IMG/VR virus record: IMGVR_UViG_3300023174_000040
Span: 248,001 to 312,000 of that record
Direction: 5' to 3' (one strand)
Length of the DNA stretch: 64,000 bases
Shown here: positions 1 to 64,000 of the stretch, piece after piece
Numbering within the stretch: position 1 is the first letter of the stretch
Layout: every line of letters starts with the position of its first letter
The notes under the pieces: generated by a model
The model's input: the letters and a program-made list of their open reading frames with translations, nothing else
Told to the model about the DNA's origin: nothing
The model's database searches: none
Translations under genes and position numbers: made by a program

Positions 1-3
1 TAT

Positions 4-912
4 GTGGACGGAGTTTCCTGGAATAAGGTGGACTATTTTACAGATAGCCAACCTAGAAGAGAATACAGAGTAGAGTTTGACTCCAATTACTCAGCTTTCG
101 TTATATTTGGCAACAACAGAGCAGGTTTGGTGCCCTCTGGCGGCTCTGTGATTGAGGTAGTTTACAGAACAGGTGGCGGAACCATCGGAAATATAGTTGC
201 AGGATCTGTTGAGACTCAAACTATTATTAATCCAACCGGTTATGAGCTTAGCGTTCCGGTTACATTTAATAATTACACAAAAGGAGAATACGGATATAAC
301 GGAGATACAATAGAAGATATAAGAAGAAAACTCCCTCAATACTTAAGAACACAAAACAGAGCCGTAACTGGCACCGATTACAAGACAATTGCTGAACAAT
401 TCGCTAGTCCATATCAAGGCCAGATTGGAAAGGCTACGGCGGTCTTAAGAAATTATGGGTGCTCTGCAAACATAGTAGATTTATATATACTGGCTAGGCA
501 GGATGAGAGTAATTTGGAGCTAGCTAGCGACCAACTAAAATCTGAACTCAGGGGTCACATAGATCAAATAAAGATGATAACAGATTATGTATGCGTAAGA
601 GATGGAACTGTATTGAACGCCGCTGTTAGTATAGATATCTTTATGGACAGATTGTATAGAAAATTTGAAGACGAGGTAAGAGAAAAAGTAAACAGAAGAA
701 TGAATAGCTTTTTCCTTATTTCAAATTGGGATTATGGTAAAATATTAAGAGATATAGATATAATAAAACAACTATCTGATATCAAAGACCCAAGTAGATA
801 CGAAGTATCTTTCACCACAGACGATGGGAATAGCAGTATAATTACACCAAAATTCAATGAAATTATACGCCCAGAATCAATACAAATCAATTTTACATAT
901 GAGAACAATTAG
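4..912 (+). CDS. Baseplate wedge protein (T4 gp6/baseplate J-like), probably 5'-truncated by the window edge
   Basis: IFGNNRAGLVP, YRTGGGTIGN, IEDIRRKLPQYLRTQNRAVTGTDY match the baseplate wedge pattern. Confidence 0.8.
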   Translation: MDGVSWNKVDYFTDSQPRREYRVEFDSNYSAFVIFGNNRAGLVPSGGSVIEVVYRTGGGTIGNIVAGSVETQTIINPTGYELSVPVTFNNYTKGEYGYNGDTIEDIRRKLPQYLRTQNRAVTGTDYKTIAEQFASPYQGQIGKATAVLRNYGCSANIVDLYILARQDESNLELASDQLKSELRGHIDQIKMITDYVCVRDGTVLNAAVSIDIFMDRLYRKFEDEVREKVNRRMNSFFLISNWDYGKILRDIDIIKQLSDIKDPSRYEVSFTTDDGNSSIITPKFNEIIRPESIQINFTYENN

Positions 913-914
913 TT

Positions 915-3900
915 ATGATATTAACAATAGATCAAAATCCCTCTGTGACGGACGAAATATTATTTACATTTAACACAAAAGATGTCAATAATAAAACAAT
1001 AGATCCTTATAAAGTAGATGCACTAAAAATATATTTTATTGAAAGAGATTTTGCCAGCACAGATAATAAAGAATACTCTGCCGAGAGCTATTATAACCAT
1101 GATTATATTCAAGGAGAAATTCACAAAGCAATAACATCTGGTGGTGGGTCGGGCGAAAAAGTCATTAAGTTTATGACAGAGCACTCCCCGATTATAAACG
1201 GAACTCTAAGTGGAACTATTTTCAAAGATCTAAATATAGTAAACACCTTTACTCTAGACAAGAAAAACAGATTTATATTAACAGATATAAGAACGGGCGG
1301 AATTTCTCCTGAATTTAAAGTTAATTGCGGAAGCGTTAACTTAGAAACAGGAGAAATTAGTTTAACTTGGAATAAGGATCCAGGCTCATATAAGATAATA
1401 ATTAACTATGAATACAAAATGCCTAACGGTAACGACTTTTTTTATTACAAAGAAGCAACTCCAGTCGAGATAGTTGGAAGTGAAATTTTTCCTGCTTGGT
1501 TGTCAACAGATCAAGAAAAATCTTTAATTGTAAAAGATAATTGCTCAGAGGGACTTTTTAATTATACATGGAACCCTTCTGGAAGAAGGGAAGGTGACTA
1601 TTTCATATGTTATACTTGGACCCCTTATGCTGGAGCATCTTCCTTATCTAGTCATGAAAGATTTTACTTAAACGGATCAACGATATTAAACACAAGCATA
1701 CCTAGCCATCAAACAGTTCCAGGGAAGTATGAGGAATTACTAGATAGATACCTACCCGAAATGTTTAAAGCACTAATAGCGGACGAAGATAGAACACCAG
1801 ACGTTTTAGATAATTTTAATAAATCAGTGGCCAAGGGTTTTACGTTTCTCGAGGACTTGACCAATCAGATAGTAGATTTATTTGATGCAAATGTAATAAG
1901 TGAATCACTCTTGAGTTATCTCGGAAACACCCTAGACCTTAAACTAAAGAGTTCGGATCCAACTTTGTGGAGAAGGCAAATAAAGGAAGCGGTACCCCTT
2001 TTTAAGAAAAAAGGATCCATACAAGCTATGAGAGAATCATTCTCTCAAGCCGGGATGAAACTATTAAGATTAGTAAATTTTTGGCAGATAAAATCGCCTT
2101 ATTTCCATATAGACTCTTTTTTTTACACACCAGAGATGAAAGAATCGTTTGTTCTTTCAAAAAAAATTCTATTAAATCCAGTGGGTCAAAACTATTTGCC
2201 CGATTTATTTTTAATTAAATCAACATCTAAAGTTGAAATATCTTTAAATTTTAATGAAAGTGTAGAAATATCTACCGATAATCCATTGCAATTAAATTGG
2301 ATATCAACTCAACACAAACTAGAAGTAGATGACATAATAAGGTTTGAATATTATCATAAAGAGCCAATAAATGAAAAAGAGAGAAATTTAGAAAGATATA
2401 TAAAATCGCTTCCTCTTGCAGACGATAGGGAAGAATATAATATACTAAAAGATTCACAAGTCTTCAGGCAATATCCGCTTAAAAATTGGAATGTTCGTTT
2501 AATAAGAGAAGATGACCCATTAATAGATTCTATATTAATTGAACGACATCCATTTCATGAAGATTTAGTTTTTGGAAAAGTAAGAACAGAATTCCCGTAT
2601 TCTGAAAATGTTTATAACATGGAAGAGTACAACGGAAGCATAAGGGACTCTTCAAATCCCTGTGACATAGATAAAGACTTCATTGACCCGTGCTCTTATT
2701 GTAGGTCGGGTAAATTCGATGTTGATCTAGAAATAGAGAACCTATCCTCAGACAGATTATTAGAAGTAAAGGATATAGTCACAGAAAATGCACCTTTCCA
2801 TTCGGTTCTTAAAACAATAAATATATTTGGAAACAATAGTGAATTTGTTACACCTCCCTTAGAAGAATACGAGATATTAATAACACACAATTACCTGGAG
2901 TCTTCAGTTGCAGGAGGGGCAACTTTATTTAATAGAAATAAATTTTTAGAGAATGTTGTAGGAAGAAGCGATCTAACAACTAAAAGTTTTGTAAAAACAG
3001 AATTAATTAATTTTTATAATAAAGATAAGGTTTTGTTTTGTCCTGATGTTAATTTTAGCTCTCTGTCAGTGGGAGAAGATTGTTACATTGAAGTCTTCTC
3101 TTCTATAAACTCTGGGGTGTATGGGGTTGTTGACGGAAATAAAAATCAAATCAACGTAGATGATCGAAGAGACTTATTAATGGAACCAATAAATAATTCT
3201 CCATTTATTTTCGATATCTATAATGAGATATTTAGCTCTAACGCTTCTTTGGAGCGGAGCGATGTGATTGAACTCGAAGATACATCGGTTAATTTTAATA
3301 ACTTAGAAGATATACATAAAATAAAATTAACTATAAATAATCAAGATTATTATTTTGACTTAATCAAAATAATGAATCAAAATAAATTATTATTAAATAA
3401 TAATAATTTAATAATTAACGGCAATCTCTCATCTAATTATCGAATAGTAAATTCATTAAATCAAGAGATAATAATAAAGGGAACATCAAAAATCTCAAGA
3501 TGCAACATAAAATATACCAATAATTCAAAGGTTGTTTTCGATGAAAATATACCAAATAAAACAATATTAAAGAATTACAATAACTTCTTAAGTTTTAATA
3601 GTGGATCAACAGAGAATTTATGTAAAGTTACGTCTATAGAAGAAAATTATGTTTATATTACTGGGTTTTATGGGGCTAATTTGGGTGGCATACAAGTAAA
3701 ATTCCGTCAAAATTTAGCAGAAAAGAAATCGGGCTATTTTGGTTACAATGGAATAGTTGCAAAAATTAGCGGAGATTTAAAGGGAGAGTTGAACATAAAG
3801 AATGAAGACGAAGAAGCAACATCCGAAGATTCTTTTAAAGAAGATTATGCCCTATACTTAAATTCCAATGGAAACTACTACTTTATATCTGAAATAAACT

Positions 3901-4226
3901 ATTATGAAGGTATAGACACAACAGTAATGAGTCTATCTGGCGTCTTTGATAATTTTGGAACTCAGGACACAAGCGGAATACAGAATAATGTTAGTATATA
4001 CAAGTACACAAAAAACAGCTCCACAATAGTAGATGACTATACCATGAAAGAAGTAGAACTAAAAATAAATAGAACAAGCAATGAGATAATAGAAAAGTTT
4101 GATAAGCAGAACTTAAGTGCCCAAGCTAATTCAAAAAATGGCCCAGCAGATTTCTCGGAACAAAGTGAAGACATTCAAATAATTATAACAAATCTAGACG
4201 GAACAAAAGAAAGAAAAGAATTATGA
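915..4226 (+). CDS. Large baseplate/tail protein (gp7/P2 gpI-like wedge partner)
   Basis: LLDRYLPEMF...LSYLGNTL...WRRQIKEAVPLFKKKGS segment; directly follows wedge gene. Confidence 0.6.
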   Translation: MILTIDQNPSVTDEILFTFNTKDVNNKTIDPYKVDALKIYFIERDFASTDNKEYSAESYYNHDYIQGEIHKAITSGGGSGEKVIKFMTEHSPIINGTLSGTIFKDLNIVNTFTLDKKNRFILTDIRTGGISPEFKVNCGSVNLETGEISLTWNKDPGSYKIIINYEYKMPNGNDFFYYKEATPVEIVGSEIFPAWLSTDQEKSLIVKDNCSEGLFNYTWNPSGRREGDYFICYTWTPYAGASSLSSHERFYLNGSTILNTSIPSHQTVPGKYEELLDRYLPEMFKALIADEDRTPDVLDNFNKSVAKGFTFLEDLTNQIVDLFDANVISESLLSYLGNTLDLKLKSSDPTLWRRQIKEAVPLFKKKGSIQAMRESFSQAGMKLLRLVNFWQIKSPYFHIDSFFYTPEMKESFVLSKKILLNPVGQNYLPDLFLIKSTSKVEISLNFNESVEISTDNPLQLNWISTQHKLEVDDIIRFEYYHKEPINEKERNLERYIKSLPLADDREEYNILKDSQVFRQYPLKNWNVRLIREDDPLIDSILIERHPFHEDLVFGKVRTEFPYSENVYNMEEYNGSIRDSSNPCDIDKDFIDPCSYCRSGKFDVDLEIENLSSDRLLEVKDIVTENAPFHSVLKTINIFGNNSEFVTPPLEEYEILITHNYLESSVAGGATLFNRNKFLENVVGRSDLTTKSFVKTELINFYNKDKVLFCPDVNFSSLSVGEDCYIEVFSSINSGVYGVVDGNKNQINVDDRRDLLMEPINNSPFIFDIYNEIFSSNASLERSDVIELEDTSVNFNNLEDIHKIKLTINNQDYYFDLIKIMNQNKLLLNNNNLIINGNLSSNYRIVNSLNQEIIIKGTSKISRCNIKYTNNSKVVFDENIPNKTILKNYNNFLSFNSGSTENLCKVTSIEENYVYITGFYGANLGGIQVKFRQNLAEKKSGYFGYNGIVAKISGDLKGELNIKNEDEEATSEDSFKEDYALYLNSNGNYYFISEINYYEGIDTTVMSLSGVFDNFGTQDTSGIQNNVSIYKYTKNSSTIVDDYTMKEVELKINRTSNEIIEKFDKQNLSAQANSKNGPADFSEQSEDIQIIITNLDGTKERKEL

Positions 4227-4699
4227 TTAACAATGAACAAAAAGTAAAAGGCTTTATAGATGTTTCTATAGAAGATAGGAAGAAAAATAAAGTCTTATAC
4301 AGAATAAACAATACAATATTAAGGTCTGGGAAATCTGCCCTTGCTATGAGTTTAGCAAACGAGATTAGTGGACAATATTATCCTTTTTATATAAATAAAA
4401 TAATATTTGGCAATGGCGGTATGATTGAAGGTAAATTAAGAACTGTTAATGCAGAACGATCGTCGTTGTTTGGATCCGAGGTAATATCAAAGCCAATAAT
4501 ATCCAGTATCGATCCAAATATACCGACACAAGCAACCTTCACATCTGTACTGACTTTTGATGATGCAATAGGACAAACCATAAATGAAATGGCACTAGAA
4601 ATGGCCAATGAGAGTTTATACAGCATGGTGGCATTTCCAGATTTAATGAAAACAAAAGACATTCAAATAACATGGAATTGGCGCATTAATTTCATCTAA
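4223..4699 (+). CDS. Small baseplate/tail-fibre attachment protein
   Basis: NTILRSGK...IFGNGG...INEMAL...ITWNWRINF pattern typical of phage fibre-anchor proteins; overlaps upstream stop. Confidence 0.55.
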   Translation: MINNEQKVKGFIDVSIEDRKKNKVLYRINNTILRSGKSALAMSLANEISGQYYPFYINKIIFGNGGMIEGKLRTVNAERSSLFGSEVISKPIISSIDPNIPTQATFTSVLTFDDAIGQTINEMALEMANESLYSMVAFPDLMKTKDIQITWNWRINFI

Positions 4700-4717
4700 C
4701 TAATTCTATATAATTTT

Positions 4718-6997
4718 ATGCCAACTACAACAATAGCACCAATAGCAAGACCACCTGTGCCTCCTTCTTTGGAAGCCTATGGAGTTCCATTATATCAACC
4801 GAATGATCCATATCATTACGACTTTGACAACAAGCCAATTAAAACTCTAGTGATGAGGGACCAGATAATGTCTGGTCAGATCAACCAGAATTCACAAATA
4901 CTAAGAGAAGGTGCCGGTGATTCAGGTAGTCTCCCTTTGAGACTAGATCGATCTTTGGAAAAGGACGGAAACTTAAAACCAGGAGCAATAGATCAAGCCA
5001 ATCACAGTATAGCGCACCACTCAAATGGAAGTAAGCAAATAACACAAGAAGAAATGGATGAATATAATTCTTTAGGTTATACTTTAAATTCATCACCAGA
5101 TTTCGTGGTTATGTTAAGAGCAGAGAGAGATAAGCTTTCGCAAATAACTGCCGATGCCAATAATATAACATTCCAATTTCCAGGTATGAGCACCCCGGTG
5201 GATGGGGGAACGATAGAATTCCAAGACTCGTATGGAATTTATTGGGAAATTAGCAATCCCTCCGATGAAAACATAGTAATTAAACCCATACTCAATAATG
5301 CCACTGATCACAAACATTTTTATGAAGTTACTCCTGTTTTTGCAAACGGAGAATATCAAATATCTGGTATTCAAGAATTCAAAAAAGATACCTTGAGGGT
5401 ATATGTTAACGGAGTCAGAATACCATCGTGCTCACAGAATTGTTCAGCTTCAGACGGAATATATTATCCTGCATTTAGCTCCACGGTAACAACTCAGCCA
5501 CCACAATTAAAAGCTCCAAATACGCAATGGAATAACTTGTATTTCACAGAGATGAATGATGAAGCAAAATTCACGCTTTCCTCAACCTTATCAAGTTATG
5601 ATAAAATTTTTGTAGACTATGAAATAGAAATAATGCAGTCGGCAACAACCACAACAGCTCGGCCTGTGACCACCACAACTTTGACGCCGACCACAACAAC
5701 TTTATCGCCATTTAATTTAAATTCAATATCTGTCTCGGATGTTACCGGCAATTATCCGAGCATAACAGATATAATAACAGCGGGAAATAGGATACAAATA
5801 ATTAGTGATGGGGATCCTTATCCAGCATTGGCCGGGAATCCATTATTCAATGATGGTTTAATTTCTAGAACCTTCTCGAATTCAAACAGCATAGCTGATC
5901 AAACACACAATTTCTTGTTTACTTATAGGGGAGGTTTGAATAACTCGGAAAATCCCCAAGATACAAGCTTGGGCGCAATAGGAGTCACAGTAAACGGAGT
6001 TGTTTTATTAAATCCATCTGCAGGGTATGGATCACTGCCCGGGGGGACCGACCTACCAGGAACGGGATACCAATTTAATGCTGTTCTCAACAGCTCTTTA
6101 TTTGGTGTTGATGAATGTGGTGGTAGTCCAAATGAAGAAGGAATGTATAGTTATCGTGATGGATCATTCTTGAAAAATTGTTGGAGTGTCAATAAGTTTT
6201 ACGGAAAAAATACCTATTATAGTGGAAGCACCTACCAGGGAGATCATTTTAGACACGGAAACGGACATTCAAAAATAGTAGGATTCTGCTTTGATGGATA
6301 TCCTATTTATGGTCCATACGGCTATTCTAATTCAATGTCCGCCTCCAGCAATGTAGTGCAAATGTTATCCTCCTATAGAACATCTACGACCGAGAAATCT
6401 GGACGTGGTTACTCTTACGACGAATATCCTGCGGGCTCTTTTATAGAAGATTATAATTATATCCAAGCAGACTACATGCCAAATCCATACCTAGATGAGT
6501 ATAATGGAAGATACTGTGTGACGCCAGAATATCCAAATGGCACATATGCTTACTTCTTAACATTTGTAAGCGAAGACTTAAATACACCCGCATATCCCTA
6601 CATATTTGGCCCAAAAACAAGACAGATAAGAGAAACAGGCGGGGATCCACAAAATCAAGGACCAGGACCACACGCATTCTATGTAAACATTACCTCCATC
6701 CCCGGCACAGCTTATGTGCTAAATGGTAAAGATAATAATGGGGTATTATCTGGGAATAATTTATCAATAAATGTCTTGGTTGGTGATGCAATAATACTAA
6801 ATATTTCAACTTCTGGACACCCAGTATGGTTGAAAAAGTATGATGTTACTGGTTCTGGTTCGGATTTAATGGGCATCAATAATAACGGAACAGATGATGG
6901 AACCATAACCTGGGTGCCATCCGAACCAGGGACTTATTACTATATATCAGAAAATAGTTTTGATATGCACGGCAGCATAATAGTAACTTCTTCTTGA
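4718..6997 (+). CDS. Virion-associated protein with Thr-rich linker, YHYH domain and C-terminal cupredoxin-like domain
   Basis: GAIGVTVNGVVLLNP, DECGG, GFCFDGYPIYGPYG, LDEYNGRYCVTPEYPNGTYAYF (YHYH family); GHPVWL...PGTYYY...M at C-terminus. Confidence 0.75.
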   Translation: MPTTTIAPIARPPVPPSLEAYGVPLYQPNDPYHYDFDNKPIKTLVMRDQIMSGQINQNSQILREGAGDSGSLPLRLDRSLEKDGNLKPGAIDQANHSIAHHSNGSKQITQEEMDEYNSLGYTLNSSPDFVVMLRAERDKLSQITADANNITFQFPGMSTPVDGGTIEFQDSYGIYWEISNPSDENIVIKPILNNATDHKHFYEVTPVFANGEYQISGIQEFKKDTLRVYVNGVRIPSCSQNCSASDGIYYPAFSSTVTTQPPQLKAPNTQWNNLYFTEMNDEAKFTLSSTLSSYDKIFVDYEIEIMQSATTTTARPVTTTTLTPTTTTLSPFNLNSISVSDVTGNYPSITDIITAGNRIQIISDGDPYPALAGNPLFNDGLISRTFSNSNSIADQTHNFLFTYRGGLNNSENPQDTSLGAIGVTVNGVVLLNPSAGYGSLPGGTDLPGTGYQFNAVLNSSLFGVDECGGSPNEEGMYSYRDGSFLKNCWSVNKFYGKNTYYSGSTYQGDHFRHGNGHSKIVGFCFDGYPIYGPYGYSNSMSASSNVVQMLSSYRTSTTEKSGRGYSYDEYPAGSFIEDYNYIQADYMPNPYLDEYNGRYCVTPEYPNGTYAYFLTFVSEDLNTPAYPYIFGPKTRQIRETGGDPQNQGPGPHAFYVNITSIPGTAYVLNGKDNNGVLSGNNLSINVLVGDAIILNISTSGHPVWLKKYDVTGSGSDLMGINNNGTDDGTITWVPSEPGTYYYISENSFDMHGSIIVTSS

Positions 6998-7053
6998 AAT
7001 GCAATGTTCTAGCATTTTTACTATAATAGAATACCTATTAGGAGTAAATAAAA

Positions 7054-7722
7054 ATGCCAGAAATAAAAGAAAAAGTATCTGAACTCTTGAAAAATGATGT
7101 AGTCTCTCGGCACAGTTATTTTCAATTGAAATATTTTCTAATTGGAAAAGAGCCCACAAATCAAGCTAAAATGTGGCAGTGTCTGCGGGAATTAAAGGCT
7201 AGACAAGAGATTTTAAATAGCGTAGATCTCCAGTTGGAGGAGGAAAAAGATAATCTGGAGATATACAATATTAGTTTATTAAGAATAGATAGTAAAGAAA
7301 AAGAAATAAAAGATGAACTTGATTTACGAGAATTAGAAATCAAGAAAAGACAAATCAAGAGAAATATATCAAATGTTTCAAATAATGTACAATCACTATT
7401 GAGCAAGAAAAAGGATACCGAGGAGGAGTGTGAGTTCTTTATTCAAACGTTTGAGAATATAGAAAAAACAGAACCTTTAAAATACTTTGACGACTTAGAT
7501 TCACAAAAAGAATATTGGGGTACTAAACTTTTAGAAAAAATTAATTTGAAAATATTGCTTCAAAATAATGTAGATATAGATCTTGTTGAAACAGCACTAT
7601 CTCTACCGGATGATGTCCCAATTAAACAACAAGTTTTAAACAAACTTAACTATCTACAGAGTAACATGTTAAAAATAAAAGAAGGGTTTCAAGAAAAGAT
7701 AGGTAATAATGGCGAGAATTGA
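7054..7722 (+). CDS. Coiled-coil hypothetical protein
   Basis: 222 aa helical, E/K/L-rich ORF within the structural operon. Confidence 0.6.
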   Translation: MPEIKEKVSELLKNDVVSRHSYFQLKYFLIGKEPTNQAKMWQCLRELKARQEILNSVDLQLEEEKDNLEIYNISLLRIDSKEKEIKDELDLRELEIKKRQIKRNISNVSNNVQSLLSKKKDTEEECEFFIQTFENIEKTEPLKYFDDLDSQKEYWGTKLLEKINLKILLQNNVDIDLVETALSLPDDVPIKQQVLNKLNYLQSNMLKIKEGFQEKIGNNGEN

Positions 7723-9142
7723 TAGCTTAAGAGACGGTTACCAGACAGGAGATCTATCACTATATCCAGAAGCACTGGATGGCAGGGAGAGTCTGTACGA
7801 GGTTAGGAATAACGCCGAGACAAAGTTAACTCAAAGTCTAAGTTATTCCGGCACTCGAGTAATTGTTGGTGATACATCCAGCTTTCCGAGCAAGGGAATA
7901 ATTAAAATAAGCGGAGACAGTGATAAACAAGGTGAATTAATTTATTATGGATCAAAAACTGTAAACACCTTTAAAGACTTAGTTCGTGGTTTTGCAGGAT
8001 CAAGACAGAATCAGTGGGACATAAACGCCAAAGTTGGAAATACTGTTAGTGCTGAGCATCATAACGCAGTAAAAGATGCAATAATGAAGATAGAGACAAA
8101 TTTGGGATTAATAGAAAGTCCAGATCCAATATCTCTTAATGGAATACTAAAAACTCAAGAAAATAGATTTTTAACACCAAAACCATTATTCAGAGCATAT
8201 CCAACAAGTGGCGCTCCTCCATTATCTGTGACATTCCAAAATTTTAGCACGGGGCCACTAGTTAGATATTTTTGGGATTTTGGAGATGGCACAACATCTA
8301 CAGAGAAAAACCCAATACATCATTATGTAACAGAGGGTTCTTATAGTGTAGAATTGACTGTTGTGAGTGTGTTGGGTGGCCAAGCGATAATGACCAAGAG
8401 CAACTATGTTTTGGTTTCAAATGAAGAGAAACAACCATTTTTCTACATATCTTTAATAAACAATCCTAGACCAGACAACCTATCAGGCGGTATAATAGCA
8501 AATTATTTAAACACCAACACTGGGTATGGTCCTACAATTTTTGAGTTCATAGATCAAACAGACGGAGACATACAAGAGAGATATTGGAACTTTAACTCAC
8601 CTGGTAGGCTAATCAAAAGAATGCATAAATGTTCTGGTTCTTTATCTTCTGGGGGTAATTATAAAATCGTCGTAAACGGAAAAAATGTTAAAAATAATTT
8701 TGAAGGTAAGAAGTTGGCATTAGTTGTTAATAATAGCGACCCTGCGAAGCCGACCAATTGTTACACAATGAATATTAATAGTATTAAGTATGGCATACTT
8801 TACACAGATACAGCTACAAATACTGAGCAGGTTGATGAAAAAATTTCAACACATTGTGATCTAAACGGAGCCACTCCAATATACAGAACAGAAATTATAG
8901 CTACTATAGCCGGAGGCTCCAGTGCAAATCTATCAGGCTTCAATGTTAGTAATGCAAAAATAGGTGCGATTGAAAATGATTCCGTTCTTAATTACAGAGA
9001 AATTGATCCAAACATACATGTTGCATACTTTATTTACGAAAAACAATACTCTCAACCACAACCCAGCGTTTTCGTTTTGTATAAAAATCAAGTAATTAAA
9101 AAGGCCTTTCTCAAAAAAGAAAATACAATAGAAATAATATAA
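7709..9142 (+). CDS. PKD-domain virion structural protein
   Basis: GAPPLSVTFQNFSTG...YFWDFGDGTTSTEKNPIHHYVTEGSYSVELTV is a PKD repeat. Confidence 0.75.
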   Translation: MARIDSLRDGYQTGDLSLYPEALDGRESLYEVRNNAETKLTQSLSYSGTRVIVGDTSSFPSKGIIKISGDSDKQGELIYYGSKTVNTFKDLVRGFAGSRQNQWDINAKVGNTVSAEHHNAVKDAIMKIETNLGLIESPDPISLNGILKTQENRFLTPKPLFRAYPTSGAPPLSVTFQNFSTGPLVRYFWDFGDGTTSTEKNPIHHYVTEGSYSVELTVVSVLGGQAIMTKSNYVLVSNEEKQPFFYISLINNPRPDNLSGGIIANYLNTNTGYGPTIFEFIDQTDGDIQERYWNFNSPGRLIKRMHKCSGSLSSGGNYKIVVNGKNVKNNFEGKKLALVVNNSDPAKPTNCYTMNINSIKYGILYTDTATNTEQVDEKISTHCDLNGATPIYRTEIIATIAGGSSANLSGFNVSNAKIGAIENDSVLNYREIDPNIHVAYFIYEKQYSQPQPSVFVLYKNQVIKKAFLKKENTIEII

Positions 9143-11491
9143 ATGACTCTAAGCAATTACCCATATGATTTTGACAACAATCAAAACCTTTATGTTGTCC
9201 ACGACTATTTGAGGTTAAAACTCGCTGAGGACTATAACCCAGGAGATACAACTATCACTGTGTATGAGAACGCCAGCGTAATGTCTAAATTCCCTGGGTC
9301 TGCAGAAGGCGGTGGCACAATAACATTAACAGATCAATGCTCTAATCCAGAAGAAAGAGCAATATCTTTTACATACACGTCTAAAACCACAACCACATTC
9401 GAAGGAATAAAAATAATCCCAGGATTCAAGAGTGTAGCAAAATACAAAGATTTAACTAATGTAACACAAAATGTGATGGCACAGCACCACAATACGTTAA
9501 AAGATTCTATTATAGCAATAGAAAAATTTGCTGGGTTGCGGGGATCCAAGGCGGAAATGCCGTTAACAGGCACTATAGAGGAAAGAATTAATTATCTAAG
9601 AAGCATAGTTTTAATTCCAAAAGCATGGTTTAGCGTAGATAAAAGACTCGGAGTTTTATCCCCAATTTCAAGTGATAAATGTCAGAACAAAAAAGGCTTG
9701 ATTGTAAATTTTACCGATCTTAGTTTCAGACTAGGGACGGACGGATCTAGCGAGAGACTAAAGCACACTTGGTATTTTAATTTAAAACCCACAGTGAATG
9801 ACTACGGAGCTCCAATAAACAAAGCAAGTGATGACAAAGATGTAACATTAAATAATATGGATTTTTATTATGATTCAGAAGAAACCTTATCCTACGAAAC
9901 CATAATCGATGGACTTGCGGTCGCTGATAATCAAGTAAAACAATACATTTATTGCAATCCTGGAATTTACACAGTCGCTCTTAAAGTTGAAAATGATTTT
10001 GGTGAGGACACAGTAGTTTTTGATAAATTAATCAATGTAAAAGAAGCTTGTCCAGATGAAGCCGAAATTATCTTTGTTCCAAAATTAACACAATTTATTT
10101 TTAACAATAACCTTAGAACCCCTGTCAACGTTCCAATTGATGTCCAAGTCACAAACGCTGGGGCCAAGGCAAATGATGAGATAACAAATTATACTTGGTC
10201 AATAGCAGATGATCTCAACCACTTCAATTCAAATGTTACAAGAGCAGTATTTAGTGTGGGCGGATTGTATGACGTAATATTAAGAGTAGACACAAAGTTC
10301 GGAAACTACAGAATAACAACTCTTGAGAATCAAGTAGATGTTGTAGAAAAATTAAATATGTGGTTATGGACTATAAATAATGGATCAAACTCAATAACAC
10401 CTCATGAATTTGGATTAATTAGCGAAACTTTTAAAACTTTATCGACTAAGAGTATAGAAAAAATAGATGATAGTTTTATAAGAAATAATAATTATATAAC
10501 CTGCACCGATCCCGATTACTATCGATCAGAGAAATGTAGAAAGATAAGAGAATTTAATAGAAATAATGGTTTTTCAAAATCTGATGCGGTGTTGTCGGGC
10601 GATGGATCATCTGGCATAGTTTATTGGTCTACAGGCCGAGGTGCAGCAGAACCAATTAGCAAAGAAAAAATTAAACTTCAAAATTATTCAGGTTTTACAG
10701 ATTGTTATTCATCTTTATCTGTTTTGGGGTCTGCTAATTCGGAGATAAACAGACAATGGAATTGGGTTGGTTTATCTTCAAAAACTTCTTTGTATTTCCT
10801 GTTTGGTTTGTCTGATCCTAAATCGGTTCAAACAAACACGACTGTTCAAAAGTTGTCTTTAGCAAACAAATCACTGAGCAGTTACACGGATTTAACATAT
10901 TCAAATGGAGCCGAGGAACTTAAGGCCAACTCAATATTTGATTTGTGGAATACTGGGGCCACCACAACCACCTTAAATCCAGCATCAAAAGAATACTATA
11001 GTTGTTATAGGTCTGTTTGGAAGGATGGGGCTGGGTATATCTTAAGAAATCAAGATCAAGGAACATTTTTTAGATTCAGAGGATTTTATAAAACATCCGG
11101 CACGACGGTCAATGAAGTAACAGGAATCAAGAAAATAAATGACCTATCTGGCCCCACCAAGGCTGAGGGAGAATTATTAAATATGACTAACGGGATATTC
11201 CTTTTTAATAACTCCGGTAGTGTGGGAGTATTTAATTCCAACACAAATGTTTGGATAACAGGCGGCCCCGGAACTAATTCTAATCAATTTAGAAGTATGC
11301 AAGATGTGAATGTCTCTGGCTTTGATGACCAAAAACAAACCTTATTAGCTTCGAGCGATGAGGATCATAATGCATATATAAGTTATGACTATAGCGAAAA
11401 TTCATTCATTAAATTCAACGATATAGACTTAACTTTCAAATATATAGGTAATAGACCAAGTGGAAAACAATGGCTTTCTACCATATATTAA
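9143..11491 (+). CDS. PKD-domain virion structural protein (paralog)
   Basis: PKD-like segments (YCNPGIYTVALKVEN; GGLYDVILRV); shares HHN motif with neighbours. Confidence 0.65.
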   Translation: MTLSNYPYDFDNNQNLYVVHDYLRLKLAEDYNPGDTTITVYENASVMSKFPGSAEGGGTITLTDQCSNPEERAISFTYTSKTTTTFEGIKIIPGFKSVAKYKDLTNVTQNVMAQHHNTLKDSIIAIEKFAGLRGSKAEMPLTGTIEERINYLRSIVLIPKAWFSVDKRLGVLSPISSDKCQNKKGLIVNFTDLSFRLGTDGSSERLKHTWYFNLKPTVNDYGAPINKASDDKDVTLNNMDFYYDSEETLSYETIIDGLAVADNQVKQYIYCNPGIYTVALKVENDFGEDTVVFDKLINVKEACPDEAEIIFVPKLTQFIFNNNLRTPVNVPIDVQVTNAGAKANDEITNYTWSIADDLNHFNSNVTRAVFSVGGLYDVILRVDTKFGNYRITTLENQVDVVEKLNMWLWTINNGSNSITPHEFGLISETFKTLSTKSIEKIDDSFIRNNNYITCTDPDYYRSEKCRKIREFNRNNGFSKSDAVLSGDGSSGIVYWSTGRGAAEPISKEKIKLQNYSGFTDCYSSLSVLGSANSEINRQWNWVGLSSKTSLYFLFGLSDPKSVQTNTTVQKLSLANKSLSSYTDLTYSNGAEELKANSIFDLWNTGATTTTLNPASKEYYSCYRSVWKDGAGYILRNQDQGTFFRFRGFYKTSGTTVNEVTGIKKINDLSGPTKAEGELLNMTNGIFLFNNSGSVGVFNSNTNVWITGGPGTNSNQFRSMQDVNVSGFDDQKQTLLASSDEDHNAYISYDYSENSFIKFNDIDLTFKYIGNRPSGKQWLSTIY

Positions 11492-11509
11492 TTTATAGGA
11501 AAAAATAAA

Positions 11510-13849
11510 TTGAGTAAACCACCACCAAATATACTGTATCCTAGAAAATATGACTCAGATGAGACTCTTTTTTTAGTTTATAATACATCTGAATCTATAC
11601 TAATCAAGGACAATCCTCCTTGGTCAGAAACCATAGAAATAAAACCATCTCCTCAAGAGTTATGGGCTAACAATGGATTCGCAAACATAAACGGAGAATT
11701 GTTTTATTACAACTCAGTAGAATTAAATTTCAATCCAGAAGTAAATGTATCAAATATTTTACTGAATTCTTCTGGGGTGTTTGTTAAAGAAAATCACGGA
11801 TTGATAGATGGTTCTATAGTTAATTTTCAAACAGCAACTAGCTCGTTTTTAGTAGGCACAAATTATTATGTTGTAGAAGCGACTCAGAATAATTTTAAAC
11901 TTTCGATCAAAAAGAATGGGTCCGCACTGTCTCCCATAGGCTCATTAAACACCAGCGGAATCGTTCTGGTCGTGGGTAGAGTTTGCAAGTTTAAGGAATG
12001 TGTCAGGAACATGGGAGGAAAGCAAACTAAATTAAATTATGCAGGAGCAAAGGTCAGAGGATTTGTAGTGGCAGAACACCACAATCAAATTGTAGATGCA
12101 ATAATAAGTTTAGAAAACTTTATAGGTTATAATTTTACAGATAATCAATCCACTTTAGATTGGAAAATAAGAAATTTAAACTCATTGCCCACAATATTTG
12201 ATGATCATTCTTGCCCAAGCGTCAACTTTACGTTCGATATTATAGATAACAATTTAACCACAGGAATAACAGCTCAATATTCTATAACAATAGATAACAG
12301 TACGGCAAGTACCAATTTCAGATTAGACTTCGGAGATGGACAATACACCACAACGGAATATCAGGGAACACACACTTATTCAATCGGATCTAATTACGAT
12401 CCCACACTGAGTGTATTTAATAATAATTGCTCACTTACATTGACTCCTACTGAGAGATTAACTCCTCTAGAGCCGGTGAAGCAGACAATAACAGATGGCT
12501 TGGATATACCAGTGCCTCCTCCTCCGCAAATTCCTCCTATACTTATCACTCCATTTCAAGTTGTTCCAAACAAATATAACATACCTCCAATTGTTTTCCC
12601 GTGTTTAGATATAGCTCAGAATACCCCCGGCACCAGTATCCCCAGCAAAATAGAGATAGTACCTCCGCTGAAGGTTCCATCTTTAATAACCATAACACCA
12701 ATCAACATACCAGGAAAAATATCAATAACACCAATTAATATACCTGGAAAGGTAGAGATTGTTGTTCCTACTCCATTTAATATACCAAGTAAAATTGAAA
12801 TTAGCCCAATTAATATACCGGGAAGAATAAGCATAGATCCAGTTCAAGTGGACATAACATCGAGTGGAATACCAATACCAAGCACGATAACAATATCTCC
12901 TATTAATATACCAAGTCATATAACTGTAGATCCTATATCAATTGATATAAATACAGCCGGAGCGGCTATACCTAGTGTGATAAATATAAATCCAATAACT
13001 GTAAATGTAGATGTTCAGGACAGCATACCTTCAGTGATAACGGTAAATTCTCCGCTAATATATTTGCCTGATGTGGTTAACATTAATTACAACGGACCAA
13101 CTATACCAAGTTCTATAAATATTAATGGAACTTCTTTGCCACCCATAGAAATAGATCCAACTGGTTTGAACGGAGTCTATATTCCAGTGAGTTGGGGACC
13201 GGTGCCAGAACTAAACTGCACCGTTACTGTTCAATGTCCCACAAGTGGCGGCGGATATGGAATGGTAAAGCCAAATGGCCTAGACGGCATGGATGATAAC
13301 ACAATGGAAATTCAAGTCAGTGACATAGGGATACCGAGTGTCATTAATGTGGTTGCCCCTAAATTCCCAGACATAAAAATAGACGCATCAGAAATTCCAA
13401 GTTCAATAAAAGTTGAAAGAATAGAAGGAATATCGGAAATTAAGATTATTCCTCCTATAATGCCCATACCTTCTGAGATAAAGATAATAAGTGAGGCCAA
13501 GATCCCATCTAGCATCCTTTTGGATGCGTCGGAATTACCTAAATCAATTCCAATTGTCAATATGGATATTCCAGAAAGTATAGGATTAAAATTAATTGGG
13601 GACTTCCCGTCCGAAATTAAATTGAATGCGGAAGGAATACCTGATACCATTCAGGTCGTAGGAATACCTCCGGTAATAGAATTAAAGGGAACAATACCTG
13701 ATACTATTCAACTTGTAATGCCTGAGAAACCAGAAATAGAAATGGTTTATAAGGGTGCACCAATTGATGTTAAAATACAACTTGATATCAGCAAGGTAAC
13801 TGGCGAAGGTGATAAATTAAATTGCGTCAGCATAGTCCCCTGCAAGTGA
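11510..13849 (+). CDS. PKD-domain structural protein with long IPxxI-repeat C-terminal shaft
   Basis: LDFGDGQYTT...HTYSIGSNY PKD; about 20 IP-x-x-I-x-I repeats. Confidence 0.65.
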   Translation: MSKPPPNILYPRKYDSDETLFLVYNTSESILIKDNPPWSETIEIKPSPQELWANNGFANINGELFYYNSVELNFNPEVNVSNILLNSSGVFVKENHGLIDGSIVNFQTATSSFLVGTNYYVVEATQNNFKLSIKKNGSALSPIGSLNTSGIVLVVGRVCKFKECVRNMGGKQTKLNYAGAKVRGFVVAEHHNQIVDAIISLENFIGYNFTDNQSTLDWKIRNLNSLPTIFDDHSCPSVNFTFDIIDNNLTTGITAQYSITIDNSTASTNFRLDFGDGQYTTTEYQGTHTYSIGSNYDPTLSVFNNNCSLTLTPTERLTPLEPVKQTITDGLDIPVPPPPQIPPILITPFQVVPNKYNIPPIVFPCLDIAQNTPGTSIPSKIEIVPPLKVPSLITITPINIPGKISITPINIPGKVEIVVPTPFNIPSKIEISPINIPGRISIDPVQVDITSSGIPIPSTITISPINIPSHITVDPISIDINTAGAAIPSVININPITVNVDVQDSIPSVITVNSPLIYLPDVVNINYNGPTIPSSININGTSLPPIEIDPTGLNGVYIPVSWGPVPELNCTVTVQCPTSGGGYGMVKPNGLDGMDDNTMEIQVSDIGIPSVINVVAPKFPDIKIDASEIPSSIKVERIEGISEIKIIPPIMPIPSEIKIISEAKIPSSILLDASELPKSIPIVNMDIPESIGLKLIGDFPSEIKLNAEGIPDTIQVVGIPPVIELKGTIPDTIQLVMPEKPEIEMVYKGAPIDVKIQLDISKVTGEGDKLNCVSIVPCK

Positions 13850-13852
13850 AAT

Positions 13853-14695
13853 ATGCAAACTAGAACTAAAAAAATAAAAAACAACGAGTTTATAAAGACT
13901 CCAAGTTATAACTTTTGGGTTAGAAACTTTTGTAATTATTCTTGTCCTTACGTTGATATAAATTCCACGACATCTGAAAAAGAATACTTTCTTTTTCTTG
14001 AGAACGAATTCTACAATAATAAAAACAGATATTCATGGATAGATTCAGAAAATATCTATCACCCAACAGTAGCAATAGTATCGGACGGTTATGATTTTGA
14101 AAACTCTCATAAAGTCTTAGAAGATCAAAACGTATGCGTGCTTGCAGTAAATGGAACTCTAAAGAAATGGAAAAACAATAAATCTCCAAATTATTATGTT
14201 GTTAACAATCCATATGATGAATGTTTAAATTATTTGCCAAGAACAAATAGAACTCTCCCCAGATGCATAGCTTCAAGCAAGACTAATCATACTTTTTTAG
14301 AAAGATACAATGGAATAAAATATAAATACTATGCAGTAAATGAAGAGAGGGTAAACTATAGTGGATCAAAAGAAAATATGTATCAAATAGATGATTATAG
14401 AAATGTAATATGCGCTGCCATTAATCTTGCATATAGATTTCAGTGCAAGAAATTACTGTTGTTATCTTGTGATGATTCCTTTATTGAAAATAAGCCGGGT
14501 AGCGTTAAATTAGAAAGCGGCCTATATTCTTATCCTCAACAAAATTTAATATCAGAAATAATAGATTGCTGTCTTCACTGGTTAAAGGGTAAAATGGATA
14601 TAAAATATTATGGGCATTCTAAAAAATTAGATAATGCTGGATACATACAACTTAGTGACGTGAAAGAATTTATAACTGATGAAAACACCATTTGA
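13853..14695 (+). CDS. MptE/DUF115- or sialyltransferase-like fold protein
   Basis: VAIVSDG, VLAVNG, YYVVNNP, ICAAINLAYRFQCKKLLLLSCDDSF. Confidence 0.5.
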   Translation: MQTRTKKIKNNEFIKTPSYNFWVRNFCNYSCPYVDINSTTSEKEYFLFLENEFYNNKNRYSWIDSENIYHPTVAIVSDGYDFENSHKVLEDQNVCVLAVNGTLKKWKNNKSPNYYVVNNPYDECLNYLPRTNRTLPRCIASSKTNHTFLERYNGIKYKYYAVNEERVNYSGSKENMYQIDDYRNVICAAINLAYRFQCKKLLLLSCDDSFIENKPGSVKLESGLYSYPQQNLISEIIDCCLHWLKGKMDIKYYGHSKKLDNAGYIQLSDVKEFITDENTI

Positions 14696-14957
14696 CGACA
14701 ACTTTTCATTTTTGAATGAATTTAATAAGTGGATAAAACAGGACAAAGTTCCCTCTATGCCAAAGCTCCAAGAAAGAGTCTATCCAAAAAATACAAAAAA
14801 TCTTGGCACTAAAATAACAATAGACGAGGGAAATCACAAAGAAATAAAAAAAGATTTCATAAGAAGTGGCGGGACAGTCATAGGTAGTGAGGAAGATCTC
14901 CTGAGACTAGAGGTTAACGCAGGAACTTTTTACATAAACAAAAAATACGTTTATTGA
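14679..14957 (+). CDS. Hypothetical protein
   Basis: 92 aa ORF overlapping upstream stop. Confidence 0.5.
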   Translation: MKTPFDDNFSFLNEFNKWIKQDKVPSMPKLQERVYPKNTKNLGTKITIDEGNHKEIKKDFIRSGGTVIGSEEDLLRLEVNAGTFYINKKYVY

Positions 14958-15325
14958 ATCGTCCCCTTCTGGACCATGTTTTTTTGTTTTGGGAAATTGT
15001 TTATATTAACAACAACCTGAGGGGTTATAAGTATCATAGGGTTACCATTGACTGGGATATTGGAGTATCCTCTGGCTTTTAGATTTAGTTTTATTTCATC
15101 AAAAGTTTCGGCAGTCTGGACCCATGGTTCCCAATATATTTTGTTTTGTTCGATGGTATCGGCTATCTTGCCTTCCCAGCTTGGAGGAAGCCCAAGTATT
15201 TTAATACTAGACAAAGCAATTGGATTAATTTCTCTACATAATAATTTGGCTAGTATCTGTACACCTTTTTTATCTCTCTTTGCCAAATAAAGCCATAAAA
15301 TTTTAAGATCTTTTTGTTTGTTCAT
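14951..15325 (-). CDS. Hypothetical protein (start moved to MNKQKD)
   Basis: ATG at 15325 avoids overlap with the divergent gene. Confidence 0.55.
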   Translation of the reverse strand: MNKQKDLKILWLYLAKRDKKGVQILAKLLCREINPIALSSIKILGLPPSWEGKIADTIEQNKIYWEPWVQTAETFDEIKLNLKARGYSNIPVNGNPMILITPQVVVNINNFPKQKNMVQKGTIQ

Positions 15326-15359
15326 ATAATTTTTTATTTTATTAATATATATAACATAT

Positions 15360-15902
15360 ATGAGTAAATTCAAGGTAAAACTAAAGAACGCAGTCCAAGG
15401 ATTGCTAGATATATATAACGAAGACATAAGCATTCAAAGAAGTATTTATGTTACAGGCCCTCTTGGAAAGCACAGAGAATTAAAGGATGGTCAAATATTC
15501 ACAGATTCCAATTACTGGAAAAGATATGCTTATCCACAAGCCAAATTAGAAGATGCGTTCATAGAGGTGCTAGAGGATGACGGGTCTGTTTATGTTGATA
15601 AAACAAATAATAACGCCCCCAGAGTTTACATATTATCAGTAGAGGGAGATTTTGAAAACAATGTAGTAGACTTGGGTGTTAGTGAATTTGCCGAGTTCGT
15701 ACAAATATCAAACAGAGGGTCAGATACTGTCAGCGTTAGAATAAATTCATCGAATGATGCAATTTTTGGACTTTTAGGAAGTGAAACACAAGTCTTTAAT
15801 ACAGGTGATCTAAACATCCAAAAAATAGAATTTTCAAACGATAACCAAGAAACAGTCCCCGTTCAAGTAATAGCATCGGTGAATGTAGTATCAGGGAGTT
15901 AA
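15360..15902 (+). CDS. Hypothetical protein, beta-rich C-terminus
   Basis: 180 aa ORF preceded by TATATA element. Confidence 0.6.
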   Translation: MSKFKVKLKNAVQGLLDIYNEDISIQRSIYVTGPLGKHRELKDGQIFTDSNYWKRYAYPQAKLEDAFIEVLEDDGSVYVDKTNNNAPRVYILSVEGDFENNVVDLGVSEFAEFVQISNRGSDTVSVRINSSNDAIFGLLGSETQVFNTGDLNIQKIEFSNDNQETVPVQVIASVNVVSGS

Positions 15903-15904
15903 TA

Positions 15905-16135
15905 ATGCCTCAACTCATTAAACCAGGTGATGTAAAAATAATAACAAAGGATGGAGAGGTTAAAATATCTATCTCTTTGGATTTGAATATAAATATGGGA
16001 GAAATCTCTAGTGGGGTTGGAATATTAAAGAGTAATATTGAAGAAAAAATAAACAAAAAAGAAGAAGACAAAGTCCAGTGGGCAATCCCGGATTTTGCAC
16101 CAACAGAAAAAATTAACTTTGGAAAGGGTGGCTGA
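15905..16135 (+). CDS. Hypothetical protein
   Basis: 76 aa ORF, 2 nt after previous stop. Confidence 0.5.
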   Translation: MPQLIKPGDVKIITKDGEVKISISLDLNINMGEISSGVGILKSNIEEKINKKEEDKVQWAIPDFAPTEKINFGKGG

Positions 16136-16826
16136 TTCAGTGGTTGGGATATATGGAATTAAAAATAAAATAAACGGAAATATTTATATCGGACAAAGTA
16201 TAAAAATTGAAAGAAGATGGTCTAAACATAAAACGGAACTAAAGAAAAATAAACATCCAAACCAATACCTACTTAATTCATATAACAAATACGGAAAAGA
16301 TAATTTTGAGTTTTTAATATTAGAAGAATGCGAAAAAGAAAAATTAAATTCCATGGAAGAAAAATGGATCAATGTCTTCTCTAGGGAGAAAATATATAAT
16401 ATTAACTTAAATGTAATTGATCTTAATGGAGAGAAAAACCCATTTTTTGGTAAAAAACACAGTATAAAAACAAAGAAAAAAATGTCAATTTTGAAAAAAA
16501 ATAATTATAAAGGAGATCTTAATCCAAATTTTGGAAAAAAACAATCAAAAGAATCAAGATTGAAAATGACTCTAGGGAGAGCTAAAAGCGGTCTAACAAT
16601 AGAAAACGTTTTAGAAATAAAACAACTACTGCTATATGGTATAGAACATAAAGTAATAGCAGAAAAATTTAAAGTTGGACGAACAGTAATAACTAGAATA
16701 TCCAACGGTACTAGGTGGACGAATGTTACCGGTGGTCCAGTTGTACCTGTAGTTTATGACACTGATGGAAGAAGAAGAATTTCTGAGAACCATCGTAAAA
16801 ACAAAAAAAGAAAAAAGGAGAAATAA
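16128..16826 (+). mobile_element. Free-standing GIY-YIG homing endonuclease with NUMOD3 repeats and C-terminal HTH
   Basis: GIYGIKNKINGNIYIGQS...R..KH...L...H.N..L..SYNKYG; NPFFGKKHS and NPNFGKKQS; probable GTG start at 16128. Confidence 0.9.
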
Positions 16827-16827
16827 A

Positions 16828-17832
16828 ATGGGTATTGGCGCAGATGTTGGAACTTATAATTTAATCAATTGCAAAAGGGATGATGCAGGTAATTTTTCTT
16901 ACAAAAAAGAAGTGAATGCATTCATAGAACTCCCACTAGAGAACCGATTTGTTTTCAATATGATGAAACAAGCTGGTGTTCCGTTGATAGAGAGAGCCAA
17001 TGTAGCCTATGCACTTGGTGAGGCAGCGGTCAACATGGCCTATACCATGAACAGCCTCGAATTAAAAAGACCGATGGTGGCGGGGTGTGTTAATCCAAAG
17101 GAAAAAGATGCTTTTCAAATAATGAGTATTATGATTCATAGTCTAATAGGAGAGGTTTCACAAGATAAAGAATTACTTTATTACAGTGTTCCTGCGAACG
17201 CAATCAATGAAGAGACTGACGCCGATTATCACGGCAAAATCTTAGAAGCCATATTCAAGTCATATAGATCAGAGAAGGGCTTCTCAGTCGATCCTAGGCC
17301 CATTAATGAGGCATTGGCTATAATATATGCTGAACTGGCTCATAAATCATATACGGGCATAGCAGCATCTTTTGGCGGTGGTATGGTAAATGTTTGTTAT
17401 GCAATGTTTGGCAATCCAATATTTAGCTTCTCGATAGTGAATAGTGGTGACTGGATTGATAAGATGGCCGGGAAAGCCGTTGGTGAAAGTCCAACTTTTA
17501 TTAATAAAGAAAAAACAAAAATAGACTTAACAAAACCAGCCACTACTCTTGTTGAGAGAGCAATACAAACCCAGTACAGATTAATGATAGAACACACTGT
17601 AACTGAGATCAAAAAAGGTTTCGCTAATGTTCAGAAAAACGTAAGAACAGAAGACGAAGTAGACTTTGTCGTTGCCGGTGGAACTGCCACTCCAAACGGA
17701 TTCAAAGAAATGCTTGGAGAGTGCTTGAAACAAGCAGAAATACCAGTTAAAATAGGACAGATCATTAAACCAGAAGATAATTTATATTCTGTTGCGAAGG
17801 GTTGCTTGTTAGCGGCAGAAAACGCAAAATGA
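16828..17832 (+). CDS. Actin-fold ATPase (MreB/ParM/FtsA superfamily)
   Basis: ADVGT (phosphate 1), INEALA (connect 1), SFGGGMVN (phosphate 2), VAGGT (adenosine), VAKGCLLAA (connect 2); AGGAG RBS before ATG 16828. Confidence 0.85.
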   Translation: MGIGADVGTYNLINCKRDDAGNFSYKKEVNAFIELPLENRFVFNMMKQAGVPLIERANVAYALGEAAVNMAYTMNSLELKRPMVAGCVNPKEKDAFQIMSIMIHSLIGEVSQDKELLYYSVPANAINEETDADYHGKILEAIFKSYRSEKGFSVDPRPINEALAIIYAELAHKSYTGIAASFGGGMVNVCYAMFGNPIFSFSIVNSGDWIDKMAGKAVGESPTFINKEKTKIDLTKPATTLVERAIQTQYRLMIEHTVTEIKKGFANVQKNVRTEDEVDFVVAGGTATPNGFKEMLGECLKQAEIPVKIGQIIKPEDNLYSVAKGCLLAAENAK

Positions 17833-17939
17833 TTCATCCGCCATGTGTGGAAGGAAATCTTTCATCGTCCGCAAGGGCGATGATTGCATTTTTAGGCATA
17901 AAAAGCACAAAATAAATTTCTTTATAACTATATTATTAC

Positions 17940-18389
17940 ATGGAAAAAAATAAAAGTGTTAGCGACCTAGGCTCAGCAGCCTATATATTAATGCACAACT
18001 ATCGTGTTGTTGGGCGCAAAGGCAAAGAAATAATCTTCGAAGTAGAGAATGAAGAGAAATTCGACGAGCTTTGTTTGGATTATCTTTCTAGCGAATTCCA
18101 TAGATTTGATAGCTGCATAATGTCGCTCAAAAAGATAAAAGAATATAATTTTGATTCTAGAAATACCAGATTTGCAACAGATCTGGGTGTTGCTGCTTAT
18201 ATTCTAATGCACAAGTATAAAGTTCTTGGAAAACGTGGAAAATCAATATACTTTGAAGTAGAAAATGAAGAAGTCAATAGTAAATTTCAAGGTTTGGCCC
18301 TAGAGTATCTTTCTAGCGATTTCCACCGATTTGATAGTTGCCTCATGTCTTTAAAGAAAATCGGGGAATATATTTCCGAGTCTAATTAA
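17940..18389 (+). CDS. Tandem-duplicated small domain protein (DUF5659-like)
   Basis: Two near-identical halves: DLGxAAYILMHxYxVxGxxGKxIxFEVE...DYLSSxFHRFDSCxMSLKK. Confidence 0.65.
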   Translation: MEKNKSVSDLGSAAYILMHNYRVVGRKGKEIIFEVENEEKFDELCLDYLSSEFHRFDSCIMSLKKIKEYNFDSRNTRFATDLGVAAYILMHKYKVLGKRGKSIYFEVENEEVNSKFQGLALEYLSSDFHRFDSCLMSLKKIGEYISESN

Positions 18390-18402
18390 TATATAAGTTA
18401 TT

Positions 18403-19146
18403 ATGATAACTGATATTGAAAAGAAAAAATTAGAATTATCCCTTAAAATAGATGAACTAATAAAAGAACTCAAAAATAAATTCTTGACATCGGCATCGCC
18501 TGTAGCATCAGGCCCCGATGGAAAGATGGGTGTATGGGACCACGTTAAGAATTGGTGGAATAAATTTAGATATGGTAAATTTGGCAACCTAGCCCAGGTT
18601 GAACAGGACCCAGAGGCAAAAAAAGACACAGCAAAGGCTGGGGATGAGCCAAAATCAGAGTGTTATCAATTTTCTTTTCAAGAATATAGAGCTATTAAAG
18701 ATAGTTGTGATATCTTAGAGACAATTATAGAAAAAAATCAAGATAGTCTAAATGAGGAAGAGTCGGAAAATCTCAAGAATCTAAGATTATTCAGAATAAT
18801 AGATGATTGGGGAAAGAAATTTAAACAAGTAATATTAGATTTGGTTTATTCTGCTGAGTCGACTCCGGTAGCTCCGGTTGAGGGAGAAGGTGTTAGAAAA
18901 TCTGAGCCTACGGTGGGCCCATCGGATCCAAAAGAAAAAGAAAAGTCAACAGCATTGGCCCCAGAAGTTAAGCCCAAGGAGAAAAAGCAAAGAAAACCAA
19001 GAGTAAAGAAGTCTAAGGTAAAAGAAAAAGCAGACACTGCGGACTCAACCACAGAAGAAAAAGTTGACTCTCCCGAGGCAGTTAAAAAAGCACTAGCTAA
19101 ATTAAAATCAGAAAATCCAGATCTTGATTTTGATTGGCGTTCGTAG
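18403..19146 (+). CDS. Hypothetical protein with charged, disordered C-terminus
   Basis: 247 aa ORF preceded by TATATA. Confidence 0.55.
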   Translation: MITDIEKKKLELSLKIDELIKELKNKFLTSASPVASGPDGKMGVWDHVKNWWNKFRYGKFGNLAQVEQDPEAKKDTAKAGDEPKSECYQFSFQEYRAIKDSCDILETIIEKNQDSLNEEESENLKNLRLFRIIDDWGKKFKQVILDLVYSAESTPVAPVEGEGVRKSEPTVGPSDPKEKEKSTALAPEVKPKEKKQRKPRVKKSKVKEKADTADSTTEEKVDSPEAVKKALAKLKSENPDLDFDWRS

Positions 19147-19155
19147 CCGGTCTAA

Positions 19156-19527
19156 TTACCCCTGTGGCTTTAAAAGCATATTTAAATTATTAATATCTAT
19201 ATTATCTCCGTTGTTGAAGACTATGTTTTTATCAACTGGCTTTTCAGATTTATTATTATTGAATTCACTTATTATTTCCTGATGCTCAGGATTATCTGGG
19301 TCTAGTTGCTGCTCTTCGCAGATCCCAACAATATTACTAAAAAAGAAAAAGTTTTTACAACCTGTTATTGGGTGCAAGGTTTCTATTCCATCAATATGAA
19401 CCGATTGACATATGCCAGTAAAATAATCATTGAATTGATTTTCTGTAAACTTCCTTCCTATATGAACAGTGAATACAGTTATTGGCTTACCTATAAAATA
19501 CCTAAATTTTTCCAAGTCCATAATCAA
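19156..19527 (-). CDS. Hypothetical protein, possibly Sm-like fold
   Basis: 123 aa ORF in operon with primase. Confidence 0.5.
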   Translation of the reverse strand: MIMDLEKFRYFIGKPITVFTVHIGRKFTENQFNDYFTGICQSVHIDGIETLHPITGCKNFFFFSNIVGICEEQQLDPDNPEHQEIISEFNNNKSEKPVDKNIVFNNGDNIDINNLNMLLKPQG

Positions 19528-19532
19528 TTCCT

Positions 19533-20591
19533 TTATATTGTTTTGATCTTAAAATAGTCTCCGCCCGTCCCGAATGGTGCCTGGAAATCTAAATTTTTCC
19601 TAGAGGCCAAAATATAATTTTTAAGTATCCTTGGCCCCTCTTTAACATACATTTCATTCCAGTCTTTATACAGCTTATGCGGGCTGACAAACATCAGTCT
19701 TTGGTCGGATCCATTTGTTTGCATATTCTGGCTAGCCATCATACTCATTGATGTACTGCCCTGGAGACCCGCTTTATCATTATCTAAGCAGATTACAATT
19801 TTATAGTCTTTTATCAAAGACATTTGTTTTTCGCTAAGGTTTTTTCCACCACATGCAATTGAGTTTAACCCAGAGTGGAAAATACTCAAAGCATCAAACT
19901 CTCCCTCACACACATAGACGAAATTATCTTTATCGGGCCAACTTCCACCGGCCATAAATAAAACATCACCTTTACCAATACCTATACTCTTATCTGGCCC
20001 CAGGTATCTGAGGCTAGACTTACCAATATGTCTAGCATTAAAATAGAATAAGTCTCCATCTCTATCATAGTAAGGAATAACTATTCTAGCTTTATATGGT
20101 GCGGTTCTGCAGATGTATAGGCCATCAGGGGGTATCTTTCTTTTCTCTAGATACTCAACGGCTAAATTTCTCCAAAAATTATTTTTTGGCAAACTATTTA
20201 TTAAGCTACTTCCCTCTGGGAGGGATATTGTCTTTTTTTCTTGAACTTTACTAGGAGATTCCTTGTCATCATCCAAATTATCAAAGAAGTCGTAAAGTTT
20301 ATCCTCCAGCTCTCTTATACTGCTTCTGCCATTTAATGTGAGATAAGCATCTTCATAAGAACACTTATCTACTATCTTTATTAATTTTACCAGGCTCCCC
20401 TTCTTATCGGTTTTGAAACAATGGAATACCCCATTCTTTCTTTTAGTTTTACCGCCAGAGGGAGAGCACCACAAATGGTGCTTTGAATCTTCTGCGAAAA
20501 CAGAATTAACTCTGATCTCAGATCCGTGAACAACTATATCGCCCAGTGCTTTTTCAGCCCACTTCTTAAAGTTATCAAAAATATCACTCAT
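19533..20591 (-). CDS. DNA primase (Zn-binding plus Toprim; T4 gp61/DnaG-like)
   Basis: HLWC...FHCFK; VCEGEFDALS; ICLDNDKAG; KDWNEM. Confidence 0.88.
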   Translation of the reverse strand: MSDIFDNFKKWAEKALGDIVVHGSEIRVNSVFAEDSKHHLWCSPSGGKTKRKNGVFHCFKTDKKGSLVKLIKIVDKCSYEDAYLTLNGRSSIRELEDKLYDFFDNLDDDKESPSKVQEKKTISLPEGSSLINSLPKNNFWRNLAVEYLEKRKIPPDGLYICRTAPYKARIVIPYYDRDGDLFYFNARHIGKSSLRYLGPDKSIGIGKGDVLFMAGGSWPDKDNFVYVCEGEFDALSIFHSGLNSIACGGKNLSEKQMSLIKDYKIVICLDNDKAGLQGSTSMSMMASQNMQTNGSDQRLMFVSPHKLYKDWNEMYVKEGPRILKNYILASRKNLDFQAPFGTGGDYFKIKTI

Positions 20592-20616
20592 GTTTAGACT
20601 ATACTATAATATATTT

Positions 20617-21372
20617 ATGAAAATACAACACATATCAGTTAGCAGAAAACAACTTTGGGATCAATGCGAACAAGCATACAAATATAAATACCACCTTGAA
20701 ATCAAGTCACCCGAACCAGAACCAGAGTACTTTTTATACGGAAAACTTGTCCATAAGATAGCAGAAGAATACGTGAAAAACAAGGGAGAAGTGGAGATAG
20801 AGAGTTTTTTACACCCATATTTAAAGGGAGAATTGCTCCTTGAAAATAAGAAAGTAGAACTAACAAAAGATTATAAAAATAAATTAAAAGAACATCTAGC
20901 AAATATTAAAAAATTAAATGACAGAATTGGATTCGATGGAGAAACAGAATACTTTTTTAAGTATGATCTCGAGCCACCAAAAGAAAAATTTGTCACAGGT
21001 GTCATAGACCGAATCTTAATAAAAGATGAAAAATGTTTTATTATAGATTATAAAACAACAAAAAAAGGATTTTGGAGAAAGAATTCAGACACCATAAGAA
21101 AAGACATCCAGCTTCTTTGTTACGCTAGGGTGGTTCAAAAGAATTTTGGAATAAAACCAGAAAATATAAGGGCGGCCCTTTATTATTTGGATGGAGGAGA
21201 TATAGTTCCAACTAAATTCAATGAAAACATGCTAATAAATGCAGAAAGTTTATTGTTGGATACTTACAACAATATAGTGGAGAAAGACCCAGAATTAGTA
21301 AGAGGAAGAGTTGGAAATCATTGCAATAGATGCGACTTTAGAAAAATGTGCACTTGGTATAGATCAAGCTAA
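20617..21372 (+). CDS. PD-(D/E)XK RecB/Cas4-like exonuclease
   Basis: DQCEQAY, GKLVH, GVIDRI, IIDYKT, QLLCYA, CNRCDFRKMC. Confidence 0.85.
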   Translation: MKIQHISVSRKQLWDQCEQAYKYKYHLEIKSPEPEPEYFLYGKLVHKIAEEYVKNKGEVEIESFLHPYLKGELLLENKKVELTKDYKNKLKEHLANIKKLNDRIGFDGETEYFFKYDLEPPKEKFVTGVIDRILIKDEKCFIIDYKTTKKGFWRKNSDTIRKDIQLLCYARVVQKNFGIKPENIRAALYYLDGGDIVPTKFNENMLINAESLLLDTYNNIVEKDPELVRGRVGNHCNRCDFRKMCTWYRSS

Positions 21373-22244
21373 AACGCCAACTTTGGCACTAATACCAAAT
21401 CTTCATTAATTGTTTTTCTATTAAATCCATCTACTATTTTAATCTTCTTTGCATCAGCTCCTACAAGCAACCAAGAGTACCCATTTTTAGACCAAAAGTC
21501 ATGTATTACAGATAATGGGGTAAAAAATCCTTGTCCACTTCCATCTATGTCTGTTGTTCCCCAACAAGTTCCAATGTAATAATCATTATTGTCCATTAAT
21601 CCACCGCCACTTCTGCCTGGTCTTGGTGAATTCCTAATTGTTACCAAATCTTGGTCTTCAAGCCTTACTATTTCAACATTATAGTGAGCAACTTCTTTTG
21701 CAGCATCGCAACCAAGAGAGTGAACCATATCGCCCTCTTTATAAACATAATCTTTTGGAGCTATTGGAAAATATTCAGGCTCCCAATCAGGATGAAAGCT
21801 AATAAGCGAAGTATCGCAACCATTCACAAAACTATAAAAGAGTAATTCTGATTCATAGCTTCTTGGAGATTCTAATTTAGTATCATTGTGATACCAGGTA
21901 ATAACTTTGCAAGTTATTTTTTTTTCTTTGGCTTTATCAGAGCTTAAAACACCGGGTTGCCACAAATGACCACAACTTGCAACATATGCTGTATTATTAT
22001 TTTTGTCATAAAATATAATGGTACCCGAACCAGCACCATCATTTACACTTATCTTTAAAGAAGCGGATAAATATTTCCTATACTCTATTCCTCTTTGTTC
22101 TACTGGCGCACCATAGAGTTCTATGGTCCTATTCAAAGGAATAGGCTTGACCAATTGCATGTTGTCAATATTGCCTAATTCACGAGCGGCAGCAATATTA
22201 AATATATTTAAAATTAAAAATAAGGTTAAAAAGTATTTTTCCAT
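21369..22244 (-). CDS. Trypsin-like serine protease with signal peptide
   Basis: GSGTII, SCGHLW (His), CDTSLI (Asp), PGRSGGGL (Ser); hydrophobic N-terminus. Confidence 0.85.
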   Translation of the reverse strand: MEKYFLTLFLILNIFNIAAARELGNIDNMQLVKPIPLNRTIELYGAPVEQRGIEYRKYLSASLKISVNDGAGSGTIIFYDKNNNTAYVASCGHLWQPGVLSSDKAKEKKITCKVITWYHNDTKLESPRSYESELLFYSFVNGCDTSLISFHPDWEPEYFPIAPKDYVYKEGDMVHSLGCDAAKEVAHYNVEIVRLEDQDLVTIRNSPRPGRSGGGLMDNNDYYIGTCWGTTDIDGSGQGFFTPLSVIHDFWSKNGYSWLLVGADAKKIKIVDGFNRKTINEDLVLVPKLAF

Positions 22245-22259
22245 AATATATTATATATT

Positions 22260-22706
22260 ATGTCACAAATACTTTCTATTAGCCACAATATATTTCTAGA
22301 CCGAAATCAAAGATATGACCTTAATAATAAAAAGGCAATAGAAGTAATTGGAAGTAATTTTCCAATTTGGTTTTCAGGGGAAAAGACGTCGGAACCTGGT
22401 AGAGAGATATTTTGCCGGTATCGTATACATCCATATAAAAGTGTTTTTAGAAATATAAAAGTAAATGGAGATGGTTACGATATCTTTTTATTACAGGAAA
22501 AAGAAGATGTTGGGACAATGCCGGCAAAAATTAAAAAGTTTTTTAATAAAACAAGTAATCCCCCAAGTGTAATATCACTTTTAGACATAAAAGATGGAGG
22601 AGCAGAATGGCTATATTTTAGATCATATGATCGAAAATACATAAACCTAATCCATAGTGTAGAAATACAAAAAATTGAAAATTTGATGGAATCTTTAATA
22701 ACATAA
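22260..22706 (+). CDS. Hypothetical protein
   Basis: 148 aa ORF. Confidence 0.55.
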   Translation: MSQILSISHNIFLDRNQRYDLNNKKAIEVIGSNFPIWFSGEKTSEPGREIFCRYRIHPYKSVFRNIKVNGDGYDIFLLQEKEDVGTMPAKIKKFFNKTSNPPSVISLLDIKDGGAEWLYFRSYDRKYINLIHSVEIQKIENLMESLIT

Positions 22707-22726
22707 AAGTCTATATATGTTATATT

Positions 22727-23476
22727 ATGCGTGCAATAATACCAACAAAAAGCGTTACTCTAAAAGAGCTGTTGTCTTCGGGAGAATATAAAGCCAAACT
22801 TTTCACAAACGATCTCGGAGATTGTGAGGACCTGCCTTTGGATTTTGAATTCCAGGAACCAGTTTTTAATGGATATTCTTCTAAATTATTAAATTCAAAT
22901 TTATGGAAATTGAATATTGCAGCTAATAATTATTCACAATGCGATTACCAAGAATCTTTAATTTGGGGAAACACAAATATTGCCCAAAGCGAAGTCATTA
23001 ATGGATATTTTGTAACCAATGGTAAAAACGAAGTGCTTTGGTTTGGAAAATTTGATAACTCAATAGAACTACAACAAAATCAAAAAGTCCTGGTGGATAT
23101 CAGGGTTTATTTAAATAATTATGATTATCCGAAAAATACAATAACAATAGTGGTCAAAGGAGATATAGATAAACCACAAAATACTAATATATTTATAGAT
23201 AATATTAAATGGGGAAGTGTAAGTTATCCTTATGCTTTAATGGATTTGATGGAAAGTGATTGGACCCCCAATCAAAATATCTTGTGCATAGGTGTTGATA
23301 ATACAATAAATATTTGCCACGGAGATCCATTGAGTTTTGATATAACTGTGACAGCCATCGGTTATAGCGAATATAAAGAAAACATAATAATAGAAGAAGT
23401 TGGAAATAAATTTATAGAAATTAATCTAACAACCACAACAGAGGAACCAACCACAACAACTCAAGAACCTGGCTAA
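22727..23476 (+). CDS. Hypothetical, likely structural, protein; paralog of N-terminus of next gene
   Basis: AKLFTNDL.DCED...F.E..F.GYS.K.LN..LW shared with 23479; ends in TTTTEEPTTTT. Confidence 0.6.
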   Translation: MRAIIPTKSVTLKELLSSGEYKAKLFTNDLGDCEDLPLDFEFQEPVFNGYSSKLLNSNLWKLNIAANNYSQCDYQESLIWGNTNIAQSEVINGYFVTNGKNEVLWFGKFDNSIELQQNQKVLVDIRVYLNNYDYPKNTITIVVKGDIDKPQNTNIFIDNIKWGSVSYPYALMDLMESDWTPNQNILCIGVDNTINICHGDPLSFDITVTAIGYSEYKENIIIEEVGNKFIEINLTTTTEEPTTTTQEPG

Positions 23477-23478
23477 AA

Positions 23479-25635
23479 ATGAGCACAATACCATTAAATT
23501 CAAAATTATTAAAAGAATTATTAAATTCAACCAACTTAACCGCAAAATTATTCATAAATGATCTTTTGGATTGTGAGGATATTCCATCTTCTATTGAATT
23601 TGAAGAAGCATCGTTCATTGGTTATTCTCCAAAATTTTTAAATCCACTATTATGGGAACCAACGAATCAAACCCCAGCAAATTATATAAAATATAAATAT
23701 AAAAATAGAATAATATGGAAAAATTTAGGACAAACAGTTAATATCAAAGGATATTATGTAACAAATAAAGAAAATCAAGTATTATGGTTTGAAAAATTTG
23801 ATAATGAAATTATATTAGATCAAAACCAAGGTACACTAATAAACATAGAAGTAGAAATGAATAATTATGATTTCCCAAAAACAACCATAACACTAGTGGT
23901 CAGGAATGACAATAATATCATACCAGAAAATATTTCCGTAGATATACAAAATATAAAATGGGGAGGAGTAGATTATCCTGATTCATTTTTAGATTTATTA
24001 AATAATAATTTTATTCCTCATAACAACATGGTATGCATAGGAGTAAGAGATAGTATAAAACCATGTTTAGAAGAACCTCTTCAATTTGATTTAATAATAT
24101 CTGCCGATGGGTTTGAAACATATCAAGAAAACATATCGGTAACCAATCCTGGAAACAATATATTAGAAATTTATTTAGATCAAGTTATAGTAACAACAAC
24201 AGTTGGACCACCAATTGTCATAGACACATTCAGAGGATTATTGAGTATCAAGATTCTTGATGATATTTATGATATAAACACTTCTTCAACATCAGACAAA
24301 ATATCAATAAAAGTTTACAAGCCAGCATCAGATCAACTACAGAATCTTATGATAAATGATATTAGTTTTAATTTAACTGGTGACGCAGACTTGCTTACTA
24401 ATGATTTCCTGCCGAGTCAATTAAAAAATTCAGAAAATTTCACAAAAATGAACGGGAGTTTCTCTTTCTTTGGAGGAAGCTCGGGTTCATTCACAACAAC
24501 AAGCATCATAACAATTCCATCCCAAAATGGAAACACAACCTTTTTCAGCGGAACCATGAATGAAGATTCAATATTAGGAAGATGGGCTGCTGGAGACGTG
24601 TTTTCTGCAGATCTTACTTTTAGTAATTCAGATTTATTAGGTGATATTAATGAAATAATAACTCAAGCAGATAATTCATTAAATGCTTTAGGCCCATCAG
24701 GAGTCACACACTATTTGCTTTTAAATAGTTTTAATTTTATTGTTTCTGGTATCACCTATAGCAGCGATAATCAAAATCTCCCTCTTCCGCCGTGCCCAGA
24801 CGGAGGCCCCAGAAGACCATTGAATATACCGCCAGAATGGGCCGAACCTGGTCAAGAAGGAGAGTGTTGTCCTCCAGCAGGTGGTTGGGGAGATTGGCAA
24901 CCGGGCGATCCATGGCCAGACCCTAGTGAAGGTAAAATTCCTGGATATGGGGATTTTCGGCCGGGCGAGGTAAGTGTTAAAGGTTTCGGATATTCTGAGT
25001 GTATGGGCAGGTGTGTCTATTGCAATTATGTCAATGAACTTGGTTCTGCTGTATGGGATGAGTCTGAGTGTAAGTGTAAGTGTGTATCAAATCCGGATTC
25101 TCCAGATTGCAAAAAAATTCTAAATAAAAACTATAAAAAAGATGATTATTGTATGTGCGTGTGTCCCAAAGATGAAATTAAAGAAAAATGTGAATCTAAA
25201 GGATTTAAGTTTGACATAGGAAACTGCGCTTGTGATTGTGATAGCACGGTTTATGCTCCCGGGGCATCCAATGCGGTAAGAAAAGAAGACTGTCCGAATG
25301 TGGGAGGAAAACCTTTATGGGACGACCTTGATTGTTATTGTCCTTGCGATGAAGCAAAAGACGCATCTGGGAAGCCCAGATTCCCACCTTGTAAAGAAAA
25401 TGAAAAACGAGGCAAAGATTGTAAATGTGAAGCCCTCCCACCAGAGTGTCCAGATATGTGCGAATGGATATGGAGAATACCTTATATTGGATTCGCACAT
25501 TGGGAAAGTACTGCTGGCAGTTTGGGTACCGACCGAATGACTTGCTTCTTGGCAGGGTGCGATTGCGAACCCCCTAGTTATAGTGGAACAGCAAATCTTG
25601 AGGTGGGGTTATCTAATTGTTATCAAAGAAGATAA
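23479..25635 (+). CDS. Likely structural protein with Cys-rich CxCxC-repeat C-terminus
   Basis: Repeated CKCKC, CMCVC, CACDC, CYCPC. Confidence 0.6.
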   Translation: MSTIPLNSKLLKELLNSTNLTAKLFINDLLDCEDIPSSIEFEEASFIGYSPKFLNPLLWEPTNQTPANYIKYKYKNRIIWKNLGQTVNIKGYYVTNKENQVLWFEKFDNEIILDQNQGTLINIEVEMNNYDFPKTTITLVVRNDNNIIPENISVDIQNIKWGGVDYPDSFLDLLNNNFIPHNNMVCIGVRDSIKPCLEEPLQFDLIISADGFETYQENISVTNPGNNILEIYLDQVIVTTTVGPPIVIDTFRGLLSIKILDDIYDINTSSTSDKISIKVYKPASDQLQNLMINDISFNLTGDADLLTNDFLPSQLKNSENFTKMNGSFSFFGGSSGSFTTTSIITIPSQNGNTTFFSGTMNEDSILGRWAAGDVFSADLTFSNSDLLGDINEIITQADNSLNALGPSGVTHYLLLNSFNFIVSGITYSSDNQNLPLPPCPDGGPRRPLNIPPEWAEPGQEGECCPPAGGWGDWQPGDPWPDPSEGKIPGYGDFRPGEVSVKGFGYSECMGRCVYCNYVNELGSAVWDESECKCKCVSNPDSPDCKKILNKNYKKDDYCMCVCPKDEIKEKCESKGFKFDIGNCACDCDSTVYAPGASNAVRKEDCPNVGGKPLWDDLDCYCPCDEAKDASGKPRFPPCKENEKRGKDCKCEALPPECPDMCEWIWRIPYIGFAHWESTAGSLGTDRMTCFLAGCDCEPPSYSGTANLEVGLSNCYQRR

Positions 25636-25678
25636 TAATCAATTTTTCGGCCTCAATCGATTTAAACATTGAGTTGGC

Positions 25679-26215
25679 CTAGTAATCATACAGACTAATG
25701 CTCATCTCCATAACAACGCTCTCACCAATAGCAACAGAAACTGTTGTTCCCAAAGTAGCAGATGAAATCAACTTGCCTCCGCTACCAATAGTTGTTGCTA
25801 GAAATATGTTAGTTACAGAGTTCCATCCAGAATTTAGAGATGAAAAAATAACGGGGCCACTTTTTGCATAATAAGGAGTAAGAGTCGGTGACGCAGTGGT
25901 GGTTGCAGAAGTATTAGGGTTGATTATTTGCCAATTCAAAAAAGAAACGTTCTGTCGCTGATAGTTGTTTCCTTGAACCAGTGGTTCGCCAATTATATTG
26001 CTGAGAGTATCTGTTCTATTTAAGGTGGGTCTGGCGTCCAACCCAATATAATAACCGTTAGTAACCAGATTCTCTGAACCCTTGAATAAAGCATTGAGGA
26101 TGTATTCTTCCCCTTGTTGGTGAAAAGTGTTTTTGATATCTCTTTGCTGATATCTAACTTTATTATTTTTGTCTAAAATTAAAAAATTATCTATCTTCAT
26201 TAAGTGGAAACTCAT
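25679..26215 (-). CDS. Small phage tail/structural protein
   Basis: YIGLD...YQRQNV...VIFSS..SGW..VTNIFLAT..G.GGKLI pattern. Confidence 0.5.
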   Translation of the reverse strand: MSFHLMKIDNFLILDKNNKVRYQQRDIKNTFHQQGEEYILNALFKGSENLVTNGYYIGLDARPTLNRTDTLSNIIGEPLVQGNNYQRQNVSFLNWQIINPNTSATTTASPTLTPYYAKSGPVIFSSLNSGWNSVTNIFLATTIGSGGKLISSATLGTTVSVAIGESVVMEMSISLYDY

Positions 26216-26481
26216 AAATTTTCTCTCTTTTCTTTTTCTATCATTTCATCTATTACTTGAATAGATTCTACAGGATATTTATATTTATTACCAGGCTTAT
26301 TTACTTCCTGTTGTTGTTTTTTTATCTTATTTTTGTTTTTAATATCCAGTTGATTAACATTAGATATTAATAATTTAATAGAATGTTTAATATCTTCTGC
26401 TTTAAATGAATCTCCGCAATTAGCATAAGCTAAATTTAAATAATAAATAATTTTTTCATAATTAGGAGTCATATTTACCAT
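26212..26481 (-). CDS. Hypothetical protein
   Basis: 89 aa, overlaps neighbours by a few nt. Confidence 0.5.
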   Translation of the reverse strand: MVNMTPNYEKIIYYLNLAYANCGDSFKAEDIKHSIKLLISNVNQLDIKNKNKIKKQQQEVNKPGNKYKYPVESIQVIDEMIEKEKRENL

Positions 26482-28247
26482 CCAAATTCATCAAGTAGTT
26501 TTGAATTTTTTCTATAAATATTAATAAGAGTTTCTTCGTCAGCCGAACTTAGACTGTCGTTTGAGGTGAAACTTATTTCTTCTTCTACAAAATCTTCATA
26601 AGAACTATTGAATAGCTCTCTTTTAATTTCTTGATACACATCATCCTGTATTTTATTAAGCATTTCCTTAGGTGCATCAGCACCAATTGGCACATCGTTT
26701 ATTAGTTTGTCTCTTACATAAATAGCAGCACAAAGAGCAGTTATGGCATCATCGTGCTTCCCTTTTTGGGCCTCGGCCTTCTTGGTCACTGGATTGTATT
26801 GAAATGTTTGTAATTCTGCAGTGAATCTCGAACTATTTATTTTAATGGCTTTGTTTAAGATTCTGTTCTGCATAGCCTCAAGCAATAATGGCCTATTAAC
26901 TCTGTTTACTTTTAAACCAGGAGTTTGAGTGCCACTTTTTTTAGTTTCATAAAATATATTCTCGTAATATAAAGTGTTTTCAAGCGAACTTAATACCGCT
27001 CCCCCAGGAGACATTGCTTCGACAATAACAAGTGCGGTATTATAATACACACCCACCTCTTTTAATATTTGTGCGAATATGTGAGGGGGGACTAAATTAC
27101 TATAAAACTCAGCAACTTGTTCCAAAGTATCCATCTCAAGAACATGGAAGCAACTACTATCTGCGTTTTCTCCCATTCCCTCAGCACAGTCTGCTCCTAT
27201 GATATATTCTTTTCCATCAATAGGCTCTTTCCACACCCAGAGCGCTCCTTTATTATTATCTGCTCCATCTAGCTGTGCGGCTCTTCCTGTTTTATTGACC
27301 CATTTTGGAAATAACTTTTTAATAGGATTATTGTGAATTGTAAACTCAGACATTTCTCTGATTAGAGCAGAAGGGATATATGTTTCTCCGGATCCTAAAA
27401 ATTCTCTAAGAACTTCTTGTAGAAAACCTTTTTCGCCCAATTGAGCTTTTTGCTCTTCAACCCACTTAGGATCATTATACTCAGGGTGCTCCCAGTAATC
27501 CAAATCTATTACATGGAACATATTTCGGCCTTCTCGAGCGTCGTTGTAGGTTTGTTCATACCAATTTCCAACGCCATTAACAGTAGAAACCAGAGTGCAA
27601 CTACCACCCGTACTTAATACAGGCCACATAGCCTTCCAATGCTTTTCCATCTCAGGAATAAACGCCGCTTCGTCTATAATTAAAAATGTTACGCTTTTAC
27701 CACGAGCAGCTTCCGGAGAATAGAACTTTAAAGCTCCGCCTGTGTCAACAAACATTTTTAAATGATCATTCCATTTACTTGTTTTTTTAGGGATCAACCA
27801 AACCGGAAGATTTTCTACTGCTCTATCTACTATCATGCCAGTTTCTGTGGCTTCACGATCAGTTTTAGAAAGAAGCATAACCTGCTGATCGAGTTTAAAC
27901 ATACATCTCCACAAGCCCCACAAGAGAGTGACAGTGGTCAATCCTCCCTGTCTGAACTTAGAGATTATATTAAATCTATTATTCTCGTAATCTTTAATTA
28001 CTTTTCTTTGGTAATTAAACAAAACAAAAGGAACAAGTCCTTTTGTTGGATGTAATATTCTAATATATTTGTGACAAAAATATTCAAAACTATCGACACA
28101 TTTTAAGAGTTCTTTTTTTTGTGTCTCAAGATCATAAAGATTTGTTTCTTCGATTGTCTCTTCAGGATTAATTGCTAATTCATAAGGATGAAGAGTGTAA
28201 TATCTTTTATCGTAAAGCTTATAATAGTATTCGCTATAATCGGCCAT
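26475..28247 (-). CDS. terL: Terminase large subunit (T4 gp17-like)
   Basis: SKFRQGGLTT (Walker A variant), LIIDEAAF (Walker B), IGADCAEG and HDDAIT (RNase H nuclease). Confidence 0.95.
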   Translation of the reverse strand: MADYSEYYYKLYDKRYYTLHPYELAINPEETIEETNLYDLETQKKELLKCVDSFEYFCHKYIRILHPTKGLVPFVLFNYQRKVIKDYENNRFNIISKFRQGGLTTVTLLWGLWRCMFKLDQQVMLLSKTDREATETGMIVDRAVENLPVWLIPKKTSKWNDHLKMFVDTGGALKFYSPEAARGKSVTFLIIDEAAFIPEMEKHWKAMWPVLSTGGSCTLVSTVNGVGNWYEQTYNDAREGRNMFHVIDLDYWEHPEYNDPKWVEEQKAQLGEKGFLQEVLREFLGSGETYIPSALIREMSEFTIHNNPIKKLFPKWVNKTGRAAQLDGADNNKGALWVWKEPIDGKEYIIGADCAEGMGENADSSCFHVLEMDTLEQVAEFYSNLVPPHIFAQILKEVGVYYNTALVIVEAMSPGGAVLSSLENTLYYENIFYETKKSGTQTPGLKVNRVNRPLLLEAMQNRILNKAIKINSSRFTAELQTFQYNPVTKKAEAQKGKHDDAITALCAAIYVRDKLINDVPIGADAPKEMLNKIQDDVYQEIKRELFNSSYEDFVEEEISFTSNDSLSSADEETLINIYRKNSKLLDEFGW

Positions 28248-28263
28248 AGAATTATCTATTCAT

Positions 28264-28680
28264 TTAGTATTCATAATCATCGTCTTCATCTTCATAGTCT
28301 TCATCTTCATAGTCCTCTTCGTCTTCATCGTCTTCATCGTCTTCATCGTCTTCATCGTCTTCATCGTCTTCATCGTCTTCATCGTCTTCATCGTCTTCAT
28401 CGTCTTTGTACCATTCTTCATCTTCATCTTCATCTTCATCTTCATCTTCATCTAAATATTCGTATTCATGATCATCGTCCTCATCCTCATCTTCATCATC
28501 CTCTCCTTTATACCACTCGTAATCATATTCCTTATCATCTTCATCATTATCATAATTATCGTCTTCATCTTCTTTATACCATTCATCATTATCATCGTAA
28601 TCATCGTAATCGTCAGAGGCTTCCAAGAAATAACAAAAATTCACAATTTCCATTGTTTCAAAGTCGATAACTCTTGCCAT
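28264..28680 (-). CDS. Extremely acidic Asp/Glu/Tyr low-complexity protein
   Basis: GGAG/AAGGCAG-like purine tract upstream on minus strand; ends 16 nt before terL start; most residues D/E. Confidence 0.6.
   Translation of the reverse strand: MARVIDFETMEIVNFCYFLEASDDYDDYDDNDEWYKEDEDDNYDNDEDDKEYDYEWYKGEDDEDEDEDDDHEYEYLDEDEDEDEDEDEEWYKDDEDDEDDEDDEDDEDDEDDEDDEDDEDEEDYEDEDYEDEDDDYEY
28321..28401. repeat. Perfect 9-nt tandem repeat (GTCTTCATC) x9 encoding (DDE)n on minus strand
   Basis: Read directly from sequence. Confidence 0.95.
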
Positions 28681-28856
28681 TTCTGCCTTTCTCTTTAATG
28701 ATTATTAAATTAAAATTAAGTACGATGTCATTTTAACAACTTATTTCTAAAATTCAATATCAAAACACTAAGATTAAACTATGTGAATAACTATAAACCC
28801 ATAGGAATAAAGTAGTTTTGACACAAAATTATATATAGTATGTTTATTTTAAAAAA

Positions 28857-30224
28857 TTAATTTATGAATTTCTGGCGGATTAGCTTATTATTTTCAATAA
28901 CAAACAAGTTATCTATTAGATTTCCCGCACTTAGAGTGTTGAGGCACATAATTGCAATATTGGCATTCTCTTGAAAATCGTTCCTAACACACAGGGAAAC
29001 AATGCCATCCTTATTAAATTCTACCCTATTTTCAGAGGGAATCTCGATTTCTAAATCATATAGTTTTTGATTTAATACCATAGATCTTTCAAAATAATCT
29101 GAAATTCTTATTTTCTTTATAGGGTCGGTGGAACTCTGGGCTGATATGTCGCTTAGGGACAAAGATTTAACATTATTGGATAATATATTTCTTTTTGTAA
29201 AAACTCGGGTTAAAATTGATGATAACTTTGATCCGTTATCGGCATCTATAGCTATCATTTTTTGTGCCAAAGCATCAAACAATCTGTTTGTGATGGGGGT
29301 TTGGGATACCGCAGTTACGAAATAATGAAAAGTTATGTTCCTTGCAAATATTAAAGCTTGAATAGGAGAGGATCCATTTTTGACACTATCGTTATAAATC
29401 TCAACTAAACATTCATACCAGGCGCCCGTCCAAACTCTACTAAAACTATGACACTCTCTGCTGAGAATGTTATCCGGGGTCTCATTCCTTAAATTTTCAG
29501 GGGCAACATAATAAAATTCATTAGCAGCGTCTCTCAATGAATGAGGATTATATCCGCCTTTCCCTTTTGTTAAATTAAATAAAATCTTTGCAAATTGCTC
29601 GGCAAGCTTTGACACTGAGTTGCTTTTAGATAAGTCTCCTTTAGTTTCCTTTATTATATATTTAATAACATCTTCATTTTCTAATATGCTTGTTATAGCA
29701 ACTATATCTCCAAAACTTTCATGTAAAGCCCATATTTCATAAGATTGAACGTTCCAAAAATCTGGGCGGATAGAGTCTAGTAGAGCGTGACCCAATTCAT
29801 GAGAAACTATGTCAGCAGAGTCTGCGGAATAGATGTTCTTCTTTGCAACCGGATCAAATTCATAAAAAAACTTTAAACTTCTTCTATCGTAGAATGCATT
29901 TAATTCCTTGCCGGCCACAGGGTAGACAGTTAATTGTTTTGTTGCGGCCCACTTTTGTGGAAATTTTTTAATCTTTGGAATAATATTGTCCATGGTATTG
30001 ACTAAAATTCCATAACAACTGGCGGCTCTCCACTCGGGGGTGCCTACTTTATGACCCGAACCCTTATACCCATCGACCTTCATGGGCAAAGAAGGAGTTG
30101 AATTAGCCGGTATTTCTTTTACTAGCTCAGGTAAAGTTGGATCATTTACCCAAAATTGAATGGGAGCGGAAGGATTATCAGAGATTAATTTCTTACCAAA
30201 TACTTTTTTAAATAAGCCCCACAT
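28857..30224 (-). CDS. Zinc metallopeptidase (M4/M36 thermolysin/fungalysin-like)
   Basis: NAFY, IVSHELGHALLD (HExxH), ALHESFGD (third ligand). Confidence 0.85.
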   Translation of the reverse strand: MWGLFKKVFGKKLISDNPSAPIQFWVNDPTLPELVKEIPANSTPSLPMKVDGYKGSGHKVGTPEWRAASCYGILVNTMDNIIPKIKKFPQKWAATKQLTVYPVAGKELNAFYDRRSLKFFYEFDPVAKKNIYSADSADIVSHELGHALLDSIRPDFWNVQSYEIWALHESFGDIVAITSILENEDVIKYIIKETKGDLSKSNSVSKLAEQFAKILFNLTKGKGGYNPHSLRDAANEFYYVAPENLRNETPDNILSRECHSFSRVWTGAWYECLVEIYNDSVKNGSSPIQALIFARNITFHYFVTAVSQTPITNRLFDALAQKMIAIDADNGSKLSSILTRVFTKRNILSNNVKSLSLSDISAQSSTDPIKKIRISDYFERSMVLNQKLYDLEIEIPSENRVEFNKDGIVSLCVRNDFQENANIAIMCLNTLSAGNLIDNLFVIENNKLIRQKFIN

Positions 30225-30295
30225 AGAAAACTCCTTTTTCTAAAGTTGTATATACTTCTATAAATATATAGTTCATATAAATAGAAAAAATTAAA

Positions 30296-30811
30296 ATGAA
30301 ATTCAATGAACAGGTAATAAAAGAAAAAAGAACAATAGAAGCTGTGAAAAAACAGTTTATGGGAGTCAATGGAAAGCTATATTTGATAGCCAAAAATGTA
30401 GGTGAACCAATTATAAGACATAATGAAGAAAGCAATTATATAATTTATGACAATTTCTGGAACACCAATGAAAACGATATAAGAACAATGGACGAAAACG
30501 AATACTCAGAATGTATTGGCCACGCTTTTGATGGACTCAGAAATGGATATAATTTAGAAATATTGGCTTTTAGTGATGATAAATTGATAAAGGTCTTTTA
30601 TAATTCAAGAAAAGTTTATGAAGAAATCGCAGGTGAACTGGAGAGCTACTACCCAGATGAGGAATGGGAATCAAAAGTAGAAAAATTATATCTAATAGCA
30701 GAGAAGAGAGAAAAAGAATACGAAAAACAGAAAAAAGATATTAGAAAAGAAAAATTTGAAGAAAAGAAATCAAGTTTAATTAATTATTTGAAAGAAAAAT
30801 GGAACCTGTGA
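30296..30811 (+). CDS. Hypothetical protein
   Basis: 171 aa ORF. Confidence 0.55.
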   Translation: MKFNEQVIKEKRTIEAVKKQFMGVNGKLYLIAKNVGEPIIRHNEESNYIIYDNFWNTNENDIRTMDENEYSECIGHAFDGLRNGYNLEILAFSDDKLIKVFYNSRKVYEEIAGELESYYPDEEWESKVEKLYLIAEKREKEYEKQKKDIRKEKFEEKKSSLINYLKEKWNL

Positions 30812-30855
30812 TTTTTGATAATTATTACTCTATATATTATAAGAAAAGGAAACAC

Positions 30856-31086
30856 ATGAACGAAAAAAACAAACCACAAAGAAATTCAAAACCAAAAAAG
30901 AACACCGTAGTAAAAGCCCAATCTCTAGAACCAGCAACCAAAAAAGTAGATATGATCAAAAAATTAGAAGCAAAGGTTGCAGACAAGAAGAAAAGTAAAG
31001 ATTCATACCCATCGGTAACAGATAAGGTTTTACTTGGCGTGATAGCAGCCCAGATATTGGTCTTAATCTACATGCTTATTAAATGA
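30856..31086 (+). CDS. Small protein with C-terminal transmembrane helix
   Basis: AAGGA RBS before ATG 30856; VLLGVIAAQILVLIYMLI. Confidence 0.55.
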   Translation: MNEKNKPQRNSKPKKNTVVKAQSLEPATKKVDMIKKLEAKVADKKKSKDSYPSVTDKVLLGVIAAQILVLIYMLIK

Positions 31087-31115
31087 ATTTAATATAGACG
31101 CTGCATATATACTGC

Positions 31116-31772
31116 ATGAAACTTTTCTCAGAGTGGATAGTAGATAACCACCCAGAGTTTTATGAAAACTTTGAGTTCATGCCCCTGGATAGTGGTTTAT
31201 CCAGGGAAAAAACTAGTCTGTCGAGGAGATCGTCAGCATATCAAAGAACGGATATATCAGACGAAGATGCAAAAAGAATGGCCATCTCAATAGGTGATAT
31301 AGTAGATTTAGGTCCGGAAGTATCGAAGAATCAAATCGCAAAAATAGTAGAAGTAAGAAATTCTACTGTTAAGGTTCTAAATCTATATAATCAAAGATTA
31401 ACAATTATATCCATAGATGAACTATACCTAAAAAAAGATCTAATGGGCAGGGAGCTAATACCAAGAGATCAACAGCAACTGGATGCAATGGGCGCCAAAA
31501 ACCTTTGGATTAAATTATCTGAAAGACAATATAAAAAATTTGCAAGTCAATATAAAGAAAAAGAGATAGAGGATGTGATTTCAAAACAAAAAGAGATAGA
31601 TCAAAAACAAATAGATAAATTAAGATCTTGGTTTGCTGCCGCAAGTAAAGAAAAATTAGATACTCGGGCAGAAGAAGAAGATAGTAGATTAAAAGATATA
31701 TTTAAATCAGAACAACCAAGTTCAAGTCCGGCACCATTATCGAGATATGTTAAAAAGAAAGAACTACCTTGA
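31116..31772 (+). CDS. Hypothetical protein with MKLFSEW leader (putative internal head protein)
   Basis: N-terminal motif resembles T4 capsid-targeting sequence. Confidence 0.55.
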   Translation: MKLFSEWIVDNHPEFYENFEFMPLDSGLSREKTSLSRRSSAYQRTDISDEDAKRMAISIGDIVDLGPEVSKNQIAKIVEVRNSTVKVLNLYNQRLTIISIDELYLKKDLMGRELIPRDQQQLDAMGAKNLWIKLSERQYKKFASQYKEKEIEDVISKQKEIDQKQIDKLRSWFAAASKEKLDTRAEEEDSRLKDIFKSEQPSSSPAPLSRYVKKKELP

Positions 31773-32581
31773 AAAGAACTGCTTTTTGTTTTACGGGAGA
31801 AGGAGCTAGAGGAAGTATACAAGCGGGAATAGCTTTATCTCTATATGAGAGTAATATAAAACCAGAATTAACAATAGGGATCAGTTCTGGGAGTATATGC
31901 GCAGCTAGTTATGCTTATTTGGGGCCACAAGGTGTTGCAGATATGTGGTCTAATATAAAAAACATATTTGATGTTTTTGGGATTAATTACTTTCCCTGGA
32001 GAAAAACAGGGATGTTAAATCAAAAACCAATGGAAAAAATAGTTTCCAACGCATTAAAGAATACCCCAGTATGTGAAAGTATAGTTTCTAAGTTAAATAT
32101 TCATTCTGGGGAGATGATGTATGTTTCCAATAAAGGAATAACAGCAGATGAGTTTAAGGAAAATGTGCTTTCAAGCGTTGCAATTACAGGACTAGTAGAA
32201 GATAGAAACGGCTGGGTTGATGCCGGCAGTCGCCAATTAGCGCCATTAAAACAATGCATAGATTTAGGATATAACGAAATATATGTGATAATGGGCAGAC
32301 CTTTAACTCTTTCTTATTGGGAAGGCGCAAAGGGAATTTTAAAGCCATTAGAAATGGCCTTTAGAGCACTCGATATTAGTTTGTATGAGATAATGATAAG
32401 AGATATAAATCAACATTTAAATAATAATGATATAGAAATTTATTTAGTAGAACCAGATAAACTATTCTTTGATTCAGTATATTTTAATCAGTGCAAAAAT
32501 GGTGTACAGTATGGAAGAAAAGAATACACGATACATGACAAAAAATCTTTAAGAAATATTTTGCCCAAGATAGTCAATTAA
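31769..32581 (+). CDS. Patatin-like phospholipase
   Basis: GEGARG oxyanion loop, GISSG nucleophile, DAG catalytic Asp. Confidence 0.85.
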   Translation: MKRTAFCFTGEGARGSIQAGIALSLYESNIKPELTIGISSGSICAASYAYLGPQGVADMWSNIKNIFDVFGINYFPWRKTGMLNQKPMEKIVSNALKNTPVCESIVSKLNIHSGEMMYVSNKGITADEFKENVLSSVAITGLVEDRNGWVDAGSRQLAPLKQCIDLGYNEIYVIMGRPLTLSYWEGAKGILKPLEMAFRALDISLYEIMIRDINQHLNNNDIEIYLVEPDKLFFDSVYFNQCKNGVQYGRKEYTIHDKKSLRNILPKIVN

Positions 32582-33301
32582 ATCTTTAGAATCTGACAGA
32601 CCTTTATATTTTTTTTGCTCTTCTGTCATATTATTTATTGTTTTAATCAAGCTTTCTTTGTCTATATCCTCTTCATCAATCAGGTACTGTCTTAAAATAA
32701 AAAGACAAAAACCCTTATCTGGGAATCCTACGGTGACTTGTCTTTCTATTTTTATAAAAACCTTAGGTTCATTCTTGTCAAAATTTATGAATGGAAACCT
32801 TGGATGATAGTTATATTTCCTCTCATGAACCACACTCCAAAGATATCTTTCAAATATCCCAGAGTTTATTATTGCGTTAACTATTTTAGTGCTATTTTTT
32901 AAACTCATTGGAACTGGAGAATGCAACTCATCAAAAGACATGCCTATTTTTTCAGCCGGATTCCAACTACTGGGGAAGCAGACATGTCCACTAGCCATCC
33001 AATCTTTATTATTTTTTATCCTATGAATTATTAGATCTTCATCTATTTCTCTGGCTATATCGATATATTTTCTACTCTGTAGACTTATGGGGTAATTATC
33101 CAGTATGAACCTTTCGCAGGACTCATATATATCTTCAGATATGTGGTTTTCAAAAAAGAATTCTTGCTGAGATAGAGCAATTCTTTTTTCTTTTTGTATA
33201 AATTCAGAATCTTTTCTGTCTTTTTCAAAGACCTGTTCTGGGTTTATCTTCTTTAAATCAGGTAAAGTGCTAAACCCCTTAATATAAGCATGATTTACCA
33301 T
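32549..33301 (-). CDS. DUF3445 / heme-dependent oxidative N-demethylase alpha-subunit-like protein
   Basis: EDLII, HVCFPSSWNPAEKIGMSFDELHSPVP, ERYLWSV, IERQV...LFILR. Confidence 0.7.
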   Translation of the reverse strand: MVNHAYIKGFSTLPDLKKINPEQVFEKDRKDSEFIQKEKRIALSQQEFFFENHISEDIYESCERFILDNYPISLQSRKYIDIAREIDEDLIIHRIKNNKDWMASGHVCFPSSWNPAEKIGMSFDELHSPVPMSLKNSTKIVNAIINSGIFERYLWSVVHERKYNYHPRFPFINFDKNEPKVFIKIERQVTVGFPDKGFCLFILRQYLIDEEDIDKESLIKTINNMTEEQKKYKGLSDSKDLIDYLGQNIS

Positions 33302-33774
33302 GCAACTTTGGTTATCCTGTGAGGCCTCTTTAATAATTTACCATCAATTAATTTTTCTTCAGCCATCCAAATATGACAATAGCCAGAATTCTTTTCTATT
33401 CCATAGGCGACTATTCCGTTTTGATCTAATCTAAAAACTTTGAACTTTCCACGATAACCCATTAAAATTTTGTCACGTGTTTTATTTTTTAGGTTCGAAG
33501 AACCATCTTCATCTTCGTTGTCATCATCGTCTTCATCATCATATTCCTCCACCTCTGTTTTAGAAGAAGGGCTGTCAGATGTTTTCCATATTGGGCCACC
33601 ACCCAAAACTTTTATAATGTCTCCGCTTTGGAGCTCCTTCCAGTCTATTCTAGTTGCCTTGGGCTTATCTTTTTTTATTTTAAATGCAAAGCCGGCATCA
33701 CAAAATTTACATCTTCTGGCTCTTACACCATTTTCTTTTTTGCATTTATCACAAATCTTTTTTGGCATTTTCAA
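33295..33774 (-). CDS. Zinc-ribbon protein
   Basis: CDKC...RCKFC; acidic insert. Confidence 0.6.
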   Translation of the reverse strand: MKMPKKICDKCKKENGVRARRCKFCDAGFAFKIKKDKPKATRIDWKELQSGDIIKVLGGGPIWKTSDSPSSKTEVEEYDDEDDDDNEDEDGSSNLKNKTRDKILMGYRGKFKVFRLDQNGIVAYGIEKNSGYCHIWMAEEKLIDGKLLKRPHRITKVAW

Positions 33775-34052
33775 CCCTTTATTATACTATTTTTTGCGAT
33801 TACAACGCCTGTACCGTGCTCTGAGTTATAGACGTTTTTGATATCATCATCTGGCTCGCATGTCAATATCACATGGCTCTTGTGAATCAAATACTTTTCA
33901 TCTTTCGAGTATGGAATCAAGGGCATACTTGCGATTCCATTCTGGGTCATAAGGAACTTTTGGGGCTTGATGGCTACATAGAAATCATCTTTTGCCTCCA
34001 ATGCACATATGAATTCTTCTCCACTCACGAGCTTCAAAACTTTGATCTCCAT
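33771..34052 (-). CDS. Small Sm-like-fold protein common in T4-like phages
   Basis: IKVLKLVSGEEFIC...MPLIPYS...EP...NVYNSEHGTG. Confidence 0.6.
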   Translation of the reverse strand: MEIKVLKLVSGEEFICALEAKDDFYVAIKPQKFLMTQNGIASMPLIPYSKDEKYLIHKSHVILTCEPDDDIKNVYNSEHGTGVVIAKNSIIKG

Positions 34053-34276
34053 TTAATTTCTTTCTATTTAAAGTATAAATTATTCAATTCACAAATTAGA
34101 ATACACCACAATTCAATGCTTTTCAATAGCAATTGTTTTTTGTCGTAAGTCCTTATTTTAAAAGCACTTACGACAAAAAAATTATTTAATTATATTTAAA
34201 CATTAAAGTTAATCCCAATAAATCTAAATACAATAGTGTTTTATTCCAGGCTCGATTAAGATATAATAGGGAGATC

Positions 34277-34711
34277 ATGAAAATGAAAAATAAATTTACA
34301 GATTACAAAGATGTAGTTAAAATTCTTAAAAAGCATTGCCCTTTAGCGTATGAAATCAGCGTTAGAAGAGTGGCAATGGGAAGATGTCTTGATGGAGATT
34401 GTGTAAAATATAAAAAGAAATTCTTTATAAGAATTAACAGAGATCTGCCAGAAGATTCTGCTATAGACACTCTTTTACATGAATGGGCACATGCCCGTGC
34501 TTGGAATCATCTACTAGATAACTTGGATAGTCAAGACAAATTCGATGATTTTTCCCACGATGCATCATGGGGAGTTGCATATAGCGAAGTCTATAGACTA
34601 TATCAGAGATACTTTCTATTAAGCACAGATGGAATGAGTAACGTAGATGAATCAACCATGTGCAGTAAAAAAAGATATTGTAGCAGAGGAACAGATCAAG
34701 AAATAATATGA
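34277..34711 (+). CDS. Small SprT-like HExxH metalloprotease-domain protein
   Basis: DGDC...IRIN...DTLLHEWAH...HDASW. Confidence 0.65.
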   Translation: MKMKNKFTDYKDVVKILKKHCPLAYEISVRRVAMGRCLDGDCVKYKKKFFIRINRDLPEDSAIDTLLHEWAHARAWNHLLDNLDSQDKFDDFSHDASWGVAYSEVYRLYQRYFLLSTDGMSNVDESTMCSKKRYCSRGTDQEII

Positions 34712-35511
34712 ATTATTTTGTCTCGGTAGAAGATTCTTACTACCATAATTGGCAACTCGAATTATTGATAGAAAGCTTCAAGGTATTGGGTCTAGAGGAC
34801 AATCTATATATATCGGTGGCTCAGGCAGACAAAGAGTATCTTAAAAATAATAAAAATCTTTCAACACATGCCAATAAATATATTCATAAAAATATAGGCA
34901 GAGAAACAGGTATACTCAAATTAAATAAATGGGGTTCTCTTTACACTCTTATGGAGAACAACATACTAAGTTTACCCGTGACCGTACTAGATCCCGATAC
35001 AGTCATACAAAAAGATATAAAAATACAAGATAAACAATTTATATTTTCTATTGATCCTGACTTTGTTTATAATAAAAGATATGCCAAATTAATTAGACTA
35101 TCAAAAAATGAAATGGATAAATGGCTTAATCTGGGTGAAGTGTTTGTTTTTAATGAATTATCATTAAATTTCTTTAAGGATATGGCAATATTATGTCAAA
35201 TGGTGGGATTGGATCCAAACAAATATCAAGTTGATAAAGCGGCATTATTTGCAACTTTGTGCAAACATAAAGTCAGTAAAATATTAGCCAGTAATGATAT
35301 CGAAGGAAATCTAATAGAGAGTCAATTAAAAGATATAATAAGCTATAGGCATGGAGTTAATCCCATGTTTAATAAAAAACTATATAAAAGTAATGATATG
35401 AATTTCTCCATGGCATCCGATAATCCAATAAATCTTTTATCTAAAATGGACCACACCCCTTCTTTAGAGTATGTGTCCAAGATTGCAAAGAGAATTATAA
35501 ACCGAATATAA
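34708..35511 (+). CDS. Putative GT-A glycosyltransferase resembling peptidyl O-glycosyltransferases
   Basis: SVEDSYYHNWQLELLIESF, LNKWGSL, VLDPDTVI (DxD). Confidence 0.5.
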   Translation: MNYFVSVEDSYYHNWQLELLIESFKVLGLEDNLYISVAQADKEYLKNNKNLSTHANKYIHKNIGRETGILKLNKWGSLYTLMENNILSLPVTVLDPDTVIQKDIKIQDKQFIFSIDPDFVYNKRYAKLIRLSKNEMDKWLNLGEVFVFNELSLNFFKDMAILCQMVGLDPNKYQVDKAALFATLCKHKVSKILASNDIEGNLIESQLKDIISYRHGVNPMFNKKLYKSNDMNFSMASDNPINLLSKMDHTPSLEYVSKIAKRIINRI

Positions 35512-35785
35512 TTGTTTCTGGCTTGTCGTCTATCCAGACATCAATATTCACACCAAGTTTATCGACAACATCTTTTTTAGGAAGATGATTGCAGAATATC
35601 ACATCTTCTATTAATTCCAAAGAAGACCCAAAGCTACCCTGCACTTCATCTATATTTTTTTGTTCTTCTGTCCGGGCAGTTACACAAAAAACTCGGTGGC
35701 CTCTAGAGGTTGCCTTAAGAATAAACCACTTCCAAAATATTGGATCTTCTGTGAAAGTGTTGTCAAAATCTAAAGAAAAAACCAT
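35495..35785 (-). CDS. Small HAD-family hydrolase
   Basis: SLDFDNT, VTAR, WIDDKP. Confidence 0.8.
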   Translation of the reverse strand: MVFSLDFDNTFTEDPIFWKWFILKATSRGHRVFCVTARTEEQKNIDEVQGSFGSSLELIEDVIFCNHLPKKDVVDKLGVNIDVWIDDKPETIIFGL

Positions 35786-36210
35786 TATATTCCTTTTAGC
35801 ATCTGTCTTATCTCATCCAAATCTTTCCTGCTATCTTCCATCTGTTTTTCCAAAAATATAACTACCCAATAACTATTAAGATCGTTTATTTTTTCAGCAT
35901 CAGCTATTCTCTGATAATAGTTATTTATAACCTCTTCTTCCATTTTTGCTGCGTATTCTAGAATTTCTCTTGGATCGCTCAAGGATGGAAAATCATTCGG
36001 CACCTTTGCAGGAGAGCCCCCAAGCCCAGTAATAAGATCAGAGAATTGCACGATGTGTTGCATTTCACTGGCCGCCTGTTCCAGCAGCCATTCTTTGTAT
36101 TCTTTTGCGTGCAAACCAACTATGTTGCTTGCATTATGAAGATAAAAACAATGATGTTTCCACTCATTTTTAAGGTCTTGATTTATTCTTTCAACCAAAG
36201 CATTAATCAT
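35785..36210 (-). CDS. Ferritin-like (bacterioferritin/Dps-fold) protein
   Basis: DLKNEW, EMQH, MEEEVI..Y, EDS..DL di-iron helix pattern. Confidence 0.75.
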   Translation of the reverse strand: MINALVERINQDLKNEWKHHCFYLHNASNIVGLHAKEYKEWLLEQAASEMQHIVQFSDLITGLGGSPAKVPNDFPSLSDPREILEYAAKMEEEVINNYYQRIADAEKINDLNSYWVVIFLEKQMEDSRKDLDEIRQMLKGI

Positions 36211-36294
36211 AAAATTTTGTTTCTTTCAAAAAATGGATAAAAATTTAGACTAGAGTAGTATATAATCTATAATCTTTTAATCAAGAGGAATACT

Positions 36295-36813
36295 ATGAAA
36301 ACATTTAATGAGTTTATTGAACAAAAAAATATCAACACACTAGTTGAGAGTATTGCGGGTCTTATGGTTGAGATGGACATCAATCCCGCTGAATATATTT
36401 TAGAAAATGCTCCTGAGACGGAACTTGATGAAGGTTTCATGGATAGTCTGAAGGCATTTGGTAAAAACGCCTGGAGTGCGGCCAAACAATTTGGCAAAAA
36501 TGTTTGGGACGGTGGCGGTATCAGAGGTGGTGCTGCTCAAGCAGCCGATACATTAGCCGGCCCTGCTTCGAAGTTTGATTCTGCTGCAAGAGTTTTAACT
36601 GATCTTGTGAATCAACTTCAAAAAAATCCACAAACTGCAAGTATGCCATCTTCGACCAATCCAAGACAAACAGTCGCTTCTTATCTTGGCGGAATTCTAA
36701 AGGGACTAATGAAGGAGAAAGAGAACATTCCAAAAATGCAGGATGCCCAAGTTTCTATGCCAATGGCTCCAAGAGGTCCAGGTGCTCCCGCTCCTGCCCC
36801 TGCAACTCCTTGA
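36295..36813 (+). CDS. Putative internal head protein (MKTFNEFIE leader)
   Basis: Leader close to T4 MKTYQEFIAE; GAGG RBS. Confidence 0.6.
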   Translation: MKTFNEFIEQKNINTLVESIAGLMVEMDINPAEYILENAPETELDEGFMDSLKAFGKNAWSAAKQFGKNVWDGGGIRGGAAQAADTLAGPASKFDSAARVLTDLVNQLQKNPQTASMPSSTNPRQTVASYLGGILKGLMKEKENIPKMQDAQVSMPMAPRGPGAPAPAPATP

Positions 36814-37375
36814 TTTTAAACCTATATTTTTCATAACACTCATTTGCTTTTTCAAGAATAGTGTTGCTGATGTTGAAGTCAGCAACACTATTTTCTTTTC
36901 TGATATTGAATTCTTCTTTTAAACCCAAGAACTCTTGAATTTTCTTGTAAGTTTCAGGCAGGGTAAACTCCTCGTCAAAATAGACTTTAAAGTTTTGCTT
37001 GGGAGTTTTTCTTATCATTTCATAGATCTTGCGAAGCCTAAAACAATAATAGTTTAAACACGACTCTGAGCTGTACATTTTATTCCCGATTAGATTTGGC
37101 ATCACTAATCTTGGCTTATTTACAAGATAAATAAATTTACAAAAATTTAATAAAGGAGCAAAACAGAATTGATGATTATAATAAAGAGGATCCATATAGA
37201 TATGAGGATTTTTTCTATATCCGCTTCTAATAGATCCTAGAGAAAAAAGATTATTTATATCTTTGTATAACTGCAAGTCTATTTTTTGTATTCTCTTATT
37301 AGTGTTCAACGTATCAACTAAAACATTATTTTCTCTATAGTGCGTAATCACCAATAATAGTTCTTTTTTCTGCAT
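36755..37375 (-). CDS. Degenerate sulfotransferase-fold protein
   Basis: KFIYLVNKPR and YKKIQEFLGL resemble sulfotransferase elements; PAPS loop not canonical. Confidence 0.35.
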   Translation of the reverse strand: MQKKELLLVITHYRENNVLVDTLNTNKRIQKIDLQLYKDINNLFSLGSIRSGYRKNPHIYMDPLYYNHQFCFAPLLNFCKFIYLVNKPRLVMPNLIGNKMYSSESCLNYYCFRLRKIYEMIRKTPKQNFKVYFDEEFTLPETYKKIQEFLGLKEEFNIRKENSVADFNISNTILEKANECYEKYRFKIKELQGQEREHLDLLEPLA

Positions 37376-37406
37376 AAAATAATAGAGAGAAAACAATAGA
37401 TAAAAT

Positions 37407-37967
37407 ATGCTTAACTTCAAAACATTCTTAGAAAATCTTGAACATTCAAAAAATGATATTCACAAGATCGTTCAATACAGCGAAAAATTATTAGGTATGG
37501 TCAAACCCAAAGAGGAACTCGAAGATTGGGTTAAAGCAAAACTAACTCATACCGAGGATTATCTCAATACAGTTCTTGATTATTTAAAATACTACAAACA
37601 ACAAAATGAAGACAATAACAGAATGGCCATGGGAGATCTAAGAAGCATTCATGAAAAAGCAAAAGAAATAGAAAAAATACTTAGCAAAGAAAAAGAACTA
37701 AAAGACTGGATTAAATCAAAACTAAATTTAGCGGGTGAGTATATGGATGATGTGTTTCATCACCTGGATTATAATAAAAAAGAAGGATTCGTAAACCAGA
37801 GTATGCCAGATCCAGAAAATGAGCGTGCTCCAAAAGCAAGTGAGTATTCTGCCGATCCCTACATGAGCATAGATGACCTACCGCCCACACCATTTTCCCG
37901 ACATCGGGAAAATCTAAAATACAAGAATAAAATGAAGAAAAAAGCCGATCAACTAAAAAATAATTGA
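37407..37967 (+). CDS. Internally duplicated helical protein (MLNFKTFLE leader)
   Basis: ELEDWVKAKLTHTEDYL and ELKDWIKSKLNLAGEYM repeats. Confidence 0.6.
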   Translation: MLNFKTFLENLEHSKNDIHKIVQYSEKLLGMVKPKEELEDWVKAKLTHTEDYLNTVLDYLKYYKQQNEDNNRMAMGDLRSIHEKAKEIEKILSKEKELKDWIKSKLNLAGEYMDDVFHHLDYNKKEGFVNQSMPDPENERAPKASEYSADPYMSIDDLPPTPFSRHRENLKYKNKMKKKADQLKNN

Positions 37968-37980
37968 TCGGCCCTGTTCG

Positions 37981-38655
37981 TTATCTTGGCATTAAAATAT
38001 AGTCTTTGCTATATTCTCTTTGCGACACATTCCTGTCGATTATTGGCAATTCTAATACCCTGTATTTATTAGGTATTATGTCTTCTTTTGCATAGATGAT
38101 AGCTGCCCAGCCATCCCACCTTTTGTTGAACTCGTTCATATTCCAAGTTCTAATCTTAAGTTGTGGATCGCTATTATTGATATATTTCACTACTCCGGCC
38201 TTTTCATCATAATGAACCATTGTCATCATGTGGCCAGGAACAGCAAAAACAGCGCCTCTACGTTCAATTTGGCAGCCTTTTATCAATAAATTCCTATCAC
38301 CCTTCGTTGTCATTTCATACTTAACGCTAAATCTTTCAAGCATGGCTCTAGCAGCACTAGGGCCTGCATAGCTTTGGTATTCTTTCATTCTTGTTAAATC
38401 ATACAACCGTGTTTCCTTCGCATACCTTGCAATTGTTTCGAAGCTGCACCAAACGCACTGGATACCAGTTCTGTTTGGCACACGATCTTCGAATGGTATA
38501 GGGACCTGAACATTCGAAAGATCTTCATCTTCCTCCCCTTCATAACTAGCAACAGGGTTAATGTTGCTAGCAAAAAGGGGATTTGGATAAAGACAGTCAA
38601 ACTGCCCGAGAGACCCTAAAAACAGAATTAATAAAACCCATGAAATCCTTTTCAT
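37981..38655 (-). CDS. Papain-fold (C39-like) cysteine peptidase with signal peptide
   Basis: QCVWCS, GHMM, YINNSD, F.KRWDGW; hydrophobic N-terminus. Confidence 0.65.
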   Translation of the reverse strand: MKRISWVLLILFLGSLGQFDCLYPNPLFASNINPVASYEGEEDEDLSNVQVPIPFEDRVPNRTGIQCVWCSFETIARYAKETRLYDLTRMKEYQSYAGPSAARAMLERFSVKYEMTTKGDRNLLIKGCQIERRGAVFAVPGHMMTMVHYDEKAGVVKYINNSDPQLKIRTWNMNEFNKRWDGWAAIIYAKEDIIPNKYRVLELPIIDRNVSQREYSKDYILMPR

Positions 38656-38714
38656 AGATCCTCCTTGATCTATAATTATTTAGGGTTCTGGGCTTCAAAA
38701 AATAATTTTAAGCC

Positions 38715-38996
38715 TTATTTTCCTTGATTTCCTTGATTGGATAGCTTTTTAAAAGCATTTAAGGATCTGGCCGGGTTCTTGATGAGTTCATCAATAGCCT
38801 CATCACCCTTCTTTGTGTTAAGTTTATTCCAGGCGGCCCGCCTTGTTATTAAGCTATATTTCTTAAAAACACTCTGGAGCTTCTCTGCTAACTCCATTAT
38901 GGCAGAGTTTTGACTCGTATCATCTTTATCTTTAGACCTCTTGTCAGAATCTTTCTTGGAGCTTTCTGACAAGAGGTATTCCTTATAACTTTTCAA
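38715..38996 (-). CDS. Putative internal head protein (MKSYKEYLLSE)
   Basis: Capsid-targeting-like leader. Confidence 0.55.
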   Translation of the reverse strand: MKSYKEYLLSESSKKDSDKRSKDKDDTSQNSAIMELAEKLQSVFKKYSLITRRAAWNKLNTKKGDEAIDELIKNPARSLNAFKKLSNQGNQGK

Positions 38997-39350
38997 TTAC
39001 ATGCCTTTTGGTAGATATTTTGACTCTTCTTCACCATGCATGGAATCATTCTTGTTCTCTGATTCGCTGTCTTCGACATGCTTCTTAGCAGCCATCTTGA
39101 GTTTTGGAAGATTAATATTTGAGATCAATAGTTCCATTTCTGGGTTGTTTGAAGCAATGCCTCTTAGAGCATTCATAAATCTCTGTGGGTTCTCAGCGAT
39201 TGCCATATCAACAACCTTCATCATGTGAGTGAGCTGCTCTGCTTCGCTGTTGCTGAAACTAGCGGTGCCATAGGCTGTTTTTCCAACATTCATACCTGTG
39301 ACTTCAGAAACACTATTATTATCTTTTAAATATTCTTGAAAACTTTTCAT
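38997..39350 (-). CDS. Putative internal head protein (MKSFQEYL)
   Basis: Capsid-targeting-like leader; AAGGA RBS. Confidence 0.55.
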   Translation of the reverse strand: MKSFQEYLKDNNSVSEVTGMNVGKTAYGTASFSNSEAEQLTHMMKVVDMAIAENPQRFMNALRGIASNNPEMELLISNINLPKLKMAAKKHVEDSESENKNDSMHGEEESKYLPKGM

Positions 39351-39516
39351 ATTTTTCCTTTAATTTTGTTTGTTTAACTAACACTAAAATGTATATATGT
39401 TTTTTTGAAAAATTTTTAAAGGCAAAAGTGTATATACATTTAAGGTTTTATTCAACAATATACTAAACTAGTATCGAACCTTTTTGCAAAAACAAAATTA
39501 TCTTAGGGAGAAACTA

Positions 39517-41304
39517 ATGAAGCGTAAATTAATCAATTATGATGAATTCAAGAAAATGGAGAATGAGTCAGTATCCAGAGTTGAGAAGGAGCTAATCGAA
39601 GCTGAGGAGCTTCTTGCAACAATTCTTGAAACAGAAAAACTTGAACTCATGTTCTTTAATGAGTCAGAAGTTGTTTACAAGACAGTAAACGAAGATATCG
39701 TTCGTGCCAACTATAAACTAACCAACGATAATCTTGCTCTAGAAAACATCGAAGAACTAGTAATCGATGAAGAGACAGAAAAGAATGAGTCAAAGAAACT
39801 CATCTCTGACATGATTGATAATCTTCTTGAGAATAAAGAAGAAGTCGCTTCAGAAGTTCTTAGCGAGTATCTCAATATGCCATCAGTAAGAAGAAACCTA
39901 ATTTCAGAAGGTTTCAAAGTTAAGTTAAGCAAGCCAACAGGTGCAAGAAGCAAGCTATTCCACAAGAAGCAGCCAAGAAGCCTTGTTGCCAAACGTATTC
40001 GCTCAATGATGAAAACAAAGAGAAAGCGTGCTAGCCTCAAGAACTATCTCAAGATGAAGACAGCCAGTGCCAAGCGTCGTCTCAAGAACATCACCAATCC
40101 AAGAGCCAGAATTTATGTTGTTAAGACTATGAAGGAATGGACAAGCCTAACAGAGAACGTTCTTGGTTATGTAAATCACAAAGAAATGGGCCATGTTTAC
40201 AAAGAATGCATCGTTGAACAAAACGATAAAGGTGATATCGTTGGAATCAAAGTTCCAACAGTAAGCAAAGTAAATGAAGGCAAAGTATTAAGTTTCGATT
40301 GGAAGACTCTCGACACCGAAGTCAAGGTTCTCAGAAGCAAAGGCAAATGCCTTGTAAAGAATGAAAACTTCGTCAAGAGTGTTGCTCAAATCAAGAAGTA
40401 CAACAATATTTCTGATAACAACATGCTTGAGACAAGTTTAGAGAATGCTGTTAAGAATTTTCCAGAATTAGTTTATGTCACTCAAGAAGAACTATCTTCA
40501 ATGGTTAAAGAAGCTCTTGAGACAGTTGGAGCCAGAAATTTTGATGATAATACCTGCAATTTCATTGCTGAGGGTCTACTAAGAACCGCTCACAATGCTT
40601 ATTCAGATCGTGTTAACAAAATCACAAATTTAGCTGGTGCCACAGTTTGTGAAGAGTGCGAAGACAAGTATCCAGGATTCAAAGAAGTTGCCGACAAGTT
40701 CTACAAGTATCTTGATGAATCAGCCAGTGCTGATCTCAAGGTTTTCGAAGATCTAGTTGAGGCTCTAGAGAACCTCAAAGTATTAGCCGAAAAACTTGGC
40801 GACAAAGAAGTTGTTGCTGAAGCTTCGGAACTACTCGATGAGTGCATCCTAGTTGTCAACCAAGAAGAAGAACCAGATGTTCAACTTGCTGAGTTTGTTG
40901 CCAACTACCTCAAGGATATCTATGAGAGTAATCTCGGATGCGAAGATTGGGCTGACAGTATGCCAACAATGAGTGTTAATGGGGATCACCCATCGCTTAG
41001 TGAAAAGGCAAGAAAAAGTTACAGCCCAGCTGCTGATCTTGAGGACAAGAGTGTAGTCGATAGCCCAGCTCCAGTTAGCGATGGCAAGACTATTGTAAAC
41101 GATTTAGATGATGAGATGAAAGATAATGGTTGGGGCAACGTTGGTGGTGACCACGTCTATCCATCATTAACTAATCCTTATATTCCAAATGCAATGGAAT
41201 TCACGATGAAGGGCGAAAAAGGAGTTGATAAGGATGGTGAAGATCTCGGAACAAACCAAGGTAAAGATACTTGGCCAGGTCTTCAGAATCCTTTTGCCAA
41301 ATAA
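39517..41304 (+). CDS. Prohead core/scaffold-like protein
   Basis: Glu-rich with a basic patch, highly-expressed-type codon usage, directly upstream of the prohead protease. Confidence 0.55.
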   Translation: MKRKLINYDEFKKMENESVSRVEKELIEAEELLATILETEKLELMFFNESEVVYKTVNEDIVRANYKLTNDNLALENIEELVIDEETEKNESKKLISDMIDNLLENKEEVASEVLSEYLNMPSVRRNLISEGFKVKLSKPTGARSKLFHKKQPRSLVAKRIRSMMKTKRKRASLKNYLKMKTASAKRRLKNITNPRARIYVVKTMKEWTSLTENVLGYVNHKEMGHVYKECIVEQNDKGDIVGIKVPTVSKVNEGKVLSFDWKTLDTEVKVLRSKGKCLVKNENFVKSVAQIKKYNNISDNNMLETSLENAVKNFPELVYVTQEELSSMVKEALETVGARNFDDNTCNFIAEGLLRTAHNAYSDRVNKITNLAGATVCEECEDKYPGFKEVADKFYKYLDESASADLKVFEDLVEALENLKVLAEKLGDKEVVAEASELLDECILVVNQEEEPDVQLAEFVANYLKDIYESNLGCEDWADSMPTMSVNGDHPSLSEKARKSYSPAADLEDKSVVDSPAPVSDGKTIVNDLDDEMKDNGWGNVGGDHVYPSLTNPYIPNAMEFTMKGEKGVDKDGEDLGTNQGKDTWPGLQNPFAK

Positions 41305-41322
41305 ATATAAAGGAGAAAAACA

Positions 41323-42012
41323 ATGTCAAAAGATCAAATGCTATTCGTAGATAGCTGCATGGGTGGTGGGTTCAACATGGACCTAAACGAAAGTGTCACA
41401 GATAAAGGGTTAACCAGATTCCGTGGCAAGTTCCAAGAAGCTGAAGCTATTAATAAAAACAAAAGAATATATCCTTTTGAAGTTCTCAGTGAGAACGTCA
41501 AAAAACTTAACGAATGTGTAAAGCACAGAGGTTTAATTGGTGAGTTAGATCACCCAACCGACAGCATTATACATTTTGAAAAGGCTAGCCATGTCATCAC
41601 CAAGCTTTGGTGGGACGGCAATGTCCTCATGGGCGAAGGCGAAATACTCAACACACCTCACGGAAAAATACTGAGAAGTCTTTTGAACGACGGTGTTAGA
41701 GTTGGCATTAGCAGCAGAGGCGTTGGTAATGGAAAAGTAAATGAAAATGGAGTATTAGTTATCGGTGAAAGTTATAAACTTATAACATTCGACGCAGTAG
41801 CTGATCCTAGCACTTTCGCAGCTTTTCAAGAGAAGGTTACTGATAAGAAGGATAAGAAAGAAAGTGTAGAAATTTCTTCTGCGGTGGAAGAAATTCCTGC
41901 AAAAAATGAAAGCAGCAGCATATATACTGTTAATAAAGAAGCGTTAATTGCTTGTTTAGGAACAATAATCGAAAATTCAACCAATTCATTAAAGCGAGGT
42001 TTAGGCTCATGA
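41323..42012 (+). CDS. gp21: Prohead core protease (T4 gp21-like)
   Basis: NKNKRIYP, IGELDHP, VGISSRGVG, ITFDAVADPS. Confidence 0.92.
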   Translation: MSKDQMLFVDSCMGGGFNMDLNESVTDKGLTRFRGKFQEAEAINKNKRIYPFEVLSENVKKLNECVKHRGLIGELDHPTDSIIHFEKASHVITKLWWDGNVLMGEGEILNTPHGKILRSLLNDGVRVGISSRGVGNGKVNENGVLVIGESYKLITFDAVADPSTFAAFQEKVTDKKDKKESVEISSAVEEIPAKNESSSIYTVNKEALIACLGTIIENSTNSLKRGLGS

Positions 42013-42905
42013 ACAAAATTAAAGAAGCACTAGAAAAACTCTTACCTGCTGATCAGATTCAAGAGGTAAGCTCAGCAGTCGAAGAAATGTTAAAGGATGC
42101 AAAGTCAGAACTAGAGACTGAATTTAATTCCAAATTGGAGGAGGCCTACGCCGAAGTTTCCAATGAACTAAAGTCAGCTGAAAAGACAGCAGAAGAAGGT
42201 TATACCGAAGCTTATGCTATCATCTCTGAACTCAGAAATCGTCTTGAAGTTCAAGGTGAAGAGTATGAAGCAGCTCTCGAAGAGGGCTACGAAGAAGCTT
42301 ATGAAATGCTCAAAGAGGAGAGAAGCAAGAATGGTAGTCTTGAAGTTTCCCTCTATGAAGAATACGACAAGAAGCTTGCCGAGATGAAAGAGTACATCGT
42401 TGACAAAGTAGATCAATTTCTACAGTTCAAGGGTGCCGAAATCTATGAACAAGCCAAGAAGGATGTCCTTGCTGATCCAAGAACTGTCGAGCACAGGAAT
42501 GCTTTCGACAAGATTGTTGATATCACAAGTGAATATCTAAGTGACGAAGATTATGCAAGTGTCAGTTCTGCTAAGGTTGATGAAGCCAAGAAGCAGATTG
42601 ATGATCTCAAGGGCCAAATCAAGCTATTAGAGGCCAGAAGCATAAGACTATCGACAGAGAACACAAAACTAACCGAGGCTGTTCGCCACGCACAAACAGT
42701 TGTGACCGAACAAGTCAAGGCTGTAGAGAATGAAAAACAGGTAAAAACTGTTAATGAAATGAAAGAAAGAGCTGAAAAGAGCAAGAATGTAATGGGGAGA
42801 GGACAAGTAGTCGCTGGTGAAGCTGTTATTGCGGAAAATAACGGTACTCAACACGACTTTAACGATTTGCACATTTTAGCTGGTATTAAAAAGATCGAAG
42901 ACTGA
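42009..42905 (+). CDS. Prohead scaffolding protein (gp22-like)
   Basis: Long acidic coiled coil between protease and capsid; ends LAGIK. Confidence 0.75.
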   Translation: MNKIKEALEKLLPADQIQEVSSAVEEMLKDAKSELETEFNSKLEEAYAEVSNELKSAEKTAEEGYTEAYAIISELRNRLEVQGEEYEAALEEGYEEAYEMLKEERSKNGSLEVSLYEEYDKKLAEMKEYIVDKVDQFLQFKGAEIYEQAKKDVLADPRTVEHRNAFDKIVDITSEYLSDEDYASVSSAKVDEAKKQIDDLKGQIKLLEARSIRLSTENTKLTEAVRHAQTVVTEQVKAVENEKQVKTVNEMKERAEKSKNVMGRGQVVAGEAVIAENNGTQHDFNDLHILAGIKKIED

Positions 42906-42949
42906 ACGGATTCTACTGGCTAATCAATTTTTAAAAGAAAGTAAGAAAA

Positions 42950-44374
42950 ATGAATATTAATGCTAAATTTCTCAACGAAGCGAAGGAGTTAGAAGGTCGT
43001 TGGAAGAAAACCGGCTTGTTGGAGGGCATCGAAGATCGTTACGTCCGATCCACCACAGCTGTTCTTCTCGAGAACCAGAGACTCATCAATGAAGTTTCAA
43101 CCGACACAGGTGATGTTGCTCAATTCAAAAGAATCAGCATCCCACTTGTTCGCAGAGTTTACCCACAGTTGATTGCAAACAAGATCGTCTCGGTCCAGCC
43201 ATTGCTCGGACCAACCGGTCTAGTTTACTATCTCCGTTTTAGATATGGCAGCAACAAGGGTGCTGTCCGTGGAGCCGCTAAGGGCGGATTCCCAGGTGAT
43301 GACGTTAACTCACTACAGCAGTTAGCCGATGGTACAGCCAATCTCGACGTTTTCTACTCTCATCAGTTCGTTCAGAACGAGAGCCATGCTGACGCCGGTG
43401 GCACAACCACAAGTTTCACTGTTGAGCACATTCCAGTTATCGCTGGCACAATGACCGGTACAGTTTATGACGGCAACACAGTTGTCAATACTTTCGTTGT
43501 TTCAGCTGGCGGCACAATGAGTGTCACCGACGTTGGATCACCAAATCCAAAGGTAACAAGTGGTACACTTGATCCTTCAACTGGTGTCGTTAGTCTAACC
43601 TGGAACAGTGATCCAAGTGCCAACACCGTAGTTGTATCATATGAGTACAACATGGAAGGCAACAAGGATATGCCCGAGATCAATCTAGCCATCGAGAGCG
43701 AAGAGATTGCAGCCAAGACTCGTAAACTGAAGGCAGTTTGGAGCTATGAGGCTCAGCAAGATCTACGTTCACAGCACAACCTCGACGCCGAGGCTGAGCT
43801 AACTGCCGTTCTTGCTCAGGAAATCAATCTAGAAATCGACCGTGAAGTTCTAGGTGACCTCCGCAATAACGCCGGTACCGTCAGTGCTTGGGACTATAGC
43901 ACCGCCCTCGGTGATACAGTCAAGGAACGCTACGAGAGTCTATACGTTAAGGTTGTTGAAGTCAGCAACGTAATTCATCGTAAGACACTACGTGGTGGTG
44001 CCAATTGGTTAGTAACAAGTCCAGAAGTTGCTTCAGTATTCGAAACAGCCACAGCCGGTTTCGCTCCAGCTCCTTCAGAGACTTTCACTAGCTCACTCGG
44101 CATCCAGTATGTCGGAACTGTGAACAATCGTTGGAGACTCTACAAGGACCCACTGTTCCCAACAGGTCAAATCCTAATGGGATATAAGGGCGACAGCTAC
44201 ATGGACAGCGGATACTTCTACTGCCCATACGTGCCACTCACCCAGACTCCAGTAGTCCTTGATCCAGATTCCTTCACACCACGTAAGGGTCTGTTAACAA
44301 GGTATGGGAAGAAGTTGCTTAGAGAGGGAGCAAAGTTTTATGCCCGCCTCAACATAGCCAATTTTATCGTGTAA
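42950..44374 (+). CDS. gp23: Major capsid protein (T4 gp23-like)
   Basis: IPLVRRVYPQLIA...VQP, KTRKLKAVWSYEAQQDL, EINLEIDREV, YCPYVPL, TRYG. Confidence 0.97.
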   Translation: MNINAKFLNEAKELEGRWKKTGLLEGIEDRYVRSTTAVLLENQRLINEVSTDTGDVAQFKRISIPLVRRVYPQLIANKIVSVQPLLGPTGLVYYLRFRYGSNKGAVRGAAKGGFPGDDVNSLQQLADGTANLDVFYSHQFVQNESHADAGGTTTSFTVEHIPVIAGTMTGTVYDGNTVVNTFVVSAGGTMSVTDVGSPNPKVTSGTLDPSTGVVSLTWNSDPSANTVVVSYEYNMEGNKDMPEINLAIESEEIAAKTRKLKAVWSYEAQQDLRSQHNLDAEAELTAVLAQEINLEIDREVLGDLRNNAGTVSAWDYSTALGDTVKERYESLYVKVVEVSNVIHRKTLRGGANWLVTSPEVASVFETATAGFAPAPSETFTSSLGIQYVGTVNNRWRLYKDPLFPTGQILMGYKGDSYMDSGYFYCPYVPLTQTPVVLDPDSFTPRKGLLTRYGKKLLREGAKFYARLNIANFIV

Positions 44375-44400
44375 TTTTACACCATAATTTGCAAAACAAG

Positions 44401-44433
44401 AACCCTGTGGTCGAAAGATCACAGGGTTTTTTT
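44401..44433 (+). terminator. Intrinsic terminator after capsid gene
   Basis: AACCCTGTGGTC-GAAA-GATCACAGGGTT followed by T run. Confidence 0.9.
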
Positions 44434-44460
44434 ATTTTTAGAGACTAGAGCAAAATTCTA

Positions 44461-44489
44461 TTGCGTGTAATTTTATTTAATGATACTAT
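44461..44489 (+). promoter_or_regulatory. Sigma70-like promoter for the endonuclease cassette
   Basis: TTGCGT-17 nt-TACTAT with TGn extension; AGGAG RBS downstream. Confidence 0.55.
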
Positions 44490-44508
44490 ACTGATATAGG
44501 AGAACAGC

Positions 44509-44874
44509 ATGTATCAAATTAAATGTCCTGACTGTGGCGAGGAAAGAACTGTGAAGGCTAAAAAGAAATGGATGAAGAATGAGCCTCCATTTTTAAAGAT
44601 ATGTAAAAGTTGTTGCCAGATAGGTAAAGAAAAAACTCCAGAGTGTCGTGCAAAACTTTCTGAGGCTGTAAAAGCCATTCAAACAGAAGATGTCATTAAT
44701 AAAAAGAGTCAATTTATGAGAGATCATCCTGAAATCTGGGAGAATAATCTTATTTTTGGATACTCAGCAGGATGGAATAAAGGCCTAAAGATGCCGAAAT
44801 CATCAGAAGACAAAAAACAAAAAATATCAGAGTCGATGAAAAACACACTCGAAGAGAAAAAGAAAAACAAATGA
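44509..44874 (+). CDS. Zn-ribbon/NUMOD3-like DNA-binding protein
   Basis: CPDC, CKSC, GWNKG...KQKISESMK. Confidence 0.65.
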   Translation: MYQIKCPDCGEERTVKAKKKWMKNEPPFLKICKSCCQIGKEKTPECRAKLSEAVKAIQTEDVINKKSQFMRDHPEIWENNLIFGYSAGWNKGLKMPKSSEDKKQKISESMKNTLEEKKKNK

Positions 44875-46004
44875 ATATCGAAGAATTTGAAATTAAATAC
44901 GGAGAATATGGCTTTAGAGACAAAATCTCTATATTTTGCAGCACTGAAGGCTGTGAAAATCATATGTTAACAAATAAAGACTCGGCTGTCAGAAATATAA
45001 AAAAGCATGGAACATTCAAGTGCAGAACTTGTTGTTACACAGAGGACGGAAAAAAAAGAATATCAGAGTCTACATCTTATAAACGTTCGCCAGAAACATG
45101 CAGAAAAATGGCAGAAGCAAAAATAGCTTTTTATCTTACCGAGGAAGGAAAGAAACTTAAGAAGAAACTCTCTGTGCTGACGGCGGAAAACCATTCAGTA
45201 CATAAATATGATAAGTCCAAAAGAAGAGGAGTGTTTGAATCTAAAAAAACGGGCAGGAAACTTTCCTATGATTCTTCATATGAGCTCAGGCTTTGCTGGC
45301 TCTTGGACTCCGATGAGACAGTATTAGATTTTGAAACTCAACTAGGATTTCAAATAAACGGAAGAGGTAGATGTTTAGATTGTCTCGTGACTTACAAAAG
45401 TGGTAGGAAAAAAGTAATTGAAATGAAGCCTAAACAAAGAATAGATGAGTTTAAAAATCAAATAGAAGATACCAAAGAATATGCTAATCAAAATAATTGG
45501 GACTTTCAATTAATGACAGAAGACGATTTAGGAATGAACTATAAGCAGATTAGATTATGGGCAGATGATTATAGAACAGAGAATACCGGAATTGATTATC
45601 ATGAATATAGAAAAGAAAATAATAGAAAAAAAGCCAAAAAACACTATCACGAAAAAATAGCTTTAGATAAAGTTAATGTTTATTGTGAATATTGTAAAGA
45701 AAATCATTCTGTTTTAAAGAAAAGCCATGATAGTAATATAAAAAGAAACGGAAAATACATCTGCGAAAAAGAAGGTGGGCACATATCAGGAAGTAAGCCT
45801 AAACCACATTTGATTAAAGAAAATCCTTATGCAAAGGAAGGCAAAAAGCAATGTAAAAAGTGCAACGAAATTAAATTTTTTGAACTTTTTAATAAAGATA
45901 AGTCGAGAAGAGATGGATATAGAGAGTATTGCAAAGATTGCGAATCAATTAAACAAAAAGAAAAGTATAAGAAATCTAGGTCAGAGAAACCTACCGCTGA
46001 TTAA
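44871..46004 (+). mobile_element. TnsA-N-type PD-(D/E)XK endonuclease with Zn fingers; probable free-standing homing endonuclease
   Basis: YDSSYE, DCLVTY, VIEMKPK, W.FQLMTEDDL; C-terminal CKKC...CKDC. Confidence 0.75.
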
Positions 46005-46103
46005 AAATCAAAAAACGGAATCGAAACCATCAAGTACATCGGACAAAATTGGTAGAAAAATAGTTTTCAAGCATATATAAATTATCTTATTTTAGGAGTT
46101 ATT

Positions 46104-46571
46104 ATGAAGAGTTTTAATGAATGGCTAAACGAGAACTATCCACAACAACAAGGTTTTGTAGCCACCAAACAACCAGCTCAAGGTGGATCCAATACTGATC
46201 CCCGATTAAAAGATGCATTTGTAAAGGCTATAGGCGAAAGCAGACAAAGATTAAAAGAACTGGAAAGAGTTGTAGGTTCAAGTCAAAATCAAGCTAAACC
46301 AGATGTTCTTTTAGATCATATAAAAAGAAACTTTAAAATGGTAGCAGAAGATTTAATGCCTTTTGATAGAAAGATTACTTTTGCAAATAACGTTGAATTT
46401 AGAATAATGAACTCTGCTCTTGGTACTATAGTTGGTGATTTAAGAAGCAATGTTGCACCACAGTGGGTAGTTAATGACGTTAAACAAGGCGCCTACAATA
46501 AAATTGTAGAATACATCACTGGCCTAGAGAGCGAATTAGCAAATTATTATAAATTATCTCAACAATCTTAA
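46104..46571 (+). CDS. Putative internal head protein (MKSFNEWLNE)
   Basis: Leader motif; AGGAG RBS; TATATA upstream. Confidence 0.6.
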   Translation: MKSFNEWLNENYPQQQGFVATKQPAQGGSNTDPRLKDAFVKAIGESRQRLKELERVVGSSQNQAKPDVLLDHIKRNFKMVAEDLMPFDRKITFANNVEFRIMNSALGTIVGDLRSNVAPQWVVNDVKQGAYNKIVEYITGLESELANYYKLSQQS

Positions 46572-46685
46572 GTTTATTGAAGGCATCCGGCGTAGCAAAA
46601 AATAGGGGATGGTGTCGAGATTGCCTTCTTCATCTGCGTTGGTGAAGAGTGGCGGCGATAGATCCACAGTGTAAATTATAATATT

Positions 46686-47087
46686 ATGAGCAAACAACCA
46701 ATGAATCTTGAGAATCTGCCTGGGTACCTGGACTCTCTTAGAAAAAGTGGAGGGACAGACGAAGATCTTGTTGTTGACATGGGAAGAATAGTGGACTCAC
46801 CAAAGTCTTCAGTAAATTGGTTTAATCCTCTCTTATTTGCACTCACTTTTTGTTTATTTTTAATTGTTGGCGTTTCATATAATAGTTCTTCAGAGAGTGT
46901 TATGGTTGTTTTAGACAACCCAGATAGTATCTCAGAAATGGTATCGGCCAGTGGAGGAACTGTTGTTAGTGTTAAACAAAACCCTGCTGGAGGCTATGAA
47001 GTTAAGATAGAAAAACTAAAGAATGTTAAGTCTTTTATTGAGAGTTTACGCAAAAACAAAGACGTTAAAAAGGTAGAGAAAATTTAA
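46686..47087 (+). CDS. Single-pass membrane protein with anti-sigma-like topology
   Basis: Central hydrophobic helix LLFALTFCLFLIVGV. Confidence 0.5.
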   Translation: MSKQPMNLENLPGYLDSLRKSGGTDEDLVVDMGRIVDSPKSSVNWFNPLLFALTFCLFLIVGVSYNSSSESVMVVLDNPDSISEMVSASGGTVVSVKQNPAGGYEVKIEKLKNVKSFIESLRKNKDVKKVEKI

Positions 47088-47108
47088 TTATCTACTAATT
47101 TAGTTCGT

Positions 47109-47179
47109 GCGGGATTGACATAACGGCCGTGTGCAAGCCTTCCAAGCTTGAAAAACGAGTTCGACTCTCGTATCCCGCT
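47109..47179 (+). tRNA. trnG: tRNA-Gly(TCC), CCA not encoded
   Basis: Acceptor GCGGGAT/ATCCCGC, D arm ACAT/GTGT, anticodon arm CAAGC-CTTCCAA-GCTTG, T arm ACGAG-TTCGACT-CTCGT. Confidence 0.93.
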
Positions 47180-47373
47180 TTTCACTTTTAGGAATTTCCA
47201 TATAAATCAAAGCAGCAAGGAATGCGGTGGCTTTCATGACCTTATAAGCCTTATACAAAACAGCGACTATAGATAAAATCTTTATTTTAGCACCTTTGTT
47301 TCTGGCACGCTCTTCGTTTAAAAAATCTAAAAAATCTCTCATATTTGCTTTGTTAAATTACACTTCTAGCCAT

Positions 47374-47838
47374 TTACGCATGAGTTGGAGTTGGTGTTGG
47401 AGTACTACGAGTTGGAGTTGGAGTAACTGTGCGAGTTGGAGTTGGAGTAACTGTGCGAGTTGGTGTTGGTGTTGGTGTTGGTGCCATGCAAACCCCGCTT
47501 ACGCAGGTATATCCTGCTGGACAAGCGTTTCCACAACTTCCGCAATTACTTTCATCGTTTGTTAAATTAACGCAAACACTATCACAGAGGGTTTCCGAGT
47601 TAGAACAATCTCCTCTTGCTTCAACAAATTCACTTGGAATAATTTGGGCTAAGTATTCTCCTCCATCAGATACCGTTATTACTTCTCCATCTTTTTTGGA
47701 AACAATCTTTTTTCCATCATAATCAACCATATTTAAAGTTCTCTGAATACTGTTTCCGTTTAATATAGCTGTATCTAATCCGCCTTCCGAGGCTAGGTTT
47801 TTGAGTAATGGGCTGAGTTCTAAATTTGAGTCTGACAT
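47374..47838 (-). CDS. Protein with STIG1/myxobacterial-type Cys-rich motif and Pro/Thr tail
   Basis: CDSVCVNLTNDESNCGSCGNACPAGYTCVSGVC then PTPT repeats. Confidence 0.7.
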   Translation of the reverse strand: MSDSNLELSPLLKNLASEGGLDTAILNGNSIQRTLNMVDYDGKKIVSKKDGEVITVSDGGEYLAQIIPSEFVEARGDCSNSETLCDSVCVNLTNDESNCGSCGNACPAGYTCVSGVCMAPTPTPTPTRTVTPTPTRTVTPTPTRSTPTPTPTHA

Positions 47839-47899
47839 GTTTGTTATTCCTTTATGTTTGTTGGTATGACTTATATAGTATTGTTTATAAAATAATTGA

Positions 47900-50233
47900 T
47901 CAGGGAGCCACTGTTGTGGTTGTGGGAGCCACTGTTGTTGTTGGGGCCGTCGTGGTGGTTGTCACCGGTGCAGCAGACACAACCTTTGAAGGATACGAAT
48001 AAAGCATCTGTGAACAGACCGTTGATGCAGGAATCCATGCTCCCTTCTTTGATGATCCGCTTAGTACTCCTGCTTTTAACTTAGTACCTGGATCAATGAA
48101 CTTCCAAGTCGAACATCCACAAGAATTTAAAGTGGATCCTATTTTTAAATCTTTATTATGCTTCAAACATCTTATATTAGTGTTACAAATAGTGCTACCA
48201 CAAGATTTAGGTTCTTCCGCTACAATAATAAAAGGCTCAGTTATGGTATCTAAGAATTTTTGTGCTACATCCCCCATTTCAGATGTCATCATCTGACTTC
48301 CGTCGAGTTTAGACATTATTATAGAATATATTTCTTTTCTGTCGCCTATTCCATCAATTGCATGATCGTCATAATTTGTTGATTCGTCATAAAGATGAGT
48401 AATTCCATCGCTGTTGCCTGGAACGATTATTAAATGAGTGGGCGCTACTTCCTCTTGTGCTGCTTCTACGGTCTTAGCAAACACAGTGTAATCATTCGAT
48501 CCAGATATTATTGATAAAACAGCCACTGAATAACTAGTTCCTCCGTCTGCGCCAATATCTCCAGTTATACTAAATTGAGTAATGTCTATATTTGTAGCCA
48601 CTAAAACAAACATACCAGGATACATGGAAGTGAAATATTGACTTCCTTCTCCGAAATAATCTGTTCCGTCTTCTATTGTGCTGTCGAAATATATTGGTGA
48701 ATAAATATTCTTTGAAGCACCTCCTGCTGCCCATTGAGGACCAAAAGAAACTTCATTGGGCATCTGGGTGTGGGTGGAAGGAATGGAAAGATCATAATCT
48801 ACTTCATCTTCTTTAATATCATCATAGATTTGAGTTAGATTGGTATTAAAGAAATTACCGCCATCATACATATCAAATCCGCCATCATCAATACCGGTTA
48901 CTAATGGCATATATTCGGATCCAAAGGATCCTGGGGCTCCTGATGAATTTAATTTAACATAGTATCTTTTTGGTTTAATAAAATATCCACCAATCCATAT
49001 ATCGCCAGAAGATACTTGATATATATCATTTACTGATGGGTAGTATGAATTATTATCTATTTGATTACTAGATCGATTATTTCCATAGAAATCATTTGCT
49101 CCACCAAAAGAACTGTCTAGTGATCCATCTGAATTAATTTTACAGATGTTATTTCTAACTGATGGTGTGTCTCCGGGATATCCGAAAGCATTGAAATTAC
49201 CACCAACAATCATTTTTCCATCATCTAAAAGTTCAATCTTTGTTATATAGGGAGGATAGAAATTTTCCTCACCATAATATCCAGCTGGGATGTAGTAAGC
49301 AATTCCAGGATTTTGTGCTCCTTGTGCGTCTAAACCAAAAGATGTATCTATATAGCCATTTTCATTTATTCTACATATGCTATATAGTGTTGTGGTTATT
49401 CCAGTATCTGAGATTACACTAAAATTTCCGCCCACTATTATCTTATTATCATCTTGAACCGCAACTGTTTTCAAGAAACTCTCGTTATTGAAAGCGGGGG
49501 GAATAAACGTATCATCTTCAATCCATGTTGAAGTTCCACTATCATATACATATCTGATAATATGTTTATCTTCTAAATTATATCCTACTGCAATTAATCT
49601 TTCCTCAGAGTCTATTGCAACATCATATACTGCGTCAAAGTTAGAGTTTGCTTCTATCGGGACTTGAGTTCCATCATCATTTAGGATCATAATTCTAGAA
49701 GTGAACCGGCCAGCCACTACCGAAGTATTGTCACTTAAGGCTAGAATTTTATTCACAACTCCATCTATTGCGCCATTTAATGTAGAATCAAAACTGGCGT
49801 CAAAGACACCATTTGAATCAAATTTGGCAATATAGTGTGAAGTTTGTGTTGTAATAGATCCGTCTACAGAATGATTGTAGAACCAACCACCTAATAATAT
49901 TTTTCCATTAGGTTGGACGGCAACAGTGTAGATAGAATCACTAAATCTTATGGCGGGAAATGTTTCATCTCGGACACCGTTTTGGCTTATTTTCAATACC
50001 TCTGAGTAGCAACATTCCCAGTTAGCATCTGGTATTCCGTCTACAAACCCTTCTCCGGCCAAAAGCATATCTCCATCATCATGCTGGGTAATGCTATTCA
50101 CTCTACTAGTGTTACATTGACAACTTATGTAGTTTTCAACTTCATCTGTGAAATAATTCAGATCCGGTGCCATTGCAGTTATTTCTGCGTGATCAGAATT
50201 TAGCCTATCTAGTGCGTTCTGTATGTTCAACAT
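47900..50233 (-). CDS. Delta-60-repeat beta-propeller protein with Thr-rich tail
   Basis: IYTVAVQPNGKILLGGWF, VAVQDDNKIIVGGNF, INSDGSLDSSF repeats. Confidence 0.75.
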   Translation of the reverse strand: MLNIQNALDRLNSDHAEITAMAPDLNYFTDEVENYISCQCNTSRVNSITQHDDGDMLLAGEGFVDGIPDANWECCYSEVLKISQNGVRDETFPAIRFSDSIYTVAVQPNGKILLGGWFYNHSVDGSITTQTSHYIAKFDSNGVFDASFDSTLNGAIDGVVNKILALSDNTSVVAGRFTSRIMILNDDGTQVPIEANSNFDAVYDVAIDSEERLIAVGYNLEDKHIIRYVYDSGTSTWIEDDTFIPPAFNNESFLKTVAVQDDNKIIVGGNFSVISDTGITTTLYSICRINENGYIDTSFGLDAQGAQNPGIAYYIPAGYYGEENFYPPYITKIELLDDGKMIVGGNFNAFGYPGDTPSVRNNICKINSDGSLDSSFGGANDFYGNNRSSNQIDNNSYYPSVNDIYQVSSGDIWIGGYFIKPKRYYVKLNSSGAPGSFGSEYMPLVTGIDDGGFDMYDGGNFFNTNLTQIYDDIKEDEVDYDLSIPSTHTQMPNEVSFGPQWAAGGASKNIYSPIYFDSTIEDGTDYFGEGSQYFTSMYPGMFVLVATNIDITQFSITGDIGADGGTSYSVAVLSIISGSNDYTVFAKTVEAAQEEVAPTHLIIVPGNSDGITHLYDESTNYDDHAIDGIGDRKEIYSIIMSKLDGSQMMTSEMGDVAQKFLDTITEPFIIVAEEPKSCGSTICNTNIRCLKHNKDLKIGSTLNSCGCSTWKFIDPGTKLKAGVLSGSSKKGAWIPASTVCSQMLYSYPSKVVSAAPVTTTTTAPTTTVAPTTTTVAP

Positions 50234-50287
50234 ATTGCTCCTTTGTGTATAAATTTATATATTATACAATATGTTGAATTTTAAGTT

Positions 50288-50500
50288 TTATTCATCTTTT
50301 TTAAGGGTAAGACTTCCCGAAGAAAAGAACATCTCATATATTCTTGAACAACACCTTTGTGGTGTCCATTTTAAACTATAGCAATTTTTTATTAATGATT
50401 TTATATCTTTATTGATATCTAATACATCGCCCATTGGAGTATATGGATATTCCAAGTTCCAATATTTTAAAACACTTCTTATGTAAAAATACTCTTCCAC
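50288..50500 (-). CDS. Small hypothetical protein
   Basis: 70 aa ORF between the RNA terminator and the delta-60 gene. Confidence 0.4.
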   Translation of the reverse strand: MEEYFYIRSVLKYWNLEYPYTPMGDVLDINKDIKSLIKNCYSLKWTPQRCCSRIYEMFFSSGSLTLKKDE

Positions 50501-50523
50501 AAACTAAAATAGTAAAATTAAAT

Positions 50524-50565
50524 AAAAAAAGCCGGTTGAAACCATTTCTAGTTTCAACCGGCTTT
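50524..50565 (-). terminator. Strong intrinsic terminator closing the large RNA
   Basis: 15-bp stem AAAGCCGGTTGAAAC/GTTTCAACCGGCTTT with U-run on minus strand. Confidence 0.9.
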
Positions 50566-51434
50566 AGTAGATAGAAGAAGTTTACGATCCACTCATATAC
50601 AGAGGAATGAATCGTATAAAATAGTCCGTCACTTTAACAGCAGTTCCTATAGGTCTCCTCTACCATTGGATGTTTTTCATCCACCGTTTTACCTATATGT
50701 GACAGTCGTAGTCCGTTCGCCACTCATATTTCTTTTAAAGCTAAACTACCCACAAAATATCACCTGTTACCAGTGACCCCTTTGGTGGTTGATCTAACAA
50801 TATCTGGATTTACTCGTACCGAACATTCACCACAACACTCTCATTTGTTTAACGTGTTTGAGCCAACACGTCGTTTCTAGGGTTGTTTTTGCTTTTCAGC
50901 ACCCAGACTCAATATCACTATTCACCGTCGCCACGGTTGCTCCATAATAAAATAGAGGGGTTGTTAAAGACACTGCCAGTCTCCTTAACTTATCCCGTGA
51001 TACTAAGAGGACCGCTACATTTGATTTCAGTGGGATAGTCTTTCTCAAGACTAATGCGTTCCCAAATTCCTCAACGTCGTTAGTTCTGACTTCTTGTCTT
51101 TAAAAATTATTTCTAATTTTTAAATTTATACAAGTCAAACATCCTCTTACCGAAGCCCACCACAAAGTTCCGACAAAAAATCCCCCTTGATTTTTTAGTT
51201 CAAGGTTTCTTCTTTATCGTATACTACCTCTTTTTGCCTCTCAGCAAACTAGTAATATCCCAACCCTTCTTTTCACGGATTAGGCTTTTGAGATCGTGGA
51301 AGCATTTCTGTTTCCATCGATTGTCCTTGTGGCTTAATTTTTTCGCCAACACATTTCAGTGCTAGCAAGGACTTTGTTTCAAATTGTCAAAGAGCAAGTT
51401 TTTTCTTCAACTCATCATTTCCGACGTCGTTGAT
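50528..51434 (-). ncRNA. Large (~0.9 kb) highly structured non-coding RNA; GOLLD/ROOL-class or a new class
   Basis: No ORF of 60 aa or more; promoter and terminator bracket it; many GNRA/UUCG hairpins and G-U pairs valid only on minus strand. Confidence 0.8.
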
Positions 51435-51440
51435 GGGCTC

Positions 51441-51468
51441 AGTATAGCGACTCCTTGAACCCTCGCAA
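51441..51468 (-). promoter_or_regulatory. Sigma70-like promoter of the large RNA
   Basis: TTGCGA-16 nt-TATACT on minus strand. Confidence 0.7.
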
Positions 51469-51742
51469 GCCCCTATCCAAAAATTTTTTTGAGCCTATTT
51501 TTACGGGTAATTTTGCACTTTTCTTTTTTTTATTTAAAGTTTTTAAAATTTTTTCTTTGGCAAAAGAAGATAATTTTTTTTTTAAAAAAAATCAGCGGTT
51601 CTAGGGCAAATCACAGTCTTCACCGTAGTTGTTAACGTTGAAGCTGGGTCTCCATCGCCGTGGGTTCTAATTTTAGATTACTGAACATATTTTTCCTTAA
51701 TTATGTATAGATATATATGTTATTTAATAAAAAGGAATTAAA

Positions 51743-52198
51743 ATGGCAGATATAAAAATATCAGAATTACCATTGGGCTCAGCAAATAAAGATGCAGTTG
51801 TACCAGCAACAAATGCCGCAGGAACACTAACAGAAAAAATAAAATTAGGAGATATTGCATCTCTCTATAAGCCTACAGTGGTAGACCTAGGCGCCGACAC
51901 ATCCATATCAATAAACGCCAGTTCCGGTGACATATTCGACGTAGATGTGGACAACAACGTGACAATAAGCAACCCGACCTGGACGGGCAGTGCCGTCGAC
52001 GGAAAAACCATCAAGATAAGAATGAATTGGATAGATGCGGGATATACACTAATATTAGGCAATAAATTCGCACTACCAGACGGAGCAACAGATCCTCTTC
52101 CGGTTAGCGAAGTCACAGGAAAGACCGATCTGTTTGCGGCCACTTATCATGCCGGCAGAGACAAGTGGGACGTTGTGGCCTTTATCCCGGGATACTAA
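51743..52198 (+). CDS. Tail-fibre-associated protein
   Basis: MADIKISELP N-terminus typical of fibre proteins; AAGGA RBS. Confidence 0.55.
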   Translation: MADIKISELPLGSANKDAVVPATNAAGTLTEKIKLGDIASLYKPTVVDLGADTSISINASSGDIFDVDVDNNVTISNPTWTGSAVDGKTIKIRMNWIDAGYTLILGNKFALPDGATDPLPVSEVTGKTDLFAATYHAGRDKWDVVAFIPGY

Positions 52199-52205
52199 TT
52201 ATTTT

Positions 52206-54983
52206 ATGGCAACTCTTTATTATAACAACGCCGTTGGAAACGAAGACTGGTCGACGCTGGGAAACTGGTGGCTTGATGATTCTTTCTCTACCCCCGCAAC
52301 CCAGCTTCCAACAAGCAGTGATGATGTGGAGATATACGAATCGCTGACAAGTAATTCAGGAAGCGTGCCCACTGTCAACAATCTGACAAACAACTCGGAA
52401 AACTATAAAGGTCTTCAAACGTCGGTGATTGTTCTTGGAACTGCGACCTTCAATGGTCATAGCTTTGGTGGGTATGTCGCTGGCCTTCTCCCCACCATAA
52501 CCGGGAATGCAGTCTTCAACGATTATTCTATGGCAAGCGATTTTCGTATTCATGGAAAAGTCACATTCAATGACTATTCAGTCGCAGAAGCAAACTTAAA
52601 TGATGGAGACGACTGGGATCTAGAGGTCGTATTCAATGATTATAGCAGAAAAACGGCGGCTATCCACTCGTCGGGCGTTGTCACATTCAATGATTATAGT
52701 CGTAATATTAATGGAACTATTAATGGTGGTTTGATTATATTCAATGATAACTCAACCAATGCACAAGATTTAACAGCAGAACAATCAACAGTAAATGCGA
52801 TTTTCAACGACTATTCGTATAACACGGGAACAATATCAGAAAACACAGTTTTCAATGATTATTCAAAAAATTATGATGGAGTGATATACGTAGACTCAAA
52901 TAGTGGAGATAATAATAACGACATATCCACACCACAAAGTCCATATAACACAATTCAAAAAGGATTTGTGACTGCGTATCACTTGGTTCCAAAATTAACA
53001 ACCGTAGACGGGGTAAAATGTGCTAGTTTCAATGGATCAACAGATTACTTAAATGTTCTTCCTGTGCAAGGAGCAAACATACAGGAAACTTTTACTGTGG
53101 AATTTTGGTTCTATATGAAAAGCGAAACAAGTGGAATCTACACCCTTCTGAGCAACTTGTTTAATCAAGGATCTAATTCACAAACTCATCCATTATGGAA
53201 GGTAAATATCTGCACAAGGACTTATTTGGGCTTTGCAGACGCTCCCGGCGGCAATGTAATTTCTGTTTCTGGGAAGGTCGTCGCTTCGGATCCCTCAGTT
53301 GTAGGAAATACCTTCTCCAACATAGAGTTAAATGAATGGACTCATTTTGCAATGGTTGCAGATGGAGGAGTGTTTAAGATATACTTAAATGGAAATTTAG
53401 AATCAACACATAATTTTACTGGGGGCTATTCTTTTGGAATTGATGAGGGTGATGATCTTAGAAGCGGATTAGATATAGGCTACGATTATGATAATGGCGA
53501 TTTTTTTGACGGATACATAAGCGGAATAAGAATATTCAACGACGCCGCAGTCTACACAAGTACGTTCACGCCCAGTTCCCCGGATGATTTTGGATCCACG
53601 GTAGGATTACACACAGCCAGCTTTCTGTGGAATTTTGACACTCCCAAGAATTATCTGATAGATGTTAAGGCCTTGGATCCCCAAGACGATGTCTGGAGCG
53701 CAGACGCTGGACCAGGCAGAAATCACGGGGAAGCCACAGAGTGGCCAAACAATATAGCGTTAAGAGGCAATAATACCAACGCAGATGGATCACCATGGAA
53801 AGAAGTAATAATATCAGAAGAAGATCTTCAATATGCCACCGAAGCGGCAGGCGCAAATTTGCTCTCGGATGGATTCACAACAGATGGAACTTCGAATGGA
53901 AAAATTAATTTTATTGGAGCAACCAATCTAGAAAATAAATTTTTACTTAACAATTCGAATACATTCTCAAATAATAGTTTGCAAGGAGTTTACATTGTAG
54001 AGTGGGCCGAAGGGAGCACATCCAAAAAAAGTCGGGCGTATTTGAGTTTTACATCGGGGCCAAATAATATAAGCGTGCGTCCTACAAATGACCAATACGG
54101 CATCATTAACTTGGCAGGGACATGGAAACTGCCGGCCAAATTTAAACCGGCTTCATCCATGGGCAATATAAATTTCAGTGGACGGGACGCAGTGTGGGAT
54201 TACGCCGAAGATGTGGCAATAACAACATCAACCAATGGAAGAAAAATAGACATACTAACGTACGGAGAAGTTATCATAGGCGATATTTCTTCCAACGGGG
54301 GCGGGAGGGACGGAGGCGCAGGCCCGGGGAGTGGCGGAGAAGTAAGGATCAACAACGTGATGGCGGACAACATCAACGTCAACGGAGGGGACGGAGCTAA
54401 CTTCGACCCATTCTTTTTGACACAAGGAGGCGGGGGAAATTTCACAGGAATAAATTCAAACGTCAAGGACATACATTTGAATCCCGGAACAGGGGGCTAT
54501 GCACAAGATGGAGGAGACATAATCCTCATAGGATCCAAGGCCAAAAACATCTATTCGCACGGAGGACTGAGCGCCGACTGCGGCGGCGGCGGAAGTGGCG
54601 GCGACCTTTTCATGCTGAACAGCACGGTGGGTGAGGTAGCATGCTACGGCTACCCAGGCGACGGGTGCGGGTCGGGTGGAAGTAATGGAGGATACGCAAC
54701 AATAATAAACAGCACGGTGGATTGGCTAAGACTAAACGGAGCGAGCGACGGCACTTCTTACGGGCAAGGCGGAAATGCGGTGGTCATAGACAGCAGCATC
54801 ATGCTTGCGGACGTAACCAACTTCGGGCTTCCAAGTGAAATGTGTAATGACATATATGGCCACCCATGTGAATCTGAGCAAATTCCGGGCTATGTCGTGG
54901 CTCCCAACCATGATTACGACGGCTCAATAAAGACACACACGACAAAGAAGCAGGCAATAAACGGACCAGGATTCCTCGGATAA
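52206..54983 (+). CDS. Fibre/receptor-binding-like protein: FNDYS beta-helix repeats, LamG-like domain, Gly-rich C-terminus
   Basis: About 7 (V/A)xFNDxS repeats; FTVEFWF...EWTHFAMV...IYLNG...GYISGIRI. Confidence 0.65.
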   Translation: MATLYYNNAVGNEDWSTLGNWWLDDSFSTPATQLPTSSDDVEIYESLTSNSGSVPTVNNLTNNSENYKGLQTSVIVLGTATFNGHSFGGYVAGLLPTITGNAVFNDYSMASDFRIHGKVTFNDYSVAEANLNDGDDWDLEVVFNDYSRKTAAIHSSGVVTFNDYSRNINGTINGGLIIFNDNSTNAQDLTAEQSTVNAIFNDYSYNTGTISENTVFNDYSKNYDGVIYVDSNSGDNNNDISTPQSPYNTIQKGFVTAYHLVPKLTTVDGVKCASFNGSTDYLNVLPVQGANIQETFTVEFWFYMKSETSGIYTLLSNLFNQGSNSQTHPLWKVNICTRTYLGFADAPGGNVISVSGKVVASDPSVVGNTFSNIELNEWTHFAMVADGGVFKIYLNGNLESTHNFTGGYSFGIDEGDDLRSGLDIGYDYDNGDFFDGYISGIRIFNDAAVYTSTFTPSSPDDFGSTVGLHTASFLWNFDTPKNYLIDVKALDPQDDVWSADAGPGRNHGEATEWPNNIALRGNNTNADGSPWKEVIISEEDLQYATEAAGANLLSDGFTTDGTSNGKINFIGATNLENKFLLNNSNTFSNNSLQGVYIVEWAEGSTSKKSRAYLSFTSGPNNISVRPTNDQYGIINLAGTWKLPAKFKPASSMGNINFSGRDAVWDYAEDVAITTSTNGRKIDILTYGEVIIGDISSNGGGRDGGAGPGSGGEVRINNVMADNINVNGGDGANFDPFFLTQGGGGNFTGINSNVKDIHLNPGTGGYAQDGGDIILIGSKAKNIYSHGGLSADCGGGGSGGDLFMLNSTVGEVACYGYPGDGCGSGGSNGGYATIINSTVDWLRLNGASDGTSYGQGGNAVVIDSSIMLADVTNFGLPSEMCNDIYGHPCESEQIPGYVVAPNHDYDGSIKTHTTKKQAINGPGFLG

Positions 54984-54995
54984 AAAGGACAAAAC

Positions 54996-55268
54996 ATGAT
55001 CAAATTCGACCCGCCACTAGAAGTGCAAGTAAAAGGAAAGAAAATAAATGTGAGCGAGCTGCCCCTTGTGGTAATTGACATTCAAAAAACCAAAGTATGC
55101 AAGGCGCAATCCTCCCGTTTCTACAAGACATTGACCTTGTGGGAAGGGGCGTCTTACGACGCCATAGGAAACTACACACAGGAGCAAGCGGAGGCCAGAT
55201 ACCTAGAACTGCTCGGTAGCAAACCAGCAAAAGAACTCGCAAAACTATACGTAGAACCAACCAAATAA
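54996..55268 (+). CDS. Small protein, possible fibre chaperone (paralog of 59255)
   Basis: LWEGASYDAIGNYTQEQAEARYLELLG. Confidence 0.55.
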   Translation: MIKFDPPLEVQVKGKKINVSELPLVVIDIQKTKVCKAQSSRFYKTLTLWEGASYDAIGNYTQEQAEARYLELLGSKPAKELAKLYVEPTK

Positions 55269-55278
55269 AGTAAAAAAA

Positions 55279-58200
55279 ATGGCAAACCTAGAGCAATACA
55301 CACCGATATACATAAAATCAAGCGGCAACGACTCCACAGGGGATGGAAGTAGTGGCAATCCATACCTAACGGCCCAGAAGGCGTTTGAAGTCGCCTATGC
55401 GGGAACGGGACTCAAAGTCCTTGATTTCACGGAGGGAAATTTCGGAGGCGTTAATCTAAATGGATTCAGCGATTGGCCCTCAAGGATTGCTGTTCGTGGG
55501 GTAGACAGTCAATCAAGCGTTTTGGGAGGTATAATAGGGGCTTCAAAAAAAATAAGCATAATAAGCGACAAAACCGTTGAAATCGGAGAAATAAGTGGCG
55601 GATCGACCGTGCTAACGGACTGCAAGGCCGGCAAAGTAAATTCGGCATCAATAAGTTTGATAGACTCTGATGTGGTGGGATTAAACTCATCAAGAACCTC
55701 CTGCTCCGGAAAGGCCAAGGGGCTCGGCGGAGGAAACATACTTGGCCCGAGCAGGACGGAAAAGGTCTCCTTGCTCCTGCACATGGGTGGCAGCAGGGAA
55801 AACATTGCAACATTCACCGATTATTCCATTGACACCAAGAATATAAAAGTCAAGGGAAATACAAGGATCATAACTGGAGTTTATACATGTAACGGATCCA
55901 GCTGGCCACATTGCGGATATTTCCCGCCGCCGGCTCAGCAGTCCTGCTTCTTCGACGGGAATGGAAGCTACCTTGAGACGAAGGAAGAAAAGGACTTCGG
56001 ATTCGGAAGGGGAGACTTCACAATAGAGTCTAAAATATACATCCCATACGACAGCTGGGGCACCACGGGAACAATATTCAACCTGGGCGGGGGAATAAAA
56101 CTCAGGACCTATGGCGCAGAAAGCCTGGTGATAGACGGAGAAACATACAACTGGTATCCAGGGGATAACATTCCCATCGACCAGGAAGTCCATGTCGCAA
56201 TGACAAGGAAGGGCGGAGAATTCAACATATTCGTTAACGGAGAAAGGGTCTTCCAGCTCACCGGGGTCTCGGTGGACCTTGGAAGATCCAACATTCTGAG
56301 GATAGGGGCCGGGGAAGAGGACGGAATGGAAGCCTTTTATTTGTACGGATACCTCAGGGAGTTCAGGGTCGTAAAGGGAAGGGCGGTATACAGTGGTGAA
56401 TTCCTCCCGCCAACTGAAGCACTTTCCGTGATCGTTGAAGACCACCCATCCTTGGATTCAAGGACGCTCTACTTCAACAACATCGCCAACGACAACAGTT
56501 GGACCAACCTTAATAACTGGTGGTCGGACGAGGCTTGTACCGTGCACAGCAGTTCCTTGCCGGGGGAGCACGACAAGGTGGTGGTCAGGGGTGCGGCATT
56601 CGACGGCATAAACGTAACCGTTCGCAAATTGACCATGTTTGCTGACGGGAATATCCCATCGCACACATCATTCAAAAACTCAACCATAAACGCACGTAAC
56701 GGAATATTTGCAATCACGACAGGTGCGGGATATGTTGAGTCTGGGGGGTCGGGGTTTGCGAGCACATGCGCATTGAACGGGAACGTGTTCTTCTTTGAGA
56801 GTGATGCAACCCAAGGCACGATGAGCGCACAGGTCGACGGAAACCTTACGGTGGGAGGTTGCGATGTCGGGGTAAACGTATATGTAAGCGGAAGCGTGAT
56901 AGTCAAGGGCGACTGTACGAACTTTGGACATGTGGGAAAAAATCTTATAGTTGAACTGGGAGGGTTCGGAAACGGAAACGGTGCGGTACATCCCACAATT
57001 GAAGGCAACGCAATTTTCATTGGCGGCAGGGGACTCGTGGCCACGGCCGATGGGTCGCCCAGCCCTGGCAATTGGGGGGCGATCAATGGGAATGCCGAAT
57101 TTTATCTGGGGGCTGTGAACGCAGGAAACGTATATGGAAAAGCATATTTTCACGACAGTTCGAACGGAGGAACATTGCACAATGGTGCGACCTTCGTAAG
57201 CACCGTAGGTGGGGCTGCGATGAATTGGCTTCGTGATGAAAACGGCGAAGGAAGCGGCGCCTTTGGACTCATAAACGGAACCACAAAAATATACGGCGCC
57301 GGCTACGTTGGGGGCTCCGGAAGTTTCTTTGATGACGTCCACCTGTACGACGGCGTGATCCTAACAAATACATTCAAGCCTCCACTCATAGAAGGCAACA
57401 TATATTGCCACGACAATTCAACGCTGGGAAGCGTAGCATGCCCTAGCGATGTGTATTTCTACGACAACTCCCACGGCAACATGAGCTACAGCCCGGGGCT
57501 TAATTCAGACTGGCTGCTCGCCACTTACGGAACACCAGACTGGGAGGGATGGAGCGAAGGCCAGTATCGTCCGATCAACGGATATGATCCACCCAACCTG
57601 AGGTCGGACTTCTACGTTGGTAGCTGCGCCCTCTACGGGAATTCAACCCTTGGAGACTTCCTCGTCCTTAACGACCTGACGCTCAACGGCGAAAGCGGAA
57701 TGACCCAGTACAACGTGACTGCCACAACAGGCGGAGATCAAGGTCTACGCCACGGGGTTCTCGAAAGCGGAACGAGGGTCGAGGGAAGGATAATATGCAA
57801 CACCACCGGGGACTGCTACCCAGACATACTGAGCCTCACGGTGAACGCAGGCCATACGGGGTACAAGACGTTCATAGTGGGTGGATGCTCATATGTAAAT
57901 GTAAAAATTAATGGAAACATATCAACCATAGAAGGCAGCTCGGTAGATTTGAGCTACATAATAAATCAATTTGAACTGACGGGTTTTCTAAACATAACCA
58001 TTCAACCATGTAGTATGGATGGGAATCCTACTTGGGAACGAATAACATCGTTCATTACCTACCAAGCCCTGAACTTCATCACGGGAGTGGGAAGCCTTAG
58101 GGGCATGAACAGAATCGGCACATTAGATCTTATCAACATTCAAAACCCAGAACTGGATGTGTTGAGCCTGAAGTCGCTTCAAACACTGAATCTGTCGGGG

Positions 58201-58563
58201 CCAAACATAGCAAGCGTGAACGTAAGCGGACTAAGGAACCTGAGCTACATAGACATTTCAAACAATGGCGGGACCCCGTCCCTAGAGTCGGTTTTGGCCT
58301 ATGGCTTCGGAACATGGGCGGGATACAATGGAAAGGCAAATTTCCGCATAATATACGGTTATGACAACAATATGGATATGACTGCGTGGGTGGAATTCTT
58401 TGAGTCTCTGGGCGATGGCACCGCCGGCGGAAGTAAGAATTACATCAATGCGTTGACAAGCGGATGCACGGTACAAGATGCAATCAACTATATGATAAAC
58501 AACCACGTCTCCTGGGAGATGGGCGACGTGGGATGGTATATAGAAACGGGGAGCGACTGCTAA
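55279..58563 (+). CDS. Large fibre/receptor-binding-like protein with LamG-like, beta-helix and LRR-like segments
   Basis: GDFTIE...HVAMTR...IFVNG...LREFRV; LQTLNLS/LSYIDIS LRR-like. Confidence 0.65.
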   Translation: MANLEQYTPIYIKSSGNDSTGDGSSGNPYLTAQKAFEVAYAGTGLKVLDFTEGNFGGVNLNGFSDWPSRIAVRGVDSQSSVLGGIIGASKKISIISDKTVEIGEISGGSTVLTDCKAGKVNSASISLIDSDVVGLNSSRTSCSGKAKGLGGGNILGPSRTEKVSLLLHMGGSRENIATFTDYSIDTKNIKVKGNTRIITGVYTCNGSSWPHCGYFPPPAQQSCFFDGNGSYLETKEEKDFGFGRGDFTIESKIYIPYDSWGTTGTIFNLGGGIKLRTYGAESLVIDGETYNWYPGDNIPIDQEVHVAMTRKGGEFNIFVNGERVFQLTGVSVDLGRSNILRIGAGEEDGMEAFYLYGYLREFRVVKGRAVYSGEFLPPTEALSVIVEDHPSLDSRTLYFNNIANDNSWTNLNNWWSDEACTVHSSSLPGEHDKVVVRGAAFDGINVTVRKLTMFADGNIPSHTSFKNSTINARNGIFAITTGAGYVESGGSGFASTCALNGNVFFFESDATQGTMSAQVDGNLTVGGCDVGVNVYVSGSVIVKGDCTNFGHVGKNLIVELGGFGNGNGAVHPTIEGNAIFIGGRGLVATADGSPSPGNWGAINGNAEFYLGAVNAGNVYGKAYFHDSSNGGTLHNGATFVSTVGGAAMNWLRDENGEGSGAFGLINGTTKIYGAGYVGGSGSFFDDVHLYDGVILTNTFKPPLIEGNIYCHDNSTLGSVACPSDVYFYDNSHGNMSYSPGLNSDWLLATYGTPDWEGWSEGQYRPINGYDPPNLRSDFYVGSCALYGNSTLGDFLVLNDLTLNGESGMTQYNVTATTGGDQGLRHGVLESGTRVEGRIICNTTGDCYPDILSLTVNAGHTGYKTFIVGGCSYVNVKINGNISTIEGSSVDLSYIINQFELTGFLNITIQPCSMDGNPTWERITSFITYQALNFITGVGSLRGMNRIGTLDLINIQNPELDVLSLKSLQTLNLSGPNIASVNVSGLRNLSYIDISNNGGTPSLESVLAYGFGTWAGYNGKANFRIIYGYDNNMDMTAWVEFFESLGDGTAGGSKNYINALTSGCTVQDAINYMINNHVSWEMGDVGWYIETGSDC

Positions 58564-59252
58564 TGAACTACTTCAAGACACCAAGCAACAAATACCTCGC
58601 CTTTATCCCTAGGTCGGGAAGCACAAGTTTCGCAAGGGCCATAGTAACCCAATTCTATCCGGAACTCCTTCCGAGGCTCGAGAAAAAACATCCTAACAAA
58701 ACGGATCCAAAGCCCCAGTTCATCTGCCCGTCCAGCAGCTTTCCTGACGGGGACGCCTATGCCCTCATAAGGGACCCGGTGGAAAGGTTCAGGAGCGGAT
58801 TTTCAAGGGCAAATTTCGGAAGGACCGTGGACGAGGTGATAGAAGACCTTTTCAAGGGCGAATGCATAATGAACGTTCACATCGAACCGCAGAGCAACAG
58901 GATAAAACACCAAAAGGACATAAAGTGCTTCAAGTTCCCAGAGGGAATAAACGCACTTTCGGAGGCACTTGGGATGACGCCACCCGAGCAGGAAAATGAA
59001 AGCGAGGACGGCGAGAAGCCGAATCTCACGCAGAAGCAAATAGACAATTTAAGAAAATACTATTTTAAGGACGTGGAACTGTATGAGAATGCGAGTGTAG
59101 AATACACACCAACCACAACAGAACCAACCACAACAGAACCAACCACAACAGAACCAACCACAACAGAACCAACCACAACAGAACCAACCACAACAGAACC
59201 AACAAACATTAATGATGAAGTGGATATGCCCAGATTATTTAAAGGAAAATAA
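58563..59252 (+). CDS. Sulfotransferase (Sulfotransfer_2-like) with PTTTE tail
   Basis: IPRSGSTS (5'-PSB), IRDPVERFRSG (3'-PB), HIEPQS, YYFKDVELY. Confidence 0.75.
   Translation: MNYFKTPSNKYLAFIPRSGSTSFARAIVTQFYPELLPRLEKKHPNKTDPKPQFICPSSSFPDGDAYALIRDPVERFRSGFSRANFGRTVDEVIEDLFKGECIMNVHIEPQSNRIKHQKDIKCFKFPEGINALSEALGMTPPEQENESEDGEKPNLTQKQIDNLRKYYFKDVELYENASVEYTPTTTEPTTTEPTTTEPTTTEPTTTEPTTTEPTNINDEVDMPRLFKGK
59109..59198 (+). repeat. Perfect 15-nt tandem repeat CCAACCACAACAGAA x6 (PTTTE)
   Basis: Read directly from sequence. Confidence 0.95.
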
Positions 59253-59254
59253 AA

Positions 59255-59545
59255 ATGAAACTACAAAATCCAATCACAATAAACATGCCCGACGTAGTGT
59301 TAAAAAATGGAAGAAAAAGAAGTATTCCTCCTTTAGTTTTAAAAGAATTAAATATTACAATAATTGATAATGAAAATCAAAAAATAGCTAAGGCATCAAT
59401 ACCTCCACTTAAAAAACAAATAGTGTTATGGGAAAATGATTCCTATACTACTGCTGGTGATTATACTCAAGCACAAGTTGAAGCAAGATTATTGGAAATA
59501 TTGGGCGATAACCCAACAGTAGTTTTAGAGAATTATTTTAAATAA
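59255..59545 (+). CDS. Small protein, paralog of 54996
   Basis: LWENDSYTTAGDYTQAQVEARLLEILG. Confidence 0.6.
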   Translation: MKLQNPITINMPDVVLKNGRKRSIPPLVLKELNITIIDNENQKIAKASIPPLKKQIVLWENDSYTTAGDYTQAQVEARLLEILGDNPTVVLENYFK

Positions 59546-59547
59546 TA

Positions 59548-60222
59548 TTAAAAATAATTATAGAGATTTATAACACCATTTTTAACAGTCAAATAATTGC
59601 AAGGTAATTCCGTCCAACTTCCGCTATTATAATAACCTGTGTGGGGTTTAGAGTTTGCATAATGCACATGTCCGCAACAAACAACATTGCAGCCTATTTT
59701 CTTCATATGTTCAATAGACTTTTTTTCTATGATCTCAGCATTTCTCATAAAAGTTTTACTACTTTTTTTTGCAAGCTTTGCAAGATAAAAACTTTTATCT
59801 ATTTTTTGTATCAATTTATAAATTTTATCAGCAAAGTAAACTAACATTGGTTGATTGGATATCACGCTATCGAATCGGTCTCCATGGAGAACAAGTATCT
59901 TTTTATCTCCACTATAAAGAATATATTCTTCTAAAAATTCCACTCCTAATAAATGAGATATAACTTCTGCTGGCCCGTCATGATTTCCTGCTACCCAAAT
60001 TATATTAACTTTTTTTGAAAGTTTTCTTATGTAAGATAAAACCCTCCAGTGACTTTTCTTTAATTTTCTAAAGTCCCAACTATCGAATAAATCTCCATTT
60101 AAAATAATAGATTTTGTAGGATTCGTTCCATCCTCAATCGTAGCAAAAAAACTTATCAATTTTTTAGCTTGACAGACATCACTGCCTAAATGAATATCGC
60201 TTATTATAATCGCATCATTCAT
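59548..60222 (-). CDS. LpxH-like (UDP-2,3-diacylglucosamine hydrolase family) metallophosphoesterase
   Basis: SDIHLG, LNGDLFD, GNHD, LHGDRFD, CGHVH, NSGSW. Confidence 0.8.
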   Translation of the reverse strand: MNDAIIISDIHLGSDVCQAKKLISFFATIEDGTNPTKSIILNGDLFDSWDFRKLKKSHWRVLSYIRKLSKKVNIIWVAGNHDGPAEVISHLLGVEFLEEYILYSGDKKILVLHGDRFDSVISNQPMLVYFADKIYKLIQKIDKSFYLAKLAKKSSKTFMRNAEIIEKKSIEHMKKIGCNVVCCGHVHYANSKPHTGYYNSGSWTELPCNYLTVKNGVINLYNYF

Positions 60223-60283
60223 ATAAGTAGATATTAATAATTTTGTTATTTTTTATGTTTGAATTTTTAATATATAAAGTACT

Positions 60284-60691
60284 ATGAAAAATTTTAAAGA
60301 ATGGCTAATAAACGAAGAAAAAGACGCTTGTTATTATAAGGTTAAAAGTAGATATTCAGTTTTTCCATCTGCATATTCGTCAGGCGCATTGGTCCAGTGT
60401 AGAAAAAAAGGAGCCAAAAATTGGGGCAACTCAAAAAATGAAAATCTTGAAGAATCAATTTTCAATAAAGAAAAAGAACAGGGACTTCATGGTTGGTTCA
60501 GCAGAAAAACAGGTGGATGGATAGATTGTAAGGCTAGTAAAAAAGGAAAATTAGTACCTTGTGGAAGAAAAAAAACAGGCAAAGGAACAGAAAGAGAATA
60601 TCCTGCGTGCCGACCTGTTTTATCAGCCTGTAATAAAAATAAAAATAAAAAAAAATCAAGTAAAAGAATTTCATGGAAAGGCGAGAAATAG
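60284..60691 (+). CDS. Basic Cys-containing phage protein with MKNFKEWL leader
   Basis: KDACYYKVKSRYSVFPSAYSSGALVQCRKKG motif recurrent in T4-like aquatic phages. Confidence 0.6.
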   Translation: MKNFKEWLINEEKDACYYKVKSRYSVFPSAYSSGALVQCRKKGAKNWGNSKNENLEESIFNKEKEQGLHGWFSRKTGGWIDCKASKKGKLVPCGRKKTGKGTEREYPACRPVLSACNKNKNKKKSSKRISWKGEK

Positions 60692-60700
60692 GTTTTTTAA

Positions 60701-61921
60701 ATGGCGAACATTGTTTTTAGTGATCCTTTTAATTTAAGAGCGAGATACGGTGCACCCAATTCTTTATCCTGGGATCAGAGAAATTTAGATTACATAGCAA
60801 AAATTGAATCAGCGAGAAACTACAAAGTATCATCGGCATCTCAAACCGCACCAGGAACACAAAACAGATCAAACTACACCAGTTGCGTAGACAATTATCA
60901 TTGTTTCTGGAATGGGGTAGGATGGACAGTAATACCAGCATGCTCATCCAGTTGGATAGGAGGTATGACCTTAATGCAAGTCACTCCCACTCCCACAGTG
61001 ACAAAAACAAGTACTCCAACTTTAACTCCAACTAAAACGCCTACTCCTACTTTAACAAATACTCCTACACCAACCAATACTAAAACATTAACTCCAACTA
61101 AAACTTCCACCCCCACTTTAACACCAACCAGAACTTCCACTCCCACCCCAACATCAACCCCAACATTAACTCCTACCAAAACAAGCACACCCACATTAAC
61201 CAGCACTCCTACTCTAACAATAGCTCCTCCAGCAATAGTGGAAGCATCCTTGCCATTCTATGATGATTTCAACAGACAAAATAACCCTTACATATCAGGT
61301 TATTGGCGTGAACGCATAGGAAATTTTATAATATCTAATAATTCTGCGGTGGGCGTGGATCCATCCATCTCTTTAATGACACTTAATGGAATAAGAGAAA
61401 AAGATTCTTTTATTAGTTGTTATGTGGATTTAATAAATTCATCGATACCTACGGGAGCAGCAAGATCATATATGCCTGTGGGTTCAGGAGGAGGAATTAT
61501 AACTAGATATACAGCCGATCCATATGGAGTATTTGGTGATGGGTATATGTATTTGGGAATGATTGCAAAAAATGGAACTACATATTACGGTCAAATATGG
61601 TCCAACAATGGATCATGGTCATTACTAAGTTCATCACCAATAAATTCTACAAACACCGTAGGCGTACTAGCTTTTAAAACATTGGGAAGTTCTTTAACAC
61701 TGTATTTTAATAATACACAAATAGTTTCTGTCATTAATACAAGCATCCCAGGATATGGTGGTATAGGCATAAGGGCTTTGGGCGCCAATTGTATTTTCGA
61801 CAACATGCAGGTTAGTTCAATATCAAATTATAATAGATCTAGAGATATTGATCAAAATTATATTAATTGGGGATTATTAAGAATGATAAATCAAAATAAT
61901 ATTTCAGGATGGGGTGAATAA
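60701..61921 (+). CDS. Protein with long TPTPT linker and beta-sandwich (lectin/GH-like) domain
   Basis: About 80 aa Thr/Pro repeat followed by DDFNR...FDN beta domain. Confidence 0.6.
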   Translation: MANIVFSDPFNLRARYGAPNSLSWDQRNLDYIAKIESARNYKVSSASQTAPGTQNRSNYTSCVDNYHCFWNGVGWTVIPACSSSWIGGMTLMQVTPTPTVTKTSTPTLTPTKTPTPTLTNTPTPTNTKTLTPTKTSTPTLTPTRTSTPTPTSTPTLTPTKTSTPTLTSTPTLTIAPPAIVEASLPFYDDFNRQNNPYISGYWRERIGNFIISNNSAVGVDPSISLMTLNGIREKDSFISCYVDLINSSIPTGAARSYMPVGSGGGIITRYTADPYGVFGDGYMYLGMIAKNGTTYYGQIWSNNGSWSLLSSSPINSTNTVGVLAFKTLGSSLTLYFNNTQIVSVINTSIPGYGGIGIRALGANCIFDNMQVSSISNYNRSRDIDQNYINWGLLRMINQNNISGWGE

Positions 61922-61922
61922 C

Positions 61923-64000
61923 ATGAAAGAAAAAATATATAATTTAGTATTAAAAGACATAAAAGATAAGACTTCATTCTTAGATGACATGAAAAAAGAC
62001 TCGGGAGATGAATATATTCCGGAAAAAAAATGTTTAGCTTTAAATAACACAAATTTACAAAGAAGAGTTTTATCTTTTAGATTAACAGAAGAAGAAGCAG
62101 AAAAACTTGAAAAAGATCCAAGAGTGGAAGCAATTCAACAGAAAATCCCTTATAAAATAAAACCCCTGATTCTAGATCCTGGTCGTGATTATGGTGAAGA
62201 AAAAAATATAAGAATGCAAGCTGCGCCGTCAGATGCAGTAGCAGCAATCTACAGAATACCAACAGGAGAAGATGTAGATGTTGTTGTAGTAGATGGACAC
62301 ATAGACCCAAATAATCCAGAGTTTGCATTAAGAAAAGATGGAACAGGCGGAAGCAGAGTAAACCAAATAGATTGGTTCAATGTTTTATATCCATATGGGG
62401 TTCCGGATAATTTCCGGCCATATGAAAAATACAATTATGAACCATATGTAAATCCAGACAATTATCTAGAAACAGAAGATAACAATCACGGTGCTCATGT
62501 AGGAGGAACAATAGCTGGAAATACTCAGGGTTGGGCACCAAAAGCAAATATATATAACATATCACCATATCACGCAGAGATGGTCGACGGCCGAGATTGG
62601 AGGTCAGATGGTCCGCATGATCTATATTTACATGCTATTAAAGTCTGGCACGAAAATAAACCAGTAAATATTAAAAAAGGAACAAAAAATCCCACTATAA
62701 CAAATCATAGCTACGGGGTTGGCATTGGTGGAATTGATGTCAGAAATATTATAGACGTAACATACAGAGGCGTAAAATATACTTCTACAAGAAATTATTC
62801 TGGGGCCAAGGCAACAACAACTGTTAATTCTGGTAAAGTTATTTCTGGGACCATTACAAATCAGGGAACAAATTACACAAATGAACCAACAGTGTCATTT
62901 TATGGGGGAGGACAAGCCAGAGCAAAAGCACCAGTCGGAAATGGAACAATATATGAAATAACAATAACCGATCCTGGGGAGGGGTATCCTTGCGCTCGCT
63001 GCGAGCGATATCCAACTTCATGGGTTGAGTGGGTTCCGATAACATTCAGCCCTGCTCCTGCGGGAGGTCAAACGGCAATAGGTAGAGGATCGATTAGGAT
63101 GGTTGAGGGGTCGGGAATTTATTATATAGAGATGCAAAACAGGGGAAGTGGTTATACTACTCCTCCTACTATAACTTTCCCTCCTCCTCCAAATGGAGGA
63201 AGAACAGCAAAGGCAACATGTAAAATAAAGTCTGGGGTTTTGAATGAACCCATTGTCAATAACGGAGGATCGGGGTATTTAAATTTTCCAGAAGTTATAT
63301 TAAGCGGAGGAAATCCTTCCACCCCAGCTCAAATAAGCATACTAGCCTTTGAGGATAATCATAAAGATGGTGATTTGAGCACAATTAAAAACGGTGATGT
63401 TTTTATAGAATATTACGGTGAACCAACTTATAAAATAGTTCAAGATAATATAAATGGAACAATATATGAAAGATATGTTGTTGAAAGTATAAAATACACC
63501 TGGTCGTGCGGAGAAGGCTACACCTCCGATCCAATTGTTAGCTTTTATGGCGGAAATTCTGTGGTGGATGGAGTTAAAACCGGGAATAAGGTAGAGGCAA
63601 GAGCGATTCTGGGTACCGGGGCTAATCAAGGAAAAATTATAGGATTAAATATAACATATCAAGGTTCAGGCTATACCTCACCACCAAATGTGGTATTTAC
63701 AAATGGAGGAGGGTTTTCAAAAGAACAATTAAATAATTTTGGATTAATATCTTATGCTTACTCGGATCCATTGATGCAAGGTAAAAGATTCATAGACATA
63801 GGAATAAGAACTATTACTATGGAAGCAGATTTAACAGACCTGATGAATTCTGGAGTAGTTGTTGTAGGGGCGGCGGGCAATAATTCCACCAAAATAGATG
63901 TGCCAGGAGGACCGGATTATGACAATAAACTAAATGTGGTAGTCCCAGGATTTGGTTGGTATCTACCAGAAGGAGTGGACCCAATATATTTTACTGAATT
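61923..64000 (+). CDS. S8 subtilisin-like protease with internal GSGYT repeats; 3'-truncated by window and absent from ORF track
   Basis: Own translation: VDVVVVDG (Asp), HGAHVGGTIAG (His), NHSYG, VVVGAAGNN (oxyanion Asn); frame open to window end. Confidence 0.85.
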   Translation, partial: MKEKIYNLVLKDIKDKTSFLDDMKKDSGDEYIPEKKCLALNNTNLQRRVLSFRLTEEEAEKLEKDPRVEAIQQKIPYKIKPLILDPGRDYGEEKNIRMQAAPSDAVAAIYRIPTGEDVDVVVVDGHIDPNNPEFALRKDGTGGSRVNQIDWFNVLYPYGVPDNFRPYEKYNYEPYVNPDNYLETEDNNHGAHVGGTIAGNTQGWAPKANIYNISPYHAEMVDGRDWRSDGPHDLYLHAIKVWHENKPVNIKKGTKNPTITNHSYGVGIGGIDVRNIIDVTYRGVKYTSTRNYSGAKATTTVNSGKVISGTITNQGTNYTNEPTVSFYGGGQARAKAPVGNGTIYEITITDPGEGYPCARCERYPTSWVEWVPITFSPAPAGGQTAIGRGSIRMVEGSGIYYIEMQNRGSGYTTPPTITFPPPPNGGRTAKATCKIKSGVLNEPIVNNGGSGYLNFPEVILSGGNPSTPAQISILAFEDNHKDGDLSTIKNGDVFIEYYGEPTYKIVQDNINGTIYERYVVESIKYTWSCGEGYTSDPIVSFYGGNSVVDGVKTGNKVEARAILGTGANQGKIIGLNITYQGSGYTSPPNVVFTNGGGFSKEQLNNFGLISYAYSDPLMQGKRFIDIGIRTITMEADLTDLMNSGVVVVGAAGNNSTKIDVPGGPDYDNKLNVVVPGFGWYLPEGVDPIYFTE

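What the first reader, a model, noticed from the sequence alone, without database searches (positions are those of the whole stretch)
16828..18389. Phage actin-fold ATPase followed by a tandem small-domain protein: possible cytomotive or segregation module
Seen: all five actin-superfamily motifs in a ~334 aa protein lacking the Hsp70 substrate domain; the next gene has two near-identical ~65 aa domains. Known: type II partition uses ParM plus a small DNA-binding ParR; large phages usually use tubulin (PhuZ), and phage actins are less commonly reported. Inference: an actin-based DNA or capsid positioning system, or a host shape/division modulator, in a T4-like jumbo phage. No centromere repeat was seen.
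Basis: partly seen in the sequence, partly recalled or inferred. Interest (0 to 1): 0.65.

Follow-up and report, generated by a model that had tools for sequence, protein, structure and literature searches.

The report
Huge-phage volactin-type actin with DUF5659 partner
A roughly half-megabase freshwater phage carries an actin-like filament protein of the archaeal "volactin" family, followed by a small two-domain partner gene; the pair stays together across hundreds of uncultured huge phages, which suggests an actin-based way of organising infection that has not been studied.

Summary
Window 16828-17832 (+) encodes a 334-aa complete actin fold. It matches Pfam Volactin PF25216 over its full length (E 5e-62). 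Its AlphaFold model is closest to filament-forming actins: MamK Z 28, BeeR 27, MreB 25. Window 17940-18389 (+) encodes 149 aa made of two ~70-aa repeats that are 70% identical. I identify these repeats as divergent DUF5659 domains (hhalign probability 99.7%).

The pair is strongly syntenic. In about 90 related loci, every actin gene with enough downstream DNA is followed on the same strand by a DUF5659-type gene. Three far more distant lineages (actins 34-38% identical) keep the same order with abutting or overlapping genes, next to replication genes. Actin and partner are the slowest-evolving genes in the block.

The related huge-phage genomes checked have no tubulin and no tyrosine integrase. 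No centromere repeats lie nearby, and the partner is neither a ribbon-helix-helix protein nor basic.

My best reading is a lytic-cycle actin filament plus adaptor or regulator, analogous to AlpC/AlpA, ParM/ParR or PhuZ. It is not a member of ParMRC. Polymerisation, binding and cargo remain untested: co-folding gave no verdict. I class it as a new variant of a known kind.

The parts
15360..15902 (+). Conserved 180-aa gene at the upstream edge of the block; function unknown, acidic (pI 4.5)
   Evidence: A homologue lies upstream of the actin in 83 of 93 loci. No Pfam, PHROG or NCBIfam family.
15905..16135 (+). Conserved 76-aa gene that directly precedes the actin gene in relatives; function unknown
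   Evidence: Present in 87 of 93 loci at a median offset of -270 nt from the actin start. Absent from the distant lineages L017, L104 and L106. No family match.
16095..16826 (+). GIY-YIG/NUMOD3 homing endonuclease inserted between the 76-aa gene and the actin gene; not part of the module
   Evidence: Pfam GIY-YIG E 1.1e-11 and NUMOD3 E 1.2e-12; PHROG homing endonuclease E 4e-25. A homologue sits at this site in only 6 of 93 loci.
16828..17832 (+). Volactin-family actin homologue, 334 aa (P0001)
   Evidence: PF25216 E 5e-62, 210.7 bits against a cut-off of 35, residues 1-330 on profile 1-321. AF2 pLDDT 88. MamK Z 28.3, BeeR 26.7, MreB about 25, crenactin 24.8, actin about 24. 32-34.5% identical over its full length to haloarchaeal homologues. 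Forms one clade with them, support 97/93, excluding MreB, ParM and FtsA.
17862..17883 (+). Terminator-like hairpin (9-bp stem, GCAA loop, T-rich tail) in the 107-nt spacer between the two genes
   Evidence: Consensus scan only. Most relatives have spacers of 0-60 nt or overlapping genes, so this may be an attenuator specific to this sublineage.
17940..18389 (+). Tandem DUF5659-type protein, 149 aa (P0002): domain 1 about residues 1-74, domain 2 about residues 75-149
   Evidence: The halves are 70% identical. Single-domain AF2 model pLDDT 91, topology beta-alpha-beta-beta-alpha-alpha. hhalign against a set in which 16 of 26 members hit PF18903: probability 99.7%, E 5e-26. ESM Atlas structural match to a DUF5659 cluster: TM 0.71, rmsd 1.8 over 64 residues. 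Lies downstream of the actin in every locus with at least about 1 kb of downstream DNA except L002/LR745208.
18403..19146 (+). Variable 247-aa gene after the partner, with a lysine-, glutamate- and proline-rich low-complexity tail; possible further component, function unknown
   Evidence: The positional counterpart is 382-635 aa in relatives. A homologue is detectable in only 40 of 93 loci, at 27% median identity. No family match.
19156..19527 (-). Conserved 123-aa gene on the opposite strand; function unknown
   Evidence: Homologue in 56 of 93 loci; seen in L001 and L005-L007.
19533..20591 (-). DNA primase (Toprim); start of the replication genes that flank the module
   Evidence: Pfam Toprim_2 E 2.3e-14. 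Conserved neighbour in 51 of 93 loci.
20590..21372 (+). PD-(D/E)XK nuclease, a replication or recombination gene
   Evidence: Pfam PDDEXK_1 E 2.8e-22. Conserved neighbour in 47 of 93 loci.

Best explanation
This is a two-gene cytoskeletal cassette of a freshwater huge phage with a T4-type capsid and terminase (record 323 kb, estimated about 0.5 Mb when complete). The first gene encodes a Volactin-family actin. [quoted passage not shown] The second gene encodes two fused DUF5659 domains. I infer that this is a covalent pseudo-dimer of what other phages encode as a single-domain protein that would homodimerise, and that it binds the filament as an adaptor or as a regulator of assembly (nucleator, capper or stabiliser). 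Together they would position or move a phage cargo during lytic infection. The most likely cargo is replicating phage DNA or the replication/assembly site. This would do, with actin, what PhuZ tubulin does in nucleus-forming jumbo phages and what AlpC/AlpA does for the CGP3 prophage. Shown here: the fold, the family, the motifs, the domain identity of the partner, and the conservation and spread of the gene pair. Inferred: polymerisation, actin-partner binding, the cargo, and the timing.
For: Actin identity:
- PF25216 matches over the full length.
- The model is closest to filament-forming actins, not to Hsp70 or sugar kinases.
- The nucleotide motifs are invariant, including E161, which I take from general knowledge of the family (not an alignment made here) to be the catalytic Glu of connect-1.
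- The family-specific S-F-G-x-G-M and GGDWID motifs are shared with haloarchaeal homologues, whose founding member polymerises dynamically in vivo (PMC10869688).

Gene pairing:
- In 93 actin loci, the DUF5659 gene lies downstream on the same strand in all with enough downstream DNA except LR745208.
- Three diverged lineages, with actins 34-38% identical to P0001, keep actin then tandem DUF5659 with abutting or overlapping genes.
- The DUF5659-type gene occurs once per genome, next to the actin.
- Actin and partner are the most conserved genes in the block: 70-71% median identity against 27-56% for the neighbours.
- Domain 2 of the tandem proteins forms a single clade (support 100) and domain 1 nearly one (2 changes), which fits a single duplication followed by a fixed asymmetric pseudo-dimer.

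Context:
- The pair travels with replication genes: primase, PD-(D/E)XK nuclease, Pol III alpha, GyrB, 5'-3' exonuclease.
- No tubulin in G000, in the complete 533-kb relative G001, or in LR756511 and LR745208.
- No tyrosine integrase in G000, G001 or LR756511.
- The family is large and almost entirely viral: 1813 clusters, contigs up to 673 kb, and Atlas clusters 92-100% viral.
- It occurs in lake metagenomes from about 11 studies.
Against: - No direct evidence of polymerisation or of actin-partner binding. The co-folding job scored 0.01 and gave no verdict.
- The partner has no detectable DNA-binding fold (best Z 4.9).
- The partner is near-neutral: pI 6.1, subfamily median 6.06, against 8.85 for canonical DUF5659.
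- No repeat array lies beside the genes.
- LR745208 has the actin without any DUF5659 gene in its genome, so the actin can work without this partner.
- One distant tandem DUF5659 gene (L105) has no actin within 3 kb.
- The phosphate-2 Asp is replaced by Ser across the family, and the effect on ATPase activity is unknown.
- Timing of expression is unknown, because no RNA runs hold the sequence.
Confidence: 0.5

Rival explanations
1. It is a true type II (ParMRC-like) partition system that keeps the phage genome as a low-copy plasmid prophage. The DUF5659 protein would bind a centromere and the actin would push sister genomes apart.
For: The gene order, motor then small partner, matches parM-parR (R100 parM/parR layout). 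The pair is tightly co-inherited. Lack of an integrase is compatible with a plasmid prophage. An intergenic array of about 14 copies of a 36-nt repeat exists elsewhere in the genome (G000 about 112190-112850) and could in principle be a centromere.
Against: No repeats lie next to the operon here, and in relatives the operon is flanked by tightly packed genes. The partner is not ribbon-helix-helix and not basic. The actin is not in the ParM family; it is separated from ParM by a very long branch and matches it less well in structure (TM 0.51-0.54 against about 0.7 for MreB and MamK). These are 0.5-0.67 Mb phages with T4-type structural genes. I found no lysogeny marker, though only the tyrosine integrase was searched for.
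Confidence: 0.1
2. The filament serves virion assembly rather than DNA positioning. It would move or gather procapsids or other virion parts, with the DUF5659 protein linking the filament to a structural protein.
For: The one informative context found for a canonical DUF5659 gene is inside the head-to-tail structural module of a contig of about 31 kb, between the prohead protease and large head-region genes on one side and tail completion and sheath genes on the other (L014). In the window the module lies between tail-fibre-like genes (PKD, YHYH) and replication genes. In LR745208 the actin sits among what look like structural genes, judged from the ORF list only. PhuZ filaments are known to deliver capsids in nucleus-forming phages (general knowledge; review PMC7950403).
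Against: Only one canonical DUF5659 context was informative; the others were short contigs. In the three distant lineages the pair is embedded in replication genes, not structural genes.
Confidence: 0.15
3. The actin reshapes the host rather than the phage factory. It would alter cell shape, size or division to make room for a very large burst or virion, echoing volactin's role in haloarchaeal shape change. The partner would tune or anchor the filaments.
For: The characterised family member, volactin, is a cell-shape factor whose filaments span the cytoplasm and touch the membrane with their tips (PMC10869688). The best structural matches include MreB. The partner is non-basic, which fits a protein-protein rather than a protein-DNA role.
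Against: There is no predicted membrane-targeting element and no link to envelope genes, apart from an optional GT9 glycosyltransferase in relatives. The persistent linkage to replication genes is not explained. Salactin, another haloarchaeal actin, acts in DNA partitioning (PMC10869688), so the function of one member does not predict the function of another.
Confidence: 0.15
4. The protein is a non-polymerising ASKHA ATPase (chaperone-like or kinase-like) and the downstream gene is merely a neighbour.
For: The phosphate-2 Asp is replaced by Ser. Co-folding gave no support.
Against: The same Ser is found in the haloarchaeal homologues, and volactin, the founding member of the family, forms dynamic filaments. 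The top structural matches are all filament formers over the full length. Conservation of the pair across 34-38% actin identity, with overlapping genes, is hard to explain by chance adjacency.
Confidence: 0.05

Closest known systems
Volactin (VolA, HVO_2015) of Haloferax volcanii; Pfam PF25216
   Same: Same Pfam family, matched over the full length and far above the cut-off. 32-34.5% identity to haloarchaeal homologues, with shared family-specific motifs. One clade in the tree. Volactin forms dynamic filaments.
   Different: Here it is encoded by freshwater huge phages rather than haloarchaea. The haloarchaeal loci have no DUF5659 neighbour; they share a conserved upstream gene of about 300 aa instead. 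Volactin's known role is the rod-to-disk shape change, and nothing shows that role here.
AlpC/AlpA of the Corynebacterium glutamicum prophage CGP3
   Same: A phage-encoded actin is co-transcribed with a small adaptor, and both are needed for efficient viral DNA replication (PMC4446434). This is the nearest functional precedent for a phage actin cassette linked to replication.
   Different: In CGP3 the adaptor gene comes first in the operon, and alpS repeats lie in the promoter region. Here the partner follows the actin and no repeats are nearby. CGP3 is an integrated prophage; this is a huge phage with no tyrosine integrase found. The sequence relationship to AlpC and AlpA was not tested because I had no sequences.
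ParM/ParR/parC (type II plasmid partition, R1/R100)
   Same: An actin-fold motor gene is followed by a small partner gene. Dynamic filaments push or position DNA (general knowledge).
   Different: The actin family differs. The partner's fold differs: it is not ribbon-helix-helix. There is no adjacent centromere. The replicon is a phage, not a plasmid.
PhuZ tubulin spindle of nucleus-forming jumbo phages
   Same: A huge phage encodes its own cytomotive filament, presumably to organise replication and assembly (review PMC7950403).
   Different: That system uses the tubulin fold. No tubulin is found in this phage or in three relatives. The shell protein (chimallin) was not searched for.
MamK, BeeR and MreB (bacterial actins)
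   Same: These are the best structural matches: Z 28.3, 26.7 and about 25 over about 285-300 residues.
   Different: Only 14-20% sequence identity. No Pfam MreB_Mbl hit for P0001. The NCBIfam MamK match is 21.9 bits against a cut-off of 400. There is no link to magnetosome or envelope genes.
DUF5659 (Pfam PF18903)
   Same: The partner's domain is homologous by profile-profile comparison (probability 99.7%) and by predicted structure (TM 0.71).
   Different: P0002 itself scores below detection against the Pfam model. The actin-linked subfamily is much more conserved, is often duplicated in tandem, and is near-neutral rather than basic. No function has been published for DUF5659.

Membership tests
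Actin/ASKHA cytomotive actins | Five conserved nucleotide-binding motifs: phosphate 1, connect 1, phosphate 2, adenosine, connect 2 | tested here: met
   All five are present and invariant across homologues. Phosphate 2 has Ser in place of the usual Asp, as in the whole Volactin family.
Actin/ASKHA cytomotive actins | The actin fold across the whole protein, resembling filament-forming members | tested here: met
   AF2 pLDDT 88, pTM 0.87. MamK Z 28.3, BeeR 26.7, MreB about 25, crenactin 24.8, actin about 24, each aligned across residues 1-334.
Actin/ASKHA cytomotive actins | Nucleotide-dependent polymerisation into filaments | not testable with these tools
   Needs biochemistry or imaging.
Volactin (PF25216) | Score above Pfam's gathering threshold over the full-length model | tested here: met
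   210.7 bits against a cut-off of 35; profile positions 1-321 of 321. Among the 14 control genomes only Haloferax volcanii passes the cut-off.
Volactin (PF25216) | Groups with haloarchaeal volactin homologues, apart from MreB, ParM and FtsA | tested here: met
   Clade support 97/93 on a long stem. 32-34.5% identity over 99% of the length. Shared S-F-G-x-G-M-x-N and GGDWID motifs. HVO_2015 itself was not available; megaplasmid homologues were used.
Volactin (PF25216) | Role in cell-shape transition | not testable with these tools
   Known only for H. volcanii.
ParMRC type II partition | Motor belongs to the ParM family | tested here: not met
   Pfam returned only Volactin, plus a sub-threshold BcrAD_BadFG hit. 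ParM lies outside the clade on a very long branch. Foldseek TM to ParM is 0.51-0.54.
ParMRC type II partition | Adaptor is a ribbon-helix-helix DNA-binding dimer (ParR) | tested here: not met
   The model's topology is beta-alpha-beta-beta-alpha-alpha. No ribbon-helix-helix or other DNA-binding fold appears among the matches (best Z 4.9). pI 6.1.
ParMRC type II partition | Centromere repeats (parC) next to the operon | tested here: not met
   No arrays in window 13000-21000 other than the intragenic duplication.
ParMRC type II partition | Gene order: motor, then adaptor, in one operon | tested here: met
   Same strand, with gaps of 0-100 nt or overlaps in most loci; overlapping or abutting genes in L017, L104 and L106.
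DUF5659 (PF18903) | Direct match to the Pfam model above threshold | tested here: not met
   No hit for P0002 or for either half, even at E up to 10.
DUF5659 (PF18903) | Homology by profile and by structure to proteins that do match the model | tested here: met
   A profile search of 1.84 billion representatives links the family to proteins of which 16 of 26 hit PF18903. hhalign probability 99.7%, E 5e-26. Atlas TM 0.71, rmsd 1.8 Å over 64 residues, to a cluster in which 92% of members carry PF18903.
PhuZ/TubZ tubulin phage cytoskeleton | Tubulin/FtsZ GTPase domain encoded by the phage | tested here: not met
   PF00091 is absent from G000, G001 (100% complete), LR745208 and LR756511; the controls were positive.
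AlpAC (CGP3) | Sequence homology to AlpC and AlpA; alpS repeats upstream | not tested
   No AlpC or AlpA sequence was available through the tools. No upstream repeats are seen here. The comparison rests on PMC4446434.

The most novel reading that the evidence does not exclude
A large, globally distributed group of freshwater huge phages (0.5-0.67 Mb) organises infection with its own actin cytoskeleton instead of the tubulin/PhuZ system. The filament comes from the otherwise haloarchaeal Volactin family. It works with a previously uncharacterised filament-binding partner family (DUF5659), which would be a new class of actin adaptor or regulator unrelated to ParR, AlfB or AlpA.
Probability: 0.35. 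Interest if true: 0.8.

Novelty: new variant of a known kind. Interest (0 to 1): 0.62.

Why it matters
Phage cell biology is dominated by one model: the PhuZ tubulin spindle plus the chimallin nucleus. Phage actins are known from a single studied prophage system, AlpC/AlpA.

Here an actin gene is among the most conserved genes of a very large clade of uncultured huge phages. There are more than 1800 protein clusters at about 70% identity, on contigs up to 673 kb. The gene is always coupled to a small protein of unknown function.

If the pair forms a filament-adaptor machine, three things would follow:
- It would be a second, independent cytoskeletal solution for organising very large phage genomes.
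- It would give DUF5659 its first function.
- It would provide a tractable two-protein system, 334 aa plus 149 aa, for studying Volactin-family filaments outside halophiles.

The kinship between haloarchaeal and phage members also raises a question about cross-domain gene flow.

Tried and rejected
- **Co-folding of P0001 with P0002** (own alignments A6 and A5): score 0.01 and 0.00, verdict 'no answer'. This is not evidence either way.
- **Sequence search of P0001 against PDB chains:** only spurious short matches to K2P potassium channels and no actin, so structure prediction was needed.
- **Fold searches with the DUF5659 domain model:** PDB by Foldseek, no match at E <= 0.001; PDB by VIA-align wide, best Z 4.9 with KH- or ferredoxin-like noise; BFVD, only weak rows with a few DUF5659 entries. 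I assign no known fold or function.
- **PHROGs:** nothing for P0001, for canonical DUF5659 members, or for the 76-aa and 247-aa neighbours. There was only a weak phrog_25671 hit (unknown function) for P0002.
- **NCBIfam:** only a far sub-threshold MamK hit.
- **Local centromere search:** direct, inverted and tandem repeats gave nothing beyond the gene duplication.
- **Cellular relatives in species-representative genomes:** six hits, all in MAG bins of six unrelated phyla and syntenic with the phage block. One lies on a 546-kb contig. I read these as mis-binned phage contigs, so they give no host inference.
- **The genome search 'relatives':** not available for a virus record.
- **Contexts of canonical DUF5659 genes:** three of four were on contigs under 2 kb and uninformative. 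tblastn of one against GenBank phages found nothing.
- **Record behind L105:** not held, so I could not check whether that phage has an actin elsewhere.
- **Rooting inside the Volactin clade:** rejected as unreliable. The outgroup branches are 6-10 substitutions per site.
- **Read laying:** not used. All holders are DNA contigs with no RNA, so it could not show expression.
Full report
**Setting.** The window is G000:C1:248001-312000 of a 323-kb IMG/VR virus record that CheckV rates 64% complete. That suggests a genome of about 0.5 Mb. The window encodes a Gp23-type major capsid protein (E 1.5e-89), a T4-type large terminase, PKD-, YHYH- and Laminin_G-bearing fibre-like giants, a Toprim primase and a PD-(D/E)XK nuclease. 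GC content is about 35%. The 1.56-kb stretch of the finding occurs in lake and other freshwater metagenomes from about 11 studies besides the likely source. No RNA run holds it. 'T4-like huge phage' is therefore a fair description.

**The observation.** The ORF at 16828-17832 (+) gives 334 aa (P0001). The longer ORF from 16756 overlaps the upstream gene, and homologues begin at the position of 16828. The ORF at 17940-18389 (+) gives 149 aa (P0002). Its two halves are 70% identical over 66 residues (E 5e-33). The actin motifs are present and invariant in homologues: D6-x-G8-T9, N160-E161, S181-F-G-G-G-M186, G284-G285-T-x-x-P-x-G291-F292, and V322-A-x-G325. No repeat array lies within 13-21 kb of the window apart from the internal duplication of the second gene.

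**What the first gene is.** Pfam gives one significant family: Volactin PF25216, E 5e-62, 210.7 bits against a cut-off of 35, over the whole protein and the whole model. Neither MreB_Mbl nor a ParM family is returned. NCBIfam gives only a MamK hit of 21.9 bits against a cut-off of 400. PHROGs gives nothing. A plain sequence search of PDB finds no actin.

An AlphaFold model built on 24 homologues has pLDDT 88 and pTM 0.87. It aligns over its whole length to filament-forming actins: MamK Z 28.3, BeeR 26.7, MreB about 25, crenactin 24.8, eukaryotic actin about 24. ParM matches less well, with TM 0.51-0.54.

tblastn against plasmids finds only haloarchaeal megaplasmid genes, at 32-34.5% identity over 99% of the query. 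These share the unusual phosphate-2 motif S-F-G-x-G-M-x-N and the GGDWID motif. The Ser in place of the canonical Asp is therefore a family trait, not a lesion.

A maximum-likelihood tree puts all phage and haloarchaeal sequences in one clade (support 97/93) on a long stem away from E. coli MreB, E. coli FtsA and R100 ParM. The root inside that clade cannot be trusted. Volactin itself forms dynamic filaments in H. volcanii and affects the rod-to-disk transition (PMC10869688).

**What the second gene is.** P0002 has no Pfam hit, even at E up to 10. A word-based search with one half found 136 small proteins of about 76-80 aa at 55-78% identity, with a sharply conserved core. A single-domain AlphaFold model has pLDDT 91 and topology beta-alpha-beta-beta-alpha-alpha.

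A profile search of 1.84 billion representatives found only 109 proteins, both single-domain and tandem. The distant ones hit Pfam DUF5659 (PF18903): 16 of 26, several above the cut-off. Profile-profile comparison of the two sets gives probability 99.7%, E 5e-26. The ESM Atlas structural search gives TM 0.71 (rmsd 1.8 Å over 64 residues) to a cluster in which 92% of members carry PF18903.

P0002 is therefore a tandem of divergent DUF5659 domains. No paper in the library mentions DUF5659. PDB fold searches give nothing above Z 4.9, so I assign no DNA-binding or other known fold. The protein is near-neutral (pI 6.1). The actin-linked subfamily has a median pI of 6.06, whereas canonical DUF5659 proteins are basic, with a median of 8.85.

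A tree of individual domains shows that domain 2 of the tandem proteins forms one clade (support 100). Domain 1 forms nearly one clade (2 changes), and the single-domain forms group apart (support 98). This fits one ancient duplication. I infer a fixed, asymmetric pseudo-dimer of what is elsewhere a homodimer.

**Is the pair real?** P0001 has 1813 cluster-level homologues. The top 120 are all 69-95% identical, all carry PF25216, and sit on contigs up to 673 kb. Atlas clusters of these proteins are 92-100% viral.

I analysed 93 actin-bearing loci with a script: 80 from IMG/VR and the rest from ENA/JGI, GenBank and MAG bins. Every actin gene with at least about 1 kb of downstream DNA is followed on the same strand by a DUF5659-type ORF, with one exception. 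The ORF follows either directly or after one inserted gene (0.8-1.06 kb). The exception is LR745208. L001 (LR756511), L010 and L081 carry a single-domain form.

The conserved block is: 180-aa gene, optional GT9 glycosyltransferase, 76-aa gene, actin, DUF5659, variable low-complexity protein, 123-aa gene on the minus strand, primase, PD-(D/E)XK nuclease. Actin and partner are its most conserved members, at 70-71% median identity against 27-56% for the others.

The decisive point is that three much more distant tandem DUF5659 proteins each lie directly after a Volactin gene. These are P0304, P0279 and P0313, with E 4e-10 to 2e-6 against my profile. Their Volactin genes encode 366-376 aa, only 34-38% identical to P0001, and the two genes abut or overlap. 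The neighbours there are different but are again replication-type genes: GyrB, Pol III alpha, 5'-3' exonuclease.

Three results run the other way. One tandem gene (L105) has no actin within 3 kb. One canonical single DUF5659 gene sits in the head-tail module of a contig of about 31 kb, with no actin nearby. The haloarchaeal volactin loci have no DUF5659 gene; they share a different upstream neighbour of about 300 aa.

Within whole genomes, there is one Volactin gene each in G000, G001 (533 kb, 100% complete), LR745208 and LR756511. The DUF5659-type gene occurs only next to the actin in three of the four, and LR745208 has none.

**How it most likely works.** These points are shown:
- The first gene encodes a complete actin fold of a family whose founding member polymerises.
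- The second gene encodes a partner that is co-inherited with the actin and probably co-transcribed with it.
- The pair is linked to replication genes.
- There is no phage tubulin.
- There is no tyrosine integrase.
- There is no adjacent centromere.

From this I infer that the actin forms dynamic filaments during lytic infection. I infer that the DUF5659 pseudo-dimer binds them as an adaptor or assembly regulator. I infer that the system positions replicating phage DNA or the replication/assembly site. The nearest precedent is AlpC/AlpA of prophage CGP3, where an actin and its co-transcribed adaptor are needed for efficient viral DNA replication (PMC4446434). The nearest functional analogue in huge phages is PhuZ.

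The co-folding test gave no verdict and is not used as evidence. A terminator-like hairpin at 17862-17883 in the 107-nt spacer might set the actin-to-partner ratio in this sublineage. Relatives mostly have short spacers or overlapping genes.

**Rivals.**
- A true ParMRC-like plasmid-prophage partition system. Against it: the partner is not ribbon-helix-helix and not basic, there is no adjacent centromere, and the actin is not of the ParM family.
- A capsid or virion trafficking role. This is suggested by the structural-module context of one canonical DUF5659 gene.
- A host shape or division modulator, by analogy with volactin.
- A non-polymerising ATPase. This is unlikely given the fold matches and the family.

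**Comparison and novelty.** Membership in Volactin/PF25216 is met by score, coverage, motifs and tree. Membership in ParMRC fails on three defining features: motor family, ribbon-helix-helix adaptor, and adjacent centromere. Only gene order matches. Functionally the cassette resembles ParM/ParR, AlfA/AlfB or AlpC/AlpA, but the partner family is different.

I found no paper describing phage Volactin-family actins or any function for DUF5659. Databases already label the phage proteins automatically as 'Volactin domain-containing'. I therefore rate it as a new variant of a known kind: an actin plus small-partner cassette with a new partner family, in a new host class (huge lytic-type phages).

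**Limits.** The host is unknown. The MAG bins carrying these contigs span six phyla and look like mis-binned phage DNA. HVO_2015 itself could not be fetched, so megaplasmid homologues stood in for it.

Noticed in passing
window 16095-16826 (+): A GIY-YIG/NUMOD3 homing endonuclease gene is wedged between the conserved 76-aa gene (it overlaps that gene's 3' end) and the actin start codon; it ends 2 nt before the ATG. A homologue sits at the same site in only 6 of 93 related loci. This looks like a mobile insertion next to a highly conserved target gene.
   Followed up: partly
outside the window: G000:C1 about 112190-112850, plus two copies at 109773-109809: An intergenic array of about 14 same-strand direct repeats with a 36-nt period. 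The unit is roughly GATTTTAACAAGGTAGTTGAGTGAACCA plus 8-10 variable nt. The spacers are too short for CRISPR. It could be an iteron, origin, centromere or promoter array. It lies about 152 kb from the actin module, and no link was shown.
   Followed up: partly
L002 / LR745208.1 337426-338391: This 485-kb high-GC huge phage has a Volactin-family actin that groups with the haloarchaeal sequences (support 100/99). The gene sits among what look like structural genes, judged from the ORF list only. The whole genome has no DUF5659-type gene. It may represent a different use of the actin.
   Followed up: partly
L099 2800-3699 and L100 2926-3834 (haloarchaeal megaplasmids): The haloarchaeal volactin homologues are each preceded by a hypothetical gene of about 300 aa. 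The two are 36% identical over 300 residues (E 1e-45). This may be a conserved partner of cellular volactins.
   Followed up: partly
window 54000-58600: GC content rises to 0.49-0.52 against about 0.35 elsewhere, within the 1094-aa Laminin_G_3 protein gene (55279-58563), and many long antisense ORFs appear there. This may be a compositionally foreign or repeat-rich fibre gene.
   Followed up: no
window 44871-46004 (+): A 377-aa protein with a TnsA-like endonuclease N-terminal domain (E 6e-7) lies about 0.5 kb downstream of the Gp23-type capsid gene, after a 121-aa ORF. It may be another mobile endonuclease.
   Followed up: no
window 13853-14695 (+): A 280-aa protein has a sub-threshold MptE-like (6-hydroxymethylpterin diphosphokinase-like) match: E 4e-6, 27.1 bits against a cut-off of 34.6. 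It is conserved at the upstream end of the block in 67 of 93 loci.
   Followed up: no
window 47109-47179 (+): tRNA-Gly (anticodon TCC), the only tRNA in the window.
   Followed up: no
G001 = IMGVR_UViG_3300049215_000771 (L047): A 532.7-kb relative rated 100% complete is classed by IMG/VR as a 'provirus', yet no tyrosine integrase was found and only a weak ParB_N match. The label may be an artefact.
   Followed up: partly
L008-L013 (genome contigs): Contigs carrying this actin block are binned into MAGs of Acidobacteriota, Actinomycetota, Bdellovibrionota, Pseudomonadota, Bacteroidota and Verrucomicrobiota. One of them is a 546-kb contig. These are probably huge-phage contigs mis-binned into bacterial MAGs.
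   Followed up: partly

Follow-up and report, generated by a model that had tools for sequence, protein, structure and literature searches.

A T4-like N-terminal leader shared by unrelated small proteins of an uncultured freshwater huge phage

Among the proteins of the bacteriophage T4 head are internal proteins (IPs) that carry a capsid targeting sequence (CTS; Mullaney and Black, 1996; reviewed in PMC9026906 and PMC3012670). This leader is a propeptide of 10-19 residues at the N-terminus. IPII and IPIII both start with MKTYQEFIAE, and IPI starts with MKTFKEFTST. Genetic analysis of the CTS has shown that positions 4 and 7 are needed for targeting and positions 8 and 10 for processing (PMC9026906). 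The T-even phages' internal proteins are mutually unrelated beyond the leader, so that homology to an IP defines an individual IP family and not the class. The ADP-ribosyltransferase Alt of T4 is likewise packaged, loses an N-terminal propeptide through cleavage by gp21 and is injected. A further comparison is offered by the phiKZ-like giants of the SPN3US type, whose ejection proteins carry propeptides with a presumed role in targeting, which a T4-related prohead protease removes by cutting after Glu (PMC5694885). These propeptides are mostly longer than 100 residues, share no short motif and are cleaved at A/S-x-E (PMC5694885).

The DNA considered here, a window of 64,000 nucleotides, belongs to a 323-kb contig, which covers part of the genome of an uncultured huge phage from freshwater whose head is T4-like. 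Like the phiKZ-like giants, which load many proteins into the head, this phage and its relatives are large, and they would probably load many proteins as well. Unlike the SPN3US-type phages they have a bona fide capsid protein of the Gp23 family, a protease of the S77 type and a leader that is short and T4-like. With the T4 IPs the leader proteins have in common this short leader (MKTYQEFIAE/MKTFKEF in T4, MKTFNEFIE/MKSFNEWLNE here), unrelated and fast-evolving mature parts, a gp21-type protease in the same genome and genes that act as exchangeable cassettes. They differ in number, with about 24 leader genes per 323-kb fragment against three known in T4 (four leader-bearing ORFs by pattern), in that many of them stand behind a close-coupled ATATATA motif of their own, and in that their packaging is a prediction from sequence.

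The leader genes and their cargo

In its strict form the motif, M-[KR]-x-[FY]-x-[ED]-[FWY]-[LI], is present at 12 start codons on the contig. Of 453 greedily called genes, 11 carry it at the N-terminus; the five internal occurrences in 100,667 residues lead one to expect 0.02. The core of five residues, [FY]-x-[ED]-[FWY]-[LI], starts at residue 4 in 15 of the 453 genes and at residue 3 in three, 18 in all (0.11 expected per position). This genome-wide scan, proposed in a preliminary description of the window, places the enrichment far beyond chance, which is excluded.

The working list for the contig contains 24 leader genes, including weak matches at 37407, 145379/145754, 229478 and 315984. 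The first aromatic residue lies two or three residues from the Met and is F or Y in all 24 leaders; W, F or Y follows three residues on, again in all 24, and position 8 is L or I in 23. The mature parts are mostly small and basic, with a pI of at least 8.6 for 16 of the 24 proteins. An all-against-all BLASTP search with residues 13 to the end of the 24 proteins gave no pair at E ≤ 0.01, and sequence comparison thereby confirms the earlier claim that the post-leader parts are mutually unrelated. Weaker leader-like N-termini were also observed on enzymes, namely an AAA_33 kinase and a PolyA_pol-type nucleotidyltransferase, and these enzyme-bearing candidates are the weakest matches to the motif. 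T4 Alt is a precedent for such an arrangement, but none of the leader proteins was recognised as a homologue of Alt.

A stretch of 30 kb that surrounds the genes for protease, scaffold and capsid contains eight of the 24 (binomial p = 0.001), and the remaining 16 are scattered along the contig. The preliminary description had listed eight genes and placed most of the family around the head module. All eight of its N-termini were found at the positions it gives and are real, and the enrichment beside the head genes stands, but the family is larger, with about 24 members genome-wide, and less head-centred than was claimed. Three of the eight require qualification, one for its TTG start, one as a weak match and one as a probable remnant.

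The first gene of the window (31116..31772, plus strand; 218 aa, MKLFSEWIVDNHPE...) has the N-terminus MKLFSEWI and an ATATATA motif at 31105-31111; the family search for its product was negative, with only a weak KOW/SH3-like hint. The second (36295..36813, plus strand; 172 aa, MKTFNEFIEQ...) has a ribosome site of the Shine-Dalgarno type. Its leader is the closest match to that of T4 IPII/IPIII, residues 1-13 aligning to residues 1-13, and its orthologue in the relative G001 starts with MKSFNTYLSS and is 27% identical over the rest. The weak match (37407..37967, plus strand; 186 aa, MLNFKTFLENLE...) starts with MLNFKTFLE and has a low profile score, with mismatches in L at residue 2 and T at residue 6; a partial relative on L067 starts with MNFKQWLEGG. 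The gene with the TTG start (38715..38996, minus strand; 93 aa, (M)KSYKEYLLSE..., pI 9.9) opens right behind the stop codon of the gene upstream. The orthologue on L067 has an ATG start, MKSFNEWVLTEE, and 47% identity over the rest, and codons 1-8 are free of the 40 strain differences listed, the first of which falls at codon 9. Next to it lies a gene for a 117-aa protein (38997..39350, minus strand; MKSFQEYLKDNNSVSE..., N-terminus MKSFQEYL) whose L067 orthologue starts with MKSFQQYIEALD and is otherwise 29% identical.

Beyond the capsid gene a 155-aa protein (46104..46571, plus strand) consists of MKSFNEWLNE followed by NYPQQQ.... AlphaFold2 models place a flexible linker between a leader helix (residues 4-11) and the folded domain; in the model of this protein (pLDDT 87) residues 12-32 form a linker of low confidence and residues 33-153 a helical bundle. 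The 80-aa ORF at 47100..47342 (minus strand; MRDFLDFLNEE...) is probably the remnant of a longer leader gene: beyond the leader, its match to a leader gene of 150 aa in the close relative G024 is confined to residues 36-61 of the latter.

The last gene (60284..60691, plus strand; leader residues 1-11 MKNFKEWLINE) has an ATATATAA motif at 60270-60277. For seven of the eight window proteins neither a family nor a fold could be recognised, and PHROGs gave no hit; the product of this gene continues after the leader as a Cys-rich, basic, DUF5872-like domain. The match to Pfam DUF5872 scores 24.8 bits, just under the 27.5-bit cut-off, and the assignment is supported by phrog_727 (E = 4e-19), by 558 homologues and by 369 phage records in tblastn. 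These 558 are small and metagenomic, and most of the 120 among them that were listed have the domain directly behind M-K-F-S-E-W-L-E-L-R-E or a similar leader, as here. The domain (KDACYYKVKSRYSVFPSAYSSGALVQCRKKGAKNWG...) is 50-80% identical to an internal domain of the cyanophage T4-GC119 proteins, to which it is homologous. In these cyanomyovirus proteins (Syn9 gp114; the 'structural protein' of S-P4 and S-E7) it lies in the middle of 390-530 aa with no leader before it. T4-GC119, the family that includes Syn9 gp114, is a proven virion component in a cyanophage: virions of S-SM1 yielded 13 of its peptides (PMC3037559, Table S8).

Correspondence to the T4 targeting sequence and the head genes

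The conserved residues of the leader (aromatic 4, aromatic 7, L/I 8 and Glu at 9-13) are those that are functional in the T4 CTS. The likeness to the IPII/IPIII leader that had been noticed earlier thus holds at the positions needed in T4 (4, 7, 8 and 10), and it is accompanied by a gp21-type protease in the window. Of the 24 leaders, 20 have a Glu at positions 9-13 and four have none there, while among the other genes 120 of 432 have one (p = 6e-8); [LIVF]xE ending at positions 9-14 is found in 15 leaders and in 59 of the 432 other genes (p = 1.5e-7). BLASTP against the T4 IPs gave leader-to-leader alignments only, covering IP residues 1-7, 1-13 or 1-18 (IPI, IPII, IPIII), and with residues 13 to the end of the leader proteins it gave nothing below E = 0.16.

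The prohead protease (41323..42012, plus strand) is a Peptidase_S77 of the T4 gp21 type (Pfam 96.5 bits; phrog_207 E = 2e-49). It is 32% identical to gp21 and conserves the catalytic motifs GELDHP and SSRG, with the catalytic His and Ser; it is presumed to be the enzyme that removes the leaders. A Glu-rich coiled-coil, scaffold-like ORF follows at the position of T4 gene 22 (42009..42905, plus strand; the start is uncertain, TTG at 41952 or ATG at 42009), but its sequence shows no similarity to that of T4 gp22, which is presumed to be the docking partner. Immediately upstream of the protease gene a charged ORF of 606 aa (39484..41304, plus strand), for which no family and no similarity to the T4 portal were found, is a candidate prohead core protein. 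[LI]xE is approximately three-fold enriched in these two ORFs, with 3.8 per 100 aa in the scaffold-like ORF and 3.0 in the 606-aa ORF against a genome mean of 1.13. The major capsid protein (42950..44374, plus strand) is of the T4 type, Gp23 family, although only 33% identical to gp23. Its N-terminus, MNINAKFLNE, contains F7-L8-x-E10 as in the leaders, and a LINE sequence at residues 45-48 (43082-43093) lies no more than two alignment columns from the site at which T4 gp23 is cleaved, beside a gap.

We consider it fairly probable that the shared N-terminus is a T4-type CTS, a removable propeptide of about 9-13 residues which would first target its protein to the prohead and then be cleaved off. 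By analogy with T4, core binding, cleavage, virion presence and injection of the leader proteins would follow in turn. The amphipathic leader helix, with its aromatic residues 4 and 7, would dock the proteins onto the scaffolding core during prohead assembly. The S77 protease, the gene for which lies between leader genes and the capsid gene, would then cut after the Glu that follows aliphatic residue 8, and the mature proteins would remain packaged beside the DNA and accompany it into the host cell. The preliminary description, which had seen in the family a set of packaged and injected proteins for anti-defence or takeover, is as a whole partly supported; packaging, injection and an anti-defence or takeover function are putative.

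The leader could instead be a tag with a role away from the capsid, for docking to a phage or host hub, as a degradation or stability signal, or as a signal for assembly outside the head on late proteins. What is seen is indeed the behaviour of a tag, short, N-terminal, modular and borne by unrelated proteins, and the AAA_33 kinase and PolyA_pol-type nucleotidyltransferase with their weaker leader-like N-termini need no packaging. The same peptide (MKTFKEFIKE...) forms a perfect leader on T4 gp61.1, an ORF in the primase gene region that to our knowledge is not a known head protein. Among other T4-like genomes with an S77 protease the strict motif occurs once each in KVP40, XacN1 and S-SSM4 and is missing from Aeh1, RB49, S-PM2, HTVC008M, Mel-JY01 and LR756508. 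Possession of a protease of this family therefore does not in general go with the leader, and a shared ancestry with the T4 leader is putative. A non-capsid role nevertheless appears unlikely, as it leaves aside the residue-by-residue match to an experimentally defined CTS, the F-L-x-E at residues 7-10 of the capsid protein, the enrichment of leader genes beside head genes and the homology of the DUF5872-like domain to a cyanophage virion protein. The Glu/[LI]xE signature just past the motif would, moreover, be superfluous in a pure docking tag.

Constraint on the leader codons

L or I at position 8 is encoded by seven different codons, and position 7 uses TGG, TTT, TTC, TAT and TAC. The x positions vary freely, while the conserved positions vary synonymously and among similar residues (W/F/Y interchange). 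This pattern indicates that selection acts on the leader at the protein level and not at the DNA level.

Thirteen of the 24 leader genes have ATATATA/TATATAA within 20 nt upstream, against 14 of 432 others (p = 7e-12). The motif stands 2-8 nt before many of them, and leader genes make up about half of all genes so placed in the genome. The large genes behind it encode mostly tail, baseplate, virion and RCC1-repeat proteins, and in view of these structural genes it is a putative late promoter. By analogy with T4, the leader genes would be transcribed together with the late genes. A single RNA run showed no more than one capsid-gene contig. The other abundant promoter-like motif, GGTACGGT, precedes none of the 24 leader genes against 32 of 432 others, and within a GGTACGGT-rich region six of seven leader genes carry a TATATA motif instead.

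The close coupling of the ATATATA motif, together with the identical first 21 nt of three adjacent genes at 188-189 kb, might suggest that the first codons are conserved for translation or transcription, possibly as the initiation region of leaderless mRNAs or as initially transcribed sequence. Such a constraint is very unlikely to account for the leader. Besides the synonymous and similar-residue variation described above, at least five of the 24 genes have an ordinary Shine-Dalgarno site without the close-coupled motif, the other 14 genes behind that motif have unrelated N-termini, and the register of the leader relative to the ATG is shifted by one residue between orthologues (e.g. MLNFKDWL and MNFKEWL).

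Exchange of leader genes among relatives

Orthologues in G001, G014, L067 and LR756511 keep aromatic-x-x-aromatic-aliphatic, the rest of the proteins being 27-69% identical; the domain of the gene at 209123 lies in G001 inside a longer leaderless ORF. A gene census counted 12 leader genes in the relative G001, which is complete at 572 kb, and eight in G014, and a DNA-pattern search gave 12 hits in G024, six in G008 and six in LR756511, with zero for the reversed control pattern. On these sequence counts the leader is a clade-wide feature.

At the locus beside the capsid gene, which is bordered by flanks of 98% and 93% identity, the close relative G024 has five leader genes where this phage has two. 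The gene at 46104 is a chimaera with respect to G024, with the junction exactly inside the leader codons. These alignments indicate that recombination within the leader codons has exchanged cargo genes beside the capsid gene, and that leader-coding DNA is a crossover point for the gain, loss and exchange of cargo genes. Cassette exchange through the leader is said to have been proposed for the T-even phages by Repoila and colleagues in 1994. That the similarity is upheld by recombination or gene conversion only, the leader being the repeated end of a mobile cassette with no protein function, is extremely unlikely, since the events at 46104 and at the capsid-side locus account for the spread of the leader but not for the survival of aromatic-x-x-aromatic-aliphatic in orthologues with diverged leader DNA nor for the match to the T4 functional residues, and are compatible with a CTS function of the protein.

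The leader proteins described here belong to a known T4-style leader class, which is much expanded in this phage. It is conceivable, if doubtful, that the leader marks a large and fast-exchanged arsenal of injected proteins, 20-40 per genome of about 0.5 Mb, in a cosmopolitan clade of freshwater huge phages, with the leader codons as the recombination joint of a cassette system that reshuffles cargo between strains. Enzymes such as the AAA_33 kinase and the CCA-adding-type nucleotidyltransferase would then be part of the cargo and, arriving fully made as infection begins, would repair the RNA of the host or take it over. More generally, a CTS of this kind would mean that candidate injected proteins of an uncultured phage can probably be read from its sequence by means of the leader.

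The N-terminal leader and the T4 capsid targeting sequence

The leader is a short N-terminal peptide shared by small proteins of this phage. The eight examples named in the preliminary description all occur in the window, with genes starting at 31116, 36295, 37407, 38996(−), 39350(−), 46104, 47342(−) and 60284. Their positions are right; however, the ORF at 38715–38996(−) starts with TTG, that at 37407 matches the motif weakly, and the 80-residue ORF at 47100–47342(−) is probably what is left of a longer gene that is present in a close relative. Across the whole contig, the strict motif M-[KR]-x-[FY]-x-[ED]-[FWY]-[LI] is found at 12 start codons. Its frequency is far above chance: of the 453 genes in a greedy set, 11 have it at the N-terminus against an expectation of 0.02, derived from 5 internal occurrences in 100,667 residues. 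Eighteen genes have the core [FY]-x-[ED]-[FWY]-[LI] close to the start, 15 of them from residue 4 onwards and 3 from residue 3, with 0.11 expected per position from the 24 core occurrences beyond residue 15. The motif genes and weaker, profile-scored members form a working list of 24 leader genes, eight of them in the window.

Beyond the leader these proteins are unrelated, as had been proposed; no pair among the 24 is similar from residue 13 to the end at E ≤ 0.01. The proposed clustering around the head module describes a part of the set, with eight of the 24 genes lying in the 30 kb that surround the protease, scaffold and capsid genes (p = 0.001) and the others scattered. Sixteen of the 24 proteins are basic (pI ≥ 8.6).

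The T4 record gives the N-terminus MKTYQEFIAE for both IPII and IPIII, and MKTFKEFTST for IPI. The first 10 residues of IPIII are enough for incorporation, with targeting residing chiefly in residues 4 and 7 and processing in residues 8 and 10 (PMC9026906). The suggested likeness to the T4 leader extends to these determinants, as the invariant positions here are the T4 targeting and processing positions. The first aromatic position is F or Y in all 24 leaders, the residue three further on is W, F or Y in all 24, and this is followed by L or I in 23. Glu is found at positions 9–13 in 20/24 leader genes compared with 120/432 other genes (p = 6e-8), and [LIVF]xE ends at positions 9–14 in 15/24 compared with 59/432 (p = 1.5e-7). 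BLASTP of the leader proteins against the T4 internal proteins gives leader-to-leader alignments only, with no alignment in the mature parts.

On balance, the leader is probably a T4-type capsid targeting propeptide carried by about 5% of the genes of the phage. The gp21-like protease would remove it after Glu at positions 9–13, and its coding sequence would also serve the cargo cassettes as a recombination joint. A tag for some destination other than the capsid would account for part of the data and is an unlikely alternative, as it leaves the residue-by-residue agreement with the T4 determinants, taken together with the Glu signature, unexplained.

A leader is also observed in T4 gp61.1, a 54-residue protein encoded in the primase gene region (NC_000866 18966–19130; positions 667–831 of the extracted locus L033). 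Its N-terminus, MKTFKEFIKE, is a complete capsid-targeting-type leader, I8 and E10 included; to our knowledge gp61.1 is not among the recognised T4 head proteins.

Head genes and distribution of the leader

The window corresponds to positions 248001–312000 of a single IMG/VR contig of 323,267 bp with 35.8% G+C and a CheckV completeness of 64%. The contig encodes a major capsid protein of the Gp23 family (window 42950–44374; 301 bits) and a Peptidase_S77 prohead protease (window 41323–42012), with a Glu-rich scaffold-like ORF between the two genes and a T4-type portal just outside the window. The nearest public genome is that of the uncultured phage LR756511 (595 kb), whose capsid protein is 75% identical; identity to the capsid proteins of cultured T4-like phages is 30–36%. 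Near-identical DNA is present in freshwater and lake metagenomes of at least 12 studies, and the head genes have no megablast match in the GenBank phage collection. A lake metatranscriptome yields a 299-nt contig that matches the capsid gene at window 43944–44242 with one difference. This is consistent with active infection in nature, with DNA carry-over as a possible alternative; being the sole content of that run, it is uninformative on the leader genes.

The protease shares 32% identity with T4 gp21, and its GELDHP and SSRG motifs are retained. At its N-terminus, MNINAKFLNE, the capsid protein has F7-L8-x-E10 as in the leaders, and its LINE sequence lies no more than two alignment columns from the site of T4 gp23 maturation, beside a gap. 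The scaffold-like ORF and a 606-residue ORF contain 3–3.8 [LI]xE per 100 residues, where the genome averages 1.13; such a density is the expectation for core proteins digested by a gp21-like protease. The 606-residue ORF (window 39484–41304) is strongly charged, lies immediately upstream of the protease gene, belongs to no family and is not the portal; its three-fold enrichment makes it a candidate prohead core protein.

Searching IMG/VR for DNA that encodes MKTFNEW gives 28 loci, almost all at ORF starts. A capsid gene scoring like that of this phage is present in 10 of the 26 contigs searched, and several of the others are small fragments with a CheckV reference genome size of about 0.5 Mb. 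When called genes with the core motif at residues 3–5 are counted, 12 of 934 qualify in G001, a complete related genome of 572 kb, and 8 of 336 in G014, a related contig of 204 kb. G014 has no Gp23 or S77 match and was considered as a counter-example; this was rejected, since the 68 genes it shares with this phage identify it as a fragment from the same clade without the head region.

The strict pattern searched at the DNA level matches 10 times in this contig, 12 times in its close relative G024 and 6 times each in the related G008 and in LR756511. T4 has four matches (ipII, ipIII, 61.1 and one internal site), KVP40, XacN1 and S-SSM4 one each, and Aeh1, RB49, S-PM2, HTVC008M, Mel-JY01 and LR756508 none; a reversed control pattern gives 0–1 in every genome. 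When the aromatic is placed one position earlier in the pattern, cyanophages, the pelagiphage and T4 have no excess of matches, and a one-mismatch pattern (3–9 matches in other T4-like genomes against 1–2 for its reversed control) is too noisy to interpret. Judged from the strict counts per genome, the leader is a hallmark of this clade and the T-even phages and not of every S77-protease phage. The leader type is already known from T4 and the set here is a strong expansion of it; no earlier report of such leaders in huge phages was found in the literature searched.

Upstream motifs and cassette exchange

Two motifs, GTTTCYYTYYGGTACGGT and ATATATAA, are abundant upstream of genes in this genome. 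All but one of the 62 copies of GTTTCYYTYYGGTACGGT are on the + strand within positions 33629–184213 of the contig, outside the window, and the last is at 217095(−). It often lies shortly upstream of genes (31/274 in the 33–184 kb region) and looks like the promoter of an early/middle gene class, one that a phage-specific RNA polymerase or sigma factor may recognise. ATATATAA has 54 copies genome-wide, including those at window 31105–31111, 46073–46080 and 60270–60277, and 19 of them end 1–6 nt or 20–23 nt before a start codon. The shorter spacing implies leaderless or near-leaderless mRNAs, and the longer leaves space for a Shine-Dalgarno site.

ATATATA or TATATAA is found within 20 nt upstream of 13/24 leader genes compared with 14/432 others (p = 7e-12). 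GGTACGGT, by comparison, precedes none of the 24 leader genes and 32/432 others, and the GGTACGGT-rich region contains seven leader genes, six of which have the TATATA motif instead. Large genes with this motif upstream encode RCC1-repeat, tail, baseplate-wedge-like and virion-structural proteins and one helicase. In G001 the equivalent place is often occupied by ATAAATA, which is close to the T4 late promoter consensus TATAAATA. We infer that the ATATATA-type motif is a late-type promoter yielding near-leaderless mRNAs. Two ORFs at 6455–10915 (1486 residues, an RCC1-repeat protein) and 11054–12160 (368 residues) of the contig share an identical N-terminus, MPNIIDHIIVEIDW, and the same upstream sequence, ATATATAAAAT. 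A conserved start arising as a constraint from leaderless translation would again cover some of the observations; this is improbable, as the T4 determinants and the Glu signature are together left unexplained.

Selection on the leader is seen at the protein level: seven codons are used for L/I, TGG, TTT, TTC, TAT and TAC for the second aromatic, and the x positions are free. Orthologues retain the leader pattern while the remaining protein is 27–69% identical, as in the pairs MKTFNEFIEQ and MKSFNTYLSS (rest 27%), (M)KSYKEYLLSE and MKSFNEWVLTEE (47%), and MLNFKDWLISE and MNFKEWLMKE (69%). The leader is also separable from its cargo. The domain of gene 209123 (contig numbering) lies in G001 inside a longer ORF without the leader, and in cyanophage proteins the DUF5872-like domain seen in 60284 sits internally, with no leader preceding it. 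In an AlphaFold2 model of 46104 (pLDDT 87) the leader forms a short helix (residues 4–11), joined by a low-confidence linker to a confident helical bundle.

On either side of the locus downstream of the capsid gene, the flanks are 98% and 93% identical to G024, which has five leader genes there where the window has two. Gene 46104 combines two successive G024 genes: its upstream region and first codons are those of one (MKSFNEWLKEKN...) and its mature part is that of the next (MKTFYEWLNENYPQQQ...), with the joint inside the leader codons at GAATGG. A strain contig from another lake run has 37 differences within 38739–39081, which holds two small leader genes, against at most about 70 over the remaining 5.3 kb of head genes. 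That the leader is purely a DNA-level cassette end, a reading that fits some of these data, is very improbable given the same residue-level match and Glu signature.

Leader gene 189410 (contig numbering) contains a second in-frame leader-like motif, MNYYNEFIS, at residue 81 (contig 189650–189775; positions 241–366 of locus L003), which could be what remains of a fusion between two cassettes. Window segment 44509–46004, immediately downstream of the capsid gene, holds a 121-residue ORF and a 377-residue endonuclease-like ORF, the latter with a TnsA-like N domain and endonuclease VII / HNH matches. Both are absent from G024, which carries a different 3.2 kb there, and the segment is probably a mobile homing-endonuclease insertion.

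Cargo proteins and their possible role

Seven of the eight leader proteins of the window have nothing convincing in Pfam or PHROGs. A PDB sequence search finds no solved relative of these seven, and the ESM Atlas returns sub-threshold rows only; a KOW/SH3-like hint for 31116 (TM 0.3–0.5) was not relied on. The model of 46104 has no Foldseek match in PDB or BFVD at E ≤ 0.001, and assignment as a HEPN toxin was discarded, the best row (E = 0.14, TM 0.28) not being meaningful. A homologue search with 46104 gives five close relatives only, at 83–97% identity.

In 60284 the leader is followed directly by a DUF5872-like, Cys-rich basic domain; its structure model is poor (pLDDT 58). There are 558 small metagenome homologues, and the majority of the 120 listed start with M-K-F-S-E-W-L-E-L-R-E or a similar leader and then KDACY. 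The leader was rejected as a part of the DUF5872 domain, since cyanophage proteins read ...KEEVQMEGKKDACY... before the domain and not F-x-E-W-L. In cyanomyoviruses the domain occurs inside the family T4-GC119, of which Syn9 gp114 is a member. Thirteen peptides of T4-GC119 were found in purified S-SM1 virions (Table S8, PMC3037559), and this is the sole link of leader cargo to experimental virion data.

Weaker leader-like N-termini are carried by two enzymes. The AAA_33 P-loop kinase begins MKKFTVWLENK (MKEFKTWFEEN in its G001 orthologue), and a PolyA_pol / CCA-adding-type nucleotidyltransferase, found in this phage and G001, begins MGKFQDYVLYKE here and MKSFSDFISIRE in G001. Their loci are L009 (contig 145754–146245), L013 (contig 232139–233344) and L100:11441–12940 (G001). 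The two may be packaged RNA-repair enzymes.

Some neighbouring ORFs are also of note. A patatin-like phospholipase ORF (window 31769–32581) shares 4 nt with the end of leader gene 31116 and is adjoined on the opposite strand by a haem-dependent N-demethylase-alpha-like ORF (32549–33301(−)). A 154-residue Cys-rich ORF at 47374–47838(−) has a Stig1-like match (E = 5.5e-8), and its opposite strand reads as a VGVG repeat.

The T4 protein IPI* is an injected restriction inhibitor, and by this precedent an anti-defence or takeover role of the leader cargo is a reasonable expectation (PMC3012670). Should the leader function the way it does in T4, sequence alone would be enough to list the proteins that an uncultured clade of huge lake phages injects, and here the list would comprise about 5% of the genes, nearly all without assigned function. 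Injected proteins act ahead of any phage gene expression; given this early action and the IPI* precedent, such a list would be a focused source of anti-defence and takeover candidates. The short T4 targeting peptide has already been used for loading foreign proteins into T4 heads. The chimaeric cargo gene offers a clear natural example of gene exchange via crossovers within a signal peptide and, if the capsid targeting reading is true, the T4 peptide would have been retained in a lineage with a capsid protein that shares only about one third of its residues with that of T4.

What the first reader, a model, noticed from the sequence alone, without database searches (positions are those of the whole stretch)
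34708..35511. Candidate protein O-glycosylation system: peptidyl glycosyltransferase-like gene plus many mucin-like Thr/Pro linkers
Seen: SVEDSYYHNWQ...SF, LNK, and LDPD (DxD) recall plant SERGT1/HPAT (GT96/GT95) motifs from memory. At least nine proteins carry Thr/Pro tracts (4718, 9143, 22727, 23479, 25679, 47374, 47900, 58563, 60701), and a second GT-like and two sulfotransferase-like genes are present. Inference: the phage glycosylates and perhaps sulfates its own virion linkers, giving protease resistance or host-surface mimicry.
Basis: inference. Interest (0 to 1): 0.6.

Follow-up and report, generated by a model that had tools for sequence, protein, structure and literature searches.

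The report
Huge-phage HPAT-like glycosyltransferase, target unknown
The gene is a real sugar-transferring enzyme from an unnamed family carried by a whole clade of huge phages and shaped most like plant peptide-glycosylating enzymes, but comparison with related genomes does not support the idea that its job is to glycosylate the phage's Thr/Pro-rich linkers.

Summary

The protein belongs to an unnamed family of about 290 clusters at 50% identity. The family occurs in a clade of huge phages with a T4-like capsid. In 28 of 58 related loci, and in the window, a SprT-like zinc peptidase gene sits directly upstream. In most relatives, tRNA nucleotidyltransferase and HAD_SAK_1 RNA-repair genes are also adjacent.

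Thr/Pro tracts are real in this genome: 18 of 360 ORFs carry one, against 1.7 after shuffling. However, three large genomes that carry the enzyme (527, 436 and 340 kb) have essentially none. A P4H-type oxygenase does not co-occur with the enzyme either.

Verdict: the glycosyltransferase call and the HPAT resemblance are supported. The "virion linker glycosylation and sulfation system" is untested here, and comparative data weaken it as the family's general role. The most likely function is a cytoplasmic, retaining, protein- or peptide-directed glycosyltransferase with an unknown acceptor.

The parts
34708..35511 (+). GT-A fold glycosyltransferase (267 aa) of an unnamed phage family. Motifs: an N-terminal strand-helix (residues 2-25: the strand NYFVS, the conserved Y12, W15 and Q16, then LELLIESFK in the helix), D95-P-D97 after strand 4, and Y213-x-x-G216-x-x-P219-x-F221-x-K223.
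34277..34711 (+). SprT-like zinc metallopeptidase (144 aa) with invariant H68-E69-x-x-H72 and H94. It overlaps the glycosyltransferase start by 4 nt (ATGA), forming a conserved two-gene cassette.
   Evidence: Weak Pfam SprT-like hit, E 0.0032; the same family annotation appears on the orthologue in L001. Alignment A4. Directly upstream on the same strand in 28 of 58 loci.
34140..34176 (.). Inverted repeat (11-bp arms, ttgtcgtaagt / acttacgacaa) flanked by a T run and an A run, in the divergent intergenic region upstream of the cassette. It resembles a two-way terminator. A GGAGA ribosome-binding site lies at 34270-34274.
   Evidence: Read directly from the sequence. The simple terminator scan did not list it.
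36755..37420 (-). Sulfotransferase-like protein (221 aa) 1.2 kb downstream of the glycosyltransferase. The usual PAPS-binding loop was not recognised by eye.
   Evidence: Atlas structure TM 0.75-0.77 to Sulfotransfer_3 clusters and feature score 0.95. No Pfam sulfotransferase hit.
58563..59252 (+). Sulfotransferase-like protein (229 aa from the ATG at 58563) with PRSGSTS and RDPVERFRS motifs and a C-terminal (PTTTE)x6 tail. The tail is encoded by a perfect 15-bp x 6.4 tandem repeat at 59108-59203.
   Evidence: Translation. Tandem repeat with 100% matches. Weak Sulfotransfer_2 hit, E 0.012, below the cut-off.
4718..6997 (+). Virion-structural-like protein (YHYH domain) with an internal Thr/Pro tract at aa 316-329.
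   Evidence: PHROG virion structural / baseplate wedge families and Pfam YHYH. Tract.
22727..23476 (+). 249-aa protein with a C-terminal TTTTEEPTTTTQEP tail.
47374..47838 (-). 154-aa Cys-rich (Stig1-like) protein with C-terminal TPTPTPT tracts.
47900..50233 (-). 777-aa beta-propeller (DUF5122) protein with a C-terminal Thr/Pro tail at aa 754-775.
60701..61921 (+). 406-aa protein with about 80 residues of TPTxTPT repeats (aa 93-165).
13853..14695 (+). Unconfirmed.
   Evidence: Pfam PF01973, 27.1 bits against a cut-off of 34.6. AF2 model unusable, pLDDT 44.

Best explanation
ORF 34708-35511 encodes a soluble, cytoplasmic glycosyltransferase with the GT-A fold. It is most likely metal-dependent and retaining in type. 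It belongs to an unnamed family of about 290 clusters at 50% identity, which is a near-constant accessory gene of a clade of huge phages with a T4-like capsid. Its nearest named relatives in shape are HPAT (GT95)-like peptide glycosyltransferases.

Proposed mechanism (inferred). During infection the enzyme takes a host nucleotide-sugar. It binds the nucleotide through the N-terminal strand-helix (E8, D/N9, Y12, W15, Q16) and the D95-x-D97 metal site. It then transfers one sugar to a hydroxyl group of a protein or peptide acceptor. It is made together with a SprT-like zinc peptidase from an overlapping two-gene cassette.

The acceptor is unknown. The Thr/Pro tails of this phage's proteins are possible acceptors here, but they cannot be what the family as a whole exists for.

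Shown: the fold, the motifs, the family distribution and the gene linkage. Inferred: the donor, the retaining chemistry, a protein acceptor and any tie to the peptidase.

HPAT likeness: Atlas clusters carrying PF23452 reach TM 0.75-0.79, closer than clusters carrying GT8 (0.70) or Nucleotid_trans (0.62-0.63). One of 44 family members hits HPAT at E 0.0014. In two related genomes the only HPAT-model hit lies inside the orthologue.

Protein or peptide bias of the neighbours: these include a bacterial cluster that joins HPAT to PqqD, and a phage cluster that joins GlcNAc (PF11397) to O-FucT. PqqD is a peptide-recognition element of RiPP pathways (established knowledge).

Cytoplasmic: strand 1 starts at residue 2, which leaves no room for a signal peptide or membrane anchor.

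Family size and conservation. Motif conservation.

Cassette: the SprT-like gene lies directly upstream in 28 of 58 loci, including the window, where the rest of the synteny is lost.
Against: No sequence model (Pfam, NCBIfam, PHROG with a named function, or PDB) names the protein.

In the window's protein, the position that matches the metal-binding His of GT8 enzymes is Ser. The family has H or D there in 40 of 53 sequences.

The first Asp of DxD is not conserved.

The conserved neighbours are RNA-repair genes: tRNA nucleotidyltransferase and a HAD_SAK_1 phosphatase. This leaves room for a non-protein acceptor.

Complex prediction of the peptidase with the enzyme gave no verdict.

No biochemical data exist.
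Confidence: 0.5

Rival explanations
1. The enzyme is the initiating peptidyl O-glycosyltransferase for the mucin-like Thr/Pro linkers and tails of this phage's virion proteins, possibly followed by sulfation. This would give protease resistance or surface mimicry.
For: Thr/Pro tracts are strongly enriched in this genome: 18 of 360 ORFs against 1.7 shuffled. They are also dense in the closest relative that carries a similar enzyme: G305 has 80 pattern hits in 144 kb, with the enzyme 35% identical. The nearest named relative by capsid protein, LR756511, lacks both the enzyme and the tracts. The closest structural families act on Pro-rich peptides. Two sulfotransferase-like genes exist in the window. 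Phage virion glycosylation has a precedent in mycobacteriophages Che8 and Rita (PMC11256854, citing Freeman 2023).
Against: The enzyme is retained in genomes with essentially no Thr/Pro tracts. G317 (527 kb, 100% complete) has 0 hits even with a loose pattern. G307 (436 kb) has 0 strict and 6 loose hits, and G318 (340 kb) has 0 strict and 5 loose, all needing the maximum 2 mismatches. G000 has 191 loose hits. In most relatives the gene sits among non-structural and RNA-repair genes. One tract-bearing protein is itself an enzyme, the sulfotransferase-like 58563, not an obvious virion part. No virion or glycan data exist.
Confidence: 0.15
2. The enzyme works on nucleic acid: it glycosylates a modified DNA base or a tRNA/RNA as part of the phage's RNA-repair or anti-restriction tool kit.
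For: In 59 of 60 loci a tRNA nucleotidyltransferase (PolyA_pol) gene lies within 10 kb and usually within two genes. The common order is PolyA_pol, HAD_SAK_1, SprT-like, glycosyltransferase. The adjacency survives an inversion of PolyA_pol. Other relatives have RNA ligase, PARG and tRNA_lig_CPD genes nearby.
Against: In the window's own genome the two PolyA_pol genes are 50-77 kb away. Family proteins are mostly acidic, with median pI 5.9. The best structural matches are protein- and glycan-directed transferases, not the known DNA glucosyltransferases. The synteny may only reflect a conserved genome layout within one clade.
Confidence: 0.12
3. The enzyme modifies a host envelope glycan (LPS, capsule or a teichoic-like polymer) to block superinfection. 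This is the role proposed for many jumbo-phage glycosyltransferases.
For: Structural matches include LgtC, WbbM, TarP and TarS. The jumbo-phage survey PMC7824862 assigns phage glycosyltransferase clusters to surface modification. The genome holds four further GT2 genes.
Against: The gene is not in a sugar-activation or polysaccharide cluster, either in the window or in relatives. It is a single conserved gene across the clade, not the patchy, polymorphic pattern described for such clusters.
Confidence: 0.12
4. The protein is a catalytically dead or repurposed GT-A fold, for example a sugar-nucleotide binder or a scaffold for the peptidase.
For: Ser replaces the His/Asp at position 212 in the window's subgroup, and the first Asp of DxD is variable in the family.
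Against: The window's copy has a full D-P-D. D97, the nucleotide-binding N-terminal motif and the G216/P219/F221/K223 block are conserved across about 290 clusters, which indicates purifying selection on the active site.
Confidence: 0.06

Closest known systems
Hydroxyproline O-arabinosyltransferases (HPAT, CAZy GT95, Pfam PF23452) of plants and green algae, and their bacterial look-alikes
   Same: HPAT-bearing clusters are the closest named predicted structures, at TM 0.75-0.79 over residues 1-267. Weak HPAT-model hits fall on orthologues and on one family member. GT95 is predicted to have a GT-A-type fold (PMC8476585).
   Different: The window's protein gives no HPAT hit at all, and no family member reaches the 23.9-bit cut-off. 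It has no membrane anchor or lumenal setting, since strand 1 begins at residue 2. At about 270 aa it is much shorter than the algal proteins of 510-630 aa. A P4H partner is not co-conserved. The donor sugar is unknown.
Retaining GT-A enzymes of the GT8 type: glycogenin, LgtC and the Skp1 alpha-galactosyltransferase (PDB 1zcu, 3u2t, 1g9r, 6mw8)
   Different: Sequence identity is 12-13%. There is no PF01501 hit. Rmsd is 3.7-4.0 A. The late His is Ser in the window's protein.
Virion glycosylation by phage-encoded glycosyltransferases in mycobacteriophages Che8 and Rita
   Same: A phage encodes glycosyltransferases and could modify its own structural proteins in the host cytoplasm. Several tracts here are C-terminal tails.
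   Different: In those phages the glycans were shown on capsid proteins (PMC11256854, citing Freeman 2023). Here no modification is shown, the enzyme family is different, and the gene is not placed with structural genes in most relatives.
Chlorovirus PBCV-1 A064R capsid glycosyltransferase (PDB 2p6w)
   Different: Identity is 8%. The match is no better than to many unrelated GT-A families. A064R is one domain of a multi-domain protein (my own knowledge).
GT60-type polypeptide GlcNAc transferases (Pfam PF11397, the Skp1 Hyp GlcNAc transferase family)
   Same: A phage cluster that carries PF11397 plus O-FucT domains matches at TM 0.77-0.78.
   Different: No PF11397 match was found anywhere in this genome. 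The matching proteins are about 1005 aa and multi-domain.

Membership tests
GT-A fold glycosyltransferases (superfamily) | A single Rossmann-like alpha/beta/alpha domain with a central mixed sheet | tested here: met
GT-A fold glycosyltransferases (superfamily) | A DxD-type metal-binding motif after strand 4 | tested here: met
   D95-P-D97 follows strand 91-94 in the model. D97 is kept in 44 of 53 sequences (H in 6). Position 95 is variable.
GT-A fold glycosyltransferases (superfamily) | A second, C-terminal metal or phosphate ligand (His or Asp) | tested here: inconclusive
   Position 212 is H or D in 40 of 53 family members but Ser in the window's protein. H215 is nearby and is H in 37 of 53.
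GT-A fold glycosyltransferases (superfamily) | Sugar transfer from a nucleotide-sugar | not testable with these tools
   Needs an enzyme assay.
HPAT / CAZy GT95 (Pfam PF23452) | A match to the family model at or above its cut-off (23.9 bits) | tested here: not met
   No hit at E up to 10 for the window's protein or genome. The best in the family are 15-17 bits on two orthologues and one member at E 0.0014.
HPAT / CAZy GT95 (Pfam PF23452) | The same three-dimensional domain | tested here: met
   TM 0.75-0.79 by query to four clusters in which 55-100% of members carry PF23452. Both sides are predicted models.
HPAT / CAZy GT95 (Pfam PF23452) | A type II membrane protein acting in a secretory compartment | tested here: not met
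   The catalytic strand 1 starts at residue 2, with no N-terminal hydrophobic segment.
HPAT / CAZy GT95 (Pfam PF23452) | A hydroxyproline acceptor supplied by a prolyl 4-hydroxylase | tested here: inconclusive
   A PF13640 oxygenase exists in this genome next to Thr/Pro-rich ORFs. It is absent from 3 of 4 near-complete genomes that carry the enzyme and present in a relative without the enzyme. A host enzyme cannot be excluded.
SERGT1 / CAZy GT96 | Sequence or fold relationship to peptidyl serine alpha-galactosyltransferase | not tested
   No GT96 sequence or model was reachable with the tools. One survey predicts that GT96 has a fold other than GT-A (PMC8476585), which would argue against membership.
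CAZy GT8 (Pfam PF01501) | A match to the family model | tested here: not met
Phage virion O-glycosylation system (enzyme plus acceptor tracts) | The enzyme and its proposed acceptor tracts occur together across related genomes | tested here: not met
   Genomes G317, G307 and G318 carry the enzyme and have no hits to the strict Thr/Pro pattern. With the loose pattern they have 0, 6 and 5 hits, all at the maximum 2 mismatches, while G000 has 191.
Phage virion O-glycosylation system (enzyme plus acceptor tracts) | Glycans attached to virion proteins | not testable with these tools
   Needs virions and mass spectrometry.

The most novel reading that the evidence does not exclude
In this phage and its nearest kin, an HPAT-like cytoplasmic peptide glycosyltransferase, a P4H-type oxygenase and two sulfotransferase-like enzymes together would build extensin- or mucin-like glycosylated, perhaps sulfated, Thr/Pro tails on virion and accessory proteins. 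That would be a plant-cell-wall-style protein modification pathway running inside a bacterium under phage control.
Probability: 0.1. Interest if true: 0.75.

Novelty: new member of a known kind. Interest (0 to 1): 0.4.

Why it matters
The gene defines a sizeable family of phage glycosyltransferases (about 290 clusters at 50% identity) that no curated library names. The family is conserved across a clade of huge phages with genomes up to about 670 kb.

Its nearest look-alikes are enzymes that start O-glycosylation of Pro-rich peptides in plants and algae. It also travels with a small zinc peptidase.

Finding its acceptor would show whether huge phages glycosylate their own proteins or host proteins during infection. 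It would also give a soluble bacterial-world model for the structurally unsolved GT95 family.

As it stands, this is a well-supported annotation plus an open question about the substrate. It is not a demonstrated new system.

Tried and rejected
Family scans of the target gave nothing useful. Pfam had no hit at E up to 10. PHROGs gave only an unnamed family at E 0.003. NCBIfam gave nothing. A PDB sequence-profile search gave nothing. tblastn against 50,697 phage records gave nothing.

Profile-profile comparison with HPAT was not possible, because no HPAT sequence could be fetched. The PF23452 model found nothing in the window's genome, in three MAGs or in 301 genomes of one bacterial phylum. 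A last word search with a loose E-value returned only family members without Pfam labels.

Collecting GT8 genes for hhalign failed because my E-value limit (1e-20) was too strict. The motif correspondence to GT8 therefore rests on reading the motifs, not on an alignment.

Complex prediction of the SprT-like protein with the enzyme gave no verdict (score 0.00). This is no evidence either way.

AF2 of the MptE-like candidate for the 'second GT' gave pLDDT 44 and was not searched further.

No PF11397 (GlcNAc) match was found in the genome.

The 96-aa ORF convergent with the enzyme (35495-35785) has a DFDNT motif of HAD type but is not related to the HAD_SAK_1 neighbours of other loci.

I considered that the enzyme evolves unusually fast: 26-35% identity where capsid proteins are 81-86% identical. 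I rejected this, because its operon neighbours diverge similarly. Median pairwise identity is 29% for the enzyme, 35% for PolyA_pol and 36% for HAD_SAK_1.

A clean two-by-two test (enzyme present or absent against tracts present or absent) within the clade was not possible. Every large record of the clade that I sampled carries the enzyme, and smaller records are fragments.

No reads tools were used. No genetic code other than table 11 was needed.

Full report
**What is there.** The window is bases 248001-312000 of a 323,267-bp IMG/VR virus record that CheckV estimates to be 64% complete. Its GC content is about 36%. The window encodes a T4-type large terminase (26475-28247) and a gp23-like major capsid protein (42950-44374). 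That capsid protein is 75% identical to the one in the 595-kb uncultured huge phage LR756511.1 and 81-97% identical to those of many IMG/VR records. The reported ORF, 34708-35511 (+), 267 aa, is real. It lies in an island of mixed-strand accessory genes between the terminase and the portal/capsid module. The island includes a patatin-like gene, a HODM-like gene, a SprT-like gene, the target, a ferritin-like gene and a sulfotransferase-like gene.

**The observation.** All the quoted motifs are present. Most are conserved in an alignment of 53 family members:
- W15, Q16, L19, L20, S23, G216, P219 and F221 are invariant.
- F24, N73, Y213 and K223 are nearly so.
- D97 is kept in 44 of 53 sequences.
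- The first Asp of 'DPD' (position 95) is variable.

The Thr/Pro tracts are also real. Six of the nine named genes pass a strict screen, one is moderate and two have only short Thr runs. Genome-wide, 18 of 360 ORFs carry such tracts, against 1.66 on average after shuffling each protein. The tracts include runs of 30 consecutive Thr. Several are C-terminal tails rather than inter-domain linkers: 22727, 47374, 47900 and 58563.

**What the protein is.** No curated sequence library names it. The word search found 14 and then 83 unnamed metagenomic relatives. Because the family scans left the protein open, I ran the exhaustive profile search once. It found 290 representatives at 50% identity with E up to 1e-3, of which 192 were below 1e-30. 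Nearly all of the 150 listed are single-domain proteins of about 240-330 aa.

An AlphaFold model built on the family alignment is confident, at pLDDT 87 and pTM 0.88. It has a GT-A fold:
- Foldseek against PDB gives E 4e-7 at probability 1.00 to GT6 blood-group transferases.
- The viral structure hits are glycosyltransferases too.

Strand 1 starts at residue 2, so there is no signal peptide or membrane anchor. The enzyme would act in the host cytoplasm. D95-P-D97 follows strand 4, as the DxD motif does in GT-A enzymes. The best solved matches are all retaining enzymes, so I infer retaining chemistry. This is not shown.

**The HPAT lead.** In the ESM Atlas, after unnamed phage clusters at TM 0.83-0.84, the nearest named clusters carry Pfam PF23452 (HPAT):
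- green-algal proteins at TM 0.75-0.79;
- an Acidobacteriota-dominated cluster at 0.78;
- a Pseudomonadota cluster that joins HPAT to PqqD at 0.75-0.76.

These are closer than clusters with GT8 (0.70) or Nucleotid_trans (0.62-0.63) labels.

Sequence-level support is faint but specific. One of 44 family members hits HPAT at E 0.0014. In 2 of 33 related genomes, the only HPAT-model hit in the whole record (15-17 bits, E about 3e-4 per genome) falls inside the orthologue of this gene (coordinates checked).

The window's own protein gives no HPAT hit, and nothing in the family reaches the cut-off. I therefore file it as HPAT-like, not as a GT95 member. GT96 could not be tested. A published survey predicts a fold other than GT-A for GT96, and a GT-A-like fold for GT95 (PMC8476585).

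**Gene context.** I fetched 59 IMG/VR loci, 3 loci from contigs binned as bacterial MAGs, and one ENA locus, and clustered their ORFs. These records are the same phage clade as the window. The capsid proteins of several of them are 81-86% identical to the window's, while the enzyme is only 26-35% identical. That divergence is ordinary for its operon neighbours.

Two linkages stand out:
- **SprT-like peptidase.** A small SprT-like gene is directly upstream on the same strand in 28 of 58 loci. Its product has an intact H-E-x-x-H...H zinc site. In the window the two genes overlap by 4 nt, and this pairing survives there even though the rest of the synteny is lost.
- **RNA-repair genes.** In 59 of 60 loci a tRNA nucleotidyltransferase (PolyA_pol) gene lies within 10 kb. 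The usual order is PolyA_pol, HAD_SAK_1 phosphatase, SprT-like, glycosyltransferase, or the PolyA_pol gene is convergent with the enzyme. In the window's genome the two PolyA_pol genes are 50-77 kb away.

Complex prediction for the peptidase and the enzyme gave no verdict.

**Testing the 'system' idea.** If the family exists to glycosylate Thr/Pro tracts, genomes with the enzyme should have tracts. I used a DNA pattern of eight consecutive Thr/Pro codons, calibrated on the window's genome, where it marks 9 regions. With it, 22 of 34 records carrying the enzyme have hits, but several large ones have none:

| Record | Size | Completeness | Strict hits | Loose hits |
|---|---|---|---|---|
| G317 | 527 kb | 100% | 0 | 0 |
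| G307 | 436 kb | 85% | 0 | 6 |
| G318 | 340 kb | 69% | 0 | 5 |
| G000 (window's genome) | 323 kb | 64% | 76 | 191 |

The loose pattern is ten codons with up to two mismatches. All the hits in G307 and G318 need the full two mismatches.

On the other side, the closest relative by enzyme sequence (G305) is very tract-rich, and LR756511 has neither the enzyme nor the tracts. So the tracts may be acceptors in this sub-lineage, but they are not what the family is conserved for.

A P4H-type oxygenase (PF13640) does sit beside Thr/Pro-rich ORFs elsewhere in this genome. However, it is absent from 3 of 4 near-complete genomes with the enzyme and present in LR756511. An obligatory hydroxyproline route is therefore not supported.

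The two sulfotransferase-like genes are plausible. Nothing links them to the enzyme beyond proximity. One of them carries a (PTTTE)x6 tail itself, so the tracts are not confined to obvious virion parts.

**Most likely mechanism.** The protein is a soluble GT-A enzyme that uses a host nucleotide-sugar and a divalent metal at D95/D97. It puts a sugar on a hydroxyl group of a protein or peptide during infection, and it is co-expressed with a zinc peptidase.

A protein or peptide acceptor is favoured because the closest structural families act on peptides or proteins. These are HPAT, the PqqD-HPAT fusions, GT60-type GlcNAc transferases, the Skp1 transferase and glycogenin. The family is also mostly acidic, with median pI 5.9. 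I put this at about 0.5.

The rivals are:
- a nucleic-acid or tRNA acceptor, suggested by the RNA-repair neighbours (0.12);
- host envelope glycan modification, as proposed for many jumbo-phage glycosyltransferases (PMC7824862) (0.12);
- a dead or repurposed fold (0.06).

**Novelty and verdict.** Phage-encoded GT-A glycosyltransferases and phage virion glycosylation are known (PMC11256854, citing Freeman 2023; PDB 2p6w). What is new is a large, unnamed, HPAT-like family conserved across a huge-phage clade and its cassette with a SprT-like peptidase. I rate it a new member of a known kind, with moderate interest (0.4). The extensin- or mucin-like modification pathway remains a low-probability but attractive reading. 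The decisive work is a donor and acceptor screen on the recombinant protein and mass spectrometry of the tract-bearing proteins.

Noticed in passing
window 16756-17832 (+), with 16095-16826 (+) just upstream: A strong match to the Volactin actin-homologue family (Pfam PF25216, E 6.5e-62, full length). A GIY-YIG/NUMOD3 homing-endonuclease gene precedes and slightly overlaps it. An actin-like protein in a huge phage may bear on intracellular organisation.
   Followed up: no
window 58563-59252 (+); repeat at 59108-59203: A sulfotransferase-like protein with both PAPS-type motifs carries a C-terminal (PTTTE)x6 tail. The tail is encoded by a perfect 15-bp x 6.4 tandem repeat, which suggests recent expansion. 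The longer ORF call from 58464 overlaps the end of the 1094-aa gene 55279-58563.
   Followed up: partly
window 36755-37420 (-): A second sulfotransferase-like protein, by Atlas structure (TM 0.75-0.77) and features. It has no Pfam hit, and I did not see the usual PAPS-binding loop.
   Followed up: partly
G000:C1:210644-210976 (+), outside the window: A P4H-type 2OG-Fe(II) oxygenase (PF13640, E 9.6e-9) lies directly beside two Thr/Pro-rich ORFs, 210986-213967 and 213974-215362. It is not co-conserved with the glycosyltransferase.
   Followed up: partly
G000:C1:199295-202387 (+) and 12241-16428 (+), outside the window: Extreme poly-Thr runs of up to 30 consecutive Thr, and proteins with nine separate Thr/Pro tracts.
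   Followed up: no
loci L001-L063, about 10 kb around the glycosyltransferase: A conserved block sits next to the enzyme in nearly all relatives but not in the window. It comprises a tRNA nucleotidyltransferase, a HAD_SAK_1 phosphatase, and unnamed families of about 440, 172, 163, 180 and 118 aa, with a very large protein (up to 2263 aa).
   Followed up: partly
L002 (546-kb contig), L003, L004: Contigs binned as Bacteriovoracaceae, Neisseriaceae and Chloracidobacterium MAGs carry the same SprT-like/glycosyltransferase cassette and phage synteny. They are probably huge-phage DNA binned with bacteria.
   Followed up: no
window 13853-14695 (+): A sub-threshold MptE-like (Maf-type) domain lies directly after two large genes (9143-11491, which carries a PKD domain, and 11510-13849). 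It is conserved at 58-90% identity in seven related records. The structure model failed.
   Followed up: partly
window 28264-28680 (-), repeats at 28271-28500: A 9-bp and 18-bp tandem repeat array (about 14 copies) lies inside a 138-aa ORF next to the terminase gene. It probably encodes an acidic low-complexity protein.
   Followed up: no
window 31769-33301 and 35785-36210: Accessory genes around the cassette: a patatin-like phospholipase (also recurrent near the enzyme in 18 loci), a HODM-alpha-like protein (PF11927, E 1.8e-22) and a ferritin-like protein (E 3.3e-19).
   Followed up: no
window 61914-64000 (+), runs off the window: A subtilase (Peptidase_S8) protein of 851 aa with a TTPPTITFPPPP stretch.
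   Followed up: no
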